Shown here: positions 1 through 64,000 of the stretch, one piece after another | How positions within the stretch are numbered: the stretch's first letter is position 1 | Layout of the letters: the number at the start of each line of letters is the position of its first letter | Source of the DNA: a virus | Lineage: Duplodnaviria > Heunggongvirae > Uroviricota > Caudoviricetes | DNA length: 64,000 nt | Direction: 5' to 3' (one strand) | Virus record (IMG/VR): IMGVR_UViG_3300009008_000004 | Coordinates: 82,004 to 146,003 of that record | Made by a program: the position numbers and the translations under genes | The notes under the pieces: model-generated | Told to the model about the DNA's origin: nothing | The model's input: only the letters and a program-made list of their open reading frames with translations | Databases searched by the model: none

Positions 1-1103
1 GCGAGCCGATGGAAACTATGAGGACAAAAGATGGACCTCTCCGCGGATATAGGAAAATCATGCTTGGGCAAAGGTGCGCCAATGAACGCGGCATCCAGAG
101 GAGATGTGCCAAGGCCCCGAGATTGGGGGGTAAACGAAATATTCCGTCTGAATAATCTCGAAGCCTCCCGCGGCCCCACCTTCTGAACAATAATGATGCG
201 CTGGAATTCCGAGGGCTTTAGGATTACCCCTTTACCCAATAGTGCGCCCAGGGCAGACCCAAGAGGTCGCTCGGATAGGCGCTGTAGAAGGGGCTCGGGC
301 AGAGACTTCTCCCGTTTGAAAAGAGGATTGAGTTGATCTGCCATCCCTGGGACGTCCTTGAGGATAGAGGACATCTTATCCTGTGTAGCCACCTTTACAG
401 AGGCTACCTTTTCCAGAGCAAAGCCTGTCCGATCTGCCCCAATCAAAACAAAGGACAGGTCAAAGAACCGGGGATTCGGGTTGTAGAGGAAAACCTTGCG
501 TCCATCAGGATAAACCTTACCCAATTCTGTTCTACCGTGAGTACAGTAGTCTGCCCGGGTACGAGAGCGATGCCCGCAAATAGAGCAGACGTCATAGGCC
601 ACGCGGCAGCCCATGCTAACTGGGCAGTGCTCCCCTGCCTCAAGCTGGGAAATCAGAGTATCATGACCCTCGTCACGACCCTTTTTCTTATCAATCTGGA
701 TAACAAGCTCGACCCGGTGCATCTTCCGGTTGTAGGCCGCAAGAACAATTTTCCCGAAACTCTTTTCCTTATCCTTATTAACGTGATGCCTGTAGACGCC
801 GGCATTGTAGAAGCTCTTGAACCCGTAGGCCGGCCCATTGGGATGCAGGAGTTCCTTCTCCTCGAAGTAATCGTTATTGATATTCGAGCCGTAGTACTCC
901 CCAGCGCCAAGGGCAGAAACAAGGACGTAAATGAACCCCGGCTTCTTTTTTATCCCATTGAGATATTTGCCAATCTCCGGGTCGTACTCTTTCTTTGTCC
1001 GAGCAGTCTTCTCAAAGCCTGAGGCGTTCGGATCGTAGACCTCCGTAAAGATCTGCCCTGTGTCCGGGTCAATACCTGGAAAGTCTAAACGTTTCTCGAG
1101 CAT
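1..1103 (-). CDS. Prohead (maturation) protease, partial (3' end runs off the window; absent from the ORF track)
   Basis: Manual translation from ATG at 1103 is open to base 1: MLEKRLDFPGID...GEYYGSNINNDYF...YRHHVNKD...VSMGCRVAYDVCSICGH...YCTH...FFDLSFVLIGADRTG. The His-rich segment, SMG serine motif and FxDLSFV..GAD motif resemble HK97/assemblin-type phage proteases. It lies in the head module. Confidence 0.75.
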   Translation of the reverse strand, partial: MLEKRLDFPGIDPDTGQIFTEVYDPNASGFEKTARTKKEYDPEIGKYLNGIKKKPGFIYVLVSALGAGEYYGSNINNDYFEEKELLHPNGPAYGFKSFYNAGVYRHHVNKDKEKSFGKIVLAAYNRKMHRVELVIQIDKKKGRDEGHDTLISQLEAGEHCPVSMGCRVAYDVCSICGHRSRTRADYCTHGRTELGKVYPDGRKVFLYNPNPRFFDLSFVLIGADRTGFALEKVASVKVATQDKMSSILKDVPGMADQLNPLFKREKSLPEPLLQRLSERPLGSALGALLGKGVILKPSEFQRIIIVQKVGPREASRLFRRNISFTPQSRGLGTSPLDAAFIGAPLPKHDFPISAERSIFCPHSFHRL

Positions 1104-1125
1104 GAGTCCGCCTACGAGTTACAGG

Positions 1126-1440
1126 TTAGCGCCGTTTCCGCCGACGGACGCGCTTCCGCTTATTAGGGCCATGCGCAAGGTTAGCACCAAGGGCTCCCCC
1201 AGCCATTACCCCGGGCAATATCCCACCCATACGGCTACCGGTGAGCATGCTACCGACTATACCGCCGAGAATCTGGCCTGTAAGAGCGCCGCCCCAAGTG
1301 CGCAACCGCTTGCCATCGGAAGCACCCAGCGGTGCACCGGCAGCAAAGATCCCAGGAACAGCGCCGCCAAAGGTGGCTGCCGTTTGCCCCGCCATCTTCT
1401 CCAATTCATCTTCGAATGCTTCCCAAATAATGTGTTCCAT
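1126..1440 (-). CDS. Small glycine-zipper membrane-type protein with EKxA leader and Arg/Lys tail (putative head-packaged protein)
   Basis: 104 aa. Leader MEHIIWEAFEDELEKMA, GxxxG-rich hydrophobic segments, C-terminus KRKRVRRRKRR. Confidence 0.7.
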   Translation of the reverse strand: MEHIIWEAFEDELEKMAGQTAATFGGAVPGIFAAGAPLGASDGKRLRTWGGALTGQILGGIVGSMLTGSRMGGILPGVMAGGALGANLAHGPNKRKRVRRRKRR

Positions 1441-1442
1441 GG

Positions 1443-1679
1443 CTATACCCCCGGGACCGCGTACGGGTCTTTCTTCGCTTTAGCAGCTGGCGGAGATTTG
1501 GGCTTCAAACTCTTCATCCAGTCTGTCTGCTTCTTAACAGCCTTGCCCGCAGCACCACCACCGGGCGTGATCGTCATAGCTTCACTGGGGCCGTAGGTAT
1601 ACTCCGTCAGCGGCTTACCTTCGGCAAGTTTTTCCAGGTTCTCATTGTAGAATTGCTCAAACAGTTCAACTGAGTCCAT
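1443..1679 (-). CDS. Small hypothetical protein with EKLA leader
   Basis: 78 aa. GGAGG SD 6 nt upstream, leader ...NENLEKLA, Lys/Pro-rich remainder. Confidence 0.7.
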   Translation of the reverse strand: MDSVELFEQFYNENLEKLAEGKPLTEYTYGPSEAMTITPGGGAAGKAVKKQTDWMKSLKPKSPPAAKAKKDPYAVPGV

Positions 1680-1703
1680 CGGATTCCTCCAAATTATTTC
1701 AAT

Positions 1704-1715
1704 ATGATAATACTA
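1704..1715 (-). promoter_or_regulatory. Possible -10 element (TAGTAT/TATCAT) upstream of the 1679 gene
   Basis: AT-rich intergenic TAGTATTATCAT on the minus strand. No convincing -35. Confidence 0.3.
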
Positions 1716-2177
1716 TTTCTTTCCCTTTGCCCCAGCGAACCCCGAAAGGGGGCCACGAAGAGTATCGGCGAAAGAATTCCTACGCTGTGCTGAGTGGACG
1801 CGGCTAAGGGCCTCGACGTCCTGCAGGGGAAACCCAACATCCTTGAATTCATGTGCCCGACGGATAAAGGATCCGGCGGCAAGGGGGTCTCCTGCAACTT
1901 CCGGGGCAAAATGCATCAGTGACCGAAAGTATGGTTTTATAGACTGCTTTTTCCGCTTGAGGTCCGGGTTGGACGAAAGCATCTTATTGAAATACCGCTT
2001 TGCTTTGACCTTAGTACCTACTGCCTCAATCCCTTCTGCGGCAAGCGCCCCAGTGGTTGCCATGCCCGCGCCAAGCAAGCCAAGTTTCAACGCAGCACGC
2101 CAATTAATTGCTTCTTTGGTCTTACCTGCGAGGCTCTCAATCACTGCCTTTGTACGAGCAAATTCGATATTTTCCAT
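1713..2177 (-). CDS. Hypothetical basic protein with hydrophobic Gly-rich helix (putative head protein)
   Basis: 154 aa. KEA at residues 21-23 is followed by LKLGLLGAGMATTGALAAEG. Tightly coupled to its neighbours. Confidence 0.7.
   Translation of the reverse strand: MENIEFARTKAVIESLAGKTKEAINWRAALKLGLLGAGMATTGALAAEGIEAVGTKVKAKRYFNKMLSSNPDLKRKKQSIKPYFRSLMHFAPEVAGDPLAAGSFIRRAHEFKDVGFPLQDVEALSRVHSAQRRNSFADTLRGPLSGFAGAKGKK
1735..1756. repeat. 22-nt hairpin repeat, copy 1 (GCGAACCCCGAAAGGGGGCCA)
   Basis: Matches 2521-2540 except for one A. CCCC-GAAA-GGGG stem-loop. Confidence 0.75.
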
Positions 2178-2662
2178 TAGAACGAACCTCCAGAAGTCGG
2201 AAGTGGTTGGTAATAAGGTTGCATCTGCTGTTGCAGTACTGCCATCTCCTGAGCAGGTGCCGCGGGACCTACTGCTTTGCTGCGAGTCTTCCGCAATTCA
2301 TTGGCGAGCAACAAACCACCACCCGTAAGGAAAGGATGTCTTTGCGCTACACCTACTACGCCGCCGTATGAAGTCTTACGGATAGCTGGGATGCGATTGC
2401 CTCTGATCTTAAGCCAGGAGACCCGGGCGCGTTTATTTGCCGGCAAGTTCGCGAGCTCTTTATTACTTAGCTGCCGATACCCCTTCAGTTTCGCTGCGTC
2501 TCTCACAGACCAACGGAGGCGCGAACCCCGAAGGGGGCCAACGAGCTTCTTTGCGCCAAGCAAAATATCCTTACCAGTTGAGAGCACAGGTTTCACCGTA
2601 CTCTTTGTGGCCAGCCGCCCCAGGAGATGTACTGGGTTGAGTGGCCCCGCAAGTTTTACCAT
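2177..2662 (-). CDS. Hypothetical basic protein (start revised to ATG 2662, MVKLAG...)
   Basis: 161 aa. The track start at 2902 overlaps the upstream gene by >200 nt. The revised start follows the stop at 2685 and begins with KLA. Confidence 0.6.
   Translation of the reverse strand: MVKLAGPLNPVHLLGRLATKSTVKPVLSTGKDILLGAKKLVGPLRGSRLRWSVRDAAKLKGYRQLSNKELANLPANKRARVSWLKIRGNRIPAIRKTSYGGVVGVAQRHPFLTGGGLLLANELRKTRSKAVGPAAPAQEMAVLQQQMQPYYQPLPTSGGSF
2521..2540. repeat. Hairpin repeat, copy 2 (GCGAACCCCGAAGGGGGCCA)
   Basis: CCCC-GAA-GGGG. On the minus strand it reads CCC-UUCG-GGG. Confidence 0.75.
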
Positions 2663-2684
2663 CTCCCGAGACAACTGTACCGAA

Positions 2685-3461
2685 TTATTTCGCCGCATTG
2701 AGTATCTCCTCCACCTGAGGCATGGTCTCTGCTTTGGATTCCATGTACAGACGGGTTGCTTCTTTACACTCCGCGGCCTTAACCAACAGCGGGTGCTTGG
2801 GATTCGGGATAGAAGAGGCTGGGTCATTCCCTGTACCGCGGCAAACTTCTGTTCGAGCGCAAGCAATCTTAATGAACTCCGGGCTGGAGCCAGAAGCTGC
2901 AAGTGCTGAAGATACTTCGTCTACAGAGAGCTCGCCAGTTTGTACTGCCTCCGCCACGTAATTCTGCAAAGAGGCTACCTTACTCAGGGCCCGCGATTTC
3001 AGGTCCTCTACTGCATCCAACATATGCGCCAGCTTCTGCCGGGTAGCGATCGGGTCCTCTACCGCGGATGTCTGCTCCTCAGCTCCGCCCACCTCCCCGA
3101 ACAACGCGTGTGCCAGCTTTTCCGTAGAGATGAAATCCTCCCCTGGGATATAATTGGCCTTCGCAAGTTTGGTCTTCACCTCAGTACCTCCACATTTAGT
3201 AGCATCGGCCACATCGAACGTAATGTAGCCAGCTTCCTTCTTCATCAATAGGGAGAAAGCCTCGTTATTCGCCGCCTCAACTACCCGCCGTGTCTGCTCT
3301 CGATTGAGTGCATTATCCTTCACAAAACCCGCAATAGTCGAGTTCATATCCTCTTCAGACCCAACCATCTTACGAGCAGCGGTTTTGCCTAAATCCTCAA
3401 GGAAGTCCTTTGTCTTATGCGAGGGGCCGCAGGACGTAAGAAACCGCACGATTGAGTCCAT
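2685..3461 (-). CDS. Helical head-morphogenesis protein with 9 K-x-A motifs (scaffold/core candidate)
   Basis: 258 aa. AGGAGG SD and its own promoter. Motifs KTA, KEA x2, KLA x3, KVA, KIA, KAA. Confidence 0.65.
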   Translation of the reverse strand: MDSIVRFLTSCGPSHKTKDFLEDLGKTAARKMVGSEEDMNSTIAGFVKDNALNREQTRRVVEAANNEAFSLLMKKEAGYITFDVADATKCGGTEVKTKLAKANYIPGEDFISTEKLAHALFGEVGGAEEQTSAVEDPIATRQKLAHMLDAVEDLKSRALSKVASLQNYVAEAVQTGELSVDEVSSALAASGSSPEFIKIACARTEVCRGTGNDPASSIPNPKHPLLVKAAECKEATRLYMESKAETMPQVEEILNAAK

Positions 3462-3488
3462 GAATCGATCCTCCTATTCGCCGAGTAT

Positions 3489-3518
3489 ATCGTAAAGAGA
3501 GTAGCGTATATGTGTCAA
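3489..3518 (-). promoter_or_regulatory. sigma70-type promoter TTGACA-N18-TACGAT
   Basis: Perfect -35 at 3518-3513 and -10 at 3494-3489, in the intergenic gap before the AGGAGG SD of the 3461 gene. Confidence 0.7.
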
Positions 3519-3528
3519 GATACTACTC

Positions 3529-5184
3529 CTATTGGCCTTTCTGCTCTTCCATGTATGCCACACCGGCGTTCATCACGTCCGGTCGAGGGTGGGACAGCAT
3601 ACTCGCCAGGAAACAATAAAGTGCAGAGTGGAATGCATCATCGGTACCGTCAATTAGTTTGTCGTAGACAATTGTATGCCTGTCCTCACGATACTCACTG
3701 TAGATGTTCAAGAAATCCTCTGCAAAGGGCTTGAACTCCTCCCAACGGGGGAACCGGATGTGCCCCTTCTTGATTGCATTGAAAAACATGCTCATTACTT
3801 CTGTTCGGTTGGCAATAAATCGATTGAGCTGAGATTGCCATTTGACGAGCCCGCTAAGACCGGCGTACTGGTACTGCGCTACTTTCCGCGGACCGAAGGT
3901 TGTAACAAGATCATGGTTCCTATCAAAACCACCGCCGTAATCGACCCCGATGATGTCCATGCCAGGATGCTCAGAATACAGATGCTTTATATGGGCCATC
4001 TGCCTCTTGGGTTCCGACAACTCTCCCACGTACTTATGGAAATGGATGAACGTAAACTTTCCGTGAATGTATGTTCCTATGGAAGAAACTGTATAGGAAT
4101 TTTCCGCGGAACCCCAATCAACACCCATCCACTTAGGTTGCGCAGCGGCCTTGAAGTAGGAAGTACCATGTGGGTACTGGCTGCTGTACATCGAAACGGT
4201 AGGATCACACGCTGCTTTCAACTCTGCTTCCGTAATAGGAGTTGCCCCAACATCATGGGGAACCCCAAGTACCTCATTGAGGAATTGGGCCCGGGGGTAC
4301 CTTGTCCGTTTATCCAGCAGTTCCGGCCAGGATACCCGAGGAGAGATGATCTGCGGAATACGGAAACCCTCAAACGGTTCTTCAACCCCAGGCTCTGGAT
4401 TCATCGAAACCCATTGGGCAGAAGAATGCATCGGGTGTATCTGCGCATCGCAGCGAGCACACGATAAATATTCCTTTCCGATATTTTCTTCCCCAGGCAA
4501 ATTCCAATACCGGTAATCCCCACCCCCACAAGCATCGCAAGGTATCATCCACTCATTCTGCGTAGAGAACTTCTTGAATGTTCTGGAAAGGGTATTCGAT
4601 TCAGTCAGCGGAGTTCCGGCGTAATGGAATTGCTTGTGCTCAGAAGCAAACGTACACTCCTCGATAACCGGGAGGAGGGTGGCAAGGATGTTCTGGAGCT
4701 CATCCACAAAGAGGAAATCTGTCATGATACCGCGGATGGCATCTGCAGTTAGGAATGCATAACCAAGTCGAATCTCAGACCCAGAAACAAACTCCTTGTA
4801 CATCGCATTGTCTTTGGCACCCCGATTGGTCTGGAAATTACTCAAGAAATCGGACCAAAGCAGAGGTTGCTTCAGGCGATCACGACTAAAGGTTTGCGCC
4901 TGTCCCTGACGGGGAGCAACGTAAAGTATCTTGATATACGGACGTAACACGGAGGCCGCAATCATCTTATTGCCCTGGGATGTGCTTTTCTCCACCTGAC
5001 GGCCGCACATGAGGATAGTCTTTCTCGAGGGAGTGTCGTAGACACGCCGCAAATACCTACGGCCCTCAAATGAGAAGGGCTCGAGCTTTCCACTTTTGGG
5101 TAGACGGAAAGATGTTTCAACGAAATTCGAGAGGGTGAGCTTTGCCGGTTCCCTGGATTTAGACTGGAGCCCAATGGGGAGCAC
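3529..5184 (-). CDS. terL: Terminase large subunit
   Basis: 551 aa. ATPase motifs GRQVEKST, LFVDELQ and AGTP; a CxxC...CxxC linker; RNase H-like nuclease motifs GVDWG, GVDYGG and DDAFHS. Confidence 0.9.
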   Translation of the reverse strand: MLPIGLQSKSREPAKLTLSNFVETSFRLPKSGKLEPFSFEGRRYLRRVYDTPSRKTILMCGRQVEKSTSQGNKMIAASVLRPYIKILYVAPRQGQAQTFSRDRLKQPLLWSDFLSNFQTNRGAKDNAMYKEFVSGSEIRLGYAFLTADAIRGIMTDFLFVDELQNILATLLPVIEECTFASEHKQFHYAGTPLTESNTLSRTFKKFSTQNEWMIPCDACGGGDYRYWNLPGEENIGKEYLSCARCDAQIHPMHSSAQWVSMNPEPGVEEPFEGFRIPQIISPRVSWPELLDKRTRYPRAQFLNEVLGVPHDVGATPITEAELKAACDPTVSMYSSQYPHGTSYFKAAAQPKWMGVDWGSAENSYTVSSIGTYIHGKFTFIHFHKYVGELSEPKRQMAHIKHLYSEHPGMDIIGVDYGGGFDRNHDLVTTFGPRKVAQYQYAGLSGLVKWQSQLNRFIANRTEVMSMFFNAIKKGHIRFPRWEEFKPFAEDFLNIYSEYREDRHTIVYDKLIDGTDDAFHSALYCFLASMLSHPRPDVMNAGVAYMEEQKGQ

Positions 5185-5186
5185 GG

Positions 5187-5597
5187 TTATCTTCTCCTCT
5201 CCAGAGCAGCGGCGATCTCCTGCATCTTACGCTGAGCACGTCGTTTCCCCGAAATACCGGCCTCGATACCTTTCTTCCCAACACTTGCAGCAGAGAGCAC
5301 AGGACGGTAGGGATACCGCATCCACCAGGGTATCTTAGGGGAATCGACAAGCTGCGCCCCAATCTTCTGCAGCTGATTCATAGGAAGCGGGGGTGGTAAC
5401 ATTTTGGGTTTCCGTAGCTTAGACGGAAGGGGCTTCAACTTTGGTGGGGGAGGGACTCTACCCGAGACGGCGTACGGTCGCTTTGCGCGGGTTACCTGCG
5501 GGTCCTTAGTGATGAAGGGCTTGGGGGGCTTATGGGGCTTCCCAATCTCACCTCCAGTGGGGACATACTTTGGCTTCGGAATACTGTACTTCGACAT
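5187..5597 (-). CDS. Pro/Lys-rich basic hypothetical protein
   Basis: 136-aa ORF packed between terL and SNF2 with 2-3 nt gaps. Low complexity. Confidence 0.65.
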   Translation of the reverse strand: MSKYSIPKPKYVPTGGEIGKPHKPPKPFITKDPQVTRAKRPYAVSGRVPPPPKLKPLPSKLRKPKMLPPPLPMNQLQKIGAQLVDSPKIPWWMRYPYRPVLSAASVGKKGIEAGISGKRRAQRKMQEIAAALERRR

Positions 5598-5600
5598 TAG

Positions 5601-7256
5601 CTACCCCGTCGGTGGGTAAATATAGACCCATTCACCAGTTTTAGGGCTACGGTACTTCCGCAAGTATTTGTGCATACGGATACCCTTGGGCTGCTTCACC
5701 TTCAAAACGTTCCGCATGCTCTCATTCAACTGGTGCTTCTTCCGGGCAACGTTGTACACCCACTGGTCAACTGTAGCCCCGGGTTTACGGTTGAAGATGA
5801 AACCCTTGGGATACGCCGTTGTATACCGTTTGATAAGCACCTTTCGCTTCTCAGGAGGCCGATGGGATTGGCCACCCAATCGACGTACGCGGGCCTCGGC
5901 CTGGTGCACACGTTCCGGGTTCCAATGCCCATCCATTGAGAAGAACGCGGTAGCATTCTTCAGGTCGAGGCCTTCTGCCCCTGCACCAGAGATAAGGACA
6001 ACCTTCTTCTTGCCGGCCTTGAAGTCTGCAATGTCTACATCCCTACTATCGCGAGTCACCTTCTTACCCCCGATAGTTCTACCAGTACCAGCAAATACCC
6101 CAAAAGGAACTCCCCGCTGTTGCAGACCAGCCGCGGCAACGTCCAACCCTCCCTTGATGAGATTACTGTAGACAACAGCCTTCCCATCCGGCGTCTCCTT
6201 CAGATGGTTTTGGAGGTCATCCAGCAGTTTTTTTGTCTTAGGGGTCAACTCAGCAGACTGTGCCTTTGTGTACTCCGGGTTGGCAGAGGAGATATCGTTC
6301 AATGCCCGGCGGGCGTGGATGATCTTCCCAAACACATGAGCAAGCTGCTGTGGAGAGAGGTTAGTCTCTCCCTTAGCAATCATCTTCTTGATTGGGCCCA
6401 GCTTATCCATGACGTAGTCGTAGTAGAGCTTTTGCTCCTTTGACATTGGAACCCGAACAGTTTCCACCTGCTTTGCAGGCATGCTCTTTCCGACATCTTT
6501 ACTTGTTCGTACGTCAACGACGGGCGTGACATAATGTGCAATCTCGCCCGGATTCACGAGAGCTTTGATATCTTTCTTACCACCCCAAAAACCCTTCTCC
6601 TTTCCAATAGTACGCATGTACCTTTGTTTGAAGAGAGACTTGGACATAAATTGCCCCCCGGTCGCAATGTTGACCAGAGTAGCAATCTCCGCAGGACTGT
6701 TATTCACCGGACTCGCAGTTAGCCCAATGAAGTTCTTACTGTACTGCCGGGCCTGAAGTGCTGCCTTATGGGTACGTGATCGCTCAGAGCGCAGCTTATG
6801 GAACTCATCGAAAACCAGGGTATCAGCGCCACTCCGGCGGATGAGGCCAATGGGGTCCCGACGGAACATATCGTAAGAGATGACCGTGTAATCTGCTGCC
6901 GGAGTTATCTCATCGATATAATGGATGTTGTCGTTGGGGTCCTTGTTGGCCGCAGCCTTTGACCCAACAACCTGGTGGGAAGACTGCGTAAACTTCTGGA
7001 TACCTTCCTTCACGAAGTTGGTCTTCAAACCAGCCGGCACAACTACAAGGGCTTTGTTCGCACGTCCGGCAGCCTTAGCTTTTTCAAAAGCAAAGATTGC
7101 AGTAGCCGTCTTCCCAGTACCAGTGGCATGCGCAAGAATCACTTGCCCCTGGTTGAAGAACTTATTGACAGCCGCCTGCTGATGCGGGTAGGGCTTGAAC
7201 CCTTCCTTTACCCCGGCTACCTTAGTTTGCCCAAGGAATTGTGCAAGCTTGTCCAT
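5601..7256 (-). CDS. SNF2-family (SF2) helicase/translocase
   Basis: 551 aa. Motifs PHQ, HATGTGKT, FDEFH, LTASP, ISGAGAEGLDL, WNP...QAEARVRRLG. N-terminal KLA/KVA leader. Confidence 0.92.
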   Translation of the reverse strand: MDKLAQFLGQTKVAGVKEGFKPYPHQQAAVNKFFNQGQVILAHATGTGKTATAIFAFEKAKAAGRANKALVVVPAGLKTNFVKEGIQKFTQSSHQVVGSKAAANKDPNDNIHYIDEITPAADYTVISYDMFRRDPIGLIRRSGADTLVFDEFHKLRSERSRTHKAALQARQYSKNFIGLTASPVNNSPAEIATLVNIATGGQFMSKSLFKQRYMRTIGKEKGFWGGKKDIKALVNPGEIAHYVTPVVDVRTSKDVGKSMPAKQVETVRVPMSKEQKLYYDYVMDKLGPIKKMIAKGETNLSPQQLAHVFGKIIHARRALNDISSANPEYTKAQSAELTPKTKKLLDDLQNHLKETPDGKAVVYSNLIKGGLDVAAAGLQQRGVPFGVFAGTGRTIGGKKVTRDSRDVDIADFKAGKKKVVLISGAGAEGLDLKNATAFFSMDGHWNPERVHQAEARVRRLGGQSHRPPEKRKVLIKRYTTAYPKGFIFNRKPGATVDQWVYNVARKKHQLNESMRNVLKVKQPKGIRMHKYLRKYRSPKTGEWVYIYPPTG

Positions 7257-7613
7257 TTACCTCGCCTCTACCCGCTTAATAGCAGCAATCAATCTCGCAC
7301 GAGCAGGAGTATCAGGGAGAGACTTAAAGAAAGCTTTATCTCCGCCCCCCGAAGGAGTTTTCTTTATGGCAGTAACCATTTTCCTTACGAACGGCGCACC
7401 GCCCATTTCCCTAAACTTCGTTGTTACCTCAGAAGGGGAAAGCCCCCGCCGTTTCCAGCTATCACCCACTTTCCCTACAGAACGGGTAGTGGCCTCAAGA
7501 AGCCCCTTCTTGTGGGGATTCTTGGCTAAAGCCAGCGTCCGCCGCACCACCTGCTTCAAGCCAGCAGCCTTCTCCAGCTCATCTGTAAAAGCTCCCATAA
7601 TAAGTTCTTCCAT
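7257..7613 (-). CDS. Probable nested in-frame product (118 aa) from an internal start
   Basis: AAGGAGG-ATATT-ATG at 7625-7611, in frame with 8420 (807 nt downstream). The N-terminus mirrors the leader of the 1440 gene. Confidence 0.55.
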   Translation of the reverse strand: MEELIMGAFTDELEKAAGLKQVVRRTLALAKNPHKKGLLEATTRSVGKVGDSWKRRGLSPSEVTTKFREMGGAPFVRKMVTAIKKTPSGGGDKAFFKSLPDTPARARLIAAIKRVEAR

Positions 7614-8420
7614 AATATCCTCCTTAGATGCTTTCTTTACCTTACCTTTCTTATTAGCTGCGAGGACTTTCTGGAGAACCCCGCCAAGTACCATCGTACC
7701 GAATGCCCCGGCTGCCCCACGACCAACAGTCTTGGGCAACCACTTTACTGGCTGCTTGAATGCTTTTCCGTAGGCTTTCGGGGAGAACAGCTTTTTCTGC
7801 TTGGAGACATCAGCAATGACTGTTTCCGAGAGCCCCTTCCCGGCACCGGTCAGCCCACCAAGAGCAGCAGCTACAGGAAGGATGCTCTTTGGTTTCTTCC
7901 CCTTCTTAGCACCCTTTGTATTGGACTTCATCTTATGGGCAAGCCCCAGAGCCAAAGCAGATGCAAGAGCGGTTGCTGTAGCACCCCGGCCAAGGGCCTT
8001 TGGGCCAAAGTGTTTGCCCCAATTTGGCTTCTTCTTAGCATAAGCTTCCCAGGCACCCTCAATGCCACCCTTGCCGTAGCCGTAAATGGCTCCCGAGCCG
8101 ATAACCTTTGCGATGCCCTTCTTTGTCCGCTTTTTCTCACCCGACTTGATATCCGCCATGCCACTTGCGAAAACAGGGAAAGTTGCAGTGCCGCCGATGA
8201 GACCGCCGAGCCCGCGACCGGTAGCGCGTCCTTTGAGCGCACGCAGCATCTTGCTGCCCTTAAATGCCCCGCGAACAGGCTTCCCGGTCAACTTCATCTT
8301 AGTTGCATCTGCAGCGACCTGGTCCACAGCTCCTTTGGGGATATCGCCGATGATAGACTTTGTAGCACCGCCTACCAGCCCGGCATACAGGGCGTCTCGT
8401 TTTTTACTTCTCTTCGCCAT
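7257..8420 (-). CDS. Multi-glycine-zipper, Lys-rich membrane-type protein (putative ejected head protein)
   Basis: 387 aa. Six or more GxxxG hydrophobic helices separated by Lys clusters. Internal leader-like MEELIMGAFTDELEKAA. Confidence 0.7.
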   Translation of the reverse strand: MAKRSKKRDALYAGLVGGATKSIIGDIPKGAVDQVAADATKMKLTGKPVRGAFKGSKMLRALKGRATGRGLGGLIGGTATFPVFASGMADIKSGEKKRTKKGIAKVIGSGAIYGYGKGGIEGAWEAYAKKKPNWGKHFGPKALGRGATATALASALALGLAHKMKSNTKGAKKGKKPKSILPVAAALGGLTGAGKGLSETVIADVSKQKKLFSPKAYGKAFKQPVKWLPKTVGRGAAGAFGTMVLGGVLQKVLAANKKGKVKKASKEDIMEELIMGAFTDELEKAAGLKQVVRRTLALAKNPHKKGLLEATTRSVGKVGDSWKRRGLSPSEVTTKFREMGGAPFVRKMVTAIKKTPSGGGDKAFFKSLPDTPARARLIAAIKRVEAR

Positions 8421-9264
8421 CGGTCAGCCTCTTGGGGGCGTTGGGTCCAGACATTTGAATAATCTTGCCCCCACGCGCCTGCAACTCCTCCGCTGAAGGG
8501 GGAGTATCTTCACTAAAGCGTAACATAATCATCTCGAGCATTTGAAGTGCTGTGTCTGTAGAAGACTTGGCCCGTTCCTGCAAATCAAGTCCGCGAAGAG
8601 CGATATCCGCCCACGTCTTCGCAGACCCCGTAGTCTTTACGTTGGTTGGATCTGCAGACGCCACCGCCCTGAAATTAGAGAAGGCCTGGTCAGTCATGTA
8701 CTTCAGCATATCCTCGGGCTTCAACTGCAGAGGTTCCCCCACAGCCAAAAGCGCGGCATGTGGATCGGAAGCTACATAGACAGACCAAAGGCTGCTCCCA
8801 TGCTGGTACTTATCAAGGAGGGCCTTCCAATCATCCAGATCCAGCAGATCTTTATTCCAAAAGTAATGGGCGTAATATCCGATTACTTCCTCGTCAATTT
8901 CCTTTCCGAAATACTTAGAGATGACATCTCGAATGACATCAACTGGGACTTCCCCGAGCAACATGGCTTCCAGCTTCTGCCTAAGATTCCCGGTACCCAA
9001 TAGGGTAGATGCCGCGACAACCTTTGGTCGCCGGACTACAAGGTCGTATAGCTTATTGTCTCGTAGCCAGCGAATACAGTGGAGTGCGTTGGGGTCGAAC
9101 GGCTTTGGCTTGGTTTTCTGAAGTTCCTGCCGCAGTACTTCCAGGTAGACCTCGTCAGGAGTAGGGAATCTACGGAGGGCTACCGCACTTTGGATATCCT
9201 CATTGGAAAACTGCGGCTCCATCGACAACAGAGCCTTTATCCAGTATTCGCATGGTAGCCGCAT
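8404..9264 (-). CDS. Hypothetical helical protein (small-terminase candidate, weak)
   Basis: 286-aa clean ORF in the packaging block upstream of terL. No recognisable motif. Confidence 0.6.
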   Translation of the reverse strand: MRLPCEYWIKALLSMEPQFSNEDIQSAVALRRFPTPDEVYLEVLRQELQKTKPKPFDPNALHCIRWLRDNKLYDLVVRRPKVVAASTLLGTGNLRQKLEAMLLGEVPVDVIRDVISKYFGKEIDEEVIGYYAHYFWNKDLLDLDDWKALLDKYQHGSSLWSVYVASDPHAALLAVGEPLQLKPEDMLKYMTDQAFSNFRAVASADPTNVKTTGSAKTWADIALRGLDLQERAKSSTDTALQMLEMIMLRFSEDTPPSAEELQARGGKIIQMSGPNAPKRLTDGEEK

Positions 9265-9267
9265 CCA

Positions 9268-11262
9268 CTATCCTGCCTGTACCTGTTCGCGGCCCTTCAA
9301 CTTCAAGAGCTCCAGCCCCGCGGTAATTGCCTCAAGGGCGTTGATCGCACGAACAGCTGCATCTTCGGGAACATCCGAAACACCCAGCTGAGATGCAAGC
9401 AGAAGCTCACAGACTTTCGAACTGGCCTCTTCCAGGAACGGGAGGTAATCGATGAAGATTGCCATGTTCTCAGGAGTGATGAAATTGAGCCCAAGTACAG
9501 CATCTACCGTATTCTCCTCCTGGAGAGCGGTCGCCACCTTGAGCAGGGAATAGTCTTCTTCTGGGAAGTGGGGCATCGCCTCAACTGCTGCGACCTTGGC
9601 CAACTCCTGCTGTGCTTCGTAGGTCTCAATAATCCGCGGTGCACGAACAGTAGTTCTTCCAAAGACCTGCGCTTCCGCCAGCTTGGTTTTACCAAGTACC
9701 GGGGGCACACCAGCGAGACCCAGGAAGAAAGTAGCCTGCGGTTCTCCAACAAAGGAGGTTTTACCACCGAGCGCCTGCACCGGAGCACCGGAGAGGGTAT
9801 ACTCTCCATCGGAATGTGATATTTCCACCTCAGACCCGCGCAAATTAGCGCTCGCCAGCTTTACTGCCACAGCTTCATTGGTGGCAACTTTGACCTTCTT
9901 CCCAAGAGGAAGGAAGCTCACGAAAGTTTCAGGGTGGGCTGCGTAAAGGCCGGCAGCGAGTTTTACGAAACCATCGGCAGGATCGACGCCTGTAGTAACT
10001 CGGATCTTACCGGAAGTCATTCCGGAATCGTAATGGGCATATTTCCCATCGGACTCTTCGTAGAAACGGATGTTGACCGGCGGGGAGGCAATGGCACCCG
10101 CAGACCCTTCCTTCACAAAGCAACCGCGGCCACGGGGAAGCTCAGTCCACACCATCTCAGTCAACTTCGCAGGCAGGTTATCCGTAGGAGTCCCATAAGC
10201 CTCTTGCACGTAGGAATGCCCGGAGGCAGTCTTGATAAAAAGGCCATCCTGCGGTTTCCCATCCAAGTCTCGTACGTGGGTAAACACGAGAGCAGGCTGA
10301 GAGTGTGTGCTGGAAGTCTGCACCATGTACGCCCCGGAGGTCTTAATCTTCTGCGGCGGGTTTACTTCCTCTGGCGCAACATTGAGATTCCGGATACGAA
10401 CTGCGTACCCCTTAGCATCAGCTTCCTTTCGAAGGGCTTCAGGCAACGCAGCCTGCAACTCACCGGTCAGCTCGTCCACCTGGTCGAAGTAAGCTCTTGT
10501 ACAAGCAGAGGCAAACTTGTAGCCATCCGGAGTTCTTTCTACCAGCACAGCATCCGTCGGAAGATTATTCCGGACAGTGGCTTTGATAGCAGAAGCTTCC
10601 TTGGACTTCGTGGAAAGGAAGTGCTCAACCTTCTCCCGGAAGTGCGGATTCTCCTTGAGACCGTGCAACAGAGTGGGGTCTGAGGAGATAAATTCGGCAA
10701 TCTTCTCCTTCCGCGAAGGGGAGATCGTTTGCCCAACAAGACCGCACAAGGAAGCCGTCTTTACTACACCCTCCCCCGGGGTATCAGGGAACATCCCACT
10801 ACCGGACAAAGTCCCAGTACCAACACCCGCCTGAGTCTGTGAGATGTCAAAGGCCGATGGGGAATAGAGGACAGCATCTACACGCCGCTGAGTAAGCGGG
10901 TAGGCCAAACCGTTTGCCGGATTGATGAAGGTGAGCAGGGGCTTGAGCTTCCGCTTTTCCACAATAAACGGGACGCGGATCCCAGGACCTGTTGAGGGCA
11001 GAGGAGTATTCGGCCCAGTATCCGAAGGACGCAAATCCGGTGCAGACTGCGGAGTGACAGCAAAGAAGCCATAAGCATATCCGCGCTTCTCATCCTGATC
11101 GAGCGTACGTTGGTCAATTCGGTACTGGCCCAGATACCCGGCCTGCTCAAGCAGAGCACTAATCAACTCCTTAGACCAAAGACTCGGATCATCGCTCAGC
11201 TTGGTACGCGGTGCCGCGGTCTTCTCCATGTCCGGTGGAGTAGTCAGAAACAAAGACTCCAT
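9268..11262 (-). CDS. Large head-associated protein with 13 K-x-A motifs
   Basis: 664 aa. AGGAGG SD, leader ...PPDMEKTA, repeated KxA[SA] at apparent domain boundaries. Confidence 0.7.
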   Translation of the reverse strand: MESLFLTTPPDMEKTAAPRTKLSDDPSLWSKELISALLEQAGYLGQYRIDQRTLDQDEKRGYAYGFFAVTPQSAPDLRPSDTGPNTPLPSTGPGIRVPFIVEKRKLKPLLTFINPANGLAYPLTQRRVDAVLYSPSAFDISQTQAGVGTGTLSGSGMFPDTPGEGVVKTASLCGLVGQTISPSRKEKIAEFISSDPTLLHGLKENPHFREKVEHFLSTKSKEASAIKATVRNNLPTDAVLVERTPDGYKFASACTRAYFDQVDELTGELQAALPEALRKEADAKGYAVRIRNLNVAPEEVNPPQKIKTSGAYMVQTSSTHSQPALVFTHVRDLDGKPQDGLFIKTASGHSYVQEAYGTPTDNLPAKLTEMVWTELPRGRGCFVKEGSAGAIASPPVNIRFYEESDGKYAHYDSGMTSGKIRVTTGVDPADGFVKLAAGLYAAHPETFVSFLPLGKKVKVATNEAVAVKLASANLRGSEVEISHSDGEYTLSGAPVQALGGKTSFVGEPQATFFLGLAGVPPVLGKTKLAEAQVFGRTTVRAPRIIETYEAQQELAKVAAVEAMPHFPEEDYSLLKVATALQEENTVDAVLGLNFITPENMAIFIDYLPFLEEASSKVCELLLASQLGVSDVPEDAAVRAINALEAITAGLELLKLKGREQVQAG

Positions 11263-11283
11263 TATATCGCCTCCTAAGTTAGC

Positions 11284-12519
11284 TTACCCACTCAACTTCA
11301 CAATACTCGAAAGCGCTATTCCTGATTCGAGTGATGCAATCCAATCCGCCGTTGGCACCCCGGTTATTGGGGGCGCGCCAGGTGGTACCGGTGCGGGGGG
11401 CATATGTACATGTGCGGCCAACATACCCATCAACACCTTCCCAAGGACCGCGCTCTCAAGCGCCACATTACTGCCCAAGTTTATAGTCCCCGAGTCTATC
11501 GTGCAACTCCCTGTCCCAGAGGACAGAGATATACCGGACAGGGCCTCTACAACAAGTTCTTGCACTGTAGCCTTCAAAGAACCGTCAGATTCTCCTGTCA
11601 GTTTCCCGGCAGAACCAAACTCCACCACGAACCCGTTCTCGGCGTAGACGTGACCCGTATCCATCTCCCAATGCATATCCCCGGTAACCTTTGTAAAGAC
11701 GTTACCAAGAGTATCTACCTGGAAAGTGTAGGTACACCCAGTGTTCTCAGGATCAACGCAAATGGAGATAAGTGTTGTCTCCTGCGTATTCCCCGGATAG
11801 GACCCGGAACCAAACTTGTATGCCTTGTCTCGAGTAGAGCCGAATAACTCATCTTGGCTCGGCGAGAACTGGTCATCCCCGGCACGGCCGGCACGTACTT
11901 TGATAGTTACATGCTGGTCCTCAACATCTTTTTTCATACCCCAGTAGAGCTGGGCAGCAGTTTTATCATCACCGGTTTGGATAGTTCCATGCTTCCAAAA
12001 AAGAGTGCCAAGCAAGGATTTGGCCTCATAGTTCTGGAAGAAGTGCCGGATGAAGTTATCGATAGGGATGTAAAGAGTCTGCGCAAGGGGAGAACTTCCG
12101 ATCTGCAGGGTACCACCTTTACGCAGTAGGACTGTAGCGCCCCGCGAGTTGTAGAGGGCGATGTCCCCAGGAGCCAGGCCCATCCTCCCACCAAGGAAAT
12201 CATCGTCCGGTTCTGCTGCGTCATCCTCTGAGAAGGCTCCATGGAGGGGGGCACTCAACCACCCCATTACAACAGGGTCGGATCCATCGGACATGAGGTA
12301 GACGAAACACTTAGACCCTACCTCCGGGACAAAGTCGATATGGGTCCCAGTTACCACATTGGTGTACAGGGTGCCGTACGGAACGTTGCTGTAGATATCA
12401 GACTCCCCGGAAAGGTCGACCTCGACATCTACTGTGCGGGTACCTGGGTATACCTGCACGATGGTACCGAGTACTACTGCTGCTGATGTTGTTCCACTCT
12501 GCTGAGGACCGCTTACCAT
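11284..12519 (-). CDS. Baseplate central spike (gpV/gp5/gp138-like)
   Basis: 411 aa. N-terminal OB-fold pattern (GTIVQVYPGTRTVDV...VPEVGSKCFV...VVMGW), beta-repeat C-half, terminal HxH (AHVH) apex motif. Confidence 0.8.
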   Translation of the reverse strand: MVSGPQQSGTTSAAVVLGTIVQVYPGTRTVDVEVDLSGESDIYSNVPYGTLYTNVVTGTHIDFVPEVGSKCFVYLMSDGSDPVVMGWLSAPLHGAFSEDDAAEPDDDFLGGRMGLAPGDIALYNSRGATVLLRKGGTLQIGSSPLAQTLYIPIDNFIRHFFQNYEAKSLLGTLFWKHGTIQTGDDKTAAQLYWGMKKDVEDQHVTIKVRAGRAGDDQFSPSQDELFGSTRDKAYKFGSGSYPGNTQETTLISICVDPENTGCTYTFQVDTLGNVFTKVTGDMHWEMDTGHVYAENGFVVEFGSAGKLTGESDGSLKATVQELVVEALSGISLSSGTGSCTIDSGTINLGSNVALESAVLGKVLMGMLAAHVHMPPAPVPPGAPPITGVPTADWIASLESGIALSSIVKLSG

Positions 12520-12540
12520 AGAAAAATCCCATTTAGATAT

Positions 12541-15500
12541 TTAGTATGTTCCCTTCTCTCCCTTCCCAAATTCTGCTCCGTAAACTATCCCGGGAATCGG
12601 ATGTTCCCCATGGAGATGTGATATCCCCTGCTGGGATCCGGCCTGCTTCAGCACATCCCGCAAATGCTTATAATTGAGCTGCGTCAGCCAATCATCATGC
12701 AAATGGAAGGGCAAGATGTTTGTGCCTCGCAAAACAGGGGTATACTTGACAGTGTCCTTTTTCCCATTTTCAGAGTTCCAGGATTGGATCGCTCGGACAG
12801 GCACAATATCTCCGGGAAGATAATCTGGGTGATCCCCCGACTCCCGAACTTCCGCGACATCTGTTAGCGCCCGGACAATTACCTCGAGGTGCCTGTGGCG
12901 AATCTTCTCCGGGTCGTACAGCTTTCCGAGCTCATCTACCAGGTAGTTTTGTACTGTTGATACATTCGTAAGCCCAAGAAGTTCGCGGGGGTTGATGGGC
13001 CCACTGCTGAGTGCCCCACCCTTGGGAATGCGGGTTCCCTTAGTAACCTTAAGCTTACGGCTCGCAGGTACATGGTGCTGCTCAGAGCCTACCTTAACAT
13101 CCCAACCCCCAACGGGGCTCTTGGAGATGGAATTGACTACCCCGGCATTCTTGCTGAGGATAGCGGAACCCTTCAGCTTTTGGGGCATTTGTAGCACCTG
13201 CTTCAACCGCTCTATTCCATCCACAAGACCAGCGCCACCAGTGGCTGCGCCGCCGGTGTGAAAAACGCGCATCGCAAGCTGCGTGGCCGGCTCTCCGATG
13301 GATTGTGATGCGATGACCCCTACGTTCTCTCCTATGGGTGCGGGGTTGCCGGAAGGGTCGAGCCCGTAGCATTTCTGGCATAGGCCCTTCTTAGCCTGGC
13401 ACTTCAAGGGGCTGCGAACGAGAATCTTAGAGACCTTTGCCTGCCGTAACTTAGCTACTGTGTCGGGGGTAATCGTCGAGCCTGCCCGGAGAGTCTCGCC
13501 CCGCACCTTGACGTTGTTCGCCAAAGTACGATCCAACACAGAAAGATCTGTTACAGGGACATGCATGCCTTTAGAGGTCTTGCAGTCATTCTCAGTAAGC
13601 GTAATACCCATGGTGGTCTTGACTACCTGCTTGGTAATTGCCCCCGGGTCCTGAACCTCCTGCGTCTTGGAAATGATACCCCGGCGAATACCTCCAGAAG
13701 ACAGCCAGTAATCATGAAGGGAGAGCCCGGAGCCGTAGCTCCCAGTAATTGCGGCTGGGATCGGCTTCCCTGCTGCATCGCTTACCATCATACGCGCCAA
13801 GACGATCTGTTTGATCTGCTCCCAGTTTGGCTTCACCCCTGCCCGAGACATTATCCAAAGAGGATTATCGTCTTTCTCAAGAGAGGCAAGGGCTTCCTTC
13901 TGCATCTTCGCAGAGGCCTTTGTGTACAGGTCTACGATCTTCGCATCCCGTTCAGCCCGCGGCAATTTCGCCTGCTTCTTTATGGCGGCAACCTTAGGCT
14001 CTACTTCCTTCAAAGTCTTATCGCGAATCTTATCGAGCACCTTAAAGGCATCAAGATTGAAGGAGAACCCAATTTTGTGGGCATGGCCGAAGCCGAGGTC
14101 CTTCAGCGTCTGCGCAAACTGCGGGTACTCTTGCGGAGTCTTCTGTGCCACATCTTTCAAGATAGCCCGCAGAGACTGCTTGTGGAACGCCCACTCTTTC
14201 CCAGTACCCAGGTGCTTGTGTAATTTCGCGGGTATCTTCTTTTTAAGTAGCTCACGACCCGCAGTAGTTGCTGTACCCCCTACCTTCACCCCCACGTCCC
14301 AACGAACTTCCCGGTTCTCTGCTGCTTTCAACAGAGCATCAGCGGAGGCGTACTTTTTGGAAGTGGTACCTTTCATACGGCTAAGGAGATATAGCCCAAC
14401 CAGGCCTTCCTTATCTGGGACAAACATTGGCTGCCCAGTAGCTGCGCTCAGGAGATTCCGGCTCGGCAACATATCATAGGCTTCCTTTACAGCTGCCTGG
14501 GATACGGGAACAAACAAAGACACCTGGTCCCCGTCAAAATCAGCATTGTACCCACTACATACAAGCGGGTGGATGTGTATCTCTTTATCGCCTTTAATAC
14601 GAACATTGAATGCCATAATCCCATACTTATGGAGGACGGGATCACGTTTCATCAATACCGGCCGTTCCTTCAGCACGGCATCAAGGGCAATCCTCGCTTC
14701 AGGTCTTCTATTGAGAATAATGTCTTTGGCCTGAAGAGGCCGCATACCGCCCCGCACCAAATGTTGCATTACAAAAGGACGGAAAAGTTCCATAGCGGTA
14801 GCTTCCGGCATCCCTACTTCATCGAGCTGCAGTTCCTGGTCCGGGACAATAACCCCGCGGGCAGACATATCCTGCTTCCGCTTTACCAACTGCTCCATGA
14901 AGTAGCCAGTCTTCGGAGATTTCCCTGCGATAATATCGAGGATCCCCTTTGGGATATCCAACCGCTCACGGTCCGGACCAACCAGTCCTGCTAGAGCCGT
15001 AATACCGCCATAAACCTCCGCGCGGAGTTTAGCCAACTCTTCATCAGGAGTTTCGGGAGGCATCTCCGCCAGGCGCGAGTTACTCAAGCTCAACTCTTTG
15101 TATAGCTGGTTCAGATCTCCCCGATTGAGGTTGCCATCATCCAGCACAGTAATCGGACGTAGGTTGGGCGGGAGCACAAGAACATTGCCCTGCATGTACA
15201 CATCAGCGGAATTATCCGCACGCTTCAGAGCACGCAGATACTTCACTTTCCGGTTGAGCTGGTTACGGTTCGAGTCTTTAGCTCCCTCAAGACTCTTCTC
15301 AGCCTTCCGCAATTCAGTGGGGATATCCAACTCCTTAAGGGCTCGGCCAAGCGTAGCTCGAGGCCCAATACGAGTAGCCTCCTCTGCGGGGACCACATTA
15401 CCATCCTTATCCATCCCCAATTCACCGGAGACAAGCTTACTGAAGGTGTCGTGTTTCAGTCCCAGAAGCGCCATAATCGGCCGCTCAAACAATGGGTTGG

Positions 15501-18500
15501 GGAAAGCTTCCGCAAGCGCAAAATGGGAGAAGTGCTTTCCTCCTACACCACCGGTAATCTTCTCATCGAAGAGACCACCAGCCTCAGGGCGTAGGTCTTT
15601 TGCACGTAGGATTTTTCCGGGGTCTTTCAACTCTCCATTGGAGAGCTGTTTTACCTGCTTATCCGTAAAGGGAAGAACGGTGAGGACATCACCTTCACGC
15701 TCAACATCCAATCCAAGAACCTTGAGGTAGGCCAAGAACTTTTCGAACGCAAAAGGTACCTGCGGGCGAGGAAGGGGGTGGCCAAGTTGCACAGCTGTCC
15801 AAATATCATCCTGAGATTGGTCAGATTTGATAGTCTGCATCTCACGGATGTTATTCACTGCCCCATGCGCCAGCATCGCAAAAAGCCCCAACTCACCTAC
15901 ACGTTGTGCCCCATGCTTACCACCACCCTTGGGCTCCATATTAATGGTATATTCGTACCCTGGCCCCCAAGAACGAGCGGCTGCTTTCTTCTCTGCCTGA
16001 TGGTTCAACTTGATGATATACTGGTGGCCAACAAGCTGCTTCCCGAGCGCTTTCCCATTATCATCGAAAAGCTCAGCTTCCTCTGAAAGACCGCGAGCAT
16101 CCAACATATCATCAACAATGGAACGATAATCCCTCTCATACTCATAGGGCTCAATCCAAACTTTCTTCGTGCCCTTAGCGGAAGTCTTCACTGTACGCCA
16201 GTGACCCTTAACCTTAATAATGCGCGTAGACCGGTCCGCCTGGAAGTTCCGTACTGCAAGAGGAGATCCCTCGTGGATAGCGACATGCGAAAGGGAAGTT
16301 TCAAGCACCTGCCCGGCATTCATACGGCCGGGGACACCTAAGGGGTTCATAACAATATCGACGGCGTTGCCTTCTTTATCCCGGGGCATCTCATCATCAG
16401 GCAACACAAGGGCAACGACACCTTTGTTCCCATGGCGACCCGCCAACTTGTCCCCAGGCTGTGCCGGGAAATCTGCTCGTACGTGGACCTCGATGTACTT
16501 CCCACGACGAACAACGTCCACCACCTCACCGCGTACACCCTTGTCCCACACAACCGAGCGGTCTGTATACTCCCGAACAAGACTTCGGTGAATGCCCTTC
16601 ATCAGAGCTTTCTCAGGTGTCATCGGGGCCTTCTTAGCTGCAGCTACAACAGTATCTCCAGGCTCAACCACTTCCCCGACCTTGATAACACCGTCGTCAT
16701 CGAGCTTTCCGCGATTCTCTGTACTCATCGCTTCTGGGAAAAGGGTAGTGAACTTCTTCTTATTGAGTACGTAATCGCGGTCCATAAAAATGGAAGGCTT
16801 GTGCATGTGAACAGAAGTCAACTTCTTAGAAGCCGACTCAGAAATCAACAAGCCATCTTCAAAAACAAGGCCCTTGTACGGCAGGTAACCCACCCGCAAG
16901 TTAGTACCAAGAGCCAGTGTACCGTCCTTAGTGAAGTTAGTATCGGCGATTATCTCACCAGTCTTGACCGTGTCCCCAACAGCTACGGCCGGTTCAGAGC
17001 TCAGGTAGGCTTGCAGCTCATTCAGGGGGAAATTGTCATAGAGCTGTACTGTGTGCCGTTTTCCATCTTTCCCTGTAACCGTAATCCCGTCTTTCGTGAT
17101 ACGAGTTACCTTGCCGCTTACAGGAGAGGAGTGTGCGGCAAACGCCGCCCATGCTCTCTCATGGGTCCTCCCCGGCTCATCAAGAGATCGGCTGTGCGTT
17201 TGGATAAGCGGAGGCTCACGGTTCTTCAGGGGAAGCGCCTGCTCCATATGCCGGACTGCCATCTCCACTCGAGTACCATCATCGTTCTGTAGGAAAGGAA
17301 CCAGATTGGTCATAGGGGAGAACATCGTAGTTGCCGAGGGCAATACGTAGTCTACCTTTGCCGGGTCCACTACAGCCTTCAAATCTTCAGGGGTCTGCGC
17401 AGAGACCTTCTTAGTTACTGGAACCCAACCACCTTTCTCTTTGCGGTATTGGTCCGGAAAAGATACCACTGCCTGCGCAAGCTGAAGCGGGGTAACCAGC
17501 TCGAGTTTCTTTGTTTTCGTGTTGTACGCGGGGATAGTTACCGCCCCATCCTTTCTACGGGCATCAGTAGTTAGCTTGAGAGAAATGCCTGCGCGATCCC
17601 CTTCAGGGGTATGTACTGGATCAAGGACACCGAGCTGTGTGGGATCTGCTGCCTTGGCATCAGCGGTAACACCGAAGGCAGAGCCGATGGCCCCAACATC
17701 TGCGCCAAGCAACGTAGTTCCCAGGTACCGTGACAACATAGATACCGGGTTCGTTTGGGGAGTTTGGTTGGCAACAGAGGATTCCCGGAAGAATGAAAGG
17801 AGTGGGCCGGAGAAAATATCTGATGCGAATATTTCTCTAACCTTGTCCTTCCGATCCAGGTTATTCTTCATTTTCCGGGCTACTCTATTTCGCGCGCGGT
17901 CCAACCGATCCGGCAACAAGTCCTCTATCCCTAAGAGGTCCTTGAAGGGCAGCGCATCCCGATTATCTGGTTCTCGCTTACCCTGGTGTATCTCCAGAAG
18001 ATTGGTAGAAGCCTTTAGAAGAGGTTCTGCGTTTACTGTGGCATACGGCTTCCCCAAAGTAAGTGCTGTAGAGTCGGGACGAAGTTCTGTATCCGCAAAG
18101 CGGCTTCTTACCGCGTCTATCACCCCGGCCTCTGTTGCGGGCACCGGGTCCTTTAAAGAAGTAAGGAGTTTGCGTAAAGCAGCCTGCTTATCGCGGGGAG
18201 AAGTCTTTGCGGCGTTGAAGAGGTCTTTCCCCCAGGCCTTCTCCATAGCGCCGTCGGAAACCCCAAGGGCAGAGAGTACCGGGTAAAGGGGTACCTTAGC
18301 CGATGCATACTTAAAGGAAAAGTTCTTCTTGTTGGGATCCAGGATCAGGCGAAAACCACGTTGGTTAAATCCCTTCTTCAAGTTGAACATAATCTCGGGT
18401 TCTCCCGTAGCAGCAATACGAGAGTAAACGCCCGACTTCAGTCTCCAGACGTGATCGGTCTGGTACTCCTTGCCATCAATGATAAAGCTGTAACGGCGGG

Positions 18501-18789
18501 TAAGAGTGGGGAGGCCCACTATCTTTGCCTTTGGTACCCGATCGATAGTTTTCCCAGTAGCCTTATCTACAAGAGAAAAATCCCCGTGCACGCCAACAGA
18601 CCAGGTACGCCCGTTACGCCTTGCCGTTTCCTGGCTTTTGATGTCGTCAACCGACTTGGGGTCGGAGACCAATACACTGTTTAGCTTCAAGACGTGTTTC
18701 TTGCCTACAAGCGGGAAGAAGCTCTTTATCTTGTCGGCTACTTTCTGCTGAAGGTTATCAGTAAGAGTCTGCGGATTAAGGACAAGCAT
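12541..18789 (-). CDS. rpoBC: Single-chain fused beta-beta' DNA-directed RNA polymerase
   Basis: beta motifs: TPEG, FEDGLL, GDKLAGRHGNKGV, NPLGVPGRMN, QRVGELG. beta' motifs: KRDPVLH, YNADFDGDQ (14547-14527), CxxxxGLCxxCYG, SIGEPATQLAMRVFH. Start revised to 18789 because the ATG at 18825 overlaps the -10 box. Confidence 0.95.
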   Translation of the reverse strand: MLVLNPQTLTDNLQQKVADKIKSFFPLVGKKHVLKLNSVLVSDPKSVDDIKSQETARRNGRTWSVGVHGDFSLVDKATGKTIDRVPKAKIVGLPTLTRRYSFIIDGKEYQTDHVWRLKSGVYSRIAATGEPEIMFNLKKGFNQRGFRLILDPNKKNFSFKYASAKVPLYPVLSALGVSDGAMEKAWGKDLFNAAKTSPRDKQAALRKLLTSLKDPVPATEAGVIDAVRSRFADTELRPDSTALTLGKPYATVNAEPLLKASTNLLEIHQGKREPDNRDALPFKDLLGIEDLLPDRLDRARNRVARKMKNNLDRKDKVREIFASDIFSGPLLSFFRESSVANQTPQTNPVSMLSRYLGTTLLGADVGAIGSAFGVTADAKAADPTQLGVLDPVHTPEGDRAGISLKLTTDARRKDGAVTIPAYNTKTKKLELVTPLQLAQAVVSFPDQYRKEKGGWVPVTKKVSAQTPEDLKAVVDPAKVDYVLPSATTMFSPMTNLVPFLQNDDGTRVEMAVRHMEQALPLKNREPPLIQTHSRSLDEPGRTHERAWAAFAAHSSPVSGKVTRITKDGITVTGKDGKRHTVQLYDNFPLNELQAYLSSEPAVAVGDTVKTGEIIADTNFTKDGTLALGTNLRVGYLPYKGLVFEDGLLISESASKKLTSVHMHKPSIFMDRDYVLNKKKFTTLFPEAMSTENRGKLDDDGVIKVGEVVEPGDTVVAAAKKAPMTPEKALMKGIHRSLVREYTDRSVVWDKGVRGEVVDVVRRGKYIEVHVRADFPAQPGDKLAGRHGNKGVVALVLPDDEMPRDKEGNAVDIVMNPLGVPGRMNAGQVLETSLSHVAIHEGSPLAVRNFQADRSTRIIKVKGHWRTVKTSAKGTKKVWIEPYEYERDYRSIVDDMLDARGLSEEAELFDDNGKALGKQLVGHQYIIKLNHQAEKKAAARSWGPGYEYTINMEPKGGGKHGAQRVGELGLFAMLAHGAVNNIREMQTIKSDQSQDDIWTAVQLGHPLPRPQVPFAFEKFLAYLKVLGLDVEREGDVLTVLPFTDKQVKQLSNGELKDPGKILRAKDLRPEAGGLFDEKITGGVGGKHFSHFALAEAFPNPLFERPIMALLGLKHDTFSKLVSGELGMDKDGNVVPAEEATRIGPRATLGRALKELDIPTELRKAEKSLEGAKDSNRNQLNRKVKYLRALKRADNSADVYMQGNVLVLPPNLRPITVLDDGNLNRGDLNQLYKELSLSNSRLAEMPPETPDEELAKLRAEVYGGITALAGLVGPDRERLDIPKGILDIIAGKSPKTGYFMEQLVKRKQDMSARGVIVPDQELQLDEVGMPEATAMELFRPFVMQHLVRGGMRPLQAKDIILNRRPEARIALDAVLKERPVLMKRDPVLHKYGIMAFNVRIKGDKEIHIHPLVCSGYNADFDGDQVSLFVPVSQAAVKEAYDMLPSRNLLSAATGQPMFVPDKEGLVGLYLLSRMKGTTSKKYASADALLKAAENREVRWDVGVKVGGTATTAGRELLKKKIPAKLHKHLGTGKEWAFHKQSLRAILKDVAQKTPQEYPQFAQTLKDLGFGHAHKIGFSFNLDAFKVLDKIRDKTLKEVEPKVAAIKKQAKLPRAERDAKIVDLYTKASAKMQKEALASLEKDDNPLWIMSRAGVKPNWEQIKQIVLARMMVSDAAGKPIPAAITGSYGSGLSLHDYWLSSGGIRRGIISKTQEVQDPGAITKQVVKTTMGITLTENDCKTSKGMHVPVTDLSVLDRTLANNVKVRGETLRAGSTITPDTVAKLRQAKVSKILVRSPLKCQAKKGLCQKCYGLDPSGNPAPIGENVGVIASQSIGEPATQLAMRVFHTGGAATGGAGLVDGIERLKQVLQMPQKLKGSAILSKNAGVVNSISKSPVGGWDVKVGSEQHHVPASRKLKVTKGTRIPKGGALSSGPINPRELLGLTNVSTVQNYLVDELGKLYDPEKIRHRHLEVIVRALTDVAEVRESGDHPDYLPGDIVPVRAIQSWNSENGKKDTVKYTPVLRGTNILPFHLHDDWLTQLNYKHLRDVLKQAGSQQGISHLHGEHPIPGIVYGAEFGKGEKGTY

Positions 18790-18823
18790 TTTTTTCGCAC
18801 CCCATGACGGCACTTTCCGCTCC

Positions 18824-18853
18824 ATGATATTGGATGGGGGGTAGTAGCGTCAA
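18824..18853 (-). promoter_or_regulatory. sigma70-type promoter TTGACG-N18-TATCAT for the RNAP gene
   Basis: -35 at 18853-18848, -10 at 18829-18824. Same N18 spacing as the 3518 and 23315 promoters. Confidence 0.6.
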
Positions 18854-18867
18854 CCTCTTTACTCTAA

Positions 18868-18877
18868 CTGGTATAAG
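18868..18877 (+). promoter_or_regulatory. CTGnTATAAG promoter-like element, copy 1
   Basis: CTGGTATAAG upstream of the plus-strand small ORFs. Same pattern as 23349-23358. Confidence 0.5.
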
Positions 18878-18932
18878 GGAAATGTAAGGAGCGGATACCC
18901 CGCATACTCTAACACGGAGGAAGGAGCATGAG

Positions 18933-19046
18933 ATGGTAGACAGCCACGACGGAGGGACAACCTCCCTCGACCACTTCGCCGACGGATTGGCCGTTGACGA
19001 AGACGAAGACCTTGGAGATTGGGTTGACGAAGAGGACGACGAGTAA
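18933..19046 (+). CDS. 37-aa ultra-acidic peptide (below the ORF-track cutoff)
   Basis: MVDSHDGGTTSLDHFADGLAVDEDEDLGDWVDEEDDE: 16 D/E and no K/R. AAGGAG SD 6 nt upstream. Confidence 0.65.
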   Translation: MVDSHDGGTTSLDHFADGLAVDEDEDLGDWVDEEDDE

Positions 19047-19052
19047 CACCCA

Positions 19053-19151
19053 ATGGCGCTGGGGCTATTCCTCGCCGGCCATTTCCTGATTGGTGTCGGT
19101 GTAGAACTAATCTATGAGGCGAAAGATCTCCTCGTAGAAAAAGCCCTATGA
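19053..19151 (+). CDS. 32-aa hydrophobic peptide
   Basis: MALGLFLAGHFLIGVGVELIYEAKDLLVEKAL. Starts 6 nt after the acidic peptide's stop. Weak SD. Confidence 0.4.
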   Translation: MALGLFLAGHFLIGVGVELIYEAKDLLVEKAL

Positions 19152-19173
19152 AGGACCGAAAGCAAATACAACT

Positions 19174-19188
19174 GAAGGGTGTCCCTTC
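19174..19188. terminator. Hairpin GAAGGG-TGT-CCCTTC
   Basis: Perfect 6-bp inverted repeat between convergent transcription units. Confidence 0.4.
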
Positions 19189-19215
19189 GTAAAAGGTACT
19201 TCGTGCGAAAATGTT

Positions 19216-19245
19216 GGGGCCCGGCGCATAGCGCGTTTGGGCCCC
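19216..19245. terminator. Probable bidirectional intrinsic terminator after the portal gene
   Basis: GGGGCCC...GGGCCCC stem with an inner GCGC-ATA-GCGC stem. Flanked by TATTTT (+) and AACATTTT (-). Begins 5 nt past the portal stop. Confidence 0.65.
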
Positions 19246-19249
19246 TATT

Positions 19250-21181
19250 TTACTTCTTACTTGTTAGGGGAGGGGGACCACCGCTGAATTGGTCAACCTG
19301 CATTCTATTTACTTCATCGAGAATTGCAGGGTAAAGGCTTGGAACCTGCTTCTGCAGCTTAATAAGCGCTTTCGGGCGTTGGAAGGAATCCAGAGCAAAT
19401 AGGCTACGGGCAGCCTGCCTTGCCAGGAGTTCAGTCTCCGGGCCGGTAGGGGGCTGAACCTGCGGAGCTTCCGGAGCTGCTGGAGGCATAGCCATATCTT
19501 CTGGACGCGCACCTAATGCCTGCATTTGCTCAGGAGGCAGGCTACCGGGCTGCTGGGGAGCGCCCTGCGGTGCCTGTCCCGGAGGGGCCTGGCCGGGGGG
19601 CACCTGCCCTGGAGGAGGCGGAGGCATCGATTCCTGCATAGCCTTCTGCTGCTCTCCCTGATATTTAGCTGAGATAATTCCAGCCTCTCCGTTGATCTCC
19701 GCGCCGTCGGTAGCGGTCTTCTCGTTGATCTTCCGCATGATATCCAGATCGTTGAAAATCTTCTGCTGTTCCGTATTGAAGTCGAGGTCCCTGGATTCCA
19801 GCAGAGTCTCGGGGCTGATGAGCTTACGGTCGTAAAGCTGGAGGTCATATGCGGCTTTCTGCAATTCGTCTGCCATGCGGAAGGGCTTCTGCCGCACCTC
19901 ACACAGAGGAATGCCGAAAGCATTAGCAATGTCCCTAACGATGAACTTGATCATATGGTGGACATCCTCCCTCATACGGAGGAAAGAGTTCTCCATTGTC
20001 CGCATCGAAACGCTTGACCCACTCCAGCGCAACCCGCCAAAGACAAACTCAGAGGGGACGCCGAGACCCGCGAGAATCTGCTCCTGCAGAACCTTAATCT
20101 CGTTATGGAGCAGAAGCATTTTACCTTGCCCACCAACAACCTGGTGCCCCACCGGATACGGCATTACGGGCATGTAGTTAGGGTCCTTCCTCCAGGTAGT
20201 AATCTCAGACTTTACGTGGTCCTGCCAGTCGAGCAGGTTATACGTGGTATAGGGATCCGCTTTCGGGTCGGAGGTCTGCGGGAAGAAGATACGCATCGGT
20301 ACAATGTGCTCGAGGGCAATCGCTTCCTGCGCTTTCAGCAGAATCCTGTAGTAGAACGCGGTCTTCATTACCGGGGTAATCAGGGGGAGACCCCAGCCGG
20401 CATCATGCCTTGAAATGGATGTTCTACGCAGATGGAATATTGTTCCCGGGCGGAAAACCAGCTTCTTGCCCTTGGCAACAGCGTTGATGAACGCTTGCGG
20501 AATAGTCTGCAGGGTATCCTTCCGACCAACCAGAATAGCGTTCGAGATGGCAGGGGGGATCGTGTACACGTAGATTGTACGCCCAGTTGCGGGGTTATGC
20601 TCAATCTCCATGTAGTTCGGGTTGATCCTGAGGACTCGCAGGTCCTTCAAAGATTTGATGTACTGGTCCTGAACCTTGGCGTACCCACTGTAAGTACACT
20701 TGGGGCAGGTATACATGAACTGGTAAGAACTCCAGGTGTAGTCTGTAGACTCTACCGGAACAGAGTGCCCACATTCCCGGCACACCAACATCTTCCGTAG
20801 TGGGTGGTGGACGTATACAAAAGAGTTCCCGTAGGTATGGTAGTCCATCAGGACCTCTACGAGGAATGCACGAATCTGGAATACTTCCTCAAAGATGTAC
20901 TTGTAGGTGTCGTTTACCCACTCGTTCTCACTCAGATACGCAAGATCCGTAATGGGGTACGCCGAGAGCTTGGCTATCGCTGCATGGATAAGTGGGTCCA
21001 TGACCGCGAAATACTCGCACCATTTGAATTGCGATTTTACGGTACGCGGGAGGTACAGGTTGGAGACATCCGCAAACACATTGGCGTACGGAGCGTAATC
21101 AGTGCTTCCTGCACGAGATCCGTAACCACTGAATCTCCCGCTTGAGCCCGACGCTACATCGTATGGGTTGCTCCCAAACAT
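19250..21181 (-). CDS. Portal protein with Zn-ribbon insertion and Pro/Gln-rich tail
   Basis: 643 aa. Portal-like pattern (IHAAIAKLSAYPIT, DYHTYGNSFV, IFHL...GWGLP, ILAGLGVPSEFV). CRECG...CPKC insert. Located in the head module. Confidence 0.8.
   Translation of the reverse strand: MFGSNPYDVASGSSGRFSGYGSRAGSTDYAPYANVFADVSNLYLPRTVKSQFKWCEYFAVMDPLIHAAIAKLSAYPITDLAYLSENEWVNDTYKYIFEEVFQIRAFLVEVLMDYHTYGNSFVYVHHPLRKMLVCRECGHSVPVESTDYTWSSYQFMYTCPKCTYSGYAKVQDQYIKSLKDLRVLRINPNYMEIEHNPATGRTIYVYTIPPAISNAILVGRKDTLQTIPQAFINAVAKGKKLVFRPGTIFHLRRTSISRHDAGWGLPLITPVMKTAFYYRILLKAQEAIALEHIVPMRIFFPQTSDPKADPYTTYNLLDWQDHVKSEITTWRKDPNYMPVMPYPVGHQVVGGQGKMLLLHNEIKVLQEQILAGLGVPSEFVFGGLRWSGSSVSMRTMENSFLRMREDVHHMIKFIVRDIANAFGIPLCEVRQKPFRMADELQKAAYDLQLYDRKLISPETLLESRDLDFNTEQQKIFNDLDIMRKINEKTATDGAEINGEAGIISAKYQGEQQKAMQESMPPPPPGQVPPGQAPPGQAPQGAPQQPGSLPPEQMQALGARPEDMAMPPAAPEAPQVQPPTGPETELLARQAARSLFALDSFQRPKALIKLQKQVPSLYPAILDEVNRMQVDQFSGGPPPLTSKK
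19545..19630 (-). repeat. PPGQ-type coding repeats in the portal C-terminus
   Basis: PPPPPGQVPPGQAPPGQAPQGAPQQPG. Confidence 0.8.
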
Positions 21182-21189
21182 CTACACTC

Positions 21190-21723
21190 CTATGTCTTCT
21201 TCGAGATCAAACGTCCCAGGGCAGCTCCCGCTGCTTCCCCGCCGGACCATGTCGCCAGGGAGGGAAGGAATTTCATTCGTGCGCTCGCCAACCAGCCCAG
21301 GGAACCACCCAACATACGTCCGACGTGTTGGCCTTTCTGGCCCTTCTTCGCACGCGCAGCAGCACGAGCCGCTTCTAAAGCCTGTCCTACAAAGAAAATC
21401 CGTCCAAGGCTCGGAGCCGCAGCAGAAGGAACACCCTTCTTGTAAGCAAGCCGGGGAAACCACTTCCCCTTGCGAGTCGCAATCCCCTTGATTTCTTTCG
21501 AGGGACCCAAGGCTGTCCAACTCTTCTTTGCAGCCTCTCCGGGATTCTTGGCATATGCCCGCACTACCTGGGGTATGGTGTGCTGCTTGAGATTTCCGGG
21601 GAGTACCCTTTTACCATGATGCTTCGGCTTTCTGGAGTAGAATCCTTCGAATTGCCCTCGAAAGGGGTTCCACCCAGCGTGCTTAGCGAGCAGCGATCTT
21701 GTTCGCGAGAGCGAGATGCTCAT
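21190..21723 (-). CDS. Basic protein with C-terminal glycine zipper (start revised to 21723)
   Basis: 177 aa from MSISLSRTRSLLAKHAG. GAGG SD 7 nt upstream. GGSLGWLA...GGEAAGAALG tail. Confidence 0.65.
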   Translation of the reverse strand: MSISLSRTRSLLAKHAGWNPFRGQFEGFYSRKPKHHGKRVLPGNLKQHTIPQVVRAYAKNPGEAAKKSWTALGPSKEIKGIATRKGKWFPRLAYKKGVPSAAAPSLGRIFFVGQALEAARAAARAKKGQKGQHVGRMLGGSLGWLASARMKFLPSLATWSGGEAAGAALGRLISKKT

Positions 21724-22315
21724 CTTGCAGCCTCTTATATTCAAGCAGGTAATTCTGCAAATCCCGGTGCCGAAGTACCTGCGCAGCGAGGACAGCATCC
21801 TTTGGCAAGGACCGGTCTGTCCCGTTCAAAATCTTTTCCATCTTATCATATAAGTCCCGAGATACCACCTTCCGTATGCGTCTACCCAGGAAACGCAATT
21901 GCTTTGGTGGATTAGTGAAACCTTCTGCCAACAATATTCCACCGAGATATTTTTCAACATCGGAGGAGTAAGGGTGCGCCCGCAGCTGCTGCATAACGTG
22001 CACCCCATGAGTAGCCGCAGCTACAGAAGGTTTTTGTAAAACACCGAATTGTGGTGCTACAAAACTAAAAGGAAGTACTACCTTCTCGAATACATACCAA
22101 TCATCATAAGGTGCCTTGCTGGTATGTACTGTCCTACATGCATTGATCTTCGATTTATTGAGTAAGCTTGGTTCCTGAGAAAAGCGGGAGCGCAGTTCCT
22201 GCCAAATAGTTTCAGGCTCCCACCCAAGATACTCAGGCCCAAATTCCCGAAGACAGAGGACATGTAGGGCGATTGGGTGTGTTAGCGGAGACGTAAGGAA
22301 AGTAGCCGAGTTCAT
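21683..22315 (-). CDS. Hypothetical head-module protein
   Basis: 210-aa clean, globular-looking ORF in the operon between the EKxA-array gene and the portal. Confidence 0.7.
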   Translation of the reverse strand: MNSATFLTSPLTHPIALHVLCLREFGPEYLGWEPETIWQELRSRFSQEPSLLNKSKINACRTVHTSKAPYDDWYVFEKVVLPFSFVAPQFGVLQKPSVAAATHGVHVMQQLRAHPYSSDVEKYLGGILLAEGFTNPPKQLRFLGRRIRKVVSRDLYDKMEKILNGTDRSLPKDAVLAAQVLRHRDLQNYLLEYKRLQDEHLALANKIAAR

Positions 22316-22318
22316 GCA

Positions 22319-23257
22319 TTAACACTTCTTCGCTATTTTTGCGAGCGAGACCTGGGTGTCTTTGGGAAGGCTGTTGAATACCGCAACAGGAGCTTCCTTG
22401 AACTGGTTTACAAACGAAGCCGGGAACTGCTCTGCGAAAGCATCAGAACCCGCCAACTTTTCGATATCGAGATCGGTAACTACGAGGGACCCGAGATGGA
22501 ACACCTTACTGGCAACCTTAGCTATCTCAGCCAGCTTTTCCACACCCTGAGCACCGAACACGGTAGTTACCGGATCGGGGATACCGCTCCCCCAATGCTG
22601 GAACATGCCGCTCTCCTGGTCCAGGTGATTGACAAAGGCAAGAAGGGCCGGTGGGGACATCGCGATCTTCTCAAGCTGCTCAAAAGCCCACTCGCGTGTA
22701 TGCGTATCCATATAAGGACCGCGCATCTGCATACCGCGGGCGAAGGAGTCGGGGTCTACCGGGGTGGTAGCCGCTACCTTCTCCAGAGGAGCATCGAAGT
22801 CTGCTTCTACCTCTTCTTCGTACCCACTGTATGCTTCTTCTTCCCGCTGCTGCTGAATCGCATGGGCAACCTTCTCGAAGCCCTCGGGGGCGGCTGCCCT
22901 TACATCTTCCCCCGCCGCCAGCTGGTGGAGTTCTTCGGGAGCCCGCAGACCGTATGTCTCGCAAGCATCCTCCAGGCGACGAGCAGCCAGTTTGCGCAGA
23001 GGCTCGGGAAGATTGTGGCCGGTACGAGTGAAGTACATCGTACTCAACCAGACATTTCCGCGGTCCACCATGGCGAACTTACGCATGGAATGCATCCCAT
23101 CAGCGTAGGTCAGTGCCCAGTGATCTGAAGGAAGTTCTTCCGTAGGAGCCTGAGCTTCTTTTACAAAAGGTGGCAAGACTTCGGGGTTGGGGAACAGTTC
23201 CCGTACAAGTGCGCCACCATCATCAGTTAGATCGTAACAAGCAAAACGCCAATCCAT
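22319..23257 (-). CDS. Head-module protein with an array of EKxA motifs (scaffold/core candidate)
   Basis: 312 aa. GGGAGG SD. EKVA x2, EKIA, EKLA x2, plus KVA, KIA, KLA and KFA. First gene after a perfect TTGACA promoter. Confidence 0.75.
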   Translation of the reverse strand: MDWRFACYDLTDDGGALVRELFPNPEVLPPFVKEAQAPTEELPSDHWALTYADGMHSMRKFAMVDRGNVWLSTMYFTRTGHNLPEPLRKLAARRLEDACETYGLRAPEELHQLAAGEDVRAAAPEGFEKVAHAIQQQREEEAYSGYEEEVEADFDAPLEKVAATTPVDPDSFARGMQMRGPYMDTHTREWAFEQLEKIAMSPPALLAFVNHLDQESGMFQHWGSGIPDPVTTVFGAQGVEKLAEIAKVASKVFHLGSLVVTDLDIEKLAGSDAFAEQFPASFVNQFKEAPVAVFNSLPKDTQVSLAKIAKKC

Positions 23258-23285
23258 AGGTTTCCTCCCAGCAGATACCGTAACA

Positions 23286-23315
23286 ATACTATTTGTGTGC
23301 CCGTTCCTCTGTCAA
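23286..23315 (-). promoter_or_regulatory. sigma70-type promoter TTGACA-N18-TAGTAT
   Basis: -35 at 23315-23310, -10 at 23291-23286, in the divergent intergenic region. Confidence 0.7.
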
Positions 23316-23348
23316 GCAGGATGTTGCCCCGGAAAGCATTGAAGGAAG

Positions 23349-23358
23349 CTGTTATAAG
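23349..23358 (+). promoter_or_regulatory. CTGnTATAAG promoter-like element, copy 2
   Basis: CTGTTATAAG 42 nt before the first ATG of the replication operon. No -35 at 17-18 nt. Confidence 0.55.
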
Positions 23359-23400
23359 ACGTGTGCGAAAACTACCCCTAACAAAAGAGGAGGCCAAGCG

Positions 23401-23568
23401 ATGGCCAAAAAAGAAAGTGTTATTCGTGTTGCGCTGGCAGCGCTCGAAGGAGGATTGAAGGAGGTAAAGAAAATACTTGAAACTCCAGAGGAACCGGGTG
23501 ATACTGAAGAACAGCCCGAAACGGGCACTGTGCAAAGTATGAGTGAAGAGGACGGAGAGAGTGAGTAA
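23401..23568 (+). CDS. Small protein, amphipathic helix plus acidic tail
   Basis: 55 aa from ATG 23401, GAGGAGG SD. MAKKESVIRVALAALEGG...SEEDGESE. Confidence 0.7.
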   Translation: MAKKESVIRVALAALEGGLKEVKKILETPEEPGDTEEQPETGTVQSMSEEDGESE

Positions 23569-24922
23569 GTTCCCGGAAAACCTGGGCCCGGGCGGGGTAG
23601 ACCCCTCAACTACGTATCGAAGTGGCATGCTTTGGCTACCAAAGACCAAGGTGAATGTTACGGCGATTCGTTCTGCCTGCACCATCCTGGGAGTTGATGA
23701 CCGAACGAAGAAGGAATATTCCATTTCTATGTATGAGGAGACTGACGACCATATCCTCGTGCCGAGGGAGCTATTCCCCTACGAACGGTTACCCACACCA
23801 GTGATAGACTTGGTTGTCGAGGGAACCAGTTACCCCTTCCTGGATCAGATCGCACTCCGGAGTAACCAGGGTAAGGCCTGGGAAGACCTGTACTTTGCTC
23901 GTGGCGGAGTCCTAAACCTGGGCTGCGGCAAAGGAAAGACCGTCTTAGCGTTGAAGAAGATCGCTGCGGTGGGCCGCGCAGCAATTGTCATCATCCCGAA
24001 TACCGGGCTGATGGAGCAGTGGAGAAAAGAAGCGGAGACACACCTGTGGTTAGCCCCCAAAGAGATCGGGATCATCCAGCAGGACCGCTTCGAGTGGGAC
24101 CGGCCCTTTGTAATTGCCTCCTTGCAGACTTTAGCAAGGCGAGCGCGGGATGGACAAATCCCGGACGGAATCAGAACCCACTTTGGCCTGGCTGTATGGG
24201 ACGAGGTACACCACCTTTCAGCACCGCTGTTTTCTCAGACAGCCCCACTATTCTTGGGCCGCAGACTCGGATTATCCGCAACACCAAAGCGGAGTGATGG
24301 GTTAGAGGTCATCTACCTCGCCCATCTCGGAGGAATATTCCATTCAGATATTTCTCATGAGATTACACCTCGCATCTACTTCCACAAGTTGGATACCCAG
24401 CTAAGTATGTTTGATGAGCGGATCTTGGATAAGATCGGCAACTTCAATGTAGGAAAATTCTGGCGTACCCTTGGGGAAGACCTTTCCAGAAATAAGGCAA
24501 TCATTGCACAGATCCAGCAGGCCCAGGGGAACGGCCGAAAGATTCTTGCTCTGAGCCACTCAAAAGCACACGTCGAGTTACTGAATCAGGCGGTACCCTA
24601 CTCCGGGCTTATCGACGGAGAAGTACCACAAAACGAACGACAGAGTATCCTGAAACGAAACAAGGTAGTTTTCGCAACTACACAGGTAGCTCAAGAAGGG
24701 TTAGACGCCCCGATGCTCGACACCGTGTTTTTCTTGACCCCATTCAAGGAGTGGAATATTGTCCAGCAAGGCGTTGGACGTGCCTTACGATCCCATGACG
24801 ATAAGCGGCACCCGGTCGCAGTATTCTTCTGGGATTACCAGGTTCCCGCGGCAAATGCTATGTGTAGAACATTGATGAGAGAAATGAGGAATCGTGGCTG
24901 GCAATTCAAAGTCACCGAGTAG
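23543..24922 (+). CDS. SF2 DExH helicase (UvsW/XPB/A18-like)
   Basis: Motifs LRSNQ, GCGKGKT, WDEVHH, GLSATP, QEGLDAP, QQGVGRALR. The true start may be GTG 23561. Confidence 0.9.
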   Translation: MKRTERVSKFPENLGPGGVDPSTTYRSGMLWLPKTKVNVTAIRSACTILGVDDRTKKEYSISMYEETDDHILVPRELFPYERLPTPVIDLVVEGTSYPFLDQIALRSNQGKAWEDLYFARGGVLNLGCGKGKTVLALKKIAAVGRAAIVIIPNTGLMEQWRKEAETHLWLAPKEIGIIQQDRFEWDRPFVIASLQTLARRARDGQIPDGIRTHFGLAVWDEVHHLSAPLFSQTAPLFLGRRLGLSATPKRSDGLEVIYLAHLGGIFHSDISHEITPRIYFHKLDTQLSMFDERILDKIGNFNVGKFWRTLGEDLSRNKAIIAQIQQAQGNGRKILALSHSKAHVELLNQAVPYSGLIDGEVPQNERQSILKRNKVVFATTQVAQEGLDAPMLDTVFFLTPFKEWNIVQQGVGRALRSHDDKRHPVAVFFWDYQVPAANAMCRTLMREMRNRGWQFKVTE

Positions 24923-25652
24923 TCCAATGGAAAAGACTGCTCACGAGAGTGCACTTACGGAGCTCTGCTCCGCATGGATGGATTGTAAGGCGTGTTCTTT
25001 GTATGCCGATCGGTACCGCCTGGTACCGGGGCAGGGGCCTGTTCCCGCAGACGTAGCTATTGTGGGAGGAGCCCCGGATCGCCACGAAGATGAAGAAGGT
25101 AAACCATTTGTAGGAGCTTCAGGGGAACTTCTGGACCTCCTCCTCGACACAGCCGGCTTCAGCCGGAAGGAGGTATTTCTCACAAACGCAGTAGCGTGTA
25201 TGACACCGAACAGCCAAATTCCTTCACGAAAACAGTTGAAGGCATGTAAGCCACGCTTGATGGATGAGTTACGTATAGCGGATCCGCTACTTATCATTAC
25301 GATGGGTGAGGTCGCTACTACAGCTTTGTTCGGGAAAAGCGTGCTGATGTACGAGGTAGCCGGGAAATTCCGCACAATGGACCTCCAGGGACGGTATGGT
25401 AAGTGGCGCACTACGGTGCTCCCGACATACCACCCTGCGTACATCCTACGACAAGGGGGCGCATCGCAGGATGAAGCCGCCAAAGAAACGTTCGGACACA
25501 TTTGTTCCGCAGTGGAGTCACTGCAAAAGTATGAGATGCTACGGAGGAAAGCGTATGGCAACACGAATGCAGAAAGCCGCGGAGGGGGCTACCTCGAGGC
25601 GGCGGAGAACCCAGAAGTTCAACCAACTGAAGACAGTTACCCAGAAGCTTGA
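24894..25652 (+). CDS. Uracil-DNA glycosylase, family 4 (Fe-S)
   Basis: CxxC + C + C ligands, GGAPDRHED, PFVG, TNAVAC, TYHPAY. Alternative start ATG 24927. Confidence 0.88.
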   Translation: MAGNSKSPSSPMEKTAHESALTELCSAWMDCKACSLYADRYRLVPGQGPVPADVAIVGGAPDRHEDEEGKPFVGASGELLDLLLDTAGFSRKEVFLTNAVACMTPNSQIPSRKQLKACKPRLMDELRIADPLLIITMGEVATTALFGKSVLMYEVAGKFRTMDLQGRYGKWRTTVLPTYHPAYILRQGGASQDEAAKETFGHICSAVESLQKYEMLRRKAYGNTNAESRGGGYLEAAENPEVQPTEDSYPEA

Positions 25653-26013
25653 AGCCTTCAGGGCCCAGCACGCTGCGGTCCTTGAAGAGCTCGGGGAATT
25701 GGCGAAGGAGTACAACGCCGCCCTCTCCGACGTTGAGAAGCACCTGAGGGCCAACCCAGAAAAGATTCACATTGGGGCTTTCAAGTCATACTTCAAGCGG
25801 AGTACACCCCAAATCGATTTCACCCAGATCATCCTCAATGCACCCGGGATTCTCACCGAACCGGGAGTAGTTACCAGGATTGATGTGGACCAGGCGCAAA
25901 TTGCAGCAGAGCGGCTCAAATGCGAAGATGAGCTCAAAGCCGCAGTAACCGAGACGGAGACCATGGCTCTGTCGAAACCAAAAGCACTCCAGTTGGAGTG
26001 GACGCGGGAGTAG
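25555..26013 (+). CDS. Coiled-coil hypothetical protein (Gam/Gp157-like shape, weak)
   Basis: 152 aa from ATG 25555 with GGAGG SD 7 nt upstream. Helical N-half. Confidence 0.6.
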   Translation: MATRMQKAAEGATSRRRRTQKFNQLKTVTQKLEAFRAQHAAVLEELGELAKEYNAALSDVEKHLRANPEKIHIGAFKSYFKRSTPQIDFTQIILNAPGILTEPGVVTRIDVDQAQIAAERLKCEDELKAAVTETETMALSKPKALQLEWTRE

Positions 26014-26016
26014 CCC

Positions 26017-26388
26017 ATGTCAGAGAAAGTGCAGTTCGCTGCTACCGTATCTTCTAAAACAGAGCCCGATCTGTGGGCGCAGTGGCGCAAGAAGTACAAC
26101 AACACCCTAACTGACTTCTCCGCAGGAGAGGCCAGGGTGGAGGAATCCGTGCTCTACAGGGAAACGCATAAACTGATTGTCCCGATCGCCGGCGGCGCTC
26201 GAGAACAGTTTGTCTCCCTCGAGTTTTCCTCCAAGGTTGGGCTGAATGCGCCACACACCGCAGACGGCGTACTCCAGGGGCAGTCGCTGGCAAGGGAGCT
26301 GGCGATGCATACACAGTTCGAGTGGATCGACGTAGCAAGGAAAGAGCTGCTCGACTTCGCTCGAGATCGACTCAAGAAGGGAAGCTAA
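26017..26388 (+). CDS. Hypothetical protein
   Basis: 123-aa ORF coupled to both neighbours. Confidence 0.7.
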   Translation: MSEKVQFAATVSSKTEPDLWAQWRKKYNNTLTDFSAGEARVEESVLYRETHKLIVPIAGGAREQFVSLEFSSKVGLNAPHTADGVLQGQSLARELAMHTQFEWIDVARKELLDFARDRLKKGS

Positions 26389-26699
26389 TGAAAACTGGCT
26401 TGGTGTCGAACCTATCAAAAGTCTTCCTGATGAGCCTCCAAATGGATATGGACCCGAAGCGGCAAGCATCGGGTCGTATCCGTCTTGGTTTGCTCGGGCC
26501 GGACGACTTCTTGGTCCCCGTTGAGTTTCCCCTGCCACCGGAGCTGTCCACCGCTATCAATGCCTTTGTGGATGAGGTAGAGGAATGGGCAGCCCGGCAA
26601 CACGTTCTGTTCTCCGCAACCCAGAAGAATAATACGGTGGTGTCTGAGTTCGATGATTCTCCACCAAAGAATCTTCTGGTAACTGAGGAGGATTCGTAA
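26388..26699 (+). CDS. Hypothetical protein (start at TAATG overlap)
   Basis: 103 aa from MKTGLVSN. Its stop is adjacent to the dnaB start. Confidence 0.65.
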   Translation: MKTGLVSNLSKVFLMSLQMDMDPKRQASGRIRLGLLGPDDFLVPVEFPLPPELSTAINAFVDEVEEWAARQHVLFSATQKNNTVVSEFDDSPPKNLLVTEEDS

Positions 26700-26700
26700 C

Positions 26701-28128
26701 GTGAGCGCCTGGGGACTCCAACTGGTAACTGCAATTGTGGAATCGCCTGATCCGCGGGCGGCATTTTTGCATATACTGGAGGACCAAAAGATAACGCCAC
26801 AGCATTTCCTAAATGCAGAAGCCCGGGGAGCCTATGAGTTCATCAACTATTGGTTCCACCGACCTACTGAGTTTGGGCATGTTCCGTCTCGGCAACGCTT
26901 AGAAGAGCAGTTCCCGCAAATGACTTTCCCGCCCGCCCAAGAGCCCCTCAAGGATTTGGGGAAGACAGTGCGGCAAGAATTCCTTCGCCGGCAGCTACAG
27001 GCTATCCGGGAGGAATTCAAGGTACAGTTGCAGGAAGCAGAGCCGGAAGAAGCACTTAATTTCCTCAGAGACCGCATTGGACACCTCGATGAACAGCATG
27101 TGGTGGACAACGATGTAGACTTTAGCACCTCCGGCCCCCAGATTGTCGCAGATTATCTGAAACAAATAACGACATCTGGTGGGCTCTTGGGTATCCCGTG
27201 GCCCTGGGATCAGCTGAATGAGGCCACACAGGGGATGCAGAAGGAAGATTTGATTGTCTTCTTCGGACTACCGAAGAGCATGAAGACCTGGCTGGTGCTG
27301 TACCTGACCATACACCTCATAGAGCACAACTATAAGGTCTTGGTATTCTCTCGGGAGATGAGTGCGACTACCATGTCACTCCGGTGTGCATCGGTGATGG
27401 CCAAACTCAACTACTCGCGGCTTAGAGCCGGTAACCTCTCTTTAGAGGAGTATACCGACCTCGCCTGCGCAATGGATCGCTTGGAAAAGAAAATTGGGAG
27501 CGGTAAGCTGATGTTTACCCGCGCCTCGAAGGCCGATGGAAGTCCCGGTGGTGTCTCTGATATCCAACGGAAAGTCCAGCGGTATCGTCCCGATCTTGTA
27601 GTTCTTGATAGCGCGTATATGATGACGAATGACCGTGCAGGCGGTCATTCCCTAAAATGGGGCGACCTTGCAGCCATCTCACAGGATGTAAAACAGATGG
27701 CTACAACAGCTGGTGTGCCCACTATCATGATCTGGCAAGAGAACGAATCTAAGGCCATGAAGTTCAAAGGGTCTGGGGCTCGTGGGACTGCTTCTTTGGC
27801 CATGGCGTCGCAGCTGGTGTATTACTGCGATATGGCCATACGATGTGTTTTGCAGGAGGAGAAGCAAGAACTCTCCCTGCACTTAGCAGCAACTCGTGAA
27901 TTCAAACACCCGGGATTCACAATCCACGCTAAACCGGGGCACAACTTCTCGTTCATCTCCTATGACCTACATGATGTAGCGGAGAAGAGCACGGGAGATC
28001 CCGGCACAGCAGCACATGTTCCAAAGGACCAACTTGCAGCTCTATCCGCAGCAACGCACCTGCTAAGCACCGCGGAAACCGAGCATTGCCTAAACCCGAA
28101 TACGGAGGGAGGCGATGCTGGTACGTAG
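26701..28128 (+). CDS. dnaB: Replicative DnaB-like helicase
   Basis: LGIPWPWDQLNEATQGM, P-loop GLPKSMKT, FSREM, VVLDSAY, ISQDVKQMA..Q, DMAI. Adjacent to the primase. Confidence 0.88.
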   Translation: MSAWGLQLVTAIVESPDPRAAFLHILEDQKITPQHFLNAEARGAYEFINYWFHRPTEFGHVPSRQRLEEQFPQMTFPPAQEPLKDLGKTVRQEFLRRQLQAIREEFKVQLQEAEPEEALNFLRDRIGHLDEQHVVDNDVDFSTSGPQIVADYLKQITTSGGLLGIPWPWDQLNEATQGMQKEDLIVFFGLPKSMKTWLVLYLTIHLIEHNYKVLVFSREMSATTMSLRCASVMAKLNYSRLRAGNLSLEEYTDLACAMDRLEKKIGSGKLMFTRASKADGSPGGVSDIQRKVQRYRPDLVVLDSAYMMTNDRAGGHSLKWGDLAAISQDVKQMATTAGVPTIMIWQENESKAMKFKGSGARGTASLAMASQLVYYCDMAIRCVLQEEKQELSLHLAATREFKHPGFTIHAKPGHNFSFISYDLHDVAEKSTGDPGTAAHVPKDQLAALSAATHLLSTAETEHCLNPNTEGGDAGT

Positions 28129-29164
28129 TGAGATAGTTGCGATGCTTGAGCATAAGTTACGCATTATAGACCACACCGGTGAGAACCTGGCGTGTATCTG
28201 CCCATTCCATAAGGGTGGGCGAGAAAGCAGGCCATCGTTCTACGTCTATGTTGGTCCTGTCTATGGAACCAAGGTTCCGGGGATGGCCTTCTGCCACACC
28301 TGTAATCGCGGTTGGTCTTTGAAGGGTCTGCTGAAAGACCTTGGCACCCCTTTGAAGAGAATCGATGCCCTCACCAAGGATATCCCTACTGTGGGGGAGC
28401 GCATCACACCGATCCGGTATGCAAAGGGGCTCACCTTCGATAATCCGGTTCTACCTGAAGGTCTGCTGGGGGTATATGATAGCTGCCCGGTGGATCTCCT
28501 GGATGCCGGGTTTGAGATGAGCATCTTGCGCAAATACGAGATCGGGTTCGATCCGTTCCTCGACCGCATCACTTTCCCGTTGCGGGACCACAAAGGCAAT
28601 CTCATTGGAATATCCGGCCGCTCAGTAGCGAAGTTCCCGAAGTACAGATACCACTTGTACCGGGGGGATGACCTGCGAAAGGCCGGAGACGACGACAAAG
28701 AGTTGGCGCGGGCCTGTTCCGGGTATAAGCTATTCAAAGGACGGTTCCTTTGGAACCTCCACTCGATGTACACAACAGCTATCATGGGATCTATCCCGTA
28801 CGTTATTGTTGTAGAAGGGTTCAAGCAGGCCATGTGGCTCGCCCAGGCTGGGTGGGACTACACAGTTGCATTGATGGGTTCGCATATGTCTCGGGAACAG
28901 GCGACTCTTCTGATGCGGCTGGGGGCACCTGTCTACATCTTTCTCGACAATGATGCTGCGGGGCAGCAGTCAGCACCGAAGCTGGTGAAGTGGTTGCGCC
29001 GGCAAAGTCCTGACATCTACCAAGTAACGTACCCTGTGGGTACTGAGGATCTCTCCCCGGATGACTTCCGGCCGGAGGATCTATCGTCAATCCTAACAAT
29101 AGTGGGGCAACAGAATGGACAAGTTGCAAGCATTCACCAAGAAGTTCAACAAACAGAAGGCTAA
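28115..29164 (+). CDS. dnaG: DnaG-type DNA primase
   Basis: CPFH...CHTC zinc finger, RITFPLRD..G...GISGR, TOPRIM VVEG and FLDNDAAG. Confidence 0.88.
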   Translation: MLVRSEIVAMLEHKLRIIDHTGENLACICPFHKGGRESRPSFYVYVGPVYGTKVPGMAFCHTCNRGWSLKGLLKDLGTPLKRIDALTKDIPTVGERITPIRYAKGLTFDNPVLPEGLLGVYDSCPVDLLDAGFEMSILRKYEIGFDPFLDRITFPLRDHKGNLIGISGRSVAKFPKYRYHLYRGDDLRKAGDDDKELARACSGYKLFKGRFLWNLHSMYTTAIMGSIPYVIVVEGFKQAMWLAQAGWDYTVALMGSHMSREQATLLMRLGAPVYIFLDNDAAGQQSAPKLVKWLRRQSPDIYQVTYPVGTEDLSPDDFRPEDLSSILTIVGQQNGQVASIHQEVQQTEG

Positions 29165-30197
29165 GCAGCCGAAAGGTGGGGGCGGTGATCGCAAGGCCCC
29201 GGCTTGGGCCCAAAGAAGAAAGGCGATCCGCATGGGACCCACTCCCGTCTGGGTGTGGCTCTATCCCGGGGAGTATGAGGATGGGATGCCCTTGTATGAG
29301 TACTGGGCAACCTGGCTGAAAAGAGATGGTAGAAATCGTTTCATCCTCTGCAACTGTCACGGAGGGCAGAGGGAGGGGGCGAAATGTCTCCTGTGCCATA
29401 AGATGCAGGAAGAAGAGAACGATCATTACATTCCGAAACCGAGAGTGGCGATCAATGCAATCGAGCTTGCGGACTTCCACAAGATCGAGAAGAAGAGTGA
29501 GAAGGGCACCGTTTGGTACGAATACGAACGTTGTGCCGGTACCGACGCACTCGGCCGGAATTTGTGTAAATATTGCGATGCGAAGATCGAGACCGTCTAC
29601 GGTCGCCGCGGGTTTTTGAACCTTGGAAAGGGCTACTGGAACAACTTCCAGAAAGTCATGGAAGAGGCCCGTAAGATCTGCAAGACCTGTGGTGGGAGCC
29701 TTCATCTGCTTCGGTATGTGTGTGCTGAGTGCGACGAGGTATTCCTCGACCCGGCAAAGAGCACCGTTACCGAGGAACAGCGGCAGGAGATGGAAACCAA
29801 GGATACCGTATGCCCGATGTGCGTACACAAGGGCCCGGCCAAAAAGGTCGTCGGTTGTTTCAAGAAGGACGAGGATACGGATAAGTTCGTGAAGGGTTGT
29901 GATACACCCATCCCCTCCGACATCTTCGACTTCCCACTCCTCCTTTCCATTGAAGGTGAAGGACCCGGCAGCACACTGACTTGCGACGTCCAGCAGATGG
30001 AACCGCAGGAAATGCCGGATGAGGTCCAGGCCATGATGGTGCCTTACGACTTCGAGTCCTTCTTCGGAGAGATGCCTGTTACCGAGCAGGCAAACATCAT
30101 GGGCGTAAATGAAGTTCCCAAGCATCTGCTTGCGGAATCTGAAGGTGGGGACGCTTCCGCCGAGCCGAGTAAGCCCAAGACCATCAACTACGAGTAG
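29115..30197 (+). CDS. Single-stranded DNA-binding protein (gp32-like) with multiple Zn sites
   Basis: 360 aa between primase and polymerase, 16 Cys mostly in CxxC pairs, IEGEGPGSTL OB-like segment, acidic C-terminus. Confidence 0.6.
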   Translation: MDKLQAFTKKFNKQKAKQPKGGGGDRKAPAWAQRRKAIRMGPTPVWVWLYPGEYEDGMPLYEYWATWLKRDGRNRFILCNCHGGQREGAKCLLCHKMQEEENDHYIPKPRVAINAIELADFHKIEKKSEKGTVWYEYERCAGTDALGRNLCKYCDAKIETVYGRRGFLNLGKGYWNNFQKVMEEARKICKTCGGSLHLLRYVCAECDEVFLDPAKSTVTEEQRQEMETKDTVCPMCVHKGPAKKVVGCFKKDEDTDKFVKGCDTPIPSDIFDFPLLLSIEGEGPGSTLTCDVQQMEPQEMPDEVQAMMVPYDFESFFGEMPVTEQANIMGVNEVPKHLLAESEGGDASAEPSKPKTINYE

Positions 30198-30201
30198 AGC
30201 T

Positions 30202-32100
30202 ATGCTACGCGCCGGAAATCTACTGCCAAAACCTATTACTATCCGGACGCAGAGCCAGCTTGAGCAGGCAGTAGCAGAACTGTGGGATGCCCCGATGTTG
30301 GCGTACGATACCGAAACCACCGGTCTCAGCCGACCTCGGGACATCGCCCGGTTCCTGGCATTGTCAGATGGTAAGCGCCGCTATTGTATTGGTCCAGAGC
30401 TCATCATGGCCGACGAGGTCAAGTTGTTGATGGAGAAGCCAGACCAAAAGCTAATTGCGCACAATGCCAACTTCGACGCCTGGATGATGCATAACATAAA
30501 TGTGCACGTATACCGGATTCCCGAGCGGACATACGACACGGCTGTAATGCACCTACTCTATGATGATCTCTCCCCGCACAGCCTGGACGTTGTTGCCAGC
30601 CAACTGGTCAACATCCATAAGTACTCTTTCACCACAGCTTTCCCAGAAGCTAAGAAAGAGAGGGGAATCAAGATCGGGGAAATGTTGGACAAGATTTGGG
30701 CGACCGACCCAGAACGCGTTAGCCACTACGCCTCCCTCGATGCTTACGCTACGTACAAGGTATTCATCAAACTGCGGGAGCTTCTGCAGGGGATGAAGAT
30801 CATGGACGAGCAAACACTGTGGGACTACTACTGCACCTATGAGCTCCCGTTCACCAGCGTACTACTCAGCATGGAAATGACGGGGGTTGAGGTGGACATG
30901 ACCACCCTGCAAGCAATGCGACCGGACTTGGACCAAAGAGAGCATGATCTTCGGCGCTGGTTCGCAAAAGAGGCAGGTACACTGGTTCGACCGACAGGTA
31001 AGAAGATATCGGAATTCTTTTTCGATAATCTCAAGCTTCCCCCACTCAAACTCTCGGAAGAGACAGGTGTCCCTTCCCTAGATAAAGAAACTTTGAAGAT
31101 GTGGGCTGCTACCGGTAGCGAGCATGCGCAAAAGCTTCTGGAGTGGAGGCAAACTATCGACATGCGCACACGATATGTCGCTAACCTGGAAAACCTGGTC
31201 CACAAAAAGACAGGGCGGTTGCACACGACGTTCAATCAGCACATTGTGAAGACCGGGCGTTTGAGTAGTTCTGACCCAAACCTGCAGAACCAGCCCCCGG
31301 AAGTACGCAAGGTCTTTGTAGCCAGTAAGGGCAAACGCCTGCTGGTTATGGACTATGGACAGGTGGAGTGGCGAATAACCGCGTATCTCTCCGGTGATGT
31401 TCGGATGACCAAGGACATACAAGAGGGGAAGGATGCCCATGCTGCAACCGCGGCTGCGATGTTCGAGGTTCCATATGAGGACGTTATTGCGGCTAAAAAG
31501 GTAGAGGATGAGGAACTACTTACTGAACGGCAAGTACAACTTCTCCGTCTAAGGTCCTTGGCTAAGACACTTAACTTCGGAATTCTTTACGGAGAAGGCC
31601 CACACAAGCTGTCGCAACAGTTGGGTATTACCGTAGACGAAGCTAAGAGCCTGTTACGTAAGTTCCGAGAAACTTACCCGGAGCTACACAAGTACTTCCG
31701 TGATACGATCAATCTGGCCACAGAGATGGGCTACTGCCAAACACTCTTGGGCCGTCCCCGGCAGCTCCCTAACCTGGGTTCTGCCAACCGTGCCAGAGCA
31801 GCCAGTGACGAACGTCGAGCGAAGAATAGCCCAATCCAGGGTTCTGCCGCAGACATCATCAAAGCCGCAATGGTAAATCTATGGAGAAACAAGTATTTCA
31901 CCTCCGGGCAAGCTACGATTTTGCTGCAGGTGCACGACGAGCTTGTTATCGAAATAGACGAAGAGTTAGAGCACGATGAAGCGTTCAATACTACAGTGGA
32001 TTACCACATGAAAAACCCGCTGGGACCACTCACATTGGGCCCAGATATTCCGCTTACAATTGATAAGGCGTATGCGGACAATTGGAGGGAGGGGAAGTAG
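30202..32100 (+). CDS. polA: DNA polymerase family A with 3'-5' exonuclease
   Basis: Exo motifs YDTETTG, HNANFD, YASLDA. Pol motifs TGRLSSSDPNLQN, DYGQVEWR, KTLNFGILYG, QVHDEL. No 5'-3' exo domain. Start revised to ATG 30202. Confidence 0.95.
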   Translation: MLRAGNLLPKPITIRTQSQLEQAVAELWDAPMLAYDTETTGLSRPRDIARFLALSDGKRRYCIGPELIMADEVKLLMEKPDQKLIAHNANFDAWMMHNINVHVYRIPERTYDTAVMHLLYDDLSPHSLDVVASQLVNIHKYSFTTAFPEAKKERGIKIGEMLDKIWATDPERVSHYASLDAYATYKVFIKLRELLQGMKIMDEQTLWDYYCTYELPFTSVLLSMEMTGVEVDMTTLQAMRPDLDQREHDLRRWFAKEAGTLVRPTGKKISEFFFDNLKLPPLKLSEETGVPSLDKETLKMWAATGSEHAQKLLEWRQTIDMRTRYVANLENLVHKKTGRLHTTFNQHIVKTGRLSSSDPNLQNQPPEVRKVFVASKGKRLLVMDYGQVEWRITAYLSGDVRMTKDIQEGKDAHAATAAAMFEVPYEDVIAAKKVEDEELLTERQVQLLRLRSLAKTLNFGILYGEGPHKLSQQLGITVDEAKSLLRKFRETYPELHKYFRDTINLATEMGYCQTLLGRPRQLPNLGSANRARAASDERRAKNSPIQGSAADIIKAAMVNLWRNKYFTSGQATILLQVHDELVIEIDEELEHDEAFNTTVDYHMKNPLGPLTLGPDIPLTIDKAYADNWREGK

Positions 32101-32277
32101 ATGGAAAAATATGGAGTAGAGACCGACCCCGCATTGGAGAAGGCGGCAGGAGTAGGAGCCACCTGCCCGGTGTGCGGAGCAAAGACAGAGCAACACGGGC
32201 CAGTTACAAAGTGCCCCGCCTGCGGCACAAAACCCTTCGAGAAAACTGATGGTAGCAAAGAAAAAGAAGAGGGGTAG
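32101..32277 (+). CDS. 58-aa Zn-ribbon protein (below the track cutoff)
   Basis: MEKYGVETDPALEKAAGVGATCPVCG...KCPACGTKPFEK. Starts right after the polA stop with a GGAGGG SD. Confidence 0.75.
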   Translation: MEKYGVETDPALEKAAGVGATCPVCGAKTEQHGPVTKCPACGTKPFEKTDGSKEKEEG

Positions 32278-33388
32278 CGACCCGATACCGCTCGACGACG
32301 TTTTGGAGCAGATTGCGGCCAAGACGAAAGGAGTCAAATTCCGCCCGGCAGACGAAGTAGTCACAAGCTACAGTTTGCGCAGGAGATTCGGAATCCCTCG
32401 ACTCGACATTGGCCTACGGGGAGGAATCCCTGCGGGCACACTGAACCAACTCTTTGGGCCTGAAGGTTCAGGTAAGGATTATCTGGCCAACCGGATGATC
32501 GCAGAGGTCCAAGAAGCCTATGGCGATGAGGCTGCGATATTCATTGCCAGCTTTGGCTACAAGCTTGATAGAACAGCGATGTTGATGGCCGGGGTCCATA
32601 TGGAGCCTTCCGAAGACCTCGCAAGCCTGGGCATTACACCAGATGACCCGCAATACAAAGATCAGCTGGTGCCGAAGGGGAAGATCATCAATCTTGAGCT
32701 GAAGGAGATGACAGACGAAAAACATCCAGCAGAAGCCATCCTGGAAGCGGTCCTCGCTTGTGTAGAGTGCGGACGGTTCCAGCTTGGAATTATCAACGAG
32801 CTGCCAGCCGCGGAAACAGGGTACCATAAGCAGTCTTCTTTGCTTGATACTACCCGTCCCGCTGCGCTTGCCTCATTGATGGCGGATTTCCAGCGGAAGT
32901 TCTACAACGCCATGAAGGTGCTCCCGAACAACGAGACTACTGTTATGGTGATCAACCAGGTGCGTGCGAATATGTCGGCGACCGGTCCTTACGCTAAGAA
33001 GACAAGCGAGACCGGTGGTTTTGCGTTGAAGCACTTGAAGGCAGCGGACATCCACATCCGCCCGATTGGTACCCTCAAAGAGGGGCCCACTGTAATCGGA
33101 AAGGATATTGGGTGGAAAGTGCAGAAAGGTAAGTGCGGGCTAAGCGAGGGGGCTGAAGGCTCTTTCAACTTCCTCTACTACATGGGGGCAGACCTTATCC
33201 GCGACCTAGTTGACGCAGCAGTTGAGTACAACCTCATCCTACGGAAGGGAGCGTATTACTACTTTGGGGATCAGAGCTTCCAAGGACTAAACGGCCTACG
33301 GGAGTATCTGTCCGACAAAGACATTTACGATCAGCTGTACACCGCTGTCCTGGCAGCAGCCGGGTTGGCCAGCATACGGTACAAGTGA
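32249..33388 (+). CDS. recA: RecA/UvsX-like recombinase
   Basis: LDIGLRGGIP.G...LFGPEGSGK, VINQVR, GGFALKH, GKDIGWKVQKGK, RKGAYYYF. Confidence 0.88.
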   Translation: MVAKKKKRGSDPIPLDDVLEQIAAKTKGVKFRPADEVVTSYSLRRRFGIPRLDIGLRGGIPAGTLNQLFGPEGSGKDYLANRMIAEVQEAYGDEAAIFIASFGYKLDRTAMLMAGVHMEPSEDLASLGITPDDPQYKDQLVPKGKIINLELKEMTDEKHPAEAILEAVLACVECGRFQLGIINELPAAETGYHKQSSLLDTTRPAALASLMADFQRKFYNAMKVLPNNETTVMVINQVRANMSATGPYAKKTSETGGFALKHLKAADIHIRPIGTLKEGPTVIGKDIGWKVQKGKCGLSEGAEGSFNFLYYMGADLIRDLVDAAVEYNLILRKGAYYYFGDQSFQGLNGLREYLSDKDIYDQLYTAVLAAAGLASIRYK

Positions 33389-33825
33389 TGGGGAACGAGA
33401 GGACTCGAAGGGAACGACGGGTTGCCCGGAAGCACGGAGGTAAGGCACGTCCTGCCTCCGGTGCTTTCTGGGGATTGAAGAGGGATGTTAGGAGCGCAGG
33501 CGAATTCCTGATGGAACATAAGGATACACAGGCGAAAACCTATCGCTTCGATGTCCGGGATTTCATACTGCTGGAGAAGCAGTGTTCCGACCCTCTTCCG
33601 ATCTACCTCATCGAATTTGAAGGTCGCGGTGCGCTATACGTATTGCCGGATTGGGTAAGTGAGGAACACAGGAAGATTATCACAACGAAATATTTCTCCG
33701 TGAAGCTCGATCCAGTGGAACACCGTAATGTGCGCATCGCTTTCACAAACTCTAACAAGAAAGTCCTGGCAGTCGGCTATGACCGGTTCCAGGAAATTTG
33801 CAAGGAACTAGATGTCCGAACCTGA
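33388..33825 (+). CDS. PD-(D/E)XK Holliday-junction resolvase-like nuclease
   Basis: GKARPASGA..KRDVR...FLMEHK pattern. TGATG coupling to recA. Confidence 0.65.
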   Translation: MGNERTRRERRVARKHGGKARPASGAFWGLKRDVRSAGEFLMEHKDTQAKTYRFDVRDFILLEKQCSDPLPIYLIEFEGRGALYVLPDWVSEEHRKIITTKYFSVKLDPVEHRNVRIAFTNSNKKVLAVGYDRFQEICKELDVRT

Positions 33826-34546
33826 CAAACGAGAGTATATTGAGCCAAAGGACCCGCTCGAGCACCGTTGTCTTGGGGGAGAGCTTCCTCTCGAGAATAT
33901 TGAGTTCTCCCTCAAAGAGGAAATCGACGCCTACATGCGCGGCAAGGGATCGAAGGAAAGGAACAGCCGCGGGTGGATATACCCCTCAGGTATCGGCAAG
34001 TGCGATCGGCAAGTTGTCTACAACCTGCGGGAGGGGACACCGGGGAGAGAGACAGCCTCCCCGTTGGACCAGAAGTTGGGCGGCATTGGGCACGCCTTGC
34101 ACGATAAACTTCAAGAATGGTCGGCAGAGGCAGTGGGAGCGGAGGAGTTCGAGGCAGAGAAAGCGGTACGCTATGGACTCTATAAACTCTCGATGCGAAT
34201 CGATGGCGTTATGGCCGCTAAAGATTGGATCATCGAGTATAAGACCTTGGGCGATTCCGGGTATAAAAACCTTAGGAAGCCCCGGGAAGACGACATCTTG
34301 CAGGTGCACTGCTATATGTTTGTCCTCGATATCCCGCGGACTATCCTCTATTACTTCAATCGTAACACGGGGGAGGACTGCGAATTCAAGGTCTATTTCG
34401 ACCACAACATTTGGGAAGGGATACTGGAGAATATCGGGCGGGCGATGAAGCACGTCAAGGAGGGGACTACCCCGCCGCGGATCAAAAACAAGTTCTGGTG
34501 CTCGAAGTGTCGGTACAACGAGTACTGTATGAACGACAAAAGCTAG
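33812..34546 (+). CDS. Cas4-like PD-(D/E)XK exonuclease (Fe-S)
   Basis: YPSGIGKCDR, GHALH, RIDG, IEYKT, QVHCYM, C-terminal CSKCRYNEYC. Confidence 0.85.
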   Translation: MSEPDKREYIEPKDPLEHRCLGGELPLENIEFSLKEEIDAYMRGKGSKERNSRGWIYPSGIGKCDRQVVYNLREGTPGRETASPLDQKLGGIGHALHDKLQEWSAEAVGAEEFEAEKAVRYGLYKLSMRIDGVMAAKDWIIEYKTLGDSGYKNLRKPREDDILQVHCYMFVLDIPRTILYYFNRNTGEDCEFKVYFDHNIWEGILENIGRAMKHVKEGTTPPRIKNKFWCSKCRYNEYCMNDKS

Positions 34547-34549
34547 GAG

Positions 34550-35116
34550 GTGGCGATGCCGAAAGACATGGATCCCGCCGTTATTGACGAGATGCTCGCT
34601 GAGCTTGAGGCGAAGATTCAGGCCTACAATGATGTACCTGGGTCCGTAACCAAAGTTCTCGAGACCCTTGGCTTGTCCATCGTACCCACTGAGAAGGTCC
34701 CGGAACCAGTACTGCCCGAGGATATCTCAGCGCTTTCGATGGGAGAGCTGAACCGTCTGTATGATGCGTGTGTAATGCGCTACGATTACATCATCCGTCG
34801 GCTGGCAAAAGAAGAAGGGAACCTTGCAGCAGTAGTTAGGCTGCGGAAGCTGGTGGAAGCTGCTTTGTACTTCAAGTACAAGGGGCACCCCGGCCTTCCC
34901 ACTGCGAAAGACAGGGATAATGCAGTTGTCCTTGACTGGCAGTTCATAAAGGTAGATGCGCAGCATTGCCACTTCTCGAGCCTCGTCGATTCGTTGAACC
35001 TGAAGAAGTCCTCGATTGGGCAATCCAGGGATCGGGTGTACAGAGAAATTAATCGCAGAACGCGCAAGGAAGGACACTTTTCCTCTCCGAAGCAAAGCCT
35101 GCTCAGGGGGGATTAG
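34550..35116 (+). CDS. Helical hypothetical protein (possible UvsY-like recombination mediator)
   Basis: 188-aa coiled-coil with AGGAGG SD, inside the recombination cluster. The function is inferred from shape and context only. Confidence 0.5.
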   Translation: MAMPKDMDPAVIDEMLAELEAKIQAYNDVPGSVTKVLETLGLSIVPTEKVPEPVLPEDISALSMGELNRLYDACVMRYDYIIRRLAKEEGNLAAVVRLRKLVEAALYFKYKGHPGLPTAKDRDNAVVLDWQFIKVDAQHCHFSSLVDSLNLKKSSIGQSRDRVYREINRRTRKEGHFSSPKQSLLRGD

Positions 35117-35118
35117 TT

Positions 35119-35547
35119 ATGCTCTGGAAGGCAACCATCCCGCTTGTTTCCCAAGACCTGGGCGCAGTATCTGTAAACAGGTTGTATATCACAAGGAAGC
35201 AGGATGGGCGTAAAGCACTCAGCAAGGTTGGGCGAGCTTTCCAAAAAGAAGTTGTAGCAGGGCTACTCCACGCCTGGGGCTTACGAGAGACCCCAGACCC
35301 AAATGCGGAATACCGATTAGTGCTCGAGTTCTATCTGCCGGCCGTCTTCTCAAAAGGTTGGCCGAAGACCGCGAAGTTCCGGTTCCGCCGGATTGACCAG
35401 TCGAACCTGATTAAGTTCTTCCAGGACTGTATTGTTGCTGCATCGGGAGTGGATGATGCAAACCATACAATGCTGCTGGTGACAAAGCGGGAAGACGCAG
35501 AAAACCCAAGACTCGAGGTTCAGTTGGAGGTGTGGGAGTGGCTCTAA
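35119..35547 (+). CDS. rusA: RusA-family Holliday-junction resolvase
   Basis: SVNRLY...DQSNLIKFFQDC...GVDD catalytic pattern, ending PRLEVQL. Confidence 0.8.
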   Translation: MLWKATIPLVSQDLGAVSVNRLYITRKQDGRKALSKVGRAFQKEVVAGLLHAWGLRETPDPNAEYRLVLEFYLPAVFSKGWPKTAKFRFRRIDQSNLIKFFQDCIVAASGVDDANHTMLLVTKREDAENPRLEVQLEVWEWL

Positions 35548-35846
35548 AATTCATCAGCCATGGGGAGATGGTAACCACGGCGAAAAATGAAGGATACGCA
35601 GTTGATGACTCAGTGCCAACAGATCTCCTCCGAGAAATTCTCGGTGGAATATTAATTGATCCCGGTGTCCCAACTCCATTCCGGAATGCCGCGGTAGAAA
35701 TGCAGGCCTTTGTTCAACAATACCGTCACCAACTCAACCTGGAGTGCGCTGGTATATGTGTCGCGTGCGCAGAGGTCGTAATGGCCACATGCTACGAGCA
35801 ACTCCCACTGGTAAGGAAGGAAATAGATGAAGAGAATTTCAAATAA
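35538..35846 (+). CDS. Small Cys-motif protein (Cx3Cx2C...C)
   Basis: 102 aa from GTG 35538 (GGAGG SD 7 nt upstream). LECAGICVACAEVVMATC. Confidence 0.6.
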   Translation: MALKFISHGEMVTTAKNEGYAVDDSVPTDLLREILGGILIDPGVPTPFRNAAVEMQAFVQQYRHQLNLECAGICVACAEVVMATCYEQLPLVRKEIDEENFK

Positions 35847-36657
35847 AGTTCTTGAGGAACTGAGCCACTTTGAGATGCGGATCTTGCTTGCACACAAGGT
35901 AGAGCTCGACCCAACCGCTGTAATGGCCCTGACGGAGACCAAGACGCTCATAGCAGCTATCGGAGAACATCAGGAGAAACTTTTGGACGGTGACTATACC
36001 ACCGGCAAGTATTGGGAACGGCTGCCCGAGGATCTCGTCCCATTCCTTGAAATGTGGGAGCGTTACGCAAATGGGGAGATCAAGACCGTGCCACCAAGAG
36101 GCACCCTTTCCGAGGCGGAGATCGTACTCACCAAGAAGGGAGAGAAGCTGGCTGCTAAGAGTAAAGAGGCGGAAGAGCCTGCTCCCGAAGAACCCGTAAA
36201 GGAGGAACCTGTAAAGGAGGAGCCTGTGGAAGAAGTTGCGGAGGAGCCCGCAGAAGAGCCTGTGGTGGAGGAACCTGTGGCGGAGAAACCTGCGGCCGAG
36301 CCGCCCAAGACCCGGAGGCTGCGGACCAAGCGGCTGGGCAAGAAGAAGGCCGACGCGCCGGCGGAAGCGCCTGCAGTAGGAGCTGATACCGCCGCAATCA
36401 TCGGCGTGCTCAAGGAATTGGCGGTAGACCTGGGTAATACCCAGAAGCAGGTATCTTCAGTCCAGAACGATCTCGTCGCGATGACAGGGGTAATGAAGAA
36501 TATCGAGCTGCTCCCGAAACTCGTACAGAGAATCGCGGATATGGAGACCGTTTTGCTCTACATCTGCAACGAAAGTGTCATCGACTACGATGAAGATGAG
36601 GATCCCGTCGCGAATTACGCTGAGTTGGTAGAGATTGCCAACACCGGCACCAAGTAG
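35827..36657 (+). CDS. Hypothetical protein with Glu/Pro-rich linker
   Basis: 276 aa. Globular N-domain, EEP repeats, basic patch, coiled-coil C-domain. Confidence 0.75.
   Translation: MKRISNKVLEELSHFEMRILLAHKVELDPTAVMALTETKTLIAAIGEHQEKLLDGDYTTGKYWERLPEDLVPFLEMWERYANGEIKTVPPRGTLSEAEIVLTKKGEKLAAKSKEAEEPAPEEPVKEEPVKEEPVEEVAEEPAEEPVVEEPVAEKPAAEPPKTRRLRTKRLGKKKADAPAEAPAVGADTAAIIGVLKELAVDLGNTQKQVSSVQNDLVAMTGVMKNIELLPKLVQRIADMETVLLYICNESVIDYDEDEDPVANYAELVEIANTGTK
36170..36305 (+). repeat. EEP(V/A) coding repeats
   Basis: EEPAPEEPVKEEPVKEEPVEEVAEEPAEEPVVEEPVAEKP. Confidence 0.85.
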
Positions 36658-36662
36658 TACTT

Positions 36663-36688
36663 AGGGGGGCGTTCGCCCCCCTTCTTTA
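36663..36688 (+). terminator. Intrinsic terminator ending the replication operon
   Basis: AGGGGGGC-GTTC-GCCCCCCT followed by TCTTT, at the +/- convergence point. Confidence 0.85.
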
Positions 36689-36692
36689 CCTC

Positions 36693-39600
36693 TTAGTAAA
36701 CCGTATTGCTCGCTACCGTACCCGGGGCCAGGATACCACCACCTGCGCCGCCTGTAGTGTCGTATGTAGTATTCCCCACGACAGTACAGCTGACTTCGGC
36801 ACCAGCACCGGTAATGGAAAGGTGATGTGGGGCCGCAGCATTCTGTGGCCCGCAGAAAGTGTTGCCTGTGAAAGTAAGGGCCTGAATAGTGTCCCCCAGA
36901 GCTGTTGTAGCATCCACAAGATCTACACCACCAGCAGCAACCGCAGAGCTGATGAACACATTCCCAGTAAACGAGCTCCAAGCGATGTTAGTACCAAGGC
37001 TCACACAACCAGCATCCGCCGTCTCGAAAGTATTGCCTGTCATCGTCCAGTACCGATGGGTAGCCGGCGCAACAAGGGCAAAAGTGCTAAAGCAGAATCC
37101 CGCGGCCACCTGCACGCTATTATTTGTGATGGTGACGTTGGTGGAATCGGCTGTACAGAATAGAGCAGCGGAACAAGTGCTCCCCTCAATTGTATTGCCG
37201 GAAATCAGCATGGGATCCGCATTGGATGCGCCCACGAAAGAGATGAGCATTCCTACCGCAAAATCCCAATCTTGGATGGTGTTATTCAAGCATTTCCCGC
37301 CATCCGCGGTAAACGCAATTGCAGACCCGCCGTTAGCTATAAGGGAGGAAAATGTACTTTCCTTCACTACGCATTTCTCGCCCCCAATCTGGAACCCGTT
37401 TCCACTAGGCGTTTTGGTGGCGGCAACGTTGTGTATCCCCGGCCCAACAATCCCATAGTCCGCCTGCGGTGTCAGGATGCAAAATGCAGTGCCGTCATAG
37501 TCAGTAATCGCAACATCCTTAATGCGCGGATAAGGTTGGTTCGAGTAAATAGCGGGCCCTATCGGACCTACAATTGTGCACGCAGTGTTATTGATCTCAC
37601 AGCCATCGCCTACTACCAGATACTCGACATCCCCATAGACCGCTGTTACCGCGACATCATAGATGTGCGTAGAGAGGACTTGGGCATGGTCCGCGTGCGC
37701 TCCCGTAAGGTACACGCCGTAACCAAAGGCATCCCCCGCAACAGTACTCTCGCAATGTAGGTGGCAGTTGCGGACCTTCCGGAAAGCTTTTGAGTATGTG
37801 GTAGCGATCGCATCATCCAAACGGATGTTGATCGCCGCCTGAGTAGCAGCATTAGCCCTAGCCCGGAAACGGAAATCATTGATATCCCAAGACCCAAGAC
37901 CGACTACACCCGCAGTAACACCGTCGATGTTAATTCCATGTTCCGTGGATTCCCAGCTTACGTTGGTAACCTCAAGCCTACCAAGATTCTGGTTGTTGCC
38001 CCCAGAGGTAATCTGCAGCAAATGGGCGGGATACCCAGAAACTGCAGCGAAGGTTATGTTCTCCAAGATCAGCTGTGCCGTTGTCGAGTGGGCCGTCAAC
38101 GGGCTCATGAGGATAGCAGCATGGCCGGCAGAAGCCGTATCATCATGAGCAATAACTACGTTCTTCAGAGTCAACGAGGTAACATCACCGTCAACAATAA
38201 AGATATCCGTAACTCCCGTGGGGGCCCAGGTAAGAGTATGCCCATCTCCGTCAATGACCAAAGAATCAAGCTGCGTAATAGTTGTGGCAGCCGTAACCAC
38301 CACGGAGGAAGTCAGGCGAATAGTAGCTTCAAAATTGTAATCCGAATCCCCAGTACCACCGGCTGTAACAAAAGTGAGCAAGTTCTGTACGAAGCCTACG
38401 GCGGACTCAATGGTCGAAAAGTTCGCCGACTCACCAGAGCCTACAGTCAATGCAAGGGCATGATCAAATTTCCCAAAAACGCGGGCCGGCTGGACATCAA
38501 GTACGTTTCCGCCGGCAGTTGTAAACCACCCAAGCAGGACATCCCCGCCCACAGGATACGGGGACGCCCCAGCAGGATCCCCAAGATCCGAGAATAGGAT
38601 ATTAGCCGGTGTATCAGTCGCCGCAACCGCCCCCGTTGCTGCAACATAATAGAGGAAGTACGTGGTGTTCAGGCCTGCCCAACCACCACCACTTGTAATA
38701 AGCGGGGAGGCCGCGGAAATCTGCGCAGTTACACCAGCTGTAGAAACAAAGAAATCATTCGCAGCGTCAATGTCGGGGCTTGCACCCGGGGTAGAAAACC
38801 CGGGATCACTAAGCAGCCGACCGGCATTCGTCAACTCGTTCCCTGTCTGCTGCTCAATGATATTACGCTGGATACTTACACTTGCAGATCTGTAAGCATC
38901 AAAAGGTGCTACCTTTTCAGTGGCCGCGGGGGCTACAGCGTTGTACGTCCAACCATCTTCGTTGGTCCATGCTACCGGAGCACCCGAAGCATTGTAGACT
39001 GCTACCTGCGGCTCATCCCACAGATCAGCATTGTGGGCTGTAACACGCACCTTCTTGTCGGAATTGGTTCCCGGCTGGCTAATCTCCCCAAGGGATGCAC
39101 GGGCGTTCAGGTGCTCCATCTGCGGAGTACTGCTAACCGCAAATGCCGACTCACTCAAGTAACGGTACATATCTTCAGTAGCCGCGTGGACACCGATATT
39201 CAATCGGTATAAATCTGTGGCAGCGCCACCATCCAACGCTGCGGCGAAGTTAACGGCTACCGTGTGGCCGGCCGTACCAATCGGTACAAACCCCGGGGGA
39301 CAATAGAAGTCAAAACCAGTCGAAGCGGCAGCAACGGAGGTATCAAAGACAATCGGTTCGCCCACATCTTCTATGGCACGAGCAGTAAAGTCCACCTGAC
39401 ACGTCTCACCAGATGCGGCATTAGTAAGAACATCATTATCAGCCAGAGCGTAGATATTGTTTACCTGCCCAGTGGTCCAAGGAACACCAGTCCAGGGGTG
39501 GACCCAAAGGTATCCCTCGCCACTACCTGCGTCGTAGTCATAGTCAAAGACATAGAAGTACTGTCCTGCCGCTGTCTGGAAGACATGGCCGGTGTAAGGA

Positions 39601-40397
39601 CCGCCTACCCACGGAGCAGGAACAAAAGTGTCGATGGGTATCTTCTTAGCCGCAGTCTTCATAAGGACTGCCTTACGTCCTGTACCATCGATCTCAACAA
39701 TCTGATACCAGCCCGGATTTACAGTGCCCGAGATTTTGACATAAGCTCCGGGGTAAACATCCATTGCCGAAAAGGCTCCAAGGCCTGAAATACCATCCCG
39801 CTCAAAGACATTGGCTCCCGCGCCAGGACTGAGAGTACCGAAAAGGTGCGCAAGGGGGGCTACCTCAGTAGGCTGCGTAAGCGCAAGTGTCAGAGTAGAG
39901 TTCGCATTGAACATCGCACCCGCGTCATAGGTAACGCCTGCGGCAGCGAGCTGTTGCCGAACCTTAGCTCCTGCACGATAGGTATGCGCCGGCCCATGTG
40001 TAACAGAGAACGGCTGTCCCATAACCTGGTCCAGGAACAGTCCCACATTCACATAAAGGGGGCCAATAGTTGCACCAACCGCTGTCGCAATATCGAGGTT
40101 AGCCGCAGCACCACCTGTAAGGTCGAGCCCCGAAAGGATAGTCGAGTCGAACGTGCAGGGGACTGCATTGTAGAACGAGTTGATCATCTGATGCATATCG
40201 TTCTGACCAGATACCCCAGCAAGAGCCCGGTTGAAGGCAGAGGAGGTAGCAGACTCTCCGTACCCCATAAACTTCGTACCGGTTGGCTGCGCTGTACCGG
40301 GCAGGTACCCGCCAACCCGGTTAGCAGGGGTTGCCCCACTCAAATTCTCCGGGGTGTTCCCTACAAGTTTTCCTGTTGTGTCATAGTTCCTGGGCAT
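36693..40397 (-). CDS. Tail fibre/spike with C-terminal right-handed beta-helix (receptor-binding or depolymerase candidate)
   Basis: 1234 aa, Thr/Gly/Ala/Asn-rich. N-terminal anchor motif (FNRALAGVSGQ). Pectate-lyase-like I.GN.F repeats in the last ~450 aa. Confidence 0.75.
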   Translation of the reverse strand: MPRNYDTTGKLVGNTPENLSGATPANRVGGYLPGTAQPTGTKFMGYGESATSSAFNRALAGVSGQNDMHQMINSFYNAVPCTFDSTILSGLDLTGGAAANLDIATAVGATIGPLYVNVGLFLDQVMGQPFSVTHGPAHTYRAGAKVRQQLAAAGVTYDAGAMFNANSTLTLALTQPTEVAPLAHLFGTLSPGAGANVFERDGISGLGAFSAMDVYPGAYVKISGTVNPGWYQIVEIDGTGRKAVLMKTAAKKIPIDTFVPAPWVGGPYTGHVFQTAAGQYFYVFDYDYDAGSGEGYLWVHPWTGVPWTTGQVNNIYALADNDVLTNAASGETCQVDFTARAIEDVGEPIVFDTSVAAASTGFDFYCPPGFVPIGTAGHTVAVNFAAALDGGAATDLYRLNIGVHAATEDMYRYLSESAFAVSSTPQMEHLNARASLGEISQPGTNSDKKVRVTAHNADLWDEPQVAVYNASGAPVAWTNEDGWTYNAVAPAATEKVAPFDAYRSASVSIQRNIIEQQTGNELTNAGRLLSDPGFSTPGASPDIDAANDFFVSTAGVTAQISAASPLITSGGGWAGLNTTYFLYYVAATGAVAATDTPANILFSDLGDPAGASPYPVGGDVLLGWFTTAGGNVLDVQPARVFGKFDHALALTVGSGESANFSTIESAVGFVQNLLTFVTAGGTGDSDYNFEATIRLTSSVVVTAATTITQLDSLVIDGDGHTLTWAPTGVTDIFIVDGDVTSLTLKNVVIAHDDTASAGHAAILMSPLTAHSTTAQLILENITFAAVSGYPAHLLQITSGGNNQNLGRLEVTNVSWESTEHGINIDGVTAGVVGLGSWDINDFRFRARANAATQAAINIRLDDAIATTYSKAFRKVRNCHLHCESTVAGDAFGYGVYLTGAHADHAQVLSTHIYDVAVTAVYGDVEYLVVGDGCEINNTACTIVGPIGPAIYSNQPYPRIKDVAITDYDGTAFCILTPQADYGIVGPGIHNVAATKTPSGNGFQIGGEKCVVKESTFSSLIANGGSAIAFTADGGKCLNNTIQDWDFAVGMLISFVGASNADPMLISGNTIEGSTCSAALFCTADSTNVTITNNSVQVAAGFCFSTFALVAPATHRYWTMTGNTFETADAGCVSLGTNIAWSSFTGNVFISSAVAAGGVDLVDATTALGDTIQALTFTGNTFCGPQNAAAPHHLSITGAGAEVSCTVVGNTTYDTTGGAGGGILAPGTVASNTVY

Positions 40398-40407
40398 CTA
40401 AAGCCTC

Positions 40408-41130
40408 CTACTTGAATGTGATCTCCCAGATCACCTCGAGTTCTACGTTGGGGGTCTTCACTATCGGGGACATCAAACCATACGCAATCATCCCCGGCAC
40501 ATCTCCCGTATGCGTACCAATATCAGGAGACAAGAAGGGGTCGGCGGCGGACGTAAACAAAGCCACCTCCGACACCGGCACCGAAGTCCCGTAACTATTC
40601 TTTGCGTGGACAAAAGAGACATCTGTTTCCGCGAAGAGCGCATGGAACACGATAGTCCCATCATCGGGAAAATCAGTAGGGTACGCCTGAGGCAACACCT
40701 GCTTCATCCATTCTTCCCCGGTGCTGAGCGTAGATGTCTTCACAATCGAAGGAGCTTCAAGGCCCGCGATTGAGGGAAGCTCTGTGTAACCGCCGGGAGT
40801 CCCAATAGTCTGGAGAACTCCGCCAGTACCAACACCTACCCATCGCACACGGTAGGTACGAGCAGCACCGGTGTCCCATGAGGTATCGATGGCGTAGTCC
40901 GTACCCGCCCCGTCATCTGTGGGAAGGTCCGTATCCCGCATCCCAGCAACTGTAGCACTTGGGGGAACTACCGGTGGGTATGCAGCAGCGCCAATGAGTT
41001 TCGACAGCCAGATACGACCATTGTAGGTGAAAACGTTATGCTTCTTCCGCTCGTCAACAACCTTATCCCCCTTCTTCAACCGAAGGTAAAGGTTGTCTTG
41101 GATGCGAAGTCCTTCTCTTTCGTAGAGCAT
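40408..41130 (-). CDS. Baseplate/tail-fibre attachment protein
   Basis: 240 aa. HNVFT..GR.WL...IG, VGVGTGG, VSEVALF, ELEVIWEITF pattern, typical of myophage fibre-collar proteins. Confidence 0.65.
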   Translation of the reverse strand: MLYEREGLRIQDNLYLRLKKGDKVVDERKKHNVFTYNGRIWLSKLIGAAAYPPVVPPSATVAGMRDTDLPTDDGAGTDYAIDTSWDTGAARTYRVRWVGVGTGGVLQTIGTPGGYTELPSIAGLEAPSIVKTSTLSTGEEWMKQVLPQAYPTDFPDDGTIVFHALFAETDVSFVHAKNSYGTSVPVSEVALFTSAADPFLSPDIGTHTGDVPGMIAYGLMSPIVKTPNVELEVIWEITFK

Positions 41131-41148
41131 GCTACCCCCTTGCGGTGC

Positions 41149-43056
41149 CTATGTTACCGTAATCACCTGGTCGTTGAAAATAGTTGATTCTCCGTTCGGG
41201 TTAATTATCTCAATGTAATAATCTCCTGCAGGAGTACCCGTAGGTATCTCCACGGAGACCAAGCGGGACCCCATCCGTGCCCAATCTGAATAAGAAGTCA
41301 ACAAAGGAAGCGCTGCTGCGGGAACGACTGCCCAGGCGATGCTCCCAGAGGTAGGATCTGCTGTATCCAGAACCTTACCGGATACTGTTAACTCCGTTAC
41401 AGACGCTACCGCCGAAATTGTAGCGGCCCCCCAATTGGTATAGTCGCAGTTGTACATGTATATCAGTTTCCCGACGTCTGCCTTATCGAACATAGCCGTA
41501 GCATCGATAAAAGTTGTCGTACTCCCAATCGTACCCGCAAGCCCGGTAAGCAACCCAAAGTCAGAGAGGAAATCTGTGGAGGGCACAATATTCGTCGCAG
41601 CCACCTTCGTTGCCGGATTAGAGGCAAGGACAAAGTTTGCCGCCAATGGCGACCCAGACCCCACAGCAAGGTGGGACCCGAGTACCCAAACCTTTGTATT
41701 TTCCAAGTACTCATACGCACCCAAATCCATGGCCGATCCTTGGGGACGCGAATACCCGGCTACATCATACCGTACAGTAGGCACCGCAGTACCTGCATCA
41801 ATAAGCGTAGAAGTGGCCTGGAGACGGTAGTCATGTGTGACAGGATCCTCGAACAGGGGATCCACGTCAATCATATCATTTACTCCTGCACCCCAGTTAC
41901 CATGATAGTCGTTCGGGTTGTTGTGGCTGTCATTGTAATCACTGACTACATTGCCGGCGTTCGTAGCCAGGTAGCCCCAACCACCTGGGGCTGCACCGGT
42001 TACGATATTGTTGTACGCGAAGAAACAAAGAGTAGCCGGAGGCAGCGTGCCCCCGGCGTAGGGCCCATAAGTAATCGTAGCAGCACTACTGTCACCGACC
42101 ACAGTGTTGTTGCTCATGTGCACCGCGGTGACCAGCGCGCCATCAACCTCCAAACCCTTACTGGTACTACCGCCTGTGGCCAGGCAATCGTACAGCAAGT
42201 TGTTGTGGATATAGGATGTCGCTGGATTCCAAAGATACACACCCCAAAAGCGCTCGCCACCATTCCAACCACTAAGGGTGTTTCGCAGAATGTAAGTTGT
42301 GTTTCCCGCCCCGCCTCCACCGTAAATGCCGTAAATCCTGCCTGTCGGCGCTAAGTTGGAGAGAGTGCAGTCAAGAATTGAGATACCCGTGAGGGTGTAA
42401 CCGTAGATAGCATACACCCGATCATCCGCTACCAGATTATCTATTGTACAATTATAGATAGTAGGTGTTACGGCAGCTGTCGCCATAGAGATGCCATATG
42501 CATCCTTCCCCGCCCCGGTAATCGTTACATCCTCGACGATGCAGTTGGAGATTAGCACATTAGCTGCTGTTCCCCCGATGTATATCCCAATCCAATTTTG
42601 ATTTGTCGGATCTACAGGGTTATCGACAAGGAGATCATCGAATGTACTGCTGTTCCCGGTAGTCACTGCAGTGAGCTGTTGGGTGCCTATCACACCGTTT
42701 GCTGTAAGGCGGAAGCCCGCAATGCTATTATCCGCACCAGCGTTAACGAACGGTTGCGCCGCGGTATACCCGGTAACCACTACACGACCTGAACCGCTGT
42801 TCGTATTGATGTTCCACCCAGTGTTCGTTGCTGCCAAGGAGAAACACACCCCAGTAGCTCCGGTACCATCAAGTGTGTAATCACCACCTACATGGGTCCA
42901 GGTTATGTCGCTGATACCCGCAGGCGGAGCAATAGTTTGGTTAGACTCGGAATACGGGCCATAAGATATGATGCTATCCCCAGTAAGAAGGGAAGCAAAT
43001 ACCACAGCCAGTTGGGAGGCCGGTTGCCCGAGCCCTACGTGGTAAGTCGTAGCCAT
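41149..43056 (-). CDS. Parallel beta-helix virion protein
   Basis: 635 aa. ISNCIVE/IYNCTID/ILRNTLS repeats and the DPLF...DYRLQATSTLIDAG...DLGAYE motif. Confidence 0.75.
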   Translation of the reverse strand: MATTYHVGLGQPASQLAVVFASLLTGDSIISYGPYSESNQTIAPPAGISDITWTHVGGDYTLDGTGATGVCFSLAATNTGWNINTNSGSGRVVVTGYTAAQPFVNAGADNSIAGFRLTANGVIGTQQLTAVTTGNSSTFDDLLVDNPVDPTNQNWIGIYIGGTAANVLISNCIVEDVTITGAGKDAYGISMATAAVTPTIYNCTIDNLVADDRVYAIYGYTLTGISILDCTLSNLAPTGRIYGIYGGGGAGNTTYILRNTLSGWNGGERFWGVYLWNPATSYIHNNLLYDCLATGGSTSKGLEVDGALVTAVHMSNNTVVGDSSAATITYGPYAGGTLPPATLCFFAYNNIVTGAAPGGWGYLATNAGNVVSDYNDSHNNPNDYHGNWGAGVNDMIDVDPLFEDPVTHDYRLQATSTLIDAGTAVPTVRYDVAGYSRPQGSAMDLGAYEYLENTKVWVLGSHLAVGSGSPLAANFVLASNPATKVAATNIVPSTDFLSDFGLLTGLAGTIGSTTTFIDATAMFDKADVGKLIYMYNCDYTNWGAATISAVASVTELTVSGKVLDTADPTSGSIAWAVVPAAALPLLTSYSDWARMGSRLVSVEIPTGTPAGDYYIEIINPNGESTIFNDQVITVT

Positions 43057-43376
43057 TAGTCGTCCTCCTTAGGATCCGGGGGCCGAGAAGGTGGCTCTAC
43101 CGGCTCAACCAATGGCTTTCGTGGAAAGAGGAACTCTACCTCCCCCTTCTTCACGTAGCGTACACGACCCGCAGCTACATCCTCGGGGATAAAGTCTTCG
43201 GGTTGCCAAATCTTCTTGATCCCAAAAGCACTTTTATCCTTCTCAGCCTCACCCCATTCCCAGGTCTTTGTGCTATGGCCTACGACAATCCGATCGGATT
43301 TCCGAAAGCAAATGCTAATGCGTTTCCGCTTCTTTTTCTGCTCCTTTTTCGGAGCCTTCTTTTCCTTCTTACCCAT
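43056..43376 (-). CDS. Small Lys-rich protein (possible fibre assembly factor)
   Basis: 106 aa, overlapping the next start codon. The function is a guess from position. Confidence 0.6.
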   Translation of the reverse strand: MGKKEKKAPKKEQKKKRKRISICFRKSDRIVVGHSTKTWEWGEAEKDKSAFGIKKIWQPEDFIPEDVAAGRVRYVKKGEVEFLFPRKPLVEPVEPPSRPPDPKEDD

Positions 43377-46300
43377 TTACACCACCGGCGAAATAATTAT
43401 CGCAACCACCCACGGCTGCTGGTACCACTGATCTGGACGGAACCAGGTATGCCCATGCGTAACATTTGGCATCCGGTCCCCCGCAAGGGTGTACCGGTAT
43501 ACTACTGCATTTCGTAAAACATAGTCCACCTTTACCGGACTCCAGGTATTCGTATACCAAGAAGGAAGACAACACCACTGGAGGGAGCCGGAATTTGCAT
43601 CGGGGAACGTAAAAGTAGCGGGAGCAAAGGTTAGGGTGGCCCCTGCCCCAGTGATGGTAAACCAACCGTTGTTAGCGGGATTCGCAGCACCTGTAACGTA
43701 CAGCCAATCGCCTATCGCCGCCCCATTATAAGAGTTGGCAACACCCGAGACAGAACTGAAAGAGTTGGCTGCAGCGATTACCCCGTCATTCAGGTTCTCA
43801 GGAACAGTCTCGTTCCAGAAATCAATGGGCTGGAAGAACGCAGGGGGCATAGCTCCGGGAGCAACATCCAGGTAGTCGTCAACTACCGGCACATCTACCC
43901 ACCAAAACTGCCCATAGTCGAAACTCGGGACGAGGTTGGAAGTTGGGACAGTCGGGCTACCCGTAGGAGTTACGTAAGGCTCCACATCGTCAATGACAAG
44001 TCCATGGTCCAAGGCAGGAAGCATGCTTGCGGCCGGGGAATAGAACGAAGTTGTAGGACCGGGGTGGGAGTCGGGACGCATCAACCCGCCGTCTACCTCA
44101 AAGATGTAGCTGGGGTACGTCCGGATTGTTTGGATAACGCCTGTTTCACCACTTGTCCCACCGGTGATGGTGTCTGCTACAACAAAGTCCAGCTCTTCCA
44201 GTTTCCCCATCTCAACGGGAACAGTCGAATCCTCGGGCCTACGTTGGACGAGAACGAACGATTCCGGGTGATTCTCAGGATGCAGCAGGTTCTGCACGTA
44301 AAGGACGCGTGCGCGTCCCTGGAGAGCTCCTGTGACCCATTCATTAGGCTGGAAGCCGGTGGTCCCGCCAAGTGTTACCCGGAGCCACGTAATCGACTTA
44401 CTGTGATCCTCATCACTATCCAACTGGTTTACAGAGACTACGGCATTCTCCGGTGAGTAGATTTCATAGGCATCTGTAATTATCGGATTGGGATAAAACC
44501 AGGTGGAATCCGGTGTGTACCTAAAAGAGATGGCCGTGTTCCCGGGATCGATAGTGGCCCACAGGCCATACGGCCCGAGAGTGGGGAAGTGTACGTAGTA
44601 CCCATCCATATTCCCGAAAGAGGCCGTTCCGTCCGCGATATCTACTTGCGCTCCAACAGGAGTAACTGCGGTAACTGTTCCCGAAGTATAGAGGGTTACA
44701 CCCGGGGCATTTGGGTGCCAACTACCATCCCCGCTGTAATCATCGAGATGACCTGCCAGGTAACACGATTCGTAAACTTCGTGGTTCTGCATAGGGAGGG
44801 CAGAGTAGCGCGGAGGAAATGCCACCGCGTTTGCCGGGATAGAGGCTACTGTCGGGGCTACTGTCGGGGTAGCCGTTGTATAAATAGCCTGCGCCGGGTT
44901 ATCCGCTACATGCACAGAGACCGAGAAACTGTGCTCTGCAACAACATCAACGGCATCCTCTTGGTTGAGGACAATCACAAAAATGATGTCAGTGTACTGC
45001 GGCTTAAGCATGTGGAACTGCTGCACCAGCAATTCGATGTCATCCTCAGTAAGCGCTGCCCCCGCAGCGATCTTCACAGTGAAGTAAAAATATCTCTTTA
45101 CGATATTTTCCCCGGTAAGGTACCGAGCAAACCAATCGGCATCCGACTTATAGTCCTCTACTGTCAGCCCGCCGTTGATGGGCCAGTACTGCTCGACGGT
45201 ATCCCCAACAGCATACGCTGCATCCGTAGTAGGATTGATAGCAAGGCCCAGTACCTTGTTATAGGGGTACACGAAGACAAGTCCGGTTACGTCGTCCAGG
45301 ACAAAGACACGACCCTCAGTTGCATTGTACACCGGATCGATGGACATAATGGTCCCGTCAATCAAGAAAAGCTGCCGGTCAACAATGGCGTTAGCTGCAA
45401 TCTCGAGATTGGCGAGAGTTGGTCCATTCCAAAGGCAGAACCACAAAGCGGTAACGTCTGACTTGTAGTGCTCCTGTGCTACCTTGGGAAGGCCAACAAC
45501 TGCCCCAAAGTTATCTGAGATGGTCTCATCATTGCTGAAGTAAACAACCTCTGCCCACGCGATCTCAGGAATATCAGTCAATACCCCAAACTTGGGAGCC
45601 CACCCTGTATGTGCGCCAGCAGAGATGGGATGTGCATCAACAGTAGCCGTACCCGCGGTGCTGTCATAATCGTAGGTCTTGAGTACGTCCCCGCTGGGCA
45701 GGTAAATAAGTCCGGGATCCGCAGTAAGCCCCGAGATAGTGCCCTCAATCCAGGTAAAAGAGAGAGTCGTCGCCTCCCACGAGATATACTGGTTGCCATC
45801 GCTTTCGGTAGCCAGGTCGTAATTCGCCGGGTAGTAGTAAGTGGTGTCCCCAGTAATGGTGTCTTTGAGGACCGGCACCTCGAGGATACTATCGTCCGCC
45901 GGCAAGTACGTGTGCGCTACATACCCAACCAAGGCAGCCTCCAGCTCAGACAGATAGGCAAAAAGGGCGGAATACGTCTCCTTATCATCGATGATGTTCT
46001 GGATCGCCTCCTTAAGCCCGGCAGAGAACGATGTAGCAAAGAGGTCTGCTGTATCTAGGGCCGCGAGATCTCTGGCAAATGCGAACCAGTCGACGAATAC
46101 CATGTCGTCGGTATAGTGCCGGATCGGGGGGTAGGAGTAGTACGTTGTCCCGTTCACCTCATAGCTGATCTTAGCCAGAGCATGCATAGGAGGCGTCTCA
46201 GTAATATCGAACTTGGGGTACAGCACCAGCTCGTAACTTGTGTTCACCGGAGAAAGGATGGACCAGGAGTAGTGCAGCCCCGTAGAAGAGAACCCGGCCC

Positions 46301-48533
46301 AGGAGTAGTCCTTTGTGCAGTAAGGGGGATTATAGTAGGGGTGCCGGATCGGATCAGCGTCGATCCCCCAGGGAATAGCAACCTCAGGCTGGAAAGCGGC
46401 TGCACCGCAGATAACCCACACACCCGCAGGATCTACCGCAGTAATGGCGAAGGTGCCCACGTTAGCAGCAAGTGTTCCACGGAGGTGGAGCATCTGTCCG
46501 GGCACTACACCGGTGAAGGGGGCCGTGGAAACTTCGAATAGAGTAGGGAACCCAGGAAGGTTCGTACCGCCAACCATAACGTTGACGCGGGTACTATCTG
46601 TCGGGTCCACCGAGTCGATATGGTAATAGTTCGAGTTCGTATACAGAATATCGCCCGCACACGTAGCCGGGAACACCCCGTAGGCTGTGTGGAACACTGA
46701 CTCTGTCAGCATCTTCCCGGAGTCTCCGGAGGCGGTCTCGGTATAGGCTGCGTGCTCCGCATCAGTAGTCAGATACACAGGAGTATCACCAGTGACTACA
46801 ACCTGTGCTACAAGGTCGGAGAAGACCGTTTCATTGCTGGAGAAGACCCCATAGTACCCGGAAGAGAGGAGATCGTAGTACTCACTGCCGCCCGCCAGCA
46901 AGAACAGCTGTGTGTTGACGTCGGTATCCTCGTCATCCTGCAACGTCAGGGAGACTTTCACATAACCATCAAACCCGGAGATGTCTCCCGTAACTTCCTG
47001 CTCAGAGGGAAACCCAACCCACTTCCGCTGATACTTGAGTGGTATATCCGCAAGGGACTTTGCGTAGTCATCCTGCCAGGCTCGTAGCAACTGCCCGGTC
47101 ATCAGCTGCATAAAAGAAGACCAGATCGTGGTGAACACAGAACGATCCGTTTGCGATAATTTCCCCCAGAAGTCCGGAAGGGTATCCCAAATGAAATCAG
47201 CCTCAGGCAATGTCTCCAGCAGAGAATCCAAAGGAGAAACAGAAATGGTATGAAGAACCTGCGCCCCAGAAAAGACCCCATCGTTTACAGTCAGACCAAG
47301 GGTGTAGTTACCTTCCGCCATCGGCACAAATACAGGGTCAGGCTTAGTTGAATCAACTCCACCTGAAAAACTGGAGAGCGCAAACAAGGGAGTGGCATCC
47401 AAGCCATTGCCCGTCGTCAACTCCGCTTCGAAAGTCTGGGAGATAATCGCGGGCTGACCATACTTCGTCGACTCGTTTATCATATAAACAAGCTCGATGA
47501 GTGTGGTGGTAGCGGGCACTGTTGCTGTAAGCGCATACCCTGTAAGATCCAGATCCAACGTACCGTGCTGTATCTCAAGAGTATAGAGATTCCCCGACGT
47601 CCCCTGGTAGGATGTGGCGAGAGTAATTACGCTTCCCATGCCGCCGGTTACGGTTATCTCTGCGGGAACAAGCCCACCTAGAACAGGCGTAGCACCCTCC
47701 GGAGCGGTAACTATTTCCCAGGCGTAAGTAATGGGAAGGCCCTCAGGGTCATAGCTCCCCGTACCGTTCAACTTCATAGCCCGCCCAACAACGCCAGTGT
47801 CCGGGGCTGCAACGACAGCCGTCGGTTTGACGTTAGAGCTCAACTCAAGACTACTTAGACGAAAAGATTCCAGGACAGCGGTAGCCCCGGAACAATAGAA
47901 ATCAGCTACATCTGTAATACCGGCAGTGGACTCCGGAGCCGCAATAGTCCACGAATTGCTCCCAATTTGGGCACCCGCTGCATCCTCGGTTGTCCCGTAA
48001 AGAGTAACGTTTCCGCTCTCCCCATCCGACACAAAGTGGAGCTTGAGGTGGCAAGGGTACTGAAGGATGTCCGCAGACCCGGAGAGCAGCTGCAACGAAG
48101 CGGTGGGATCGTTTTGTGGTAGAAACCCAATCCCCTCTTGGGCAACACAAACCCGAAGTCCAGTAGAACCGGAATCGAATACCCCTATACCTACACGACC
48201 ATCCTCAAAGGTAGCCGGCAACCAATCTTGCTGATGGAAGTACATCTCTACCTGATATGTGTACTTCGCGGGGACCGCGGAACTCATCGCGATCTGTGCT
48301 ACGTCGGCTGCTCCAGATGATGTGAGCTGGAGATAGTTTGTATCAGCGGGGTATGGAATTGCCGAGCCAGTGTGGTATATTGGATTCCCGAAGTTAGCGG
48401 GGATTGAATAGGTAGGTATCGTTGGATCGTTCGGGTAGGCATCCCCCGCCGGCGTGAGGTTCGCATGCCGGTACCAATCGAAGATGTCATACCCGGCTCC
48501 GCCGTTTGCCTTTGTAGTAGTGGGGATCGCCAT
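43377..48533 (-). CDS. Large baseplate wedge protein with PKD/Ig-like domain
   Basis: 1718 aa, GAGGAG SD. PKD motif SYDPEGLPITYAW...LTVNDG. Wedge-like segments (LPDFW...IWSSFMQL, GPTLANLE, LKPQYT). Confidence 0.75.
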   Translation of the reverse strand: MAIPTTTKANGGAGYDIFDWYRHANLTPAGDAYPNDPTIPTYSIPANFGNPIYHTGSAIPYPADTNYLQLTSSGAADVAQIAMSSAVPAKYTYQVEMYFHQQDWLPATFEDGRVGIGVFDSGSTGLRVCVAQEGIGFLPQNDPTASLQLLSGSADILQYPCHLKLHFVSDGESGNVTLYGTTEDAAGAQIGSNSWTIAAPESTAGITDVADFYCSGATAVLESFRLSSLELSSNVKPTAVVAAPDTGVVGRAMKLNGTGSYDPEGLPITYAWEIVTAPEGATPVLGGLVPAEITVTGGMGSVITLATSYQGTSGNLYTLEIQHGTLDLDLTGYALTATVPATTTLIELVYMINESTKYGQPAIISQTFEAELTTGNGLDATPLFALSSFSGGVDSTKPDPVFVPMAEGNYTLGLTVNDGVFSGAQVLHTISVSPLDSLLETLPEADFIWDTLPDFWGKLSQTDRSVFTTIWSSFMQLMTGQLLRAWQDDYAKSLADIPLKYQRKWVGFPSEQEVTGDISGFDGYVKVSLTLQDDEDTDVNTQLFLLAGGSEYYDLLSSGYYGVFSSNETVFSDLVAQVVVTGDTPVYLTTDAEHAAYTETASGDSGKMLTESVFHTAYGVFPATCAGDILYTNSNYYHIDSVDPTDSTRVNVMVGGTNLPGFPTLFEVSTAPFTGVVPGQMLHLRGTLAANVGTFAITAVDPAGVWVICGAAAFQPEVAIPWGIDADPIRHPYYNPPYCTKDYSWAGFSSTGLHYSWSILSPVNTSYELVLYPKFDITETPPMHALAKISYEVNGTTYYSYPPIRHYTDDMVFVDWFAFARDLAALDTADLFATSFSAGLKEAIQNIIDDKETYSALFAYLSELEAALVGYVAHTYLPADDSILEVPVLKDTITGDTTYYYPANYDLATESDGNQYISWEATTLSFTWIEGTISGLTADPGLIYLPSGDVLKTYDYDSTAGTATVDAHPISAGAHTGWAPKFGVLTDIPEIAWAEVVYFSNDETISDNFGAVVGLPKVAQEHYKSDVTALWFCLWNGPTLANLEIAANAIVDRQLFLIDGTIMSIDPVYNATEGRVFVLDDVTGLVFVYPYNKVLGLAINPTTDAAYAVGDTVEQYWPINGGLTVEDYKSDADWFARYLTGENIVKRYFYFTVKIAAGAALTEDDIELLVQQFHMLKPQYTDIIFVIVLNQEDAVDVVAEHSFSVSVHVADNPAQAIYTTATPTVAPTVASIPANAVAFPPRYSALPMQNHEVYESCYLAGHLDDYSGDGSWHPNAPGVTLYTSGTVTAVTPVGAQVDIADGTASFGNMDGYYVHFPTLGPYGLWATIDPGNTAISFRYTPDSTWFYPNPIITDAYEIYSPENAVVSVNQLDSDEDHSKSITWLRVTLGGTTGFQPNEWVTGALQGRARVLYVQNLLHPENHPESFVLVQRRPEDSTVPVEMGKLEELDFVVADTITGGTSGETGVIQTIRTYPSYIFEVDGGLMRPDSHPGPTTSFYSPAASMLPALDHGLVIDDVEPYVTPTGSPTVPTSNLVPSFDYGQFWWVDVPVVDDYLDVAPGAMPPAFFQPIDFWNETVPENLNDGVIAAANSFSSVSGVANSYNGAAIGDWLYVTGAANPANNGWFTITGAGATLTFAPATFTFPDANSGSLQWCCLPSWYTNTWSPVKVDYVLRNAVVYRYTLAGDRMPNVTHGHTWFRPDQWYQQPWVVAIIISPVV

Positions 48534-48762
48534 GAAAAATACTCCTCAGTTCTCTCAGGAAGAATTAGTTACCTTGGTCAAGGAGAGCGAAGACATCCTC
48601 ACCCCGCTACTTGAGGAAGCAATGCCTGCTCCCCAGCCCTGCCCAAACTGTGGCTCCAAAACAGTCTGCATAGTTGATCCGCATAACCCCTTTACGCCGG
48701 GGAAACTGCTGCAAAACTTCATCCTCCAATGCCCGGCCTGCTGGACCCACATCTCCTCCTAA
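48532..48762 (+). CDS. 76-aa antisense Zn-ribbon protein embedded in the tail operon
   Basis: MKNTPQF...PCPNCGS...QCPACW. Shares CATG (48531-48534) with the 48533 start, and its TAA overlaps the baseplate-J TAG. Confidence 0.7.
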   Translation: MKNTPQFSQEELVTLVKESEDILTPLLEEAMPAPQPCPNCGSKTVCIVDPHNPFTPGKLLQNFILQCPACWTHISS

Positions 48763-51700
48763 CCCTTCGTCAAAACAGTGCTAACAGCGAGGAATGCCGC
48801 GCTGTCTGCTATCTGGTATTCCTCTGTTACCTTATACAAGCGGAACTGCCTTGAGGTATCAGGCTCGATAACCAGAATCGTTGGGGTGTTGTTCACCAAC
48901 ACGCCCTTCGCCCGCATTGCGGACGTGAACTCCCGAACGGTGAACAATGTTCCGTGCGGGAGAGTACGGAAATAATCGATAACCGCATTCTTGGCTGCCT
49001 CAAGAGAGGTGGACCCGCGGTAAGTAAACCGGACGGTAACCTCGAGGGGCACCGAAACCTTCGCCAGAGTGTTACAAGTAACCGTCCGCTCGCCCTTGTT
49101 CTGCATGAAGTAATGCGCAGTCTCTACCTCAGGAGCGTATTTGTACGTTACCTGCGCATTAGTCCCAAGAACCGGAGTCGGGTACTCCTTCGCAGAGAAT
49201 ATTCCATCGCAATAAATCTTGAGGTCCTCAATGACACTGTAGCTGTGGTCCTGGTCCGCTACGTAGGTAAACCCATTAGAGCGGATACCAGTAACCGTCG
49301 TAGCAGCAGTCTCCTCCCGAAGGATTTGGTCGGGCCCCGGATAGTACGAAGAAATGTCCAGGTCCGCATAGTAGTAACCGCCGTAGGCAGTCAGATCCTC
49401 TTCCTCAAATATTTGGGTGCCGGCCCGAACGATGCGCGCATGGATTCTATGCCCGGCCAACGAACCAATCGGCATCGGATCATCAGTACCCAACTGCACA
49501 AGGCGCACAACTGCTTTATTTGCTGCTTTTATCGGAGGACTTCCGCTCTCTACCCCAACTCCGTTCCAACCAATCTGGAATGGGCCACGTTGGATCGCAT
49601 CAACAACGTTGGTCTGCCCAGCAGTCAGCTGCAGAACACCATTTGCAGTTCCCGTCCCAATAACAAGGTCATCCGAAGAGAACAAGTGCAGTCTGTATGT
49701 CCCCGGCGCAGAAAGGTCTTCGTAGATCTTTGCGCCTACAGAGGGGAAGGCAGCTTCAATGTACTGCGGCAATGCCGTGTACGCAATTGAGTTCGTAGTG
49801 AATGTATATGTAGCGTCCGCACCATTGATATTGATGATCAACGTCGTACCCGCAAGCGGAGTAAGGGTAGCCGCCAGTGCAGTACTGAAGATGTCCATGT
49901 GGTCGATATAGACAAGGTCCGAATCAGCACGGACACCCATATCCACCTCAGAGTTCTCTTTTATGTACCGAACTGCCCAATCATTAGTTGCAAGAGCAGA
50001 GGTGAGCGCAGTCCATGTAGTTGCCGTGGGATGGATTGCCCACTGCAGCACGGTACTCGCAGGACCCGGAAGACCGGGAGCAACAACTGTGAGTTGGTTG
50101 GCCGCTGGTACAGCTGCAATCTGGTACGTACCGATATTAGGGTCGGCCGCGGGGCCTACAATGTGTAGGAACTTACCAACATCCGAGGCGACAAAGGGAG
50201 TACCGCTCACAGTAAAGGTCGTAGTAGGGAATCCCGCTGCAATAGTCCCATCAACACCGGTGGGCAGGGGAGACAGGTTCTCTATCTCCAAGTCCGTATC
50301 CGCCGTGTCTTCCTCGAAGATCGTGGTAGATGTGTCCGGATCAGGCATGTACACCTGCCCATTACCGATGGTAATACGGAAAGCAGGATCAAACACAACC
50401 CGCATCGGAGACTTGAAGTAACATCGTGCAGTACCCTGTGCAGCAGCACCAATTTCAAATGTAATCCCAGTTTCTGCGGTGACTACTTCAAACTGCTCCC
50501 CAAGCTCAAGGTGGGACGGGGAACCAGCTGCAACGCTCTTCACAGGGAATGAAAGCCCATTGAACAAGCCAGAGGTAAATTCAAAACGATGTCCCTCACG
50601 AACGCCGATTACATCAAAGTCCACAGTAGTACTGTAAATCCGGGAAGGAGTAGCTGTAAGTGTGTAGGCTGTTGCACTCTCAACGCCTTCGGCAGGGAAC
50701 ACGAGTTGGTTACCAGGCATTGAAGCGGCCCGCACCAAAGCACCCAGGGCATCCCCATACGGCAAAGAGGCGGCAACAGCTGCTCCATCGGCATCCATAC
50801 CCTCGACCTTGGTAACCTCAGTGGCCGGGAGCGAAACAGAGCCACCCGACGTGAAGACATCGAAGTCGACGTTGGTCTCCCCTCCCCCAAGGGCAGCAGA
50901 AAGCGTCAGCTGCGTGTTCGTTATCGCAGTAATGGTGTGGTACCCGAGATCCCCACCTTCCTTAATATAGAGGATGTCGCCCTCAGCCACACCCGCGGTC
51001 ACAAAATTGGCTGTCGCGGAAGAAACGTATACCAATCCGATATTCGTCTTCAGGTCAGTACCATTCTTGACCTTGAACAGTTTCGTAGGAGTGAGGTCTG
51101 TGGTAACCCCGCGGAGCACCAGGAACTCCAAGCCCGAGTGGACTGCGGCATCTGGGAAGGGCGGGTAAACGCGGATTGTGTTCGTGTAGTACTTATCCTG
51201 ATCTACAATGGCGTACGCCGTCAGGTAGTAGTCATGGGTAGCGGGCCCAGTGATGACCAATACATCGCCCCATTGCCAGGAGTATCCTGAAAGGGCTGAA
51301 GCAACGAATACCCCGTCACTTGTCCCATACTTCTGGGCAACGCCACCCGTGGCAGGGGCTCCCGTATAGGTTGCGGGGATAACTACATCACCATCCTCAT
51401 AAGACACCCAGGGAGCCATAGACAAAGAAGTCTTCGGTATGCTGGAGGGGTTACAGTAGACATCCATCATCCCGCCGATGTGTATCTCGTCGGGCGGGAT
51501 CTCCACTTCCTCGAGAACCTCGGGGAGTTGGGAAAGGACAATACCTACCTCAACATCATCAGAAGTAGCCGGTTTCCGAAGAGCCCACTGGTTAAGGAAG
51601 GGGTGCCATGCCCAGAGAGGGGCGGCATCTACCACGAACTGCGCAGCCCAATCGTCTGTGCGATACATAAGACTACCACCACCCAGATTCCGGAGAGGGT

Positions 51701-54092
51701 CTCCACAGTCAGTGAGGCCCCATGTAAACCAACTACCGTAGAACCGAATGGGGTATGAGATATCTGTTCCCAGCTCAACCCCGGACTCGATAGTCTCGTG
51801 CCCGTATGGGGGAGTATTTCCTGTAGCCGCCCAGGCAGTAGTTATCGCCGGCAGTCGGTCAGAGGGTACCCGTAGGATAGCCCACTCTACTGCGGTGTAC
51901 GGCTCAAACGTAGGCTCCTGGTTGGGGTCGACGGGAGTAGAAATAGTCCCGCGGGTCTCCGGAAAAGCCTCACCAAACTGCCGGTGGTAATCTACAGCGC
52001 CACCAGCACCAACATCCCAGGTAGAGTCCCAGGCGTACCCTACCGGAAGATTCCACGCGGGAAGATACGATGTGGGCCAACAGAAGGTACTATCGGGAGT
52101 ACCGCTGCCCGCCCCGTTCCCTCTACGGACAGACCAATTGCAAGAGTACAAAGCAAGCCTTGCTTCCCCTGCAGGAGCAGGCCCCGCAGGATCGTAAGGA
52201 CCACCTGCGTTGAATAGTGTAGGGAACATGGCGCTTACGCCATTGTAGAGCCAATCTCTATCTTGAATACAAATCAGATTACCCGTAGCAGTATCATGCT
52301 CCTGCACTACTACTTCCAACCATAGGAGCACAGTACCGTCGGAGGGGACTGCCGGAACCGGGATGGGGTTCGCTACATCCACTGCGAAAAGGGTGATAAA
52401 GTCCCCCGGGAGAATACCTTCTGCCGCAAAATCCACGTCTGCTGAAGGAGTAATGAGGATCTTGTCGGTTCCTACCGCCCCAGCAAAGTCGATCCCTACC
52501 CCGCGATTTGTTTGGGCAGCACCAGAGGTTACCCCGGTCTCCCAGTTCACAACCGTTGTGTCTGGAGCGCCGTACGTGACCCAATCGACATCCCGAGGAG
52601 TGTAGTGTGCATTCTGGGAGTAGACGAAAATGTTGGTTGTTCCGCCCGAATCAGTAGCCTCTTTGATAGGAAAATACTTAGCGCGGGAGTAAAGGCCGCT
52701 TCCCGACCCACCAAGACCAACCGAGTACGTTGTATCCAAAATCATAAGCCAATCAGTAGTACTACTAAATGACGCCTTTACAGCAGCAGGGATCGTAACC
52801 GACAACCCAAGACGATCCTGGAAGAACATTGGGGCGCAGGTCATCTCCCCCGCGCTTCCTGCCGGGCTGGGCATAAGGGGTCCGCCAGTCTTAGCCTGGA
52901 CAGTGCCACCAGAGCTGTACGTATCGCTGGAAGCTACGATTGTGCAATCCAGCTCAACCTCTGCTGCGGGAAAGGCGGTTACAACGGAAGTAACGTCAAA
53001 AGCATTGCCGAAGACAGAGACCTGGTCACCTACCTCAATAGCCTCATTGTACCAGCCCGAGTGGACATCGTTGGCCAAGGCACCCGGAATAGTTACCGTC
53101 GGAGCCATGTTGATGAGGCGGTTATTGATGGGAAACCGTTGGGTTGTCCAAATATCCCAATCAGTTGAAAGCCCGAAGTAGGCGTTGACGCCAGCAGCGT
53201 AGACGGGCCCATGCCCCAGACCATCCGCGATCTCCGTCGATCCACGGATGATATCCCGGGTCATATCATCATCGCCAGTACCAATAACAGAGACACCCTT
53301 TAGCTCAGTGTACTCTTGCAGCAGGGTCGTCCGAACCCCGCGCTCAGTTACAAGCGAACGTTCAGTAATAAGGTCACCCGCGCGCAAGAGCAATTCCGCG
53401 TTGGTCTCGAGAGTAACACCCCCAGTGAATGCGTCGGGGTTATCTACTTTGACATACCCGGGAAGCCCACTTACAGAAACGAGAGAGCCAGCCTCGATAT
53501 TTGCATCCTCACTCTCCACCACCGAGAGCACAGGAATATCTGCATAGTATAATTCTCCCTCAGTTTGCGAGGACATCTCTGTGGCGGTGACATCAAAAGA
53601 GCCACTGGCGACAAAGAGCTGTCCATTGGAGGCTGTGAAGGAGATTGTAGGGTCGGCCTGAATAGTAGTCGGAGAGGTGTAGTAAACCCGGGCAGTTCCT
53701 GCCGAGTGGGAGCCGGGACGCCGGACAACAAACACATTCGCAAGCAAGGAGTCCAGCTCCTCTTCGCTTAGTGTACTGGTCTGGTTGAGGCTCTGCGCCT
53801 CCCGGATGGCGACCAGCTCACGTTTGATCGCCTGAAACAAGAGAATAACCGGGTTGACGAAGACATCCTTGGCGACAGAACCTGCCGTATCAATATCCAG
53901 ATCAGGGAATTCATCCCGGATTCGCTGACTAACAAAACTGTCGATGTCTGTATCGAAGATATCTTCACCAAGGCGGTCCAGGATAGGCTGAACTACCTGT
54001 GCATAAAGATCGGACCCCTCCTCAGCATCAAGCTCCGGAAAGAACTCAGCAAGACGAGAGACAATGAACTCCTGGATGGATGTCGTAACCAT
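48759..54092 (-). CDS. Baseplate J (gp6-like) protein, greatly expanded
   Basis: 1777 aa. J-type N-terminus (DVFVNPV, ARVYYT, AFTGGVTLETNAELLLR, SVIGTGD) and C-terminus, with ~1300 aa of inserted beta-modules. Confidence 0.85.
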   Translation of the reverse strand: MVTTSIQEFIVSRLAEFFPELDAEEGSDLYAQVVQPILDRLGEDIFDTDIDSFVSQRIRDEFPDLDIDTAGSVAKDVFVNPVILLFQAIKRELVAIREAQSLNQTSTLSEEELDSLLANVFVVRRPGSHSAGTARVYYTSPTTIQADPTISFTASNGQLFVASGSFDVTATEMSSQTEGELYYADIPVLSVVESEDANIEAGSLVSVSGLPGYVKVDNPDAFTGGVTLETNAELLLRAGDLITERSLVTERGVRTTLLQEYTELKGVSVIGTGDDDMTRDIIRGSTEIADGLGHGPVYAAGVNAYFGLSTDWDIWTTQRFPINNRLINMAPTVTIPGALANDVHSGWYNEAIEVGDQVSVFGNAFDVTSVVTAFPAAEVELDCTIVASSDTYSSGGTVQAKTGGPLMPSPAGSAGEMTCAPMFFQDRLGLSVTIPAAVKASFSSTTDWLMILDTTYSVGLGGSGSGLYSRAKYFPIKEATDSGGTTNIFVYSQNAHYTPRDVDWVTYGAPDTTVVNWETGVTSGAAQTNRGVGIDFAGAVGTDKILITPSADVDFAAEGILPGDFITLFAVDVANPIPVPAVPSDGTVLLWLEVVVQEHDTATGNLICIQDRDWLYNGVSAMFPTLFNAGGPYDPAGPAPAGEARLALYSCNWSVRRGNGAGSGTPDSTFCWPTSYLPAWNLPVGYAWDSTWDVGAGGAVDYHRQFGEAFPETRGTISTPVDPNQEPTFEPYTAVEWAILRVPSDRLPAITTAWAATGNTPPYGHETIESGVELGTDISYPIRFYGSWFTWGLTDCGDPLRNLGGGSLMYRTDDWAAQFVVDAAPLWAWHPFLNQWALRKPATSDDVEVGIVLSQLPEVLEEVEIPPDEIHIGGMMDVYCNPSSIPKTSLSMAPWVSYEDGDVVIPATYTGAPATGGVAQKYGTSDGVFVASALSGYSWQWGDVLVITGPATHDYYLTAYAIVDQDKYYTNTIRVYPPFPDAAVHSGLEFLVLRGVTTDLTPTKLFKVKNGTDLKTNIGLVYVSSATANFVTAGVAEGDILYIKEGGDLGYHTITAITNTQLTLSAALGGGETNVDFDVFTSGGSVSLPATEVTKVEGMDADGAAVAASLPYGDALGALVRAASMPGNQLVFPAEGVESATAYTLTATPSRIYSTTVDFDVIGVREGHRFEFTSGLFNGLSFPVKSVAAGSPSHLELGEQFEVVTAETGITFEIGAAAQGTARCYFKSPMRVVFDPAFRITIGNGQVYMPDPDTSTTIFEEDTADTDLEIENLSPLPTGVDGTIAAGFPTTTFTVSGTPFVASDVGKFLHIVGPAADPNIGTYQIAAVPAANQLTVVAPGLPGPASTVLQWAIHPTATTWTALTSALATNDWAVRYIKENSEVDMGVRADSDLVYIDHMDIFSTALAATLTPLAGTTLIININGADATYTFTTNSIAYTALPQYIEAAFPSVGAKIYEDLSAPGTYRLHLFSSDDLVIGTGTANGVLQLTAGQTNVVDAIQRGPFQIGWNGVGVESGSPPIKAANKAVVRLVQLGTDDPMPIGSLAGHRIHARIVRAGTQIFEEEDLTAYGGYYYADLDISSYYPGPDQILREETAATTVTGIRSNGFTYVADQDHSYSVIEDLKIYCDGIFSAKEYPTPVLGTNAQVTYKYAPEVETAHYFMQNKGERTVTCNTLAKVSVPLEVTVRFTYRGSTSLEAAKNAVIDYFRTLPHGTLFTVREFTSAMRAKGVLVNNTPTILVIEPDTSRQFRLYKVTEEYQIADSAAFLAVSTVLTKG

Positions 54093-54095
54093 TCG

Positions 54096-54800
54096 CTAAA
54101 CTCCCATTTTCACTACTGCCTGCCGAGCTGCTGTCTGGATCTGCAGGACAATAGAGATCGCCAGCTTGTCTGAATCGAAGGACATATCAATCGGCACTAC
54201 GTCCAAAAGGACCTCATCGGCCGGCAGCTTCCATCGACGGTCCCGCTGACTCTCTTTGATAGCATCGGCGCACCGCTTGATCGCAAGGTGTAGCTGCGAT
54301 GCGAATCCCTGAATATTGGTCCGATCCAGGGTCATACCCACAAACTCGTGGAGACCCCCGCCTTGGTCAGGATTGAAGAAGTCTGTACCGGGGGTGGTCT
54401 TCAACAACTTACAGAAACTCTGCATGACTTTGGTAATTCCGCGGATCGAGCGGAAATTAGAGAACTCGAACGAGAGAGTAGTAATCTCATCCAGCTGTGT
54501 TACATCTTCCCCGAGGACAAATATCTTCTCGAGAGGCTTAGACCAAAGAGCCTTAGGGCACACAAGCCGGATCATATCGGGGGCCAATATCTGAAAGCTA
54601 CCGAGAATCTCATTGTACCCGTCGGTAGTATCGTCGAAGTTCTGGGGTGCAGGTTCTACCAAATACCCGTTTACGGACACCTGCGATGCGTGATCGAAGT
54701 GCTCCCCGGTGAGGGTTATTACCAGAGGGTACATGCTCACAAGATCGGCTGTCTTTACGGGCAAGGAGTCTATAGCTTTAATCAGCCGAAGGTCGAACAT
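54096..54800 (-). CDS. gp25/GPW-like baseplate wedge protein with N-terminal Ig-like (IPT) domain
   Basis: GITKVMQSFCKLLKTTPGTDFFNPDQGGGL motif. GEHFD.ASQVSVNG N-terminus. Confidence 0.75.
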   Translation of the reverse strand: MFDLRLIKAIDSLPVKTADLVSMYPLVITLTGEHFDHASQVSVNGYLVEPAPQNFDDTTDGYNEILGSFQILAPDMIRLVCPKALWSKPLEKIFVLGEDVTQLDEITTLSFEFSNFRSIRGITKVMQSFCKLLKTTPGTDFFNPDQGGGLHEFVGMTLDRTNIQGFASQLHLAIKRCADAIKESQRDRRWKLPADEVLLDVVPIDMSFDSDKLAISIVLQIQTAARQAVVKMGV

Positions 54801-55087
54801 TATGCCTCCTCGATGGCATCTATCTCATCCAGAACATCTTGCACGGTTTTCTCCATTGCTTCAAGTCGATCGAGTACAGTAGTCCGCCCCTGAGTGATGG
54901 TGCACCCGAAATACGTAGTTGCCGTAGAATCCCCGGAGAGATAGGCGAGCTCTTCGTCAACGATATAGGCTAAAGAGAATTCCCCGACGTACCGGTCGAC
55001 GACCTCACGCTGCACGATAAGAGCGATCAAGTCCTCGTAAACACCCGCCAAACGATTAGAAAGACGGTCTCTTTTTACCTCATCCAT
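54800..55087 (-). CDS. Small hypothetical tail-region protein (start revised to ATG 55087)
   Basis: 95 aa, GGGAG SD 7 nt upstream. Confidence 0.65.
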   Translation of the reverse strand: MDEVKRDRLSNRLAGVYEDLIALIVQREVVDRYVGEFSLAYIVDEELAYLSGDSTATTYFGCTITQGRTTVLDRLEAMEKTVQDVLDEIDAIEEA

Positions 55088-55113
55088 AGTACACTCCCGG
55101 TACTCCAGCCAAA

Positions 55114-55142
55114 AGTGTAGCACCACAACAGAGAGCTAACAA
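55114..55142 (-). promoter_or_regulatory. sigma70-type promoter TTGTTA-N17-TACACT with extended -10 TG
   Basis: Lies in the 62-nt gap upstream of the 55087/gp25/J genes. Confidence 0.55.
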
Positions 55143-55149
55143 CAGTATC

Positions 55150-57282
55150 TTATAGGGAGTTAAGTACCTCACTCAACTGCTGAAGCACACTCTCAGCCCC
55201 CGAAGCCTCTGTGATTGGCTGCGGAAGGAACGAAGGAATATCGCCCCGCTGTAGCGTCGCAGCCGCCCGCGTATACCCGTGTTGTCGCAACAAAGAAATA
55301 ACCCAGGGCAACCGCTTTATAGAGAAGCTCGCCGACGACAGTTGACTCCGAAGATCGGCCATATCAGTAAGGTACGGCGCAAAGGCCTCCTTGAAGGCAG
55401 AAAAGCTGGACCAGGTCATAGAGGACAACGTTTTATCTAACAGGTGGAGGATATCCAGTTCGGTAGTCAACGCCTTATTCAGGGTTGGGCCAATAGTAAG
55501 ATTGGCAAACAATTCGCCAAGCCCGGAACGAATCTCAAACTCTGCGTAAGCAGTGGGGATCTCCGCTGCCAACACATACGGAGATGTGCTGCTCAACAAA
55601 GTAGTAGTTGTGGGGGCAGAACCCCCATACTCTACGATATCCCCAATACGAAGCGGTACTGTTGGCTCCGAGGGGAGCGTAAGCGTAGTGCCGCCGGCGT
55701 AATCAAATGTAGCCGCTGCTCCGATCTCCACCTCTCCAGCGAGCTCAATGTAAGTAGCAGACTCCAGGGAAATATCACAATGAGATATTTGCACTGTGAT
55801 GGCCTCCCCCGTACCAAGCTCTGTTGTTGGAATACGGCCCGACGCAATGAAATCGATGGGGGAGCTAAGGCCCGCCTCGGGAGTTATGGCTACGCCGCCA
55901 ACGATTGCGCCAATCTTGTATGTGGCAGAGGCCGGAGTATTGAAGACCGGGGAATTATAGGAGACCGTAATAAGATGGTCGGTGGTGAGTGTAGGCTGTG
56001 CAACAGACAGGGCTATAGTGCCCGCTGCTGAAAGCGTAGCAGCCAGAGGTGTAAGGCCCAAAGGATACGTAGTCTCCACTGAGACTGTGGGGGAGTCGGT
56101 ACTCGTTAGATCCGCGGGAGCGTAATCCCCCCGAGCCCAACCATAGTCCGCTCCAGGACAAGAACCGTTGAATAAACCAGTACCTACCAAAGGGCCTGCC
56201 TGCGGGAAATACAGCTGCATCCCCTGCGAACGATTGGTATCGAGCATCACCAAGAAAATCTCATTCCCGGATACTACAAAATCAAAGGGCCGGGGCACTA
56301 CGGGACCAGACACCTTCGTGTCTAACTCCACCGCCATAGTAGCCGAAGTATAGACAGCAGCCGCCAACGTACCAGTGTACTCGGTGTTGTTTACGCGGCA
56401 GTAGAAGGTATCATTTGCGCCAGCACCAATTGTCCAACTACCGGCAGCTGGCTCACCCACAACCGGATCGCACGCAACACCCAAACTTACAGATGCAGCT
56501 GTAGCCTCTGGAATTGTCCACGCTGTGGGTGCGCCCCCGGGAGTATCCAACCAATTCATAGTAGTTGCGGGAGGTACCGCAAAGACCGGGGGACCAATGG
56601 AGATGGACGCGGGAGCGAGACTCCCCAAAGCCCCGGCACCCAAAGCGTACTTCACCCGCGCAGGAGATTGCCGGTTCTCTGCAAGAGTAGTCAGGTAGTG
56701 TATGCCCCCGAGAGCCTCTACTGCCTCAACATGGTCAATATCCTCAGCGAGCACCTCATCCGTCCACTCAATAATGCGGTCTTTGAAATATCCTGTGAAC
56801 AGGCGGAGCTGGAGCTGCTGCGTTGTCTTGAACACCAAAACGGCCCGGAAACACTCGAGCAACGCTGCCCGAAGTTCCTCTACCTTTGTACGGATTGCCG
56901 CCCCCTTAGCGCTGCTCTCCTCATCCCGCCGGGGATAATTCTTGATCAGCTCCTCGAGCTTCGAGGCGTAGACCGTCGCAGAGGGGGCCGTGGGGTCCAG
57001 AGGATTATCCAGAATAATCTTAGAGTCCTTAGGAGGGATTACCTTGTTGGTACGAAACGCCTCGGTTATGTCATCAAGAAGAGTTAGTACACTGCTCTCG
57101 GCTGTAAGATATCGTTGGGAGGCGAGGTAACAGCCTTCCCACAAAGTATCAGAGTCGAGATACGCAGTTAGCCCAAAAATGAGCTTAATATCGTTGAGCA
57201 GACGAGCCCTGTCTTCCCGCACAGCATCACGGGAAGTATTGAGCAAGGTCGACAATAATCGCCGGACGGCTTTAGTATACAT
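55150..57282 (-). CDS. Large structural (baseplate/tail) protein
   Basis: 710 aa. Helical ends and a Thr/Pro/Gly-rich beta middle, within the tail operon. Confidence 0.7.
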   Translation of the reverse strand: MYTKAVRRLLSTLLNTSRDAVREDRARLLNDIKLIFGLTAYLDSDTLWEGCYLASQRYLTAESSVLTLLDDITEAFRTNKVIPPKDSKIILDNPLDPTAPSATVYASKLEELIKNYPRRDEESSAKGAAIRTKVEELRAALLECFRAVLVFKTTQQLQLRLFTGYFKDRIIEWTDEVLAEDIDHVEAVEALGGIHYLTTLAENRQSPARVKYALGAGALGSLAPASISIGPPVFAVPPATTMNWLDTPGGAPTAWTIPEATAASVSLGVACDPVVGEPAAGSWTIGAGANDTFYCRVNNTEYTGTLAAAVYTSATMAVELDTKVSGPVVPRPFDFVVSGNEIFLVMLDTNRSQGMQLYFPQAGPLVGTGLFNGSCPGADYGWARGDYAPADLTSTDSPTVSVETTYPLGLTPLAATLSAAGTIALSVAQPTLTTDHLITVSYNSPVFNTPASATYKIGAIVGGVAITPEAGLSSPIDFIASGRIPTTELGTGEAITVQISHCDISLESATYIELAGEVEIGAAATFDYAGGTTLTLPSEPTVPLRIGDIVEYGGSAPTTTTLLSSTSPYVLAAEIPTAYAEFEIRSGLGELFANLTIGPTLNKALTTELDILHLLDKTLSSMTWSSFSAFKEAFAPYLTDMADLRSQLSSASFSIKRLPWVISLLRQHGYTRAAATLQRGDIPSFLPQPITEASGAESVLQQLSEVLNSL

Positions 57283-57613
57283 CCTCCAAACCCGACTTCC
57301 TTAATCCACGCAACCCCTCTTCCGAGATTTTTGGGAGTTGCTCCAGAAGTCTATCACCATCTACGTCCAGGATTCTACATATTGACCGAAAACTACCCAG
57401 ATCCTCAGAATCGGGGGAATAGAACCACGCGAGCAATTCCTCCTCTTCATCAGTACCTGCCTCAATAAATACGTAATCCTGAAGGGCGCGCTGGAGGACA
57501 GCTAACCAAAGCCGGCGAATTTTAGGACCCTGCTCAAGATCAAGGTCCCGACGAATATAATAACGGAATACATTCTCCGGGAGCAATTGTTCTTGGACAG
57601 CCTCTATTGCCAC
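57272..57613 (-). CDS. Small acidic helical protein of unknown function
   Basis: 113 aa. RRLWLAVLQRALQDY...WF...GSFRSICRILDVD. Confidence 0.75.
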   Translation of the reverse strand: MAIEAVQEQLLPENVFRYYIRRDLDLEQGPKIRRLWLAVLQRALQDYVFIEAGTDEEEELLAWFYSPDSEDLGSFRSICRILDVDGDRLLEQLPKISEEGLRGLRKSGLEDVY

Positions 57614-57614
57614 T

Positions 57615-58520
57615 TTAGGTAACCTCCACTGTCAAAGTACCCGAAATTGTTGGTGCAGGCAAAAGAAAATTTTCGGCTACTGGCAATGGAGTCATTGTAT
57701 AGGTACCAGGCGTAACCCCGGTGATAGTCAATTCTGTGTCACCAAGACTGAAAGTATACTCAGTGGCAGACGTCGCATACTGTATAAAAGAAGTGAGAGG
57801 TTCGGCTGCTACGGCCGAACGGAGAAGGCCAGATATAGACAAAGTCTTCGAAGCCCCGGCCGCGATAACTACATGTGTAGTTGGTACCCCGGCCTCCAGA
57901 TACGTAACACTATACGGGTAGGGGAACACTACATCTGGGAGATTCGCGCTTGCCGCATCAGGAATGAAGATCTGCTGTGCCATATCGATATAATCGGGGA
58001 TCATCACATACAGTTCCGCCCCACGAGGAAGATCGATCTCCCCATAGCCATCACTGTTGAGGGTGAGTTGCTGCGTTTGATCGAAGATACCCATTGTGGT
58101 TGAGGACGAGATGGTACCTGCAGGAATCTCTGAAGGCCGGGAGAAATAGAGGGAAAGGCCCGCGGCAGCTGCGCCGGTAAGATCTGTGAAGTATCCGCTA
58201 CAACGACAGAAGCGTGCGTCGCTCGACACCGGAGTAGCTACCGATGCCGCAGTAATTGTCACGGAAATATCTGAACCAGCTAAAGTAGCGTTCTGCGTTA
58301 GCCCAGCAGGAACAGTAAAAGGATTAGAGGCGGGTACCCGGACACGGATGAAGTAATCCCCGTCGGCGTACCCAACAAACGAGGCACGACCATTGGCGTT
58401 AGTCGTATCCTCCGCCAGGTAGACGCCAAACGCACCATCATCCTCATAGAGCTTGATCACCACCCCGGTAAAAGGGCTGAGGAGTGCGTCCAACAGGTTT
58501 ACATAAATATCCGATGCCAT
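57615..58520 (-). CDS. Ig-like (carboxypeptidase-regulatory-like) virion protein
   Basis: 301 aa. DTTNANGRASF, GYFTDLTG...GLSLYF, NSDGYGEIDLPRG. Confidence 0.7.
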   Translation of the reverse strand: MASDIYVNLLDALLSPFTGVVIKLYEDDGAFGVYLAEDTTNANGRASFVGYADGDYFIRVRVPASNPFTVPAGLTQNATLAGSDISVTITAASVATPVSSDARFCRCSGYFTDLTGAAAAGLSLYFSRPSEIPAGTISSSTTMGIFDQTQQLTLNSDGYGEIDLPRGAELYVMIPDYIDMAQQIFIPDAASANLPDVVFPYPYSVTYLEAGVPTTHVVIAAGASKTLSISGLLRSAVAAEPLTSFIQYATSATEYTFSLGDTELTITGVTPGTYTMTPLPVAENFLLPAPTISGTLTVEVT

Positions 58521-60808
58521 TACTTAGTTCCCCACAGCTTTTTGGCCTCTTCAGGAGTAAGGCTCTCCAGCAGTTTACGGTTAGAAGCAGAGAGTCCCTT
58601 GAGCTGCTCCGCCGGAATATGCTTCTGCACTAACTTGTTCTTAAAGGTATACGCCGGCTTCTGCGAAGCGGCCGCAGGCTTCGCCGGTGTGGCGGGTGTC
58701 TGCTTGCCGCCCGCAAGAACCTCATCTACGCTTCCCGCAGGCGCGGTACTTGGCTTGGTCTCCCCAACGGCACGGCCGGTCTCCGGAGAGACTTTTTGTT
58801 GTCTGGGCGAGACGCCCCCACCGACAGTCTTCGCCGGAGTAACGCCGCTCGGCCCAAACTTTTTACCCGCCCATCTGCCTGCCTTGCCAGCCAAATTACG
58901 CCCGGTCTCTGTTAGGCCAGCAACGCCAAGCCCACCAGCGGTAAGCGCACCCAAACCTGCTGTACGCGGGCGGTCCTGGGCGAACCGGCGGACAGGACTC
59001 GGCTCATGCCCAGCACTACGCAAGATACGATTCTTCGCAGCGACACCCACACGATTAGCCTTAAGTTCCCCGGCCAAACCCCTCGCCTGCTGCTTCAAGG
59101 TATCCAATGTAGCCTTCTCGGCAGGCAGCTTACCAAAGCCCTTACTGAGCTCCCCAATACGATCCTTCAGCTGCCGTTCAAGGACAACGGCCTCCTGCAA
59201 GTTTACCGCCTTCTTAGCCTCTGGGCCCATGGCTGCCATCTCTTCCCATGCAGCGGGAGTATGGACTTCACCAATACCCTTACTATAAGCTTCGAGGTTA
59301 ATTTCGCCCTTACCCGGGGCGGCAGCCCCAGCTGTTGGCTGCCCTGCGGGTGCAGCAGGCTCCTTTACCGGTGCTTCTGCTACTTGCTTCCAGGTCCCAC
59401 GTTCTCCGCTACCCTCAAGTCCACGACCTCTCGCTACTGCGGGCTCACCCGAGCCAGGCGGAAGAACTCCTTCGCCTTCTGCGGGAGTTTTAGGAGTAGC
59501 AACCTCTGCCTTCGCCTTTTCGGCTGCCGCTGCTTCCGCCTTCGCCTTTTCCGCGGCTTTTGCCGCAGCCTCTGCTTTTTGAGTTGCCTTAGCCTCAGCT
59601 TTGGCAGCCGCCGCTGCCTGCCGTTGCTCCGTCTTGACAAGCTTCGCCTCCATACCCTCGCCTTTCGCCATTGTACGTACAGAAGGCTGTGAGGGATCAA
59701 CGAAGGGGTCGGGTTCTTTGCCCGCGGCTTCCATCTTCGCCAGCCTACGTTCAGCAGAAGAGGTATTCTTCAAGCGATTAAAGAATTCTCTGCCACGAGC
59801 GAAGAAACCAGGGGCTGCTTCCCCGGCTGGTGCGGCTGCTCGACCCACATTCGCTGCCTGCTCTACACCAGCACCAACACCCGTACCAAATACGGGCTGT
59901 GCCGGCTGTGCTGCAGGCTGGCTGGGCAGACGAGTACCAGCTCTACCAGTGGGGCTGGTAATTACCCGCCCTGCTGCAGGAGGGGCACCAAAAGTACCTT
60001 CAGCACCCCGAGCAAGCCGTTGTGCAAGACCGTAACCTCTTGCCAGCAGCGGTGCAGCAAGCCCAAGACCCGCACCACCAAGCTCGAGTGCTGCTACGTT
60101 TGCGGGAGTAGCTACATCGCTTAGGTTGGAAAGAGCCGGATAAGCTTTCCGGGCCAGCTGCTCCTTATATTCAGGAGAGGTCTCGAGCATACCCCCGCTC
60201 TCTAGCTGAGACATCAGCCGCATCTTTATCTGTGCCTGCCGCTGAGACATAGTAGAAGGGTCATGCCCCTCGTACACAGGTTGGCGGGCTTGGTGACGAG
60301 CTGCAACACCCGCAGCGTAGTCCCCTTCCTGCCGATTATGCGGAGATTGAGCCAGCCGATCATAACCTGCCTGATTCTTCGCCCGAGTCTTTGCGAGAGA
60401 GGTTCCCATATCCCCGACCTTCTTCTCAACCGTGTCGCCAATTGTCTTACCAAAGGCAACTTGCGCAGGCCCATACTTGGGAGCTCCCGCAGTAGCAAAC
60501 GGGTCAACACCGCCATAAGGCTTGAACTTCTCTTCACGAGCCTTCTGCTCTTGACCCCGCATCTGCTGACTACGCTGCACAGAAGAAATATTTCGTTGAG
60601 ATTTTGTTGGGTCAGCGGCCAAAAGTTTCGACTCAGCAGCAGGTCCCTTACGCTTACGCGCATTGAACTTATCCCAATCTGTTTTCACCGGTTTTGCCGG
60701 TTTGAAGCTCTTAGTGGGATCGAATTCGTCAGCAGCCCGTTTCTCCAGTCCTTTCAAGACTGCGGGATCCACAAGACCGGCCAACATACCTATGAGTTCT
60801 CTTCGCAT
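58520..60808 (-). CDS. Low-complexity basic Ala/Pro/Lys/Gly protein with LEKRA leader (putative internal head protein)
   Basis: 762 aa. Leader ending LEKRA at residue 25, two Gly-rich hydrophobic helices, AEKAKAE repeats. Confidence 0.75.
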   Translation of the reverse strand: MRRELIGMLAGLVDPAVLKGLEKRAADEFDPTKSFKPAKPVKTDWDKFNARKRKGPAAESKLLAADPTKSQRNISSVQRSQQMRGQEQKAREEKFKPYGGVDPFATAGAPKYGPAQVAFGKTIGDTVEKKVGDMGTSLAKTRAKNQAGYDRLAQSPHNRQEGDYAAGVAARHQARQPVYEGHDPSTMSQRQAQIKMRLMSQLESGGMLETSPEYKEQLARKAYPALSNLSDVATPANVAALELGGAGLGLAAPLLARGYGLAQRLARGAEGTFGAPPAAGRVITSPTGRAGTRLPSQPAAQPAQPVFGTGVGAGVEQAANVGRAAAPAGEAAPGFFARGREFFNRLKNTSSAERRLAKMEAAGKEPDPFVDPSQPSVRTMAKGEGMEAKLVKTEQRQAAAAAKAEAKATQKAEAAAKAAEKAKAEAAAAEKAKAEVATPKTPAEGEGVLPPGSGEPAVARGRGLEGSGERGTWKQVAEAPVKEPAAPAGQPTAGAAAPGKGEINLEAYSKGIGEVHTPAAWEEMAAMGPEAKKAVNLQEAVVLERQLKDRIGELSKGFGKLPAEKATLDTLKQQARGLAGELKANRVGVAAKNRILRSAGHEPSPVRRFAQDRPRTAGLGALTAGGLGVAGLTETGRNLAGKAGRWAGKKFGPSGVTPAKTVGGGVSPRQQKVSPETGRAVGETKPSTAPAGSVDEVLAGGKQTPATPAKPAAASQKPAYTFKNKLVQKHIPAEQLKGLSASNRKLLESLTPEEAKKLWGTK
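59500..59620 (-). repeat. Ala/Lys/Glu helical coding repeat
   Basis: AAAAAKAEAKATQKAEAAAKAAEKAKAEAAAAEKAKAE, with a direct DNA repeat TTCGCCTTTTC. Confidence 0.8.
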
Positions 60809-62397
60809 TACGTCGTCTCCGGCTTCTTCGGGTTGTAAGGGCTGGTAAGACCAGTGTCCTTAGCCTTGGGCTTGAATATGGACATCAGACCCGGGTCCTT
60901 CTTAGGGACTGTCTGCTGCGGCTTATAAAGATGCGCAAGCCCTGTATCCTTGGCCGGGGTAGGCTTCGGAGGCGTTGGCGTGAACTGGAAATTCTCCTTA
61001 CCAGCGTTCAACGACTTCTGAGCATCCGCGGCAAGAGGCATGAACTTCTGGCCCTTAGCAGCATCTCCCACAGAAGGCTGGAACCCCGGCTTCATCGGAA
61101 GTGTCTTGCCCTTCGCAGGCCCCTGCCCCTCAAGAGCAAATGCCGTCTGTACCGGAGGCTTCGGGGTTCTCTTTACAGGTGCGGCCCGATTCTGGGTCGC
61201 CCAGGAGGCATAATCCTGCCGGGCTTGCCTCAGTGCCTTGGGATCTTTTCCGGCCTCAGCACCAAGCCACCGCATACGAAGGCGGTCCTGGTGGACACGC
61301 CTCCCAAGATACTTGTCCCCGCCGTATTTCCAGTGCTTGGCCCAAGCCTTATTATCTCCCTTGAATGAATCCAGCTTCTTCAGTTTTGCCTGGTAATCAG
61401 CAATACGATCTTTTGCCGACATCCCACCGTAAGTATACCCAGCGCGCCCTTTCTGCTGCATATCTGTAAGCAGTCCCTGAATCTGCTGTTTAGCAGTACC
61501 GATATCTTTAGGGGCAACAAACTTTTGAGGGTTCCATGTAGAGGCGGCACTTGTGGTTCCTGAGGACATCCGTTCTTTAAGCTTCAGGAGTTCTCTGCGA
61601 CGATCCAGGTTCTGCCCTGCTTGCGTATAGCCTTTCTGTAGCCCGCGAACAGCGCTCGCCCCAAGAGCAGCCCGGCGCTTAGGATCTGCGAGAGTGCTAT
61701 ATGTATTAGCGGCTAAACCCGCGATAGGGACATTCTTACGAACAGACCCAGCAATCGCCCGAAGATCTCCTGTAGTAGGCTTTCTTTCGGCTTTCTGCGC
61801 TCGCATCTCCCGGAGCCTATCCAATTTAGCTTTTAGGTCGCCCGGAGCGGGGCCCTCTTTTGGGGTGCCCGTAGCGGGCGGGGGAGTAAGCTTTGAGGCG
61901 TCTACAGTAGCTCCCGGCAAGACCTTCCGCTGGGGGTCTCGCCCAACAGGGCGACGCCTACCTTTTGGAGGAACAAAGTTACCGCCCATAGGATCGCCTT
62001 CGCGAGAAGCTCCAAAAGAATAGTCTGTTTTCGGAGCCGCCCAACGTCCTCGAGTGGCCCATTTTCGGTGTATATCAGCCACCTGCAGCTTCTTCCCTGA
62101 GGGAAGTGCGTCAAAGCTCGCTGCCCCCGTGTGCGTTTTAGCAAGTCTGTTGAGATCAGGATTTGCAGCAGCGTTATACCAAAAAGGTTTCCGGCGGGGA
62201 CGGCCGTTTGGCCCGACTTCCTCTACATCCCATATAATCTTCCGCTCCTCAGGAGAGAGGGCCGACCACGGCTTGCGGAACTTATCGAGAGCAATTACAT
62301 CCCAACCATGCATGGTACGGTCCTTTTCCTCAGCCACCTTCTCAAGGGTATCTACCTCTCCGATAAACTGTAGGAGCTTCTTTGTTTTTTCATACAT
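60808..62397 (-). CDS. Low-complexity basic protein with LEKVA leader (putative internal head protein)
   Basis: 529 aa. Leader ending LEKVA at residue 22. Lys/Pro-rich. Confidence 0.75.
   Translation of the reverse strand: MYEKTKKLLQFIGEVDTLEKVAEEKDRTMHGWDVIALDKFRKPWSALSPEERKIIWDVEEVGPNGRPRRKPFWYNAAANPDLNRLAKTHTGAASFDALPSGKKLQVADIHRKWATRGRWAAPKTDYSFGASREGDPMGGNFVPPKGRRRPVGRDPQRKVLPGATVDASKLTPPPATGTPKEGPAPGDLKAKLDRLREMRAQKAERKPTTGDLRAIAGSVRKNVPIAGLAANTYSTLADPKRRAALGASAVRGLQKGYTQAGQNLDRRRELLKLKERMSSGTTSAASTWNPQKFVAPKDIGTAKQQIQGLLTDMQQKGRAGYTYGGMSAKDRIADYQAKLKKLDSFKGDNKAWAKHWKYGGDKYLGRRVHQDRLRMRWLGAEAGKDPKALRQARQDYASWATQNRAAPVKRTPKPPVQTAFALEGQGPAKGKTLPMKPGFQPSVGDAAKGQKFMPLAADAQKSLNAGKENFQFTPTPPKPTPAKDTGLAHLYKPQQTVPKKDPGLMSIFKPKAKDTGLTSPYNPKKPETT
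60835..60960 (-). repeat. Triple KD[TP]GLxxx[YF][KN]P repeat
   Basis: KDTGLAHLYKP / KDPGLMSIFKP / KDTGLTSPYNP. Confidence 0.75.
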
Positions 62398-63902
62398 TAG
62401 ATATCCGCCTGTACAGCTGCAGGTACCTGAAGGCGCACAATATCAAACAGGTCATCCTGGGTAAAGTGGTCCAGGAGATTGAACTCGGTTTGACTCGGCA
62501 CTAACAGGTTCCGTCGTATTGAGGTTCCCTCTATCGCAACCTCTACAGTCAGCCCGCGAACCAGCTGCGTAGTGGCCATCCCCATTCCATCCGTCTGCAC
62601 AATAAGCGGGTGCCCTGTAACAGCCACAGCAGTCCCGGCAACAGAGGTTGTCTGAAAGGGTACATAATTATGCGATATGAGTATCTTCAGCCCAGCAATT
62701 GGGTTGCCCTGGAGATCAACGAACTGCGCCTTCATCGTCGAGAAATAGTCTTGACCAACAAGCGGGGCATCCGTATACCGCGGTGTAAGGAAATTCGTGG
62801 ACAACACAAAGTCATTGGTCGCTGTAGTAGAGTGGCGATCAACCACATTGACCGTAAAATTATTAATCCCGAATATGTGTTTGTCCCGCCGGAGTACTGC
62901 GTAATACGCGCCCGGGGGCAGAGAAGTGTAGAAGCGCCCGTCGGGCATTGAGTACCCCCGACGTACCGTTACACCATCAGAATTCAGGAGGGCAACCTCC
63001 ACACCAGCCAGGGCTTGCGACGTGGTGCTTTCGACGATCTCGAAAGTGGTATCGGCGTAGGTGTTATCAGAGTAAATGAAAACATCCTCGGTTGCCTGTA
63101 CGGTGGTATCGTCACACCAGATAAAAACGTAGTTGCCTTCGGGGAGTTTGATATACTCATCAGTCTCGTAAGCCAGAGAACTATCAACAGCAGTGAGAGA
63201 AATCGGGGGGCTGGTATACGAAGCAGTATATGTCCCAGCTGTGAGCCCAAGCTCAGTAAGAACAGCAGCATCCCCATCAAGGACAACCTGGGTATCTTCC
63301 GTCAAAGAATCCGACTCAATCCGCAATTTACCCGCAGAAGTCAGGGCACGACCAAAACGTATCTGGCTATTTATCTCATCGAGAACTTCCAGCAACGTAC
63401 GCACGCCTGTAGTTAATGTAATGGAATACGTGGGCGAGGTCGCATCGAAAGTCAGCTCAATGTCTGAGGATGCCGGGATGGTATATGATGCCACAACCTT
63501 CGTCGACGTAACCGAAGCCGCGAGCTGTGTGAGTGCACAGCTGGTAACCGCGGTAAGTGTGTTGTCGAGAATGTAAAGCTGCGGTGTGCCCCACCCGGTG
63601 CCCTCAACCAGATACTTCCGGAGGTTATTCGGGTATTCGTCATTGGGAGGCTCTGTTTCTACAAGGCACTCTTCCCAATCGGTGTACCCCGTCGCAGCCC
63701 ACTTAATGCGATAGGCCCCCGCCGTAGAGAAGGTGTACGCGGCTGTAATACGCATGAAATCGATGGGTGCCGTAGTCATCGCTGTTGTAGCCAGCGAAGT
63801 AACCAGGGTACCTTCGTCATCGTAGATTGTGAGCGTCAGATCAGTCAGGTCCGACGTATGGTAATGCCAGAATTGCTTTGACTGAGACAGCTTTACAAAC
63901 AT
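62397..63902 (-). CDS. Multi-Ig-like virion protein
   Basis: 501 aa, GGGAG SD. LAGVEVALL...SMPDGRFYTSLPPGAY, QFVDLQGNPIAGLKI, TDGMGMATTQLVRG. Confidence 0.7.
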   Translation of the reverse strand: MFVKLSQSKQFWHYHTSDLTDLTLTIYDDEGTLVTSLATTAMTTAPIDFMRITAAYTFSTAGAYRIKWAATGYTDWEECLVETEPPNDEYPNNLRKYLVEGTGWGTPQLYILDNTLTAVTSCALTQLAASVTSTKVVASYTIPASSDIELTFDATSPTYSITLTTGVRTLLEVLDEINSQIRFGRALTSAGKLRIESDSLTEDTQVVLDGDAAVLTELGLTAGTYTASYTSPPISLTAVDSSLAYETDEYIKLPEGNYVFIWCDDTTVQATEDVFIYSDNTYADTTFEIVESTTSQALAGVEVALLNSDGVTVRRGYSMPDGRFYTSLPPGAYYAVLRRDKHIFGINNFTVNVVDRHSTTATNDFVLSTNFLTPRYTDAPLVGQDYFSTMKAQFVDLQGNPIAGLKILISHNYVPFQTTSVAGTAVAVTGHPLIVQTDGMGMATTQLVRGLTVEVAIEGTSIRRNLLVPSQTEFNLLDHFTQDDLFDIVRLQVPAAVQADI

Positions 63903-64000
63903 ACCGGCTCCCGCCTAAGGTCCTGTTGAGGATTGTAGCAACAGCAGAAGGGCCACGCAATCTCCCATACTACGGCTCCTCCCCCAGGAAATCAGAGATA

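What the first reader, a model, noticed from the sequence alone, without database searches (positions are those of the whole stretch)
5601..23358. Possible inverted transcription programme: packaged phage RNAP plus SNF2 early, host RNAP late
Seen: the RNAP and SNF2 genes sit inside the head and packaging block. The RNAP gene has the same sigma70-type promoter class as the head and baseplate operons, and its revised N-terminus has QKVA at residues 15-18, similar in position to the leaders. The plus-strand replication operon instead has a CTGnTATAAG element with no -35. Established: N4 uses a virion RNAP early and host sigma70 RNAP late, and phiKZ-like phages package a multisubunit vRNAP. Inference: this phage makes its fused two-barrel RNAP late, packages it with a SNF2 translocase, and uses it on TATAAG promoters. 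I know of no demonstration of this for cellular-like beta-beta' phage RNAPs. The alternative is that the RNAP is made early by the host enzyme and is not packaged.
Basis: inference. Interest (0 to 1): 0.8.

Follow-up and report, generated by a model that had tools for sequence, protein, structure and literature searches.

The report
Phage-packaged bacterial-type RNA polymerase with sigma
This 183-kb phage encodes a single-chain bacterial-type RNA polymerase in an operon with virion-structure and DNA-packaging genes, and most likely carries it into the cell with its own sigma factor to read about 27 phage-specific GGTATAAG promoters; which enzyme reads the late promoters is not settled.

Summary
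The observation mostly holds. A 2082-aa fused beta-beta' RNAP (12541-18789, minus) lies between the portal gene and an operon that runs spike-like gene, three unknowns, SNF2 and TerL. It has a TTGACG-N18-TATCAT promoter.

The same TTGACR-N18-TAnnAT class heads the portal and head operons. It sits at the same three sites in two relatives, with an 18-nt spacer in 9 of 9 cases.

The "TATAAG" element is really GGTATAAG: 27 copies on the plus strand, 2 on the minus, 2.4 expected.

Salmonella phage Arash has a 30%-identical RNAP and the same motif (30 versus 1 by strand). Its published virion proteome holds the RNAP, the SNF2 orthologue and a sigma factor.
That sigma's orthologue, sigmaB (regions 2-4), is encoded among this phage's minus-strand virion genes and is found in all five large relatives tested.
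- **Not supported.** The RNAP "QKVA leader" is not conserved. SNF2 is missing from the operon in three relatives.
- **Untested.** Host RNAP as the late enzyme.

Best reading: a capsid-delivered holoenzyme starts infection, as in poxviruses and phage N4. This is a new variant of a known strategy. Other notes of this scan cover the same genome; none found it on other DNA.

The parts
12541..18789 (-). Single-chain beta-beta' RNA polymerase, 2082 aa from the true start. NADFDGD motif and clamp helices are present. Rifampicin-pocket residues are changed.
   Evidence: Pfam domains. Start fixed by the alignment of 20 homologues. beta' aligns to bacterial beta' at E 1e-51 with NADFDGD. beta aligns at E 9e-32 with D516->P, H526->R, S531->T in E. 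coli numbering. It is the only RNAP of this type in the genome.
18824..18853 (-). Sigma70-like promoter of the RNAP-to-TerL operon: TTGACG, 18 nt, TATCAT.
   Evidence: Conserved at the same place in relatives L013 and L014.
18870..18877 (+). GGTATAAG promoter, back to back with the RNAP promoter. It drives two tiny plus-strand genes.
   Evidence: Its reverse complement is invariant in four aligned relatives.
18933..19151 (+). Micro-operon: a 37-aa very acidic peptide (18933-19046) and a 32-aa hydrophobic peptide (19053-19151).
   Evidence: The same acidic and hydrophobic pair occurs in L014.
19205..19245 (.). G+C-rich hairpin with T-rich tails on both strands. It looks like a two-way terminator that separates the portal operon, the micro-operon and the RNAP operon.
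   Evidence: Read directly from the sequence. One search lists other terminator-like hairpins on the minus strand nearby (19188-19174, 19157-19142), not this one.
19250..21181 (-). Portal protein.
   Evidence: 31% identity to Arash portal gp204. Weak phrog_9232 hit.
21683..23257 (-). Two unknown genes (210 and 312 aa) at the head of the portal operon.
   Evidence: ORFs. Synteny in relatives. No family hits.
23286..23315 (-). Sigma70-like promoter of the portal operon: TTGACA, 18 nt, TAGTAT.
   Evidence: Conserved in L013 and L014.
23349..23358 (+). CTGTTATAAG, the GGTATAAG-class promoter of the replication operon.
23403..36657 (+). Replication and recombination operon: SF2 helicase, UDG, DnaB, primase, family A DNA polymerase, RecA, Cas4-like nuclease.
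11284..12519 (-). 411-aa gpV/gp5-like OB-fold spike protein, directly downstream of the RNAP.
   Evidence: Atlas feature search: score 0.96, and all ten best hits that carry a Pfam family share Phage_base_V or its clan. This is a lead, not an alignment. The gene is conserved after the RNAP in relatives.
7257..11262 (-). Three conserved proteins of unknown function (664, 286, 387 aa). The 664-aa protein has a conserved N-terminal K-x-A.
   Evidence: No Pfam or PHROG hits. Synteny. K14 and A16 are invariant in four relatives.
5601..7256 (-). 551-aa SNF2-family ATPase; the whole protein aligns to solved remodeller ATPase cores and no other domain was hit.
   Evidence: Pfam SNF2-rel_dom and Helicase_C. 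Orthologue of Arash gp217. PDB hits to CHD1, DDM1, ISWI, SsoRad54 and vaccinia NPH-I.
5187..5597 (-). 136-aa Pro/Lys-rich protein of unknown function, in the same operon.
3529..5184 (-). Large terminase subunit, the last gene of the RNAP operon.
   Evidence: GpA_ATPase. 28% identity to Arash gp1.
3489..3518 (-). Sigma70-like promoter of the head-morphogenesis operon: TTGACA, 18 nt, TACGAT.
   Evidence: Conserved in L013 and L014.
3..3461 (-). Start of the head operon: 258-, about 170-, 154- and 104-aa ORFs, then a protease-like protein (3-1103, which runs beyond the window).
   Evidence: phrog_18299 head maturation protease at E 5e-7, and orthologue of Arash gp222. Scaffold-like and major-head-protein-like genes follow outside the window.

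Best explanation
The phage makes its single-chain, bacterial-type RNAP late, from an operon shared with a spike-like gene and the terminase. It loads the enzyme into the capsid together with a phage sigma70-family factor, sigmaB. SigmaB is encoded just past the window's right end, among the minus-strand virion genes. In this lineage an SNF2 ATPase is loaded too.

On infection, this injected holoenzyme, which should be insensitive to rifampicin, starts transcription at about 27 plus-strand GGTATAAG promoters. These promoters drive the small early genes and the replication genes. SigmaB supplies the recognition: a -10 element TATAAG with an extended GG and a weak A-rich upstream element.

The virion genes, including the RNAP and sigmaB genes, lie on the other strand. 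They sit behind promoters of another type, here a sigma70-like TTGACR-N18-TAnnAT class. The host holoenzyme is the most likely reader of that class, but this step is open.

Shown:
- gene order
- both promoter classes and their conservation
- domain content of the proteins
- virion presence of the orthologues in phage Arash

Inferred:
- packaging in this particular phage
- which enzyme reads which promoter
- timing of expression
- the role of SNF2 (helping promoter opening, recycling or release on injected DNA)
For: **Operon.** The RNAP sits behind a terminator-like hairpin. It is tightly linked to a spike-like gene, three conserved unknowns, SNF2 and TerL. The order is conserved in L013-L015, and in G001, G002 and G004 apart from SNF2.

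**One polymerase.** There is only one RNAP of this type and no alpha subunit.

**GGTATAAG.**
- 27 on the plus strand, 2 on the minus, 2.4 expected; GGTATAAT occurs once.
- Sites lie about 15-60 nt before plus-strand start codons.
- The site next to the RNAP gene is invariant in four relatives.
- The motif has the same strand bias in Arash (30 versus 1; control 2 and 3) and is enriched in G001-G003.

**SigmaB.**
- It has regions 2, 3 and 4 (hhalign 98.3%).
- It is on the virion-gene strand.
- It is present in 5 of 5 large relatives.
- It is the orthologue of Arash gp10.
- Motif-positive phages, including distant Arash, share a K-A/G-Q/K-R-F/L ... YQN/NQN stretch at the region 2.4/3.0 border. 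The two motif-negative relatives lack it.

**Virion proteome of Arash** (PMC10585845), in unique peptides:
- RNAP gp206: 128
- RNAP gp216: 40
- SNF2 orthologue gp217: 38
- sigma gp10: 24
- second sigma gp196: absent from the table
- gp1 terminase: not found under the label searched, and not among the first rows of the table that were read

**Predicted complex.** For sigmaB region 2 against the phage beta' clamp helices, the model supports binding but does not show it.
- Score 0.72, best control 0.01.
- That mark was reached by 58 of 80 solved complexes and by 2 of 110 mismatched pairs.
- The runs agree in at least 74% of contacts; partner pLDDT is at least 73.
- Sigma-clamp-helix complexes have been solved, so the pass may reflect likeness only.

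**Clamp helices.** They differ from E. coli at R275, E295 and A302. From my own knowledge, these are sigma70-binding positions.

**Rifampicin pocket.** It is altered.
Against: - There are no data from this phage itself: no virions, no RNA.
- The Arash preparation listed 116 proteins, including metabolic enzymes, so some carry-over is likely. Its authors note that abundant enzymes may simply persist.
- GGTATAAG is not enriched in Vibrio phage D69, G004 or G005, although they have the RNAP, and G004 and G005 also have sigmaB.
- SNF2 is missing from the operon in G001, G002 and G004.
- No capsid-targeting signal was found on the RNAP.
- The sigma signature that tracks the motif rests on seven sequences.
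- Host RNAP carrying sigmaB could read GGTATAAG instead.
Confidence: 0.6

Rival explanations
1. Fully self-contained programme. The phage RNAP reads both promoter classes. It uses sigmaB for GGTATAAG and another factor for the virion-gene promoters. That factor could be the phage's second sigma (sigmaA), an unrecognised protein, or host sigma70 bound to the phage core. Host RNAP core is not needed at any stage, as in phiKZ.
For: - The phage encodes a second sigma, sigmaA (196 aa, regions 2 and 4), about 500 nt downstream of a GGTATAAG site.
- The 18-nt spacer in 9 of 9 promoters is unusually strict for host sigma70.
- Late promoters differ between lineages: they are absent in L015 and in G001-G005, and a CTAAAAT-like motif recurs in Arash. 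This is easier to explain by phage factors than by a universal host sigma70.
- A GNAT gene sits next to sigmaB. Published work links phage GNATs to host RNAP inactivation (PMC7824862).
Against: - SigmaA has no relative among 5.8 billion proteins and none in five related genomes. Yet the TTGACR-N18 class is conserved in L013 and L014.
- The clamp helices differ at the sigma70-binding positions, which argues against host sigma70 on the phage core.
- The promoter looks like a textbook host promoter, matching 10 of 12 consensus positions.
Confidence: 0.22
2. T7-like order with no functional packaging. Host sigma70 RNAP first transcribes the RNAP and sigmaB genes from the sigma70-like promoters. 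The new phage holoenzyme then reads the GGTATAAG promoters. RNAP seen in virions is carry-over.
For: - The RNAP gene has a sigma70-like promoter that host RNAP could use at time zero.
- The Arash virion list looks contaminated: 116 proteins, including ribonucleotide reductase and primase.
Against: - It would express portal, head, spike and terminase operons before replication genes, because they share the promoter class and the operon.
- In Arash the RNAP, SNF2 and sigma have 24-128 unique peptides, in the range of portal (32) and capsid (30). Likely contaminants have 2-3.
- The sigmaB operon has no clear sigma70-like promoter.
Confidence: 0.1
3. Sigma appropriation. SigmaB redirects the host core enzyme to GGTATAAG promoters, as T4 gp55 and SPO1 gp28 do. 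The phage RNAP serves another purpose.
For: - SigmaB is a complete sigma70-family protein.
- Published reviews hold that phage-encoded sigma factors usually act on host core, and that phages carrying their own RNAP lack sigma (PMC7824862 and PMC13282480).
Against: - SigmaB occurs with the phage RNAP in 5 of 5 relatives and is packaged with it in Arash.
- The motif is shared by phages that probably infect different hosts.
- The phage clamp helices are predicted to bind sigmaB (with its caveat).
Confidence: 0.08

Closest known systems
Salmonella phage Arash (OQ632216; PMC10585845)
   Same: - Orthologous portal, RNAP, SNF2 helicase, terminase, protease-like protein and sigma.
- The RNAP sits next to the portal gene.
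- The same strand-specific GGTATAAG motif, 30 versus 1.
- RNAP, helicase and sigma were detected in virions by mass spectrometry.
   Different: - RNAP identity is only about 30%.
- The RNAP is split into two genes (1525 and 606 aa) separated by an opposite-strand block.
- There is no TTGACR-N18 class; a CTAAAAT-like motif recurs before its virion genes.
- The paper proposes no promoters and no transcription programme.
phiKZ and AR9 virion RNAPs (jumbo phages)
   Same: A multisubunit-type RNAP is made late, packaged, injected and used on early promoters (about 28 in phiKZ). A helicase is packaged too, and an SNF2-type helicase is genomically linked to the RNAP genes (PMC13282480, PMC7824862).
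   Different: - Those enzymes are split into 4-5 very divergent pieces and have no sigma homologue. A second, non-virion RNAP does the late work.
- Here there is one chain that is far closer to bacterial beta and beta' (E 9e-32 to 1e-51, against 2e-8 for entry 7s00, which I take from memory to be the AR9 non-virion RNAP).
- Here there is a true sigma70-family factor and only one RNAP.
Phage N4
   Same: Virion RNAP early and host sigma70 RNAP late.
   Different: - The N4 virion RNAP is a single-subunit T7-like domain within a 3500-aa protein.
- It reads hairpin promoters.
- A second phage RNAP handles middle genes.
Poxvirus early transcription system
   Same: The logic is the same. A cellular-type RNAP is packaged with an early-specific initiation factor that is itself made late, and with the SNF2-family ATPase NPH-I (my own knowledge). 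The phage SNF2 gives a weak hit to NPH-I at E 3e-6.
   Different: This is a eukaryotic virus with many separate subunits and no sigma. The likeness is analogy, not kinship.
E. coli RapA (HepA), the RNAP-associated SNF2 ATPase
   Same: An SNF2 ATPase linked to a bacterial-type RNAP. RapA has been suggested in print as a model for phage RNAP-linked helicases (PMC7824862).
   Different: The phage protein is a bare 551-aa ATPase core. Its best solved matches are CHD1, DDM1, ISWI and SsoRad54, and RapA is not among the hits at E <= 1e-5.

Membership tests
Bacterial-type multisubunit RNAP (beta and beta') | beta catalytic barrel region (Rpb2_6/7) and beta' Rpb1 domains in bacterial order | tested here: met
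   Pfam hits along the whole chain. Alignment to bacterial beta at E 9e-32 and to beta' at E 1e-51.
Bacterial-type multisubunit RNAP (beta and beta') | Catalytic NADFDGD motif | tested here: met
   YNADFDGDQ aligned to the bacterial motif. D330-D334 are invariant in 21 homologues.
Bacterial-type multisubunit RNAP (beta and beta') | alpha-dimer assembly platform | tested here: not met
   No RNA_pol_A_bac match in the complete genome, while the control genomes matched 14 of 14. The beta-beta' fusion may replace it; that is inference.
Virion-packaged phage RNAP (N4, phiKZ, AR9 kind) | Enzyme physically present in virions | not testable with these tools
   Shown only for the orthologues in phage Arash by mass spectrometry.
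Virion-packaged phage RNAP (N4, phiKZ, AR9 kind) | Gene expressed with the late or virion genes | tested here: inconclusive
   Operon shared with a spike-like gene and TerL, and no GGTATAAG promoter. There are no expression data.
Virion-packaged phage RNAP (N4, phiKZ, AR9 kind) | A distinct early promoter class read independently of host RNAP (rifampicin-resistant) | tested here: inconclusive
   A distinct, conserved class exists, and the rifampicin pocket is altered at D516, H526 and S531. Resistance itself was not measured.
Sigma70 family (sigmaB) | Regions 2, 3 and 4 in order | tested here: met
   Sigma70_r3 by Pfam. Regions 2-3 align to RpoS and SigA at E 1e-10. The profile aligns across regions 2-4 of a primary-like sigma at 98.3% probability.
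Sigma70 family (sigmaB) | Binds the beta' clamp helices of its core enzyme | tested here: inconclusive
   The model supports binding but does not show it. Score 0.72, best control 0.01. That mark was reached by 58 of 80 solved complexes and by 2 of 110 mismatched pairs. The runs agree in at least 74% of contacts, and partner pLDDT is at least 73. The pass may come from likeness to solved holoenzymes.
SNF2 family ATPase | SNF2-related N lobe plus Helicase_C lobe | tested here: met
   PF00176 at E 3e-26 and PF00271 at E 2e-11. Matches to solved remodeller ATPases.
RapA subfamily | Specific similarity to RapA, including its N-terminal domains | tested here: not met
   Only a 551-aa core. RapA is not among the PDB hits at E <= 1e-5.
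Canonical sigma70 promoter | TTGACA and TATAAT-like hexamers 16-18 nt apart, upstream of an operon | tested here: met
   Three sites match 10 of 12 positions with an 18-nt spacer, 27-34 nt before start codons, and are conserved in two relatives. Recognition by host sigma70 was not tested.
Head-protein N-terminal leader ((E)K-x-A) | Motif conserved near the N-terminus in orthologues | tested here: not met
   - RNAP: not conserved.
- SNF2: partly conserved (TKVAG, EKTGG, LKTGG) in close relatives only, and absent in Arash.
- The 664-aa protein does meet it.

The most novel reading that the evidence does not exclude
This widespread, mostly uncultured phage family carries a complete bacterial-style holoenzyme inside the capsid. 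The core is a single-chain beta-beta' and the specificity factor is a sigma70-family protein made late, often with an SNF2 motor. The phage injects this holoenzyme to read a family-wide GGTATAAG promoter code. That would be a sigma-dependent virion RNAP and a prokaryotic counterpart of the poxvirus strategy. It would contradict the review-level view that phages with their own RNAP have no sigma.
Probability: 0.5. Interest if true: 0.75.

Novelty: new variant of a known kind. Interest (0 to 1): 0.62.

Why it matters
Current reviews divide large phages into two groups: those with their own very divergent, sigma-less RNAPs, and those that only encode sigma factors for the host enzyme (PMC7824862, PMC13282480). 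This family has both. It has a compact one-chain polymerase close to the bacterial enzyme, and a matching sigma.

The RNAP has thousands of homologues in the protein search (2938 at E <= 1e-20), and the closest, near-full-length ones come from uncultured contigs of about 150-190 kb.

If the holoenzyme is packaged and reads GGTATAAG, the finding offers:
- a minimal, alpha-free, single-chain bacterial-type RNAP with a defined promoter, for structural and synthetic work
- a simple rule for annotating early genes in this family
- a testable case of promoter and sigma changing together

A cultured member, Arash on Salmonella Typhimurium, carries the same motif, so the model can be tested directly.

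Tried and rejected
- **Sequencing runs.** I therefore did not use the read-mapping tool.
Largely rejected. SigmaA has no homologue in the large protein collection, in IMG/VR or in five related genomes. The promoter class is nevertheless kept in L013 and L014.
- **General enrichment of sigma70-like promoters.** Not found: 7 against 12.7 expected.
- **A shared late motif for all minus-strand operons.** A k-mer search gave only the reverse complement of GGTATAAG, so the tail and baseplate promoters stay undefined.
- **Arash gp218 as orthologue of the 664-aa protein.** No similarity.
- **Atlas search for the 664-aa protein.** Nothing usable.
- **T7-like RNAP.** A family search found none, but its controls also found none, so this is uninformative.
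- **SNF2 in relatives.** Both the protein search and the Pfam search gave zero first-look candidates in G001, G002, G004 and G005. I checked the operon by tblastn for G001, G002 and G004, where the flanking genes matched and SNF2 did not. For G005 no query gene matched at all in the stretch I fetched, so it says nothing.
- **Literature search for the motif.** It returned only primer sequences.

Full report
**Setting**

The window is bases 82004-146003 of a complete 182,719-bp virus record with direct terminal repeats (I measured 119 bp). Almost all virion genes are on the minus strand. Replication genes and small genes are on the plus strand.

**The observation**

The 2094-codon minus-strand ORF 12541-18825 carries beta domains (Rpb2_3, Rpb2_6, Rpb2_7) followed by beta' domains (Rpb1_1, 2, 4, 5). 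It is therefore a beta-beta' fusion.

Twenty homologues all begin at its thirteenth codon.

The enzyme is much closer to bacterial RNAP than to known jumbo-phage enzymes:
- Its beta' part aligns to bacterial beta' at E 1e-51, with NADFDGD and the clamp helices in place.
- Its beta part aligns at E 9e-32. PDB entry 7s00, which I take from memory to be the AR9 non-virion RNAP, scores only 2e-8.
- It is the only RNAP of this kind in the genome, and there is no alpha subunit.
- At the rifampicin pocket, D516, H526 and S531 (E. coli numbering) are P, R and T. The enzyme should be insensitive to the drug; this inference rests on known resistance positions.

SNF2 (5601-7256) is a bare 551-aa ATPase core.

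**Gene neighbourhood**

Reading along the minus strand, the order is:
- two unknown genes, then the portal (19250-21181), then a hairpin with T-rich tails on both strands
- the RNAP
- a 411-aa protein that the Atlas places with gpV/gp5 OB-fold spike proteins (a lead, not an alignment)
- three conserved unknowns
- SNF2
- a 136-aa Pro/Lys-rich protein
- TerL (3529-5184)

The genes from the RNAP to TerL are separated by at most 21 nt. After a 67-nt gap comes the head operon, with a protease-like protein, scaffold-like proteins and a major-head-protein-like gene.

This order is kept in relatives whose RNAPs are 77%, 51% and 47% identical. In G001, G002 and G004 the order is RNAP, spike, 664-aa protein, 286-aa protein, TerL, with no SNF2. 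SNF2 is therefore a frequent partner but not a constant one. It is present here, in L013-L015, G003, G007 and Arash.

**Promoter class on the virion strand**

TTGACG-N18-TATCAT lies at 18853-18824. The same pattern, TTGACR-N18-TAnnAT, occurs only twice more on the minus strand of the whole genome:
- at 23315-23286, ahead of the portal operon
- at 3518-3489, ahead of the head operon

All three sites recur at the same places in L013 and L014, always with an 18-nt spacer (9 of 9).

Sigma70-like matches in general are not enriched: 7 found against 12.7 expected. The evidence is position and conservation, not counts.

The class is absent at these places in L015, in G001-G005 and in Arash. The tail and baseplate operons show only weaker sigma70-like matches.

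**Promoter class on the other strand**

Counts for the 8-mer GGTATAAG:

| Genome | One strand | Other strand | Reversed-motif control / expectation |
|---|---|---|---|
| This phage | 27 (plus) | 2 (minus) | 2.4 expected |
| Arash, whole genome | 30 | 1 | 3 and 2 |
| G001 | 13 | 4 | 1 and 0 |
| G002 | 8 | 5 | 0 and 0 |
| G003 | 11 | 4 | 3 and 6 |
| G004 | 2 | 1 | 0 and 0 |
| G005 | 1 | 0 | 4 and 2 |
| Vibrio phage D69 | 6 | 3 | 4 and 7 |

In this phage, GGTATAAT occurs only once. The sites sit shortly before plus-strand start codons. They share C at -2 from the GG, A at about -31/-30, and an AGTAAC-like initiation region.

In the window the sites are:
- 18870-18877
- 23351-23358
- one inside the primase gene, near 28722

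The first site is back to back with the RNAP promoter. It drives a 37-aa acidic peptide and a 32-aa hydrophobic peptide. Its reverse complement is invariant in four aligned relatives.

In Arash, all sites in the roughly 115 kb that I examined lie before genes on the strand opposite to the virion genes, and show a similar downstream GTAAAC.

A motif ending in G rather than T, shared by two phages whose RNAPs are only 30% identical, points to a phage-encoded reader.

**The missing piece: a phage sigma**

The genome encodes two sigma70-family proteins.

*SigmaB* (299 aa; G000:146100-146999, minus strand, about 100 nt past the window's right end):
- It lies among the virion genes.
- It has regions 2, 3 and 4.
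- It is found in all five large relatives tested.
- It is the orthologue of Arash gp10.
- Motif-positive phages, including distant Arash, share a K-A/G-Q/K-R-F/L ... YQN/NQN stretch at the region 2.4/3.0 border. G004 and G005 lack it. With seven sequences this is suggestive only.
- A predicted complex of sigmaB region 2 with the phage clamp helices supports binding but does not show it. The score was 0.72 and the best control 0.01. That mark was reached by 58 of 80 solved complexes and by 2 of 110 mismatched pairs. The runs agree in at least 74% of contacts, and partner pLDDT is at least 73. Such complexes have been solved, so the pass may only reflect likeness.

The phage clamp helices have S, L and G where E. 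coli has R275, E295 and A302 (also noted by another first-stage reader). From my own knowledge, changes at these positions weaken sigma70 binding. That fits a dedicated partner.

*SigmaA* (196 aa, regions 2 and 4, about 500 nt downstream of a GGTATAAG site) has no relative anywhere I searched. It therefore cannot explain a promoter class that is conserved in L013 and L014.

**Experimental anchor**

The Arash paper (PMC10585845) reports a virion proteome. I mapped the orthology.

| Arash protein | Unique peptides | Spectra |
|---|---|---|
| RNAP gp206 | 128 | 3516 (the highest count) |
| RNAP gp216 | 40 | 1210 |
| Helicase gp217 (SNF2 orthologue) | 38 | 1148 |
| Sigma gp10 | 24 | 467 |
| Portal | 32 | 877 |
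| Major capsid protein | 30 | 1333 |

The second sigma, gp196, is absent from the table. The gp1 terminase was not found under the label I searched and is not among the table rows I read. The list holds 116 proteins, so some carry-over is likely. However, the probable contaminants have 2-3 unique peptides.

**Interpretation**

The most economical reading is a capsid-delivered holoenzyme, beta-beta' plus sigmaB, with SNF2 in this lineage. It reads GGTATAAG promoters at the start of infection. The early-specific factor is itself made late and packaged.

That is the logic of poxviruses and, in part, of N4 and phiKZ. The SNF2 even gives a weak hit to vaccinia NPH-I.

Who reads the sigma70-like class is open:
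- The host holoenzyme fits the sequence and the diverged clamp helices.
- The strict 18-nt spacer and the lineage-specific late motifs (CTAAAAT-like in Arash) leave room for a phage factor.

E-K-x-A is nevertheless enriched near the N-termini of minus-strand proteins: 9 of 81, against 2.6% of internal windows. It is conserved in the 664-aa protein.

**What is known already**

Reviews state that phage RNAPs of this type lack sigma, and that phage sigma factors serve the host core. The link between RNAP and SNF2 has been noted for phiKZ-like phages. The Arash authors saw the proteins in virions and suggested a role in early transcription, but described no promoters.

The finding is therefore a new variant of a known strategy. 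It rests on comparative sequence evidence plus one published proteome from a distant relative.

Noticed in passing
window 18933-19046 and 19053-19151 (+): A tiny plus-strand operon lies between the portal and RNAP genes, behind a GGTATAAG promoter. It encodes a 37-aa very acidic peptide and a 32-aa hydrophobic peptide. An acidic and hydrophobic pair sits at the same place in L014. The acidic peptide might be a DNA mimic or a binder of host RNAP; that is speculation.
   Followed up: partly
G000:146100-146999 (-) and G000:150393-152216 (-), just right of the window: SigmaB and a LigD-like protein (3'-phosphoesterase plus ATP-dependent ligase) share an N-terminal basic motif, K-V-(K/R)-A-H-x-R ... 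P-T-I-V-(K/R)-A-H-x-R-K. It occurs nowhere else in the six-frame translation. It is conserved in close sigmaB relatives. It could be a capsid-targeting or DNA-end-binding tag.
   Followed up: partly
G000:6335-6925 (+): SigmaA, a 196-aa sigma with regions 2 and 4 downstream of a GGTATAAG site, has no homologue among 5.8 billion proteins or in five related phage genomes. It looks like a lineage-specific acquisition of unknown role.
   Followed up: partly
window 11284-12519 (-): The gene directly after the RNAP resembles gpV/gp5 OB-fold spike proteins. A cell-puncturing protein and an injected polymerase in one conserved operon may not be a coincidence.
   Followed up: partly
RNAP homologues P0004-P0116: Many homologues are 350-1150 aa longer and carry LAGLIDADG, intein-splicing or homing-endonuclease domains (PF14528, PF14890, PF03161, PF05204). 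The polymerase gene is a frequent target of inteins and homing elements in this family. In Arash and Vibrio phage D69 it is split in two.
   Followed up: no
N-termini of minus-strand proteins genome-wide; in the window at 9268-11262, 58520-60808 and 60808-62397: E-K-x-A within residues 4-45 occurs in 9 of 81 minus-strand proteins, 2 of 100 plus-strand proteins and 2.6% of internal windows. K and A are invariant in four orthologues of the 664-aa protein. It may be the cleavage site of the protease-like protein at 3-1103.
   Followed up: partly
G000:146980-147876 (-): A GNAT acetyltransferase is encoded immediately upstream of sigmaB, apparently in the same operon. Published work links phage GNATs to inactivation of host RNAP.
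   Followed up: no
Arash loci L001 and L005 (OQ632216, before gp2, gp204, gp212, gp216, gp218, gp241): A CTAAAAT(A) motif recurs before virion-strand genes, often right after the reverse complement of GGTATAAG. It occurs 9 times on that strand and 3 on the other. It may be the Arash late promoter, reminiscent of the T4 late TATAAATA.
   Followed up: partly
window 5601-7256 versus L096-L098: SNF2 is absent from the RNAP-to-TerL operon in relatives G001, G002 and G004, although the flanking genes are conserved.
   Followed up: yes

What the first reader, a model, noticed from the sequence alone, without database searches (positions are those of the whole stretch)
12541..18789. Compact single-chain beta-beta' RNA polymerase of cellular type in a tailed phage
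Seen: one ~2080-aa ORF carries all beta motifs followed directly by all beta' motifs. The junction is at ~15640-15760 (...FEKFLAYLKVLGLDVE-REGD-VLTVLPFTDKQVKQLSNGEL...), which aligns with the end of bacterial beta and the start of beta'. It is roughly 650 aa shorter than E. coli beta plus beta'. No alpha, omega or sigma gene is in the window. Established: deep-branching multisubunit-RNAP-encoding tailed phages have been reported from metagenomes (recalled, not verified here) but are biochemically almost unstudied, and they differ from the split phiKZ-type enzymes.
Basis: partly seen in the sequence, partly recalled or inferred. Interest (0 to 1): 0.75.

Follow-up and report, generated by a model that had tools for sequence, protein, structure and literature searches.

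The report
Single-chain beta-beta' phage RNA polymerase
A complete 183-kb tailed phage encodes, next to its portal gene, one protein that joins a full bacterial-type RNA polymerase beta subunit head-to-tail to beta'; this enzyme defines a very large, almost unstudied phage family that also carries its own sigma factor and its own promoter motif.

Summary
Window 12541-18825 (minus strand) is one open frame of 2094 aa; the likely start is Met13 at 18789, giving 2082 aa. A complete bacterial-type beta is followed with no linker by beta'.

It is not a misassembly. The junction lies inside one ORF in 76 of 76 informative viral loci. It is also not a recent host gene. The best bacterial matches are 27-33% identical, the phage sequences form one long-stemmed clan, and an AU test rejects grouping with Proteobacteria (p = 0.003).

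The enzyme lacks the beta' zinc ribbon, SI1, SI2, SI3 and the C-terminal tail. The genome has no alpha or omega gene.

Two sigma-like genes lie outside the window. One is the orthologue of Salmonella phage Arash gp10 and occurs in 17 of 20 long relatives.

The motif GGTATAAG occurs 27 times on the plus strand and twice on the minus strand, mostly upstream of non-structural genes. Arash shows the same strand bias.

Published Arash proteomics found the RNAP and gp10 in virions. The most likely role is therefore an injected, sigma-dependent, self-sufficient transcriptase; this part is inferred.

The published mReC phages have separate beta and beta' genes. The scan noted this enzyme before on another record (e1-1854836).

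The parts
12541..18825 (-). Whole fused beta-beta' RNA polymerase ORF (2094 aa from the first ATG; probable true start Met13 at 18789, 2082 aa)
15700..18789 (-). Beta module (aa 13-1042). It keeps the GDKLAGRHGNKG and NPLGVPGRMN motifs. SI1, SI2 and b1127-1180 are absent. The rifampicin pocket is substituted at 516, 526, 529 and 531.
15670..15711 (-). Fusion junction (aa 1039-1052). The last beta strand (LDVERE) and the first beta' strand (VLTVLP) are modelled as a beta-hairpin with a two-residue turn.
12544..15699 (-). Beta' module (aa 1043-2094). The zinc ribbon (b'64-95) is deleted after aa 1092. The clamp helices are present, SI3 is absent, the second zinc site (C1748, C1809, C1816, C1819) is kept, and the C-terminal tail is trimmed.
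14527..14547 (-). Catalytic NADFDGD motif (aa 1427-1433); ADFDGD is invariant in the family alignment
18870..18877 (+). GGTATAAG promoter-like motif, divergent from the RNAP gene and facing small plus-strand ORFs
28722..28729 (+). Second GGTATAAG site in the window, inside or just before plus-strand genes
19250..21181 (-). Portal protein gene directly upstream, orthologue of Arash gp204
   Evidence: E 3.5e-82
5601..7256 (-). SNF2-type helicase, orthologue of Arash gp217 (detected in Arash virions); same strand block as the RNAP gene
3529..5184 (-). Large terminase subunit, same strand block

Best explanation
The gene encodes the complete catalytic core of a phage-owned, bacterial-type RNA polymerase in which beta and beta' form one polypeptide. 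Joining the two subunits end to end probably replaces the alpha-dimer scaffold and omega, neither of which the phage encodes. Promoter recognition is most likely supplied by phage sigma factors. The first is sigma-B (299 aa, regions 2-3), which is conserved across the family and is the orthologue of the virion-associated Arash gp10. The second is sigma-A (196 aa, ECF-like, regions 2 and 4). The likely cycle has four steps. (1) The enzyme and sigma-B are made late from the head-gene block and packed into the capsid. (2) They enter the cell with the DNA. (3) They transcribe the non-structural plus-strand genes from promoters that have only a -10-like element, GGTATAAG; sigma-A lies in one of these operons. 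(4) Later genes are then read by the same core, perhaps with sigma-A. Substitutions at four rifampicin-pocket positions predict rifampicin-insensitive transcription. What is shown here: the identity and architecture of the enzyme, the family-wide fusion, the absence of alpha and omega genes, the presence of both sigma genes, and the strand-biased motif. What is inferred: packaging in this phage, which sigma pairs with the enzyme, and which polymerase reads the motif.
For: Homology to beta and beta' is strong and the catalytic motifs are intact. An AlphaFold2 model of aa 600-1500 has pLDDT 82.6, and its two halves match solved beta and beta' chains. The fusion junction lies in one ORF in 76 of 76 informative viral loci, and 58 of the 79 loci hold the complete single ORF. 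At least 150 clusters at 50% identity belong to the family. Alpha (PF01000) was found in none of 21 genomes; omega (PF01192) was not found in this genome. No second match to this enzyme was found in the genome. Sigma-B matches RpoS and SigA regions 2-3 (E 9e-11), matches Arash gp10 (E 1.4e-20), and is present in 17 of 20 long relatives. In Arash virions the RNAP gp206 had the most spectra of any protein, and gp216, gp10 and the helicase gp217 were also detected (PMC10585845). The gene order portal, RNAP, helicase, gp222-like structural gene, capsid gene is shared with Arash and lies on one strand; in this phage the terminase gene sits inside that block, between helicase and gp222-like gene. 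GGTATAAG occurs 27 times on the plus strand and 2 on the minus strand, against a shuffle mean of 4.7 in total. Nineteen of the 27 plus-strand sites are followed by a Shine-Dalgarno sequence and a start codon, against 6.0 expected. The same 8-mer shows a marked strand bias in Arash (1 vs 30), where the excess strand is opposite the RNAP gene as here, and in four other relatives, whose RNAP orientation I did not check. The G at the last position replaces the T that, from my own knowledge of sigma-70 promoters, is almost invariant in their -10 elements.
Against: The virion evidence comes from a relative whose enzyme is only 30% identical. That virion preparation also contained plainly non-structural enzymes, and its authors raise carry-over as a possibility. 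Nothing here shows that sigma-B binds the phage core rather than host RNAP. The flap-tip helix is only weakly conserved and the zinc ribbon is gone. GGTATAAG resembles an extended -10 element and, from memory, the T4 late promoter, so host RNAP carrying a phage sigma could read it. The motif is not enriched in about half of the relatives tested. No late-promoter motif was found. Use of host alpha or omega cannot be excluded by sequence.
Confidence: 0.62

Rival explanations
1. The enzyme is real but is not packaged. Host RNA polymerase, alone or with a phage sigma, reads the GGTATAAG promoters early. The fused enzyme is made after infection and takes over middle or late transcription.
For: GGTATAAG looks like an extended -10 element. 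Phage sigma factors that redirect host RNAP are common (review text). The Arash virion preparation contained many non-structural enzymes.
Against: The gene sits in the head-gene block, on the strand opposite to the motif-driven genes, as expected for a late and packaged product. RNAP gave the highest spectral count in Arash virions. All 27 plus-strand sites have G where sigma-70 promoters have a near-invariant T. The motif is conserved between phages whose RNAPs are only 30% identical.
Confidence: 0.22
2. The fused chain is a hybrid-enzyme component. It needs host alpha dimer and omega, and perhaps host sigma, to assemble and work, so it replaces only the host's beta and beta'.
For: Overall similarity to bacterial beta and beta' is high, and the clamp helices and flap are recognisable. 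No phage alpha or omega gene was found.
Against: The beta' C-terminal tail, which I recall as the omega-binding region, is trimmed, and the zinc ribbon is deleted. The family infects very different hosts yet keeps the same architecture. From memory, phiKZ-type and AR9 enzymes work without alpha. Arash virion proteomics lists no host alpha in the text I read.
Confidence: 0.1
3. The ORF is a recently captured host rpoBC, a chimeric contig, or an assembly artefact that joins two genes.
For: Fused rpoBC exists in bacteria: Wolbachia L051 and a Paceibacterota MAG L075.
Against: The genome is a closed record with direct terminal repeats and 100% estimated completeness. A scan of one genome from each of 185,579 species with patterns from this protein found no relative, and the best bacterial matches are 27-33% identical. 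The phage clan has 100% support on a stem of about 1.15 substitutions per site. The AU test rejects grouping with Proteobacteria (p 0.0034). The junction is conserved in 76 of 76 loci.
Confidence: 0.01

Closest known systems
Salmonella phage Arash gp206 + gp216 (with sigma gp10), and Vibrio phages D69, D148 and D181
   Same: Same enzyme family (30% identity over 95% of the length). Same beta/beta' junction fused in one ORF. Same portal-RNAP-helicase-capsid gene order. Same sigma gp10 orthologue. Similar genome size of about 180 kb. For Arash, also the same GGTATAAG motif with the same strand bias and 53% GC.
   Different: In those isolates beta' is split after about aa 1483 into two genes separated by inserted genes. 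Here, and in most uncultured relatives, the whole enzyme is one chain. The Arash paper annotates gp206 simply as the beta subunit and, in the passages I searched, does not mention the fusion.
mReC: multisubunit-RNAP-encoding Caudovirales (Weinheimer & Aylward 2020, PMC7481178)
   Same: Tailed phages with RNAP subunits that can be aligned to bacterial ones and that branch apart from cellular clades.
   Different: In every mReC row I read, beta and beta' are separate ORFs of about 890-1490 aa. mReC capsids are T4 gp23-type (PF07068), which this genome lacks. No mReC sequence was available for my tree, so the relationship between the two groups is unresolved.
Bacterial fused RpoBC (Wolbachia here; Helicobacter from memory; a Paceibacterota MAG here)
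   Same: The beta C-terminus is joined to the beta' N-terminus in one polypeptide, which shows the geometry allows it.
   Different: The bacterial fusions are 2284-2853 aa. They group with bacteria and not with the phage clan, and they work with alpha and omega.
phiKZ / AR9-type jumbo-phage multisubunit RNAPs
   Same: Phage-owned two-barrel RNAPs without alpha or omega. One set is packaged in the virion. They are rifampicin-insensitive (from memory).
   Different: Those enzymes are split into four or five polypeptides, come as two paralogous sets, are far more divergent, and have no sigma-70-family factor (review text). Here there is one set, one chain, close similarity to bacterial subunits, and sigma-70-family partners.
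Single-chain two-barrel virion RNAPs (crAss-like phi14:2 gp66, YonO, P23-45 tape-measure fusion)
   Same: One polypeptide carries both barrels, and some are delivered by the virion.
   Different: Those share little beyond the catalytic motifs with beta and beta'. This protein aligns to bacterial beta and beta' over almost its full length.

Membership tests
Bacterial-type RNAP beta-beta' catalytic core | Beta barrel with the GDKxAGRHGNKG and NPLGVPxRMN motifs | tested here: met
   Both motifs are present and conserved in the phage clan; Pfam Rpb2_6 E 4e-51
Bacterial-type RNAP beta-beta' catalytic core | Beta' barrel with NADFDGD, a bridge helix and a trigger loop | tested here: met
   ADFDGD is invariant in 18 sequences; the bridge helix and trigger loop align
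Bacterial-type RNAP beta-beta' catalytic core | N-terminal beta' zinc ribbon (four Cys, b'70-88) | tested here: not met
   A 32-residue deletion removes b'64-95; there is no Cys in this region in the family consensus
Bacterial-type RNAP beta-beta' catalytic core | Second beta' zinc site (b'814, 888, 895, 898) | tested here: met
   C1748, C1809, C1816 and C1819 are invariant
Bacterial RNAP holoenzyme | Alpha dimer and omega subunits | tested here: not met
   No PF01000 or PF01192 match in the genome; PF01000 found in 0 of 20 relatives. Use of host subunits is not testable here.
Bacterial RNAP holoenzyme | Sigma-70-family initiation factor | tested here: inconclusive
   Two sigma-like genes are present, but binding to this core is untested
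Arash-like phage RNAP family | Beta/beta' junction in one ORF, gene next to the portal gene, gp10-type sigma | tested here: met
Arash-like phage RNAP family | Virion association of the enzyme | not testable with these tools
   Known only from Arash proteomics
mReC (PMC7481178) | Separate beta and beta' genes of at least 800 aa each | tested here: not met
   A single 2082-2094 aa ORF; mReC rows list distinct ORFs
mReC (PMC7481178) | T4 gp23-type major capsid protein (PF07068) | tested here: not met
   No match in the complete genome; the capsid gene is the Arash gp226 type
mReC (PMC7481178) | RNAP in the mReC clade of the RNAP tree | not tested
   No mReC sequences could be fetched
phiKZ/AR9-type split RNAP | Beta and beta' each split; virion and non-virion paralogous sets; no sigma | tested here: not met
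   One copy, one chain; sigma genes are present

The most novel reading that the evidence does not exclude
This is a self-contained, virion-delivered, sigma-dependent bacterial-type RNA polymerase that works as a single chain without alpha or omega. It reads its own promoter, which has only a -10-like element (GGTATAAG, with G where sigma-70 needs T). It belongs to a phage lineage whose internal divergence exceeds that of the sampled bacterial phyla. That would make it a separate, old branch of the bacterial-type transcription machinery kept only in viruses.
Probability: 0.4. Interest if true: 0.8.

Novelty: new variant of a known kind. Interest (0 to 1): 0.66.

Why it matters
If the model holds, this is the smallest natural bacterial-type RNA polymerase core that can still be aligned to cellular enzymes, at about 2080 aa in one chain. 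It would show how the alpha scaffold, omega and the beta' zinc ribbon can be dispensed with. The system is directly testable: one gene, one conserved sigma, one 8-bp promoter motif, and cultured relatives (Arash on Salmonella, D69 on Vibrio). It could answer how sigma-dependent initiation works on a minimal core and how an enzyme of about 230 kDa is packaged and injected. The family is abundant in metagenomes, with at least 150 clusters at 50% identity, so a large group of phages of roughly 150-220 kb may be independent of host transcription and insensitive to rifampicin. The gene is also a long, well-conserved marker for the phylogeny of this group.

Tried and rejected
I therefore could not check whether the short database hits (about 790-1470 aa) are truncated genes or true stand-alone beta' genes. 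I used 79 IMG/VR and phage loci instead.
- treekit's clade test did not finish in three runs. I replaced it with a reduced IQ-TREE AU test.
- MAFFT in auto mode timed out. I used FFT-NS-i instead.
- A k-mer search for a late promoter upstream of minus-strand genes gave nothing convincing.
- Sigma-A found no orthologue in three relatives by protein search. Pfam region 4 hits in relatives are mostly below the cut-off.
- The PF00940 search for a T7-type RNAP was uninformative because the controls did not ring.
- No beta gene was found in Rhizobium phage RHph_TM30, so it was left out of the tree.
- No archaeal, eukaryotic or mReC sequences could be obtained. The tree is therefore unrooted, and "deep-branching" is not shown.
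- PHROG families 25354 and 24349 gave the top hits but carry no annotation.
- Literature searches for a described fused phage rpoBC of this family found none. The library is not complete.
Full report
**Observation**

The window holds one open frame at 12541-18825 on the minus strand, 2094 aa from the first ATG. An alignment of 18 family members shows that homologue N-termini line up with Met13 at 18789. No clear ribosome-binding site settles the choice.

Pfam finds Rpb2 domains 3, 6 and 7 at aa 387-1010, followed by Rpb1 domains 1, 2, 4 and 5 at aa 1180-1885. Against solved structures:
- Residues 25-1041 align to an entire cyanobacterial beta (E 6e-88).
- Residues 1050-1093 align to beta' residues 13-55.
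- Residues 1156-2064 align to the rest of beta' (E about 1e-117).

**Anatomy**

I aligned the protein with 32 bacterial beta plus beta' pairs, 41 phage relatives and Salmonella RpoB/RpoC (1342 and 1407 aa, the lengths I recall for E. coli).

- Junction: the fusion removes only about 4 C-terminal beta residues and 15 N-terminal beta' residues, and adds no linker.
- Missing from beta: SI1 (b229-350), SI2 (b938-1048) and b1127-1180.
- Missing from beta': the zinc ribbon (b'64-95, all four cysteines), SI3 (b'942-1128) and most of the C-terminal tail.
- Kept: GDKLAGRHGNKG, NPLGVPGRMN, NADFDGD (aa 1427-1433), the bridge helix, the trigger loop, the clamp helices and the second zinc site (C1748, C1809, C1816, C1819, all invariant in the family).
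- Rifampicin pocket: positions 516, 526, 529 and 531 read P, R, G and T. This predicts insensitivity to rifampicin.

An AlphaFold2 model of aa 600-1500, built on 36 family sequences, has mean pLDDT 82.6 and pTM 0.72. It places the last beta strand and the first beta' strand as a hairpin with a two-residue turn. Its two halves match solved beta' and beta chains at E about 1e-29 to 1e-30.

**Source and surroundings**

The window is bases 82004-146003 of a 182,719-bp IMG/VR virus record with direct terminal repeats, rated 100% complete. The record holds a single match to this enzyme. The gene lies in a 14-gene minus-strand block.

tblastn with Salmonella phage Arash proteins shows a shared order on one strand:
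- portal (gp204, E 3.5e-82, directly upstream);
- RNAP;
- SNF2-type helicase (gp217);
- large terminase;
- structural protein (gp222);
- major capsid protein (gp226, just before the window).

**Not an artefact and not a host gene**

- The 5.8-billion-protein search returned at least 120 clusters of 2039-2117 aa at 41-77% identity and 99% coverage, many on contigs of 150-190 kb.
- The exhaustive search with the beta' half returned 150 representatives at 50% identity, all of this family. Most have beta' starting near residue 1000.
- Of 79 viral loci, 58 hold the complete single ORF. The beta/beta' junction lies within one ORF in all 76 loci that cover it.
- A scan of one genome per species for 185,579 species, using patterns from this protein, found no relative. 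The best ordinary rpoB-rpoC loci are 27-33% identical and come from many phyla.
- In a maximum-likelihood tree (74 rows, 1935 columns, LG+G4), the 42 phage sequences form one clan with 100% SH-aLRT support. The stem is about 1.15 substitutions per site, and internal path lengths exceed those among the sampled bacteria.
- The bacterial fusions (Wolbachia, a Paceibacterota MAG) sit with bacteria.
- An AU test rejects placing the phage clan with the Gamma- and Betaproteobacteria (delta lnL 71.6, p 0.0034).

The tree has no archaeal or mReC sequences. "Deep-branching" is therefore not demonstrated here; only "not nested in a sampled phylum" is.

**Fusion versus split**

Arash and Vibrio phage D69 carry beta plus the N-terminal part of beta' as one protein of about 1525 aa, with the C-terminal part of beta' as a separate gene. 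The same secondary break, at about aa 1483-1520, recurs in five metagenomic loci. One locus also breaks inside beta, yet the beta/beta' junction itself is never broken. Arash and D69 are a pair inside the clan and all other sampled members are unsplit. The fusion is therefore most simply ancestral for the family and the split secondary.

**Partners**

No alpha (PF01000) or omega (PF01192) match was found in this genome, and alpha was found in none of 20 long relatives. Two sigma-like genes lie outside the window.

- Sigma-A is at genome 6335-6925 on the plus strand. It is 196 aa and has Pfam regions 2 and 4.
- Sigma-B is at genome 146100-146999 on the minus strand, 97 nt beyond the window's end, inside the structural block. 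It is 299 aa, has Pfam region 3, and matches RpoS, SigA and RpoD regions 2-3 at E 9e-11.
- Sigma-B is the orthologue of Arash gp10 (31% identity, E 1.4e-20) and is found in 17 of 20 long relatives.

**Promoter motif**

A k-mer screen of upstream regions picked out GGTATAAG.

- It occurs 27 times on the plus strand and twice on the minus strand. The shuffle mean is 4.7 in total, with a maximum of 11.
- The wider consensus is cgGGTATAAGnnnaGTAAc, with no -35-like element.
- Nineteen of the 27 plus-strand sites are followed within about 20-105 nt by a Shine-Dalgarno sequence and a start codon. Random positions give 6.0 on average and 13 at most.
- The sites lie in the plus-strand, non-structural parts of the genome. 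One lies upstream of the operon that holds sigma-A. One (window 18870-18877) is divergent from the RNAP gene.
- The same 8-mer shows a marked strand bias in Arash (1 forward, 30 reverse; control 2 and 3), where the RNAP gene lies on the forward strand, so the excess is opposite to it as here. Four uncultured relatives are also biased (2/27, 4/13, 0/10, 4/11), but I did not check their RNAP orientation. It is not enriched in about half of the genomes tested.

An exact motif shared by phages whose polymerases are only 30% identical points to a conserved phage-encoded reader. So does the G at the position where, from my own knowledge, sigma-70 promoters have an almost invariant T. This does not prove it.

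**Mechanism**

The Arash paper reports that gp206 gave the highest spectral count of all virion proteins. It also reports gp216, the sigma gp10 and the helicase gp217 in the particles. The authors note that abundant intracellular enzymes could be carried over (PMC10585845).

Taken with the gene's place in the head-gene block, the most likely reading is as follows. The single-chain core and sigma-B are made late, packaged and injected. They then transcribe the GGTATAAG-driven genes independently of host RNA polymerase, and sigma-A, expressed from one of those operons, is available for a later class.

What is shown is the architecture, the family-wide fusion, the missing alpha and omega genes, the sigma genes and the motif. 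Packaging in this phage, the pairing of sigma and core, and the reader of the motif are all inferred.

**Comparison with known systems**

- mReC phages: in every row of their supplementary table that I read, beta and beta' are different ORFs of about 890-1490 aa. Their capsids are T4 gp23-type, which this genome lacks.
- phiKZ/AR9-type enzymes: split into several chains, duplicated as two sets, and without sigma.
- crAss-like, YonO and P23-45 enzymes: single chains, but barely alignable to beta and beta'.
- Bacterial RpoBC fusions: these show the geometry is permissible but are unrelated.

I found no paper describing the fusion in this family. Automated JGI product names do label some members as both beta and beta'. 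The same enzyme was noted earlier in this scan on another record, with the same conclusions (e1-1854836).

**Verdict**

I rate it a new variant of a known kind: phage-encoded RNA polymerases of cellular type.

Noticed in passing
Homologues P0005-P0267: Many family members carry one to four intein or homing-endonuclease-type inserts (Pfam PF14528, PF14890, PF05204, PF03161). The inserts sit at recurrent sites equivalent to aa ~1433 (NADFDGD), ~1485, ~1585, ~1857 (trigger loop) and ~2022. Protein lengths reach 4739 aa.
   Followed up: partly
L002 (Arash) 10571-15200; L136, L160, L161, L166, L163: The secondary split of beta' at about aa 1483-1520 recurs. In Arash the gap holds mainly small opposite-strand genes. 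The 16-kb Arash locus has six GGTATAAG sites, all on that strand, and three of them lie in the gap.
   Followed up: partly
Genome 21309 (outside the window); variants near 29.2, 174.0 and 177.6 kb: The palindrome TATCTCATTGAGATA lies about 30 nt upstream of some GGTATAAG sites. It may be an operator for a phage regulator.
   Followed up: partly
L172:2033-2929 minus (genome 146980-147876, just past the window's end): A GNAT acetyltransferase gene lies directly upstream of sigma-B in the structural block. From memory, a phage GNAT (Rac) is known to inactivate host RNAP alpha.
   Followed up: no
window 18933-19046 (+) and 19053-19151 (+): Two tiny plus-strand ORFs, one very acidic and one hydrophobic, lie downstream of the divergent GGTATAAG site between the portal and RNAP genes.
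   Followed up: no
L075 (Candidatus Paceibacterota MAG) 163-7014: A CPR bacterium has rpoB and rpoC in one 2284-aa open frame, a bacterial fusion beyond Wolbachia and Helicobacter.
   Followed up: no
L019, L050, L081: MAGs labelled 'uncultured Gammaproteobacteria' have unusually compact rpoB and rpoC. In the tree they branch away from Proteobacteria, next to CPR. They may be mislabelled or very fast-evolving.
   Followed up: no
L091 (Rhizobium phage RHph_TM30): This T4-like phage encodes an 1127-aa beta' homologue, but no beta was detected in its genome with this query.
   Followed up: partly
L174:2657-3694 (Arash gp196): Arash has a second annotated sigma (345 aa) that is not in the virion protein list I read. 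It has no tblastn match in this genome, whose second sigma (sigma-A) is of a different, ECF-like type.
   Followed up: partly
window 48759-54092 (-), 43377-48533 (-), 36693-40397 (-): Three very large structural-module proteins: 1777 aa with a Baseplate_J domain, 1718 aa with a weak PKD hit, and 1234 aa with a weak pectate-lyase-like hit.
   Followed up: no
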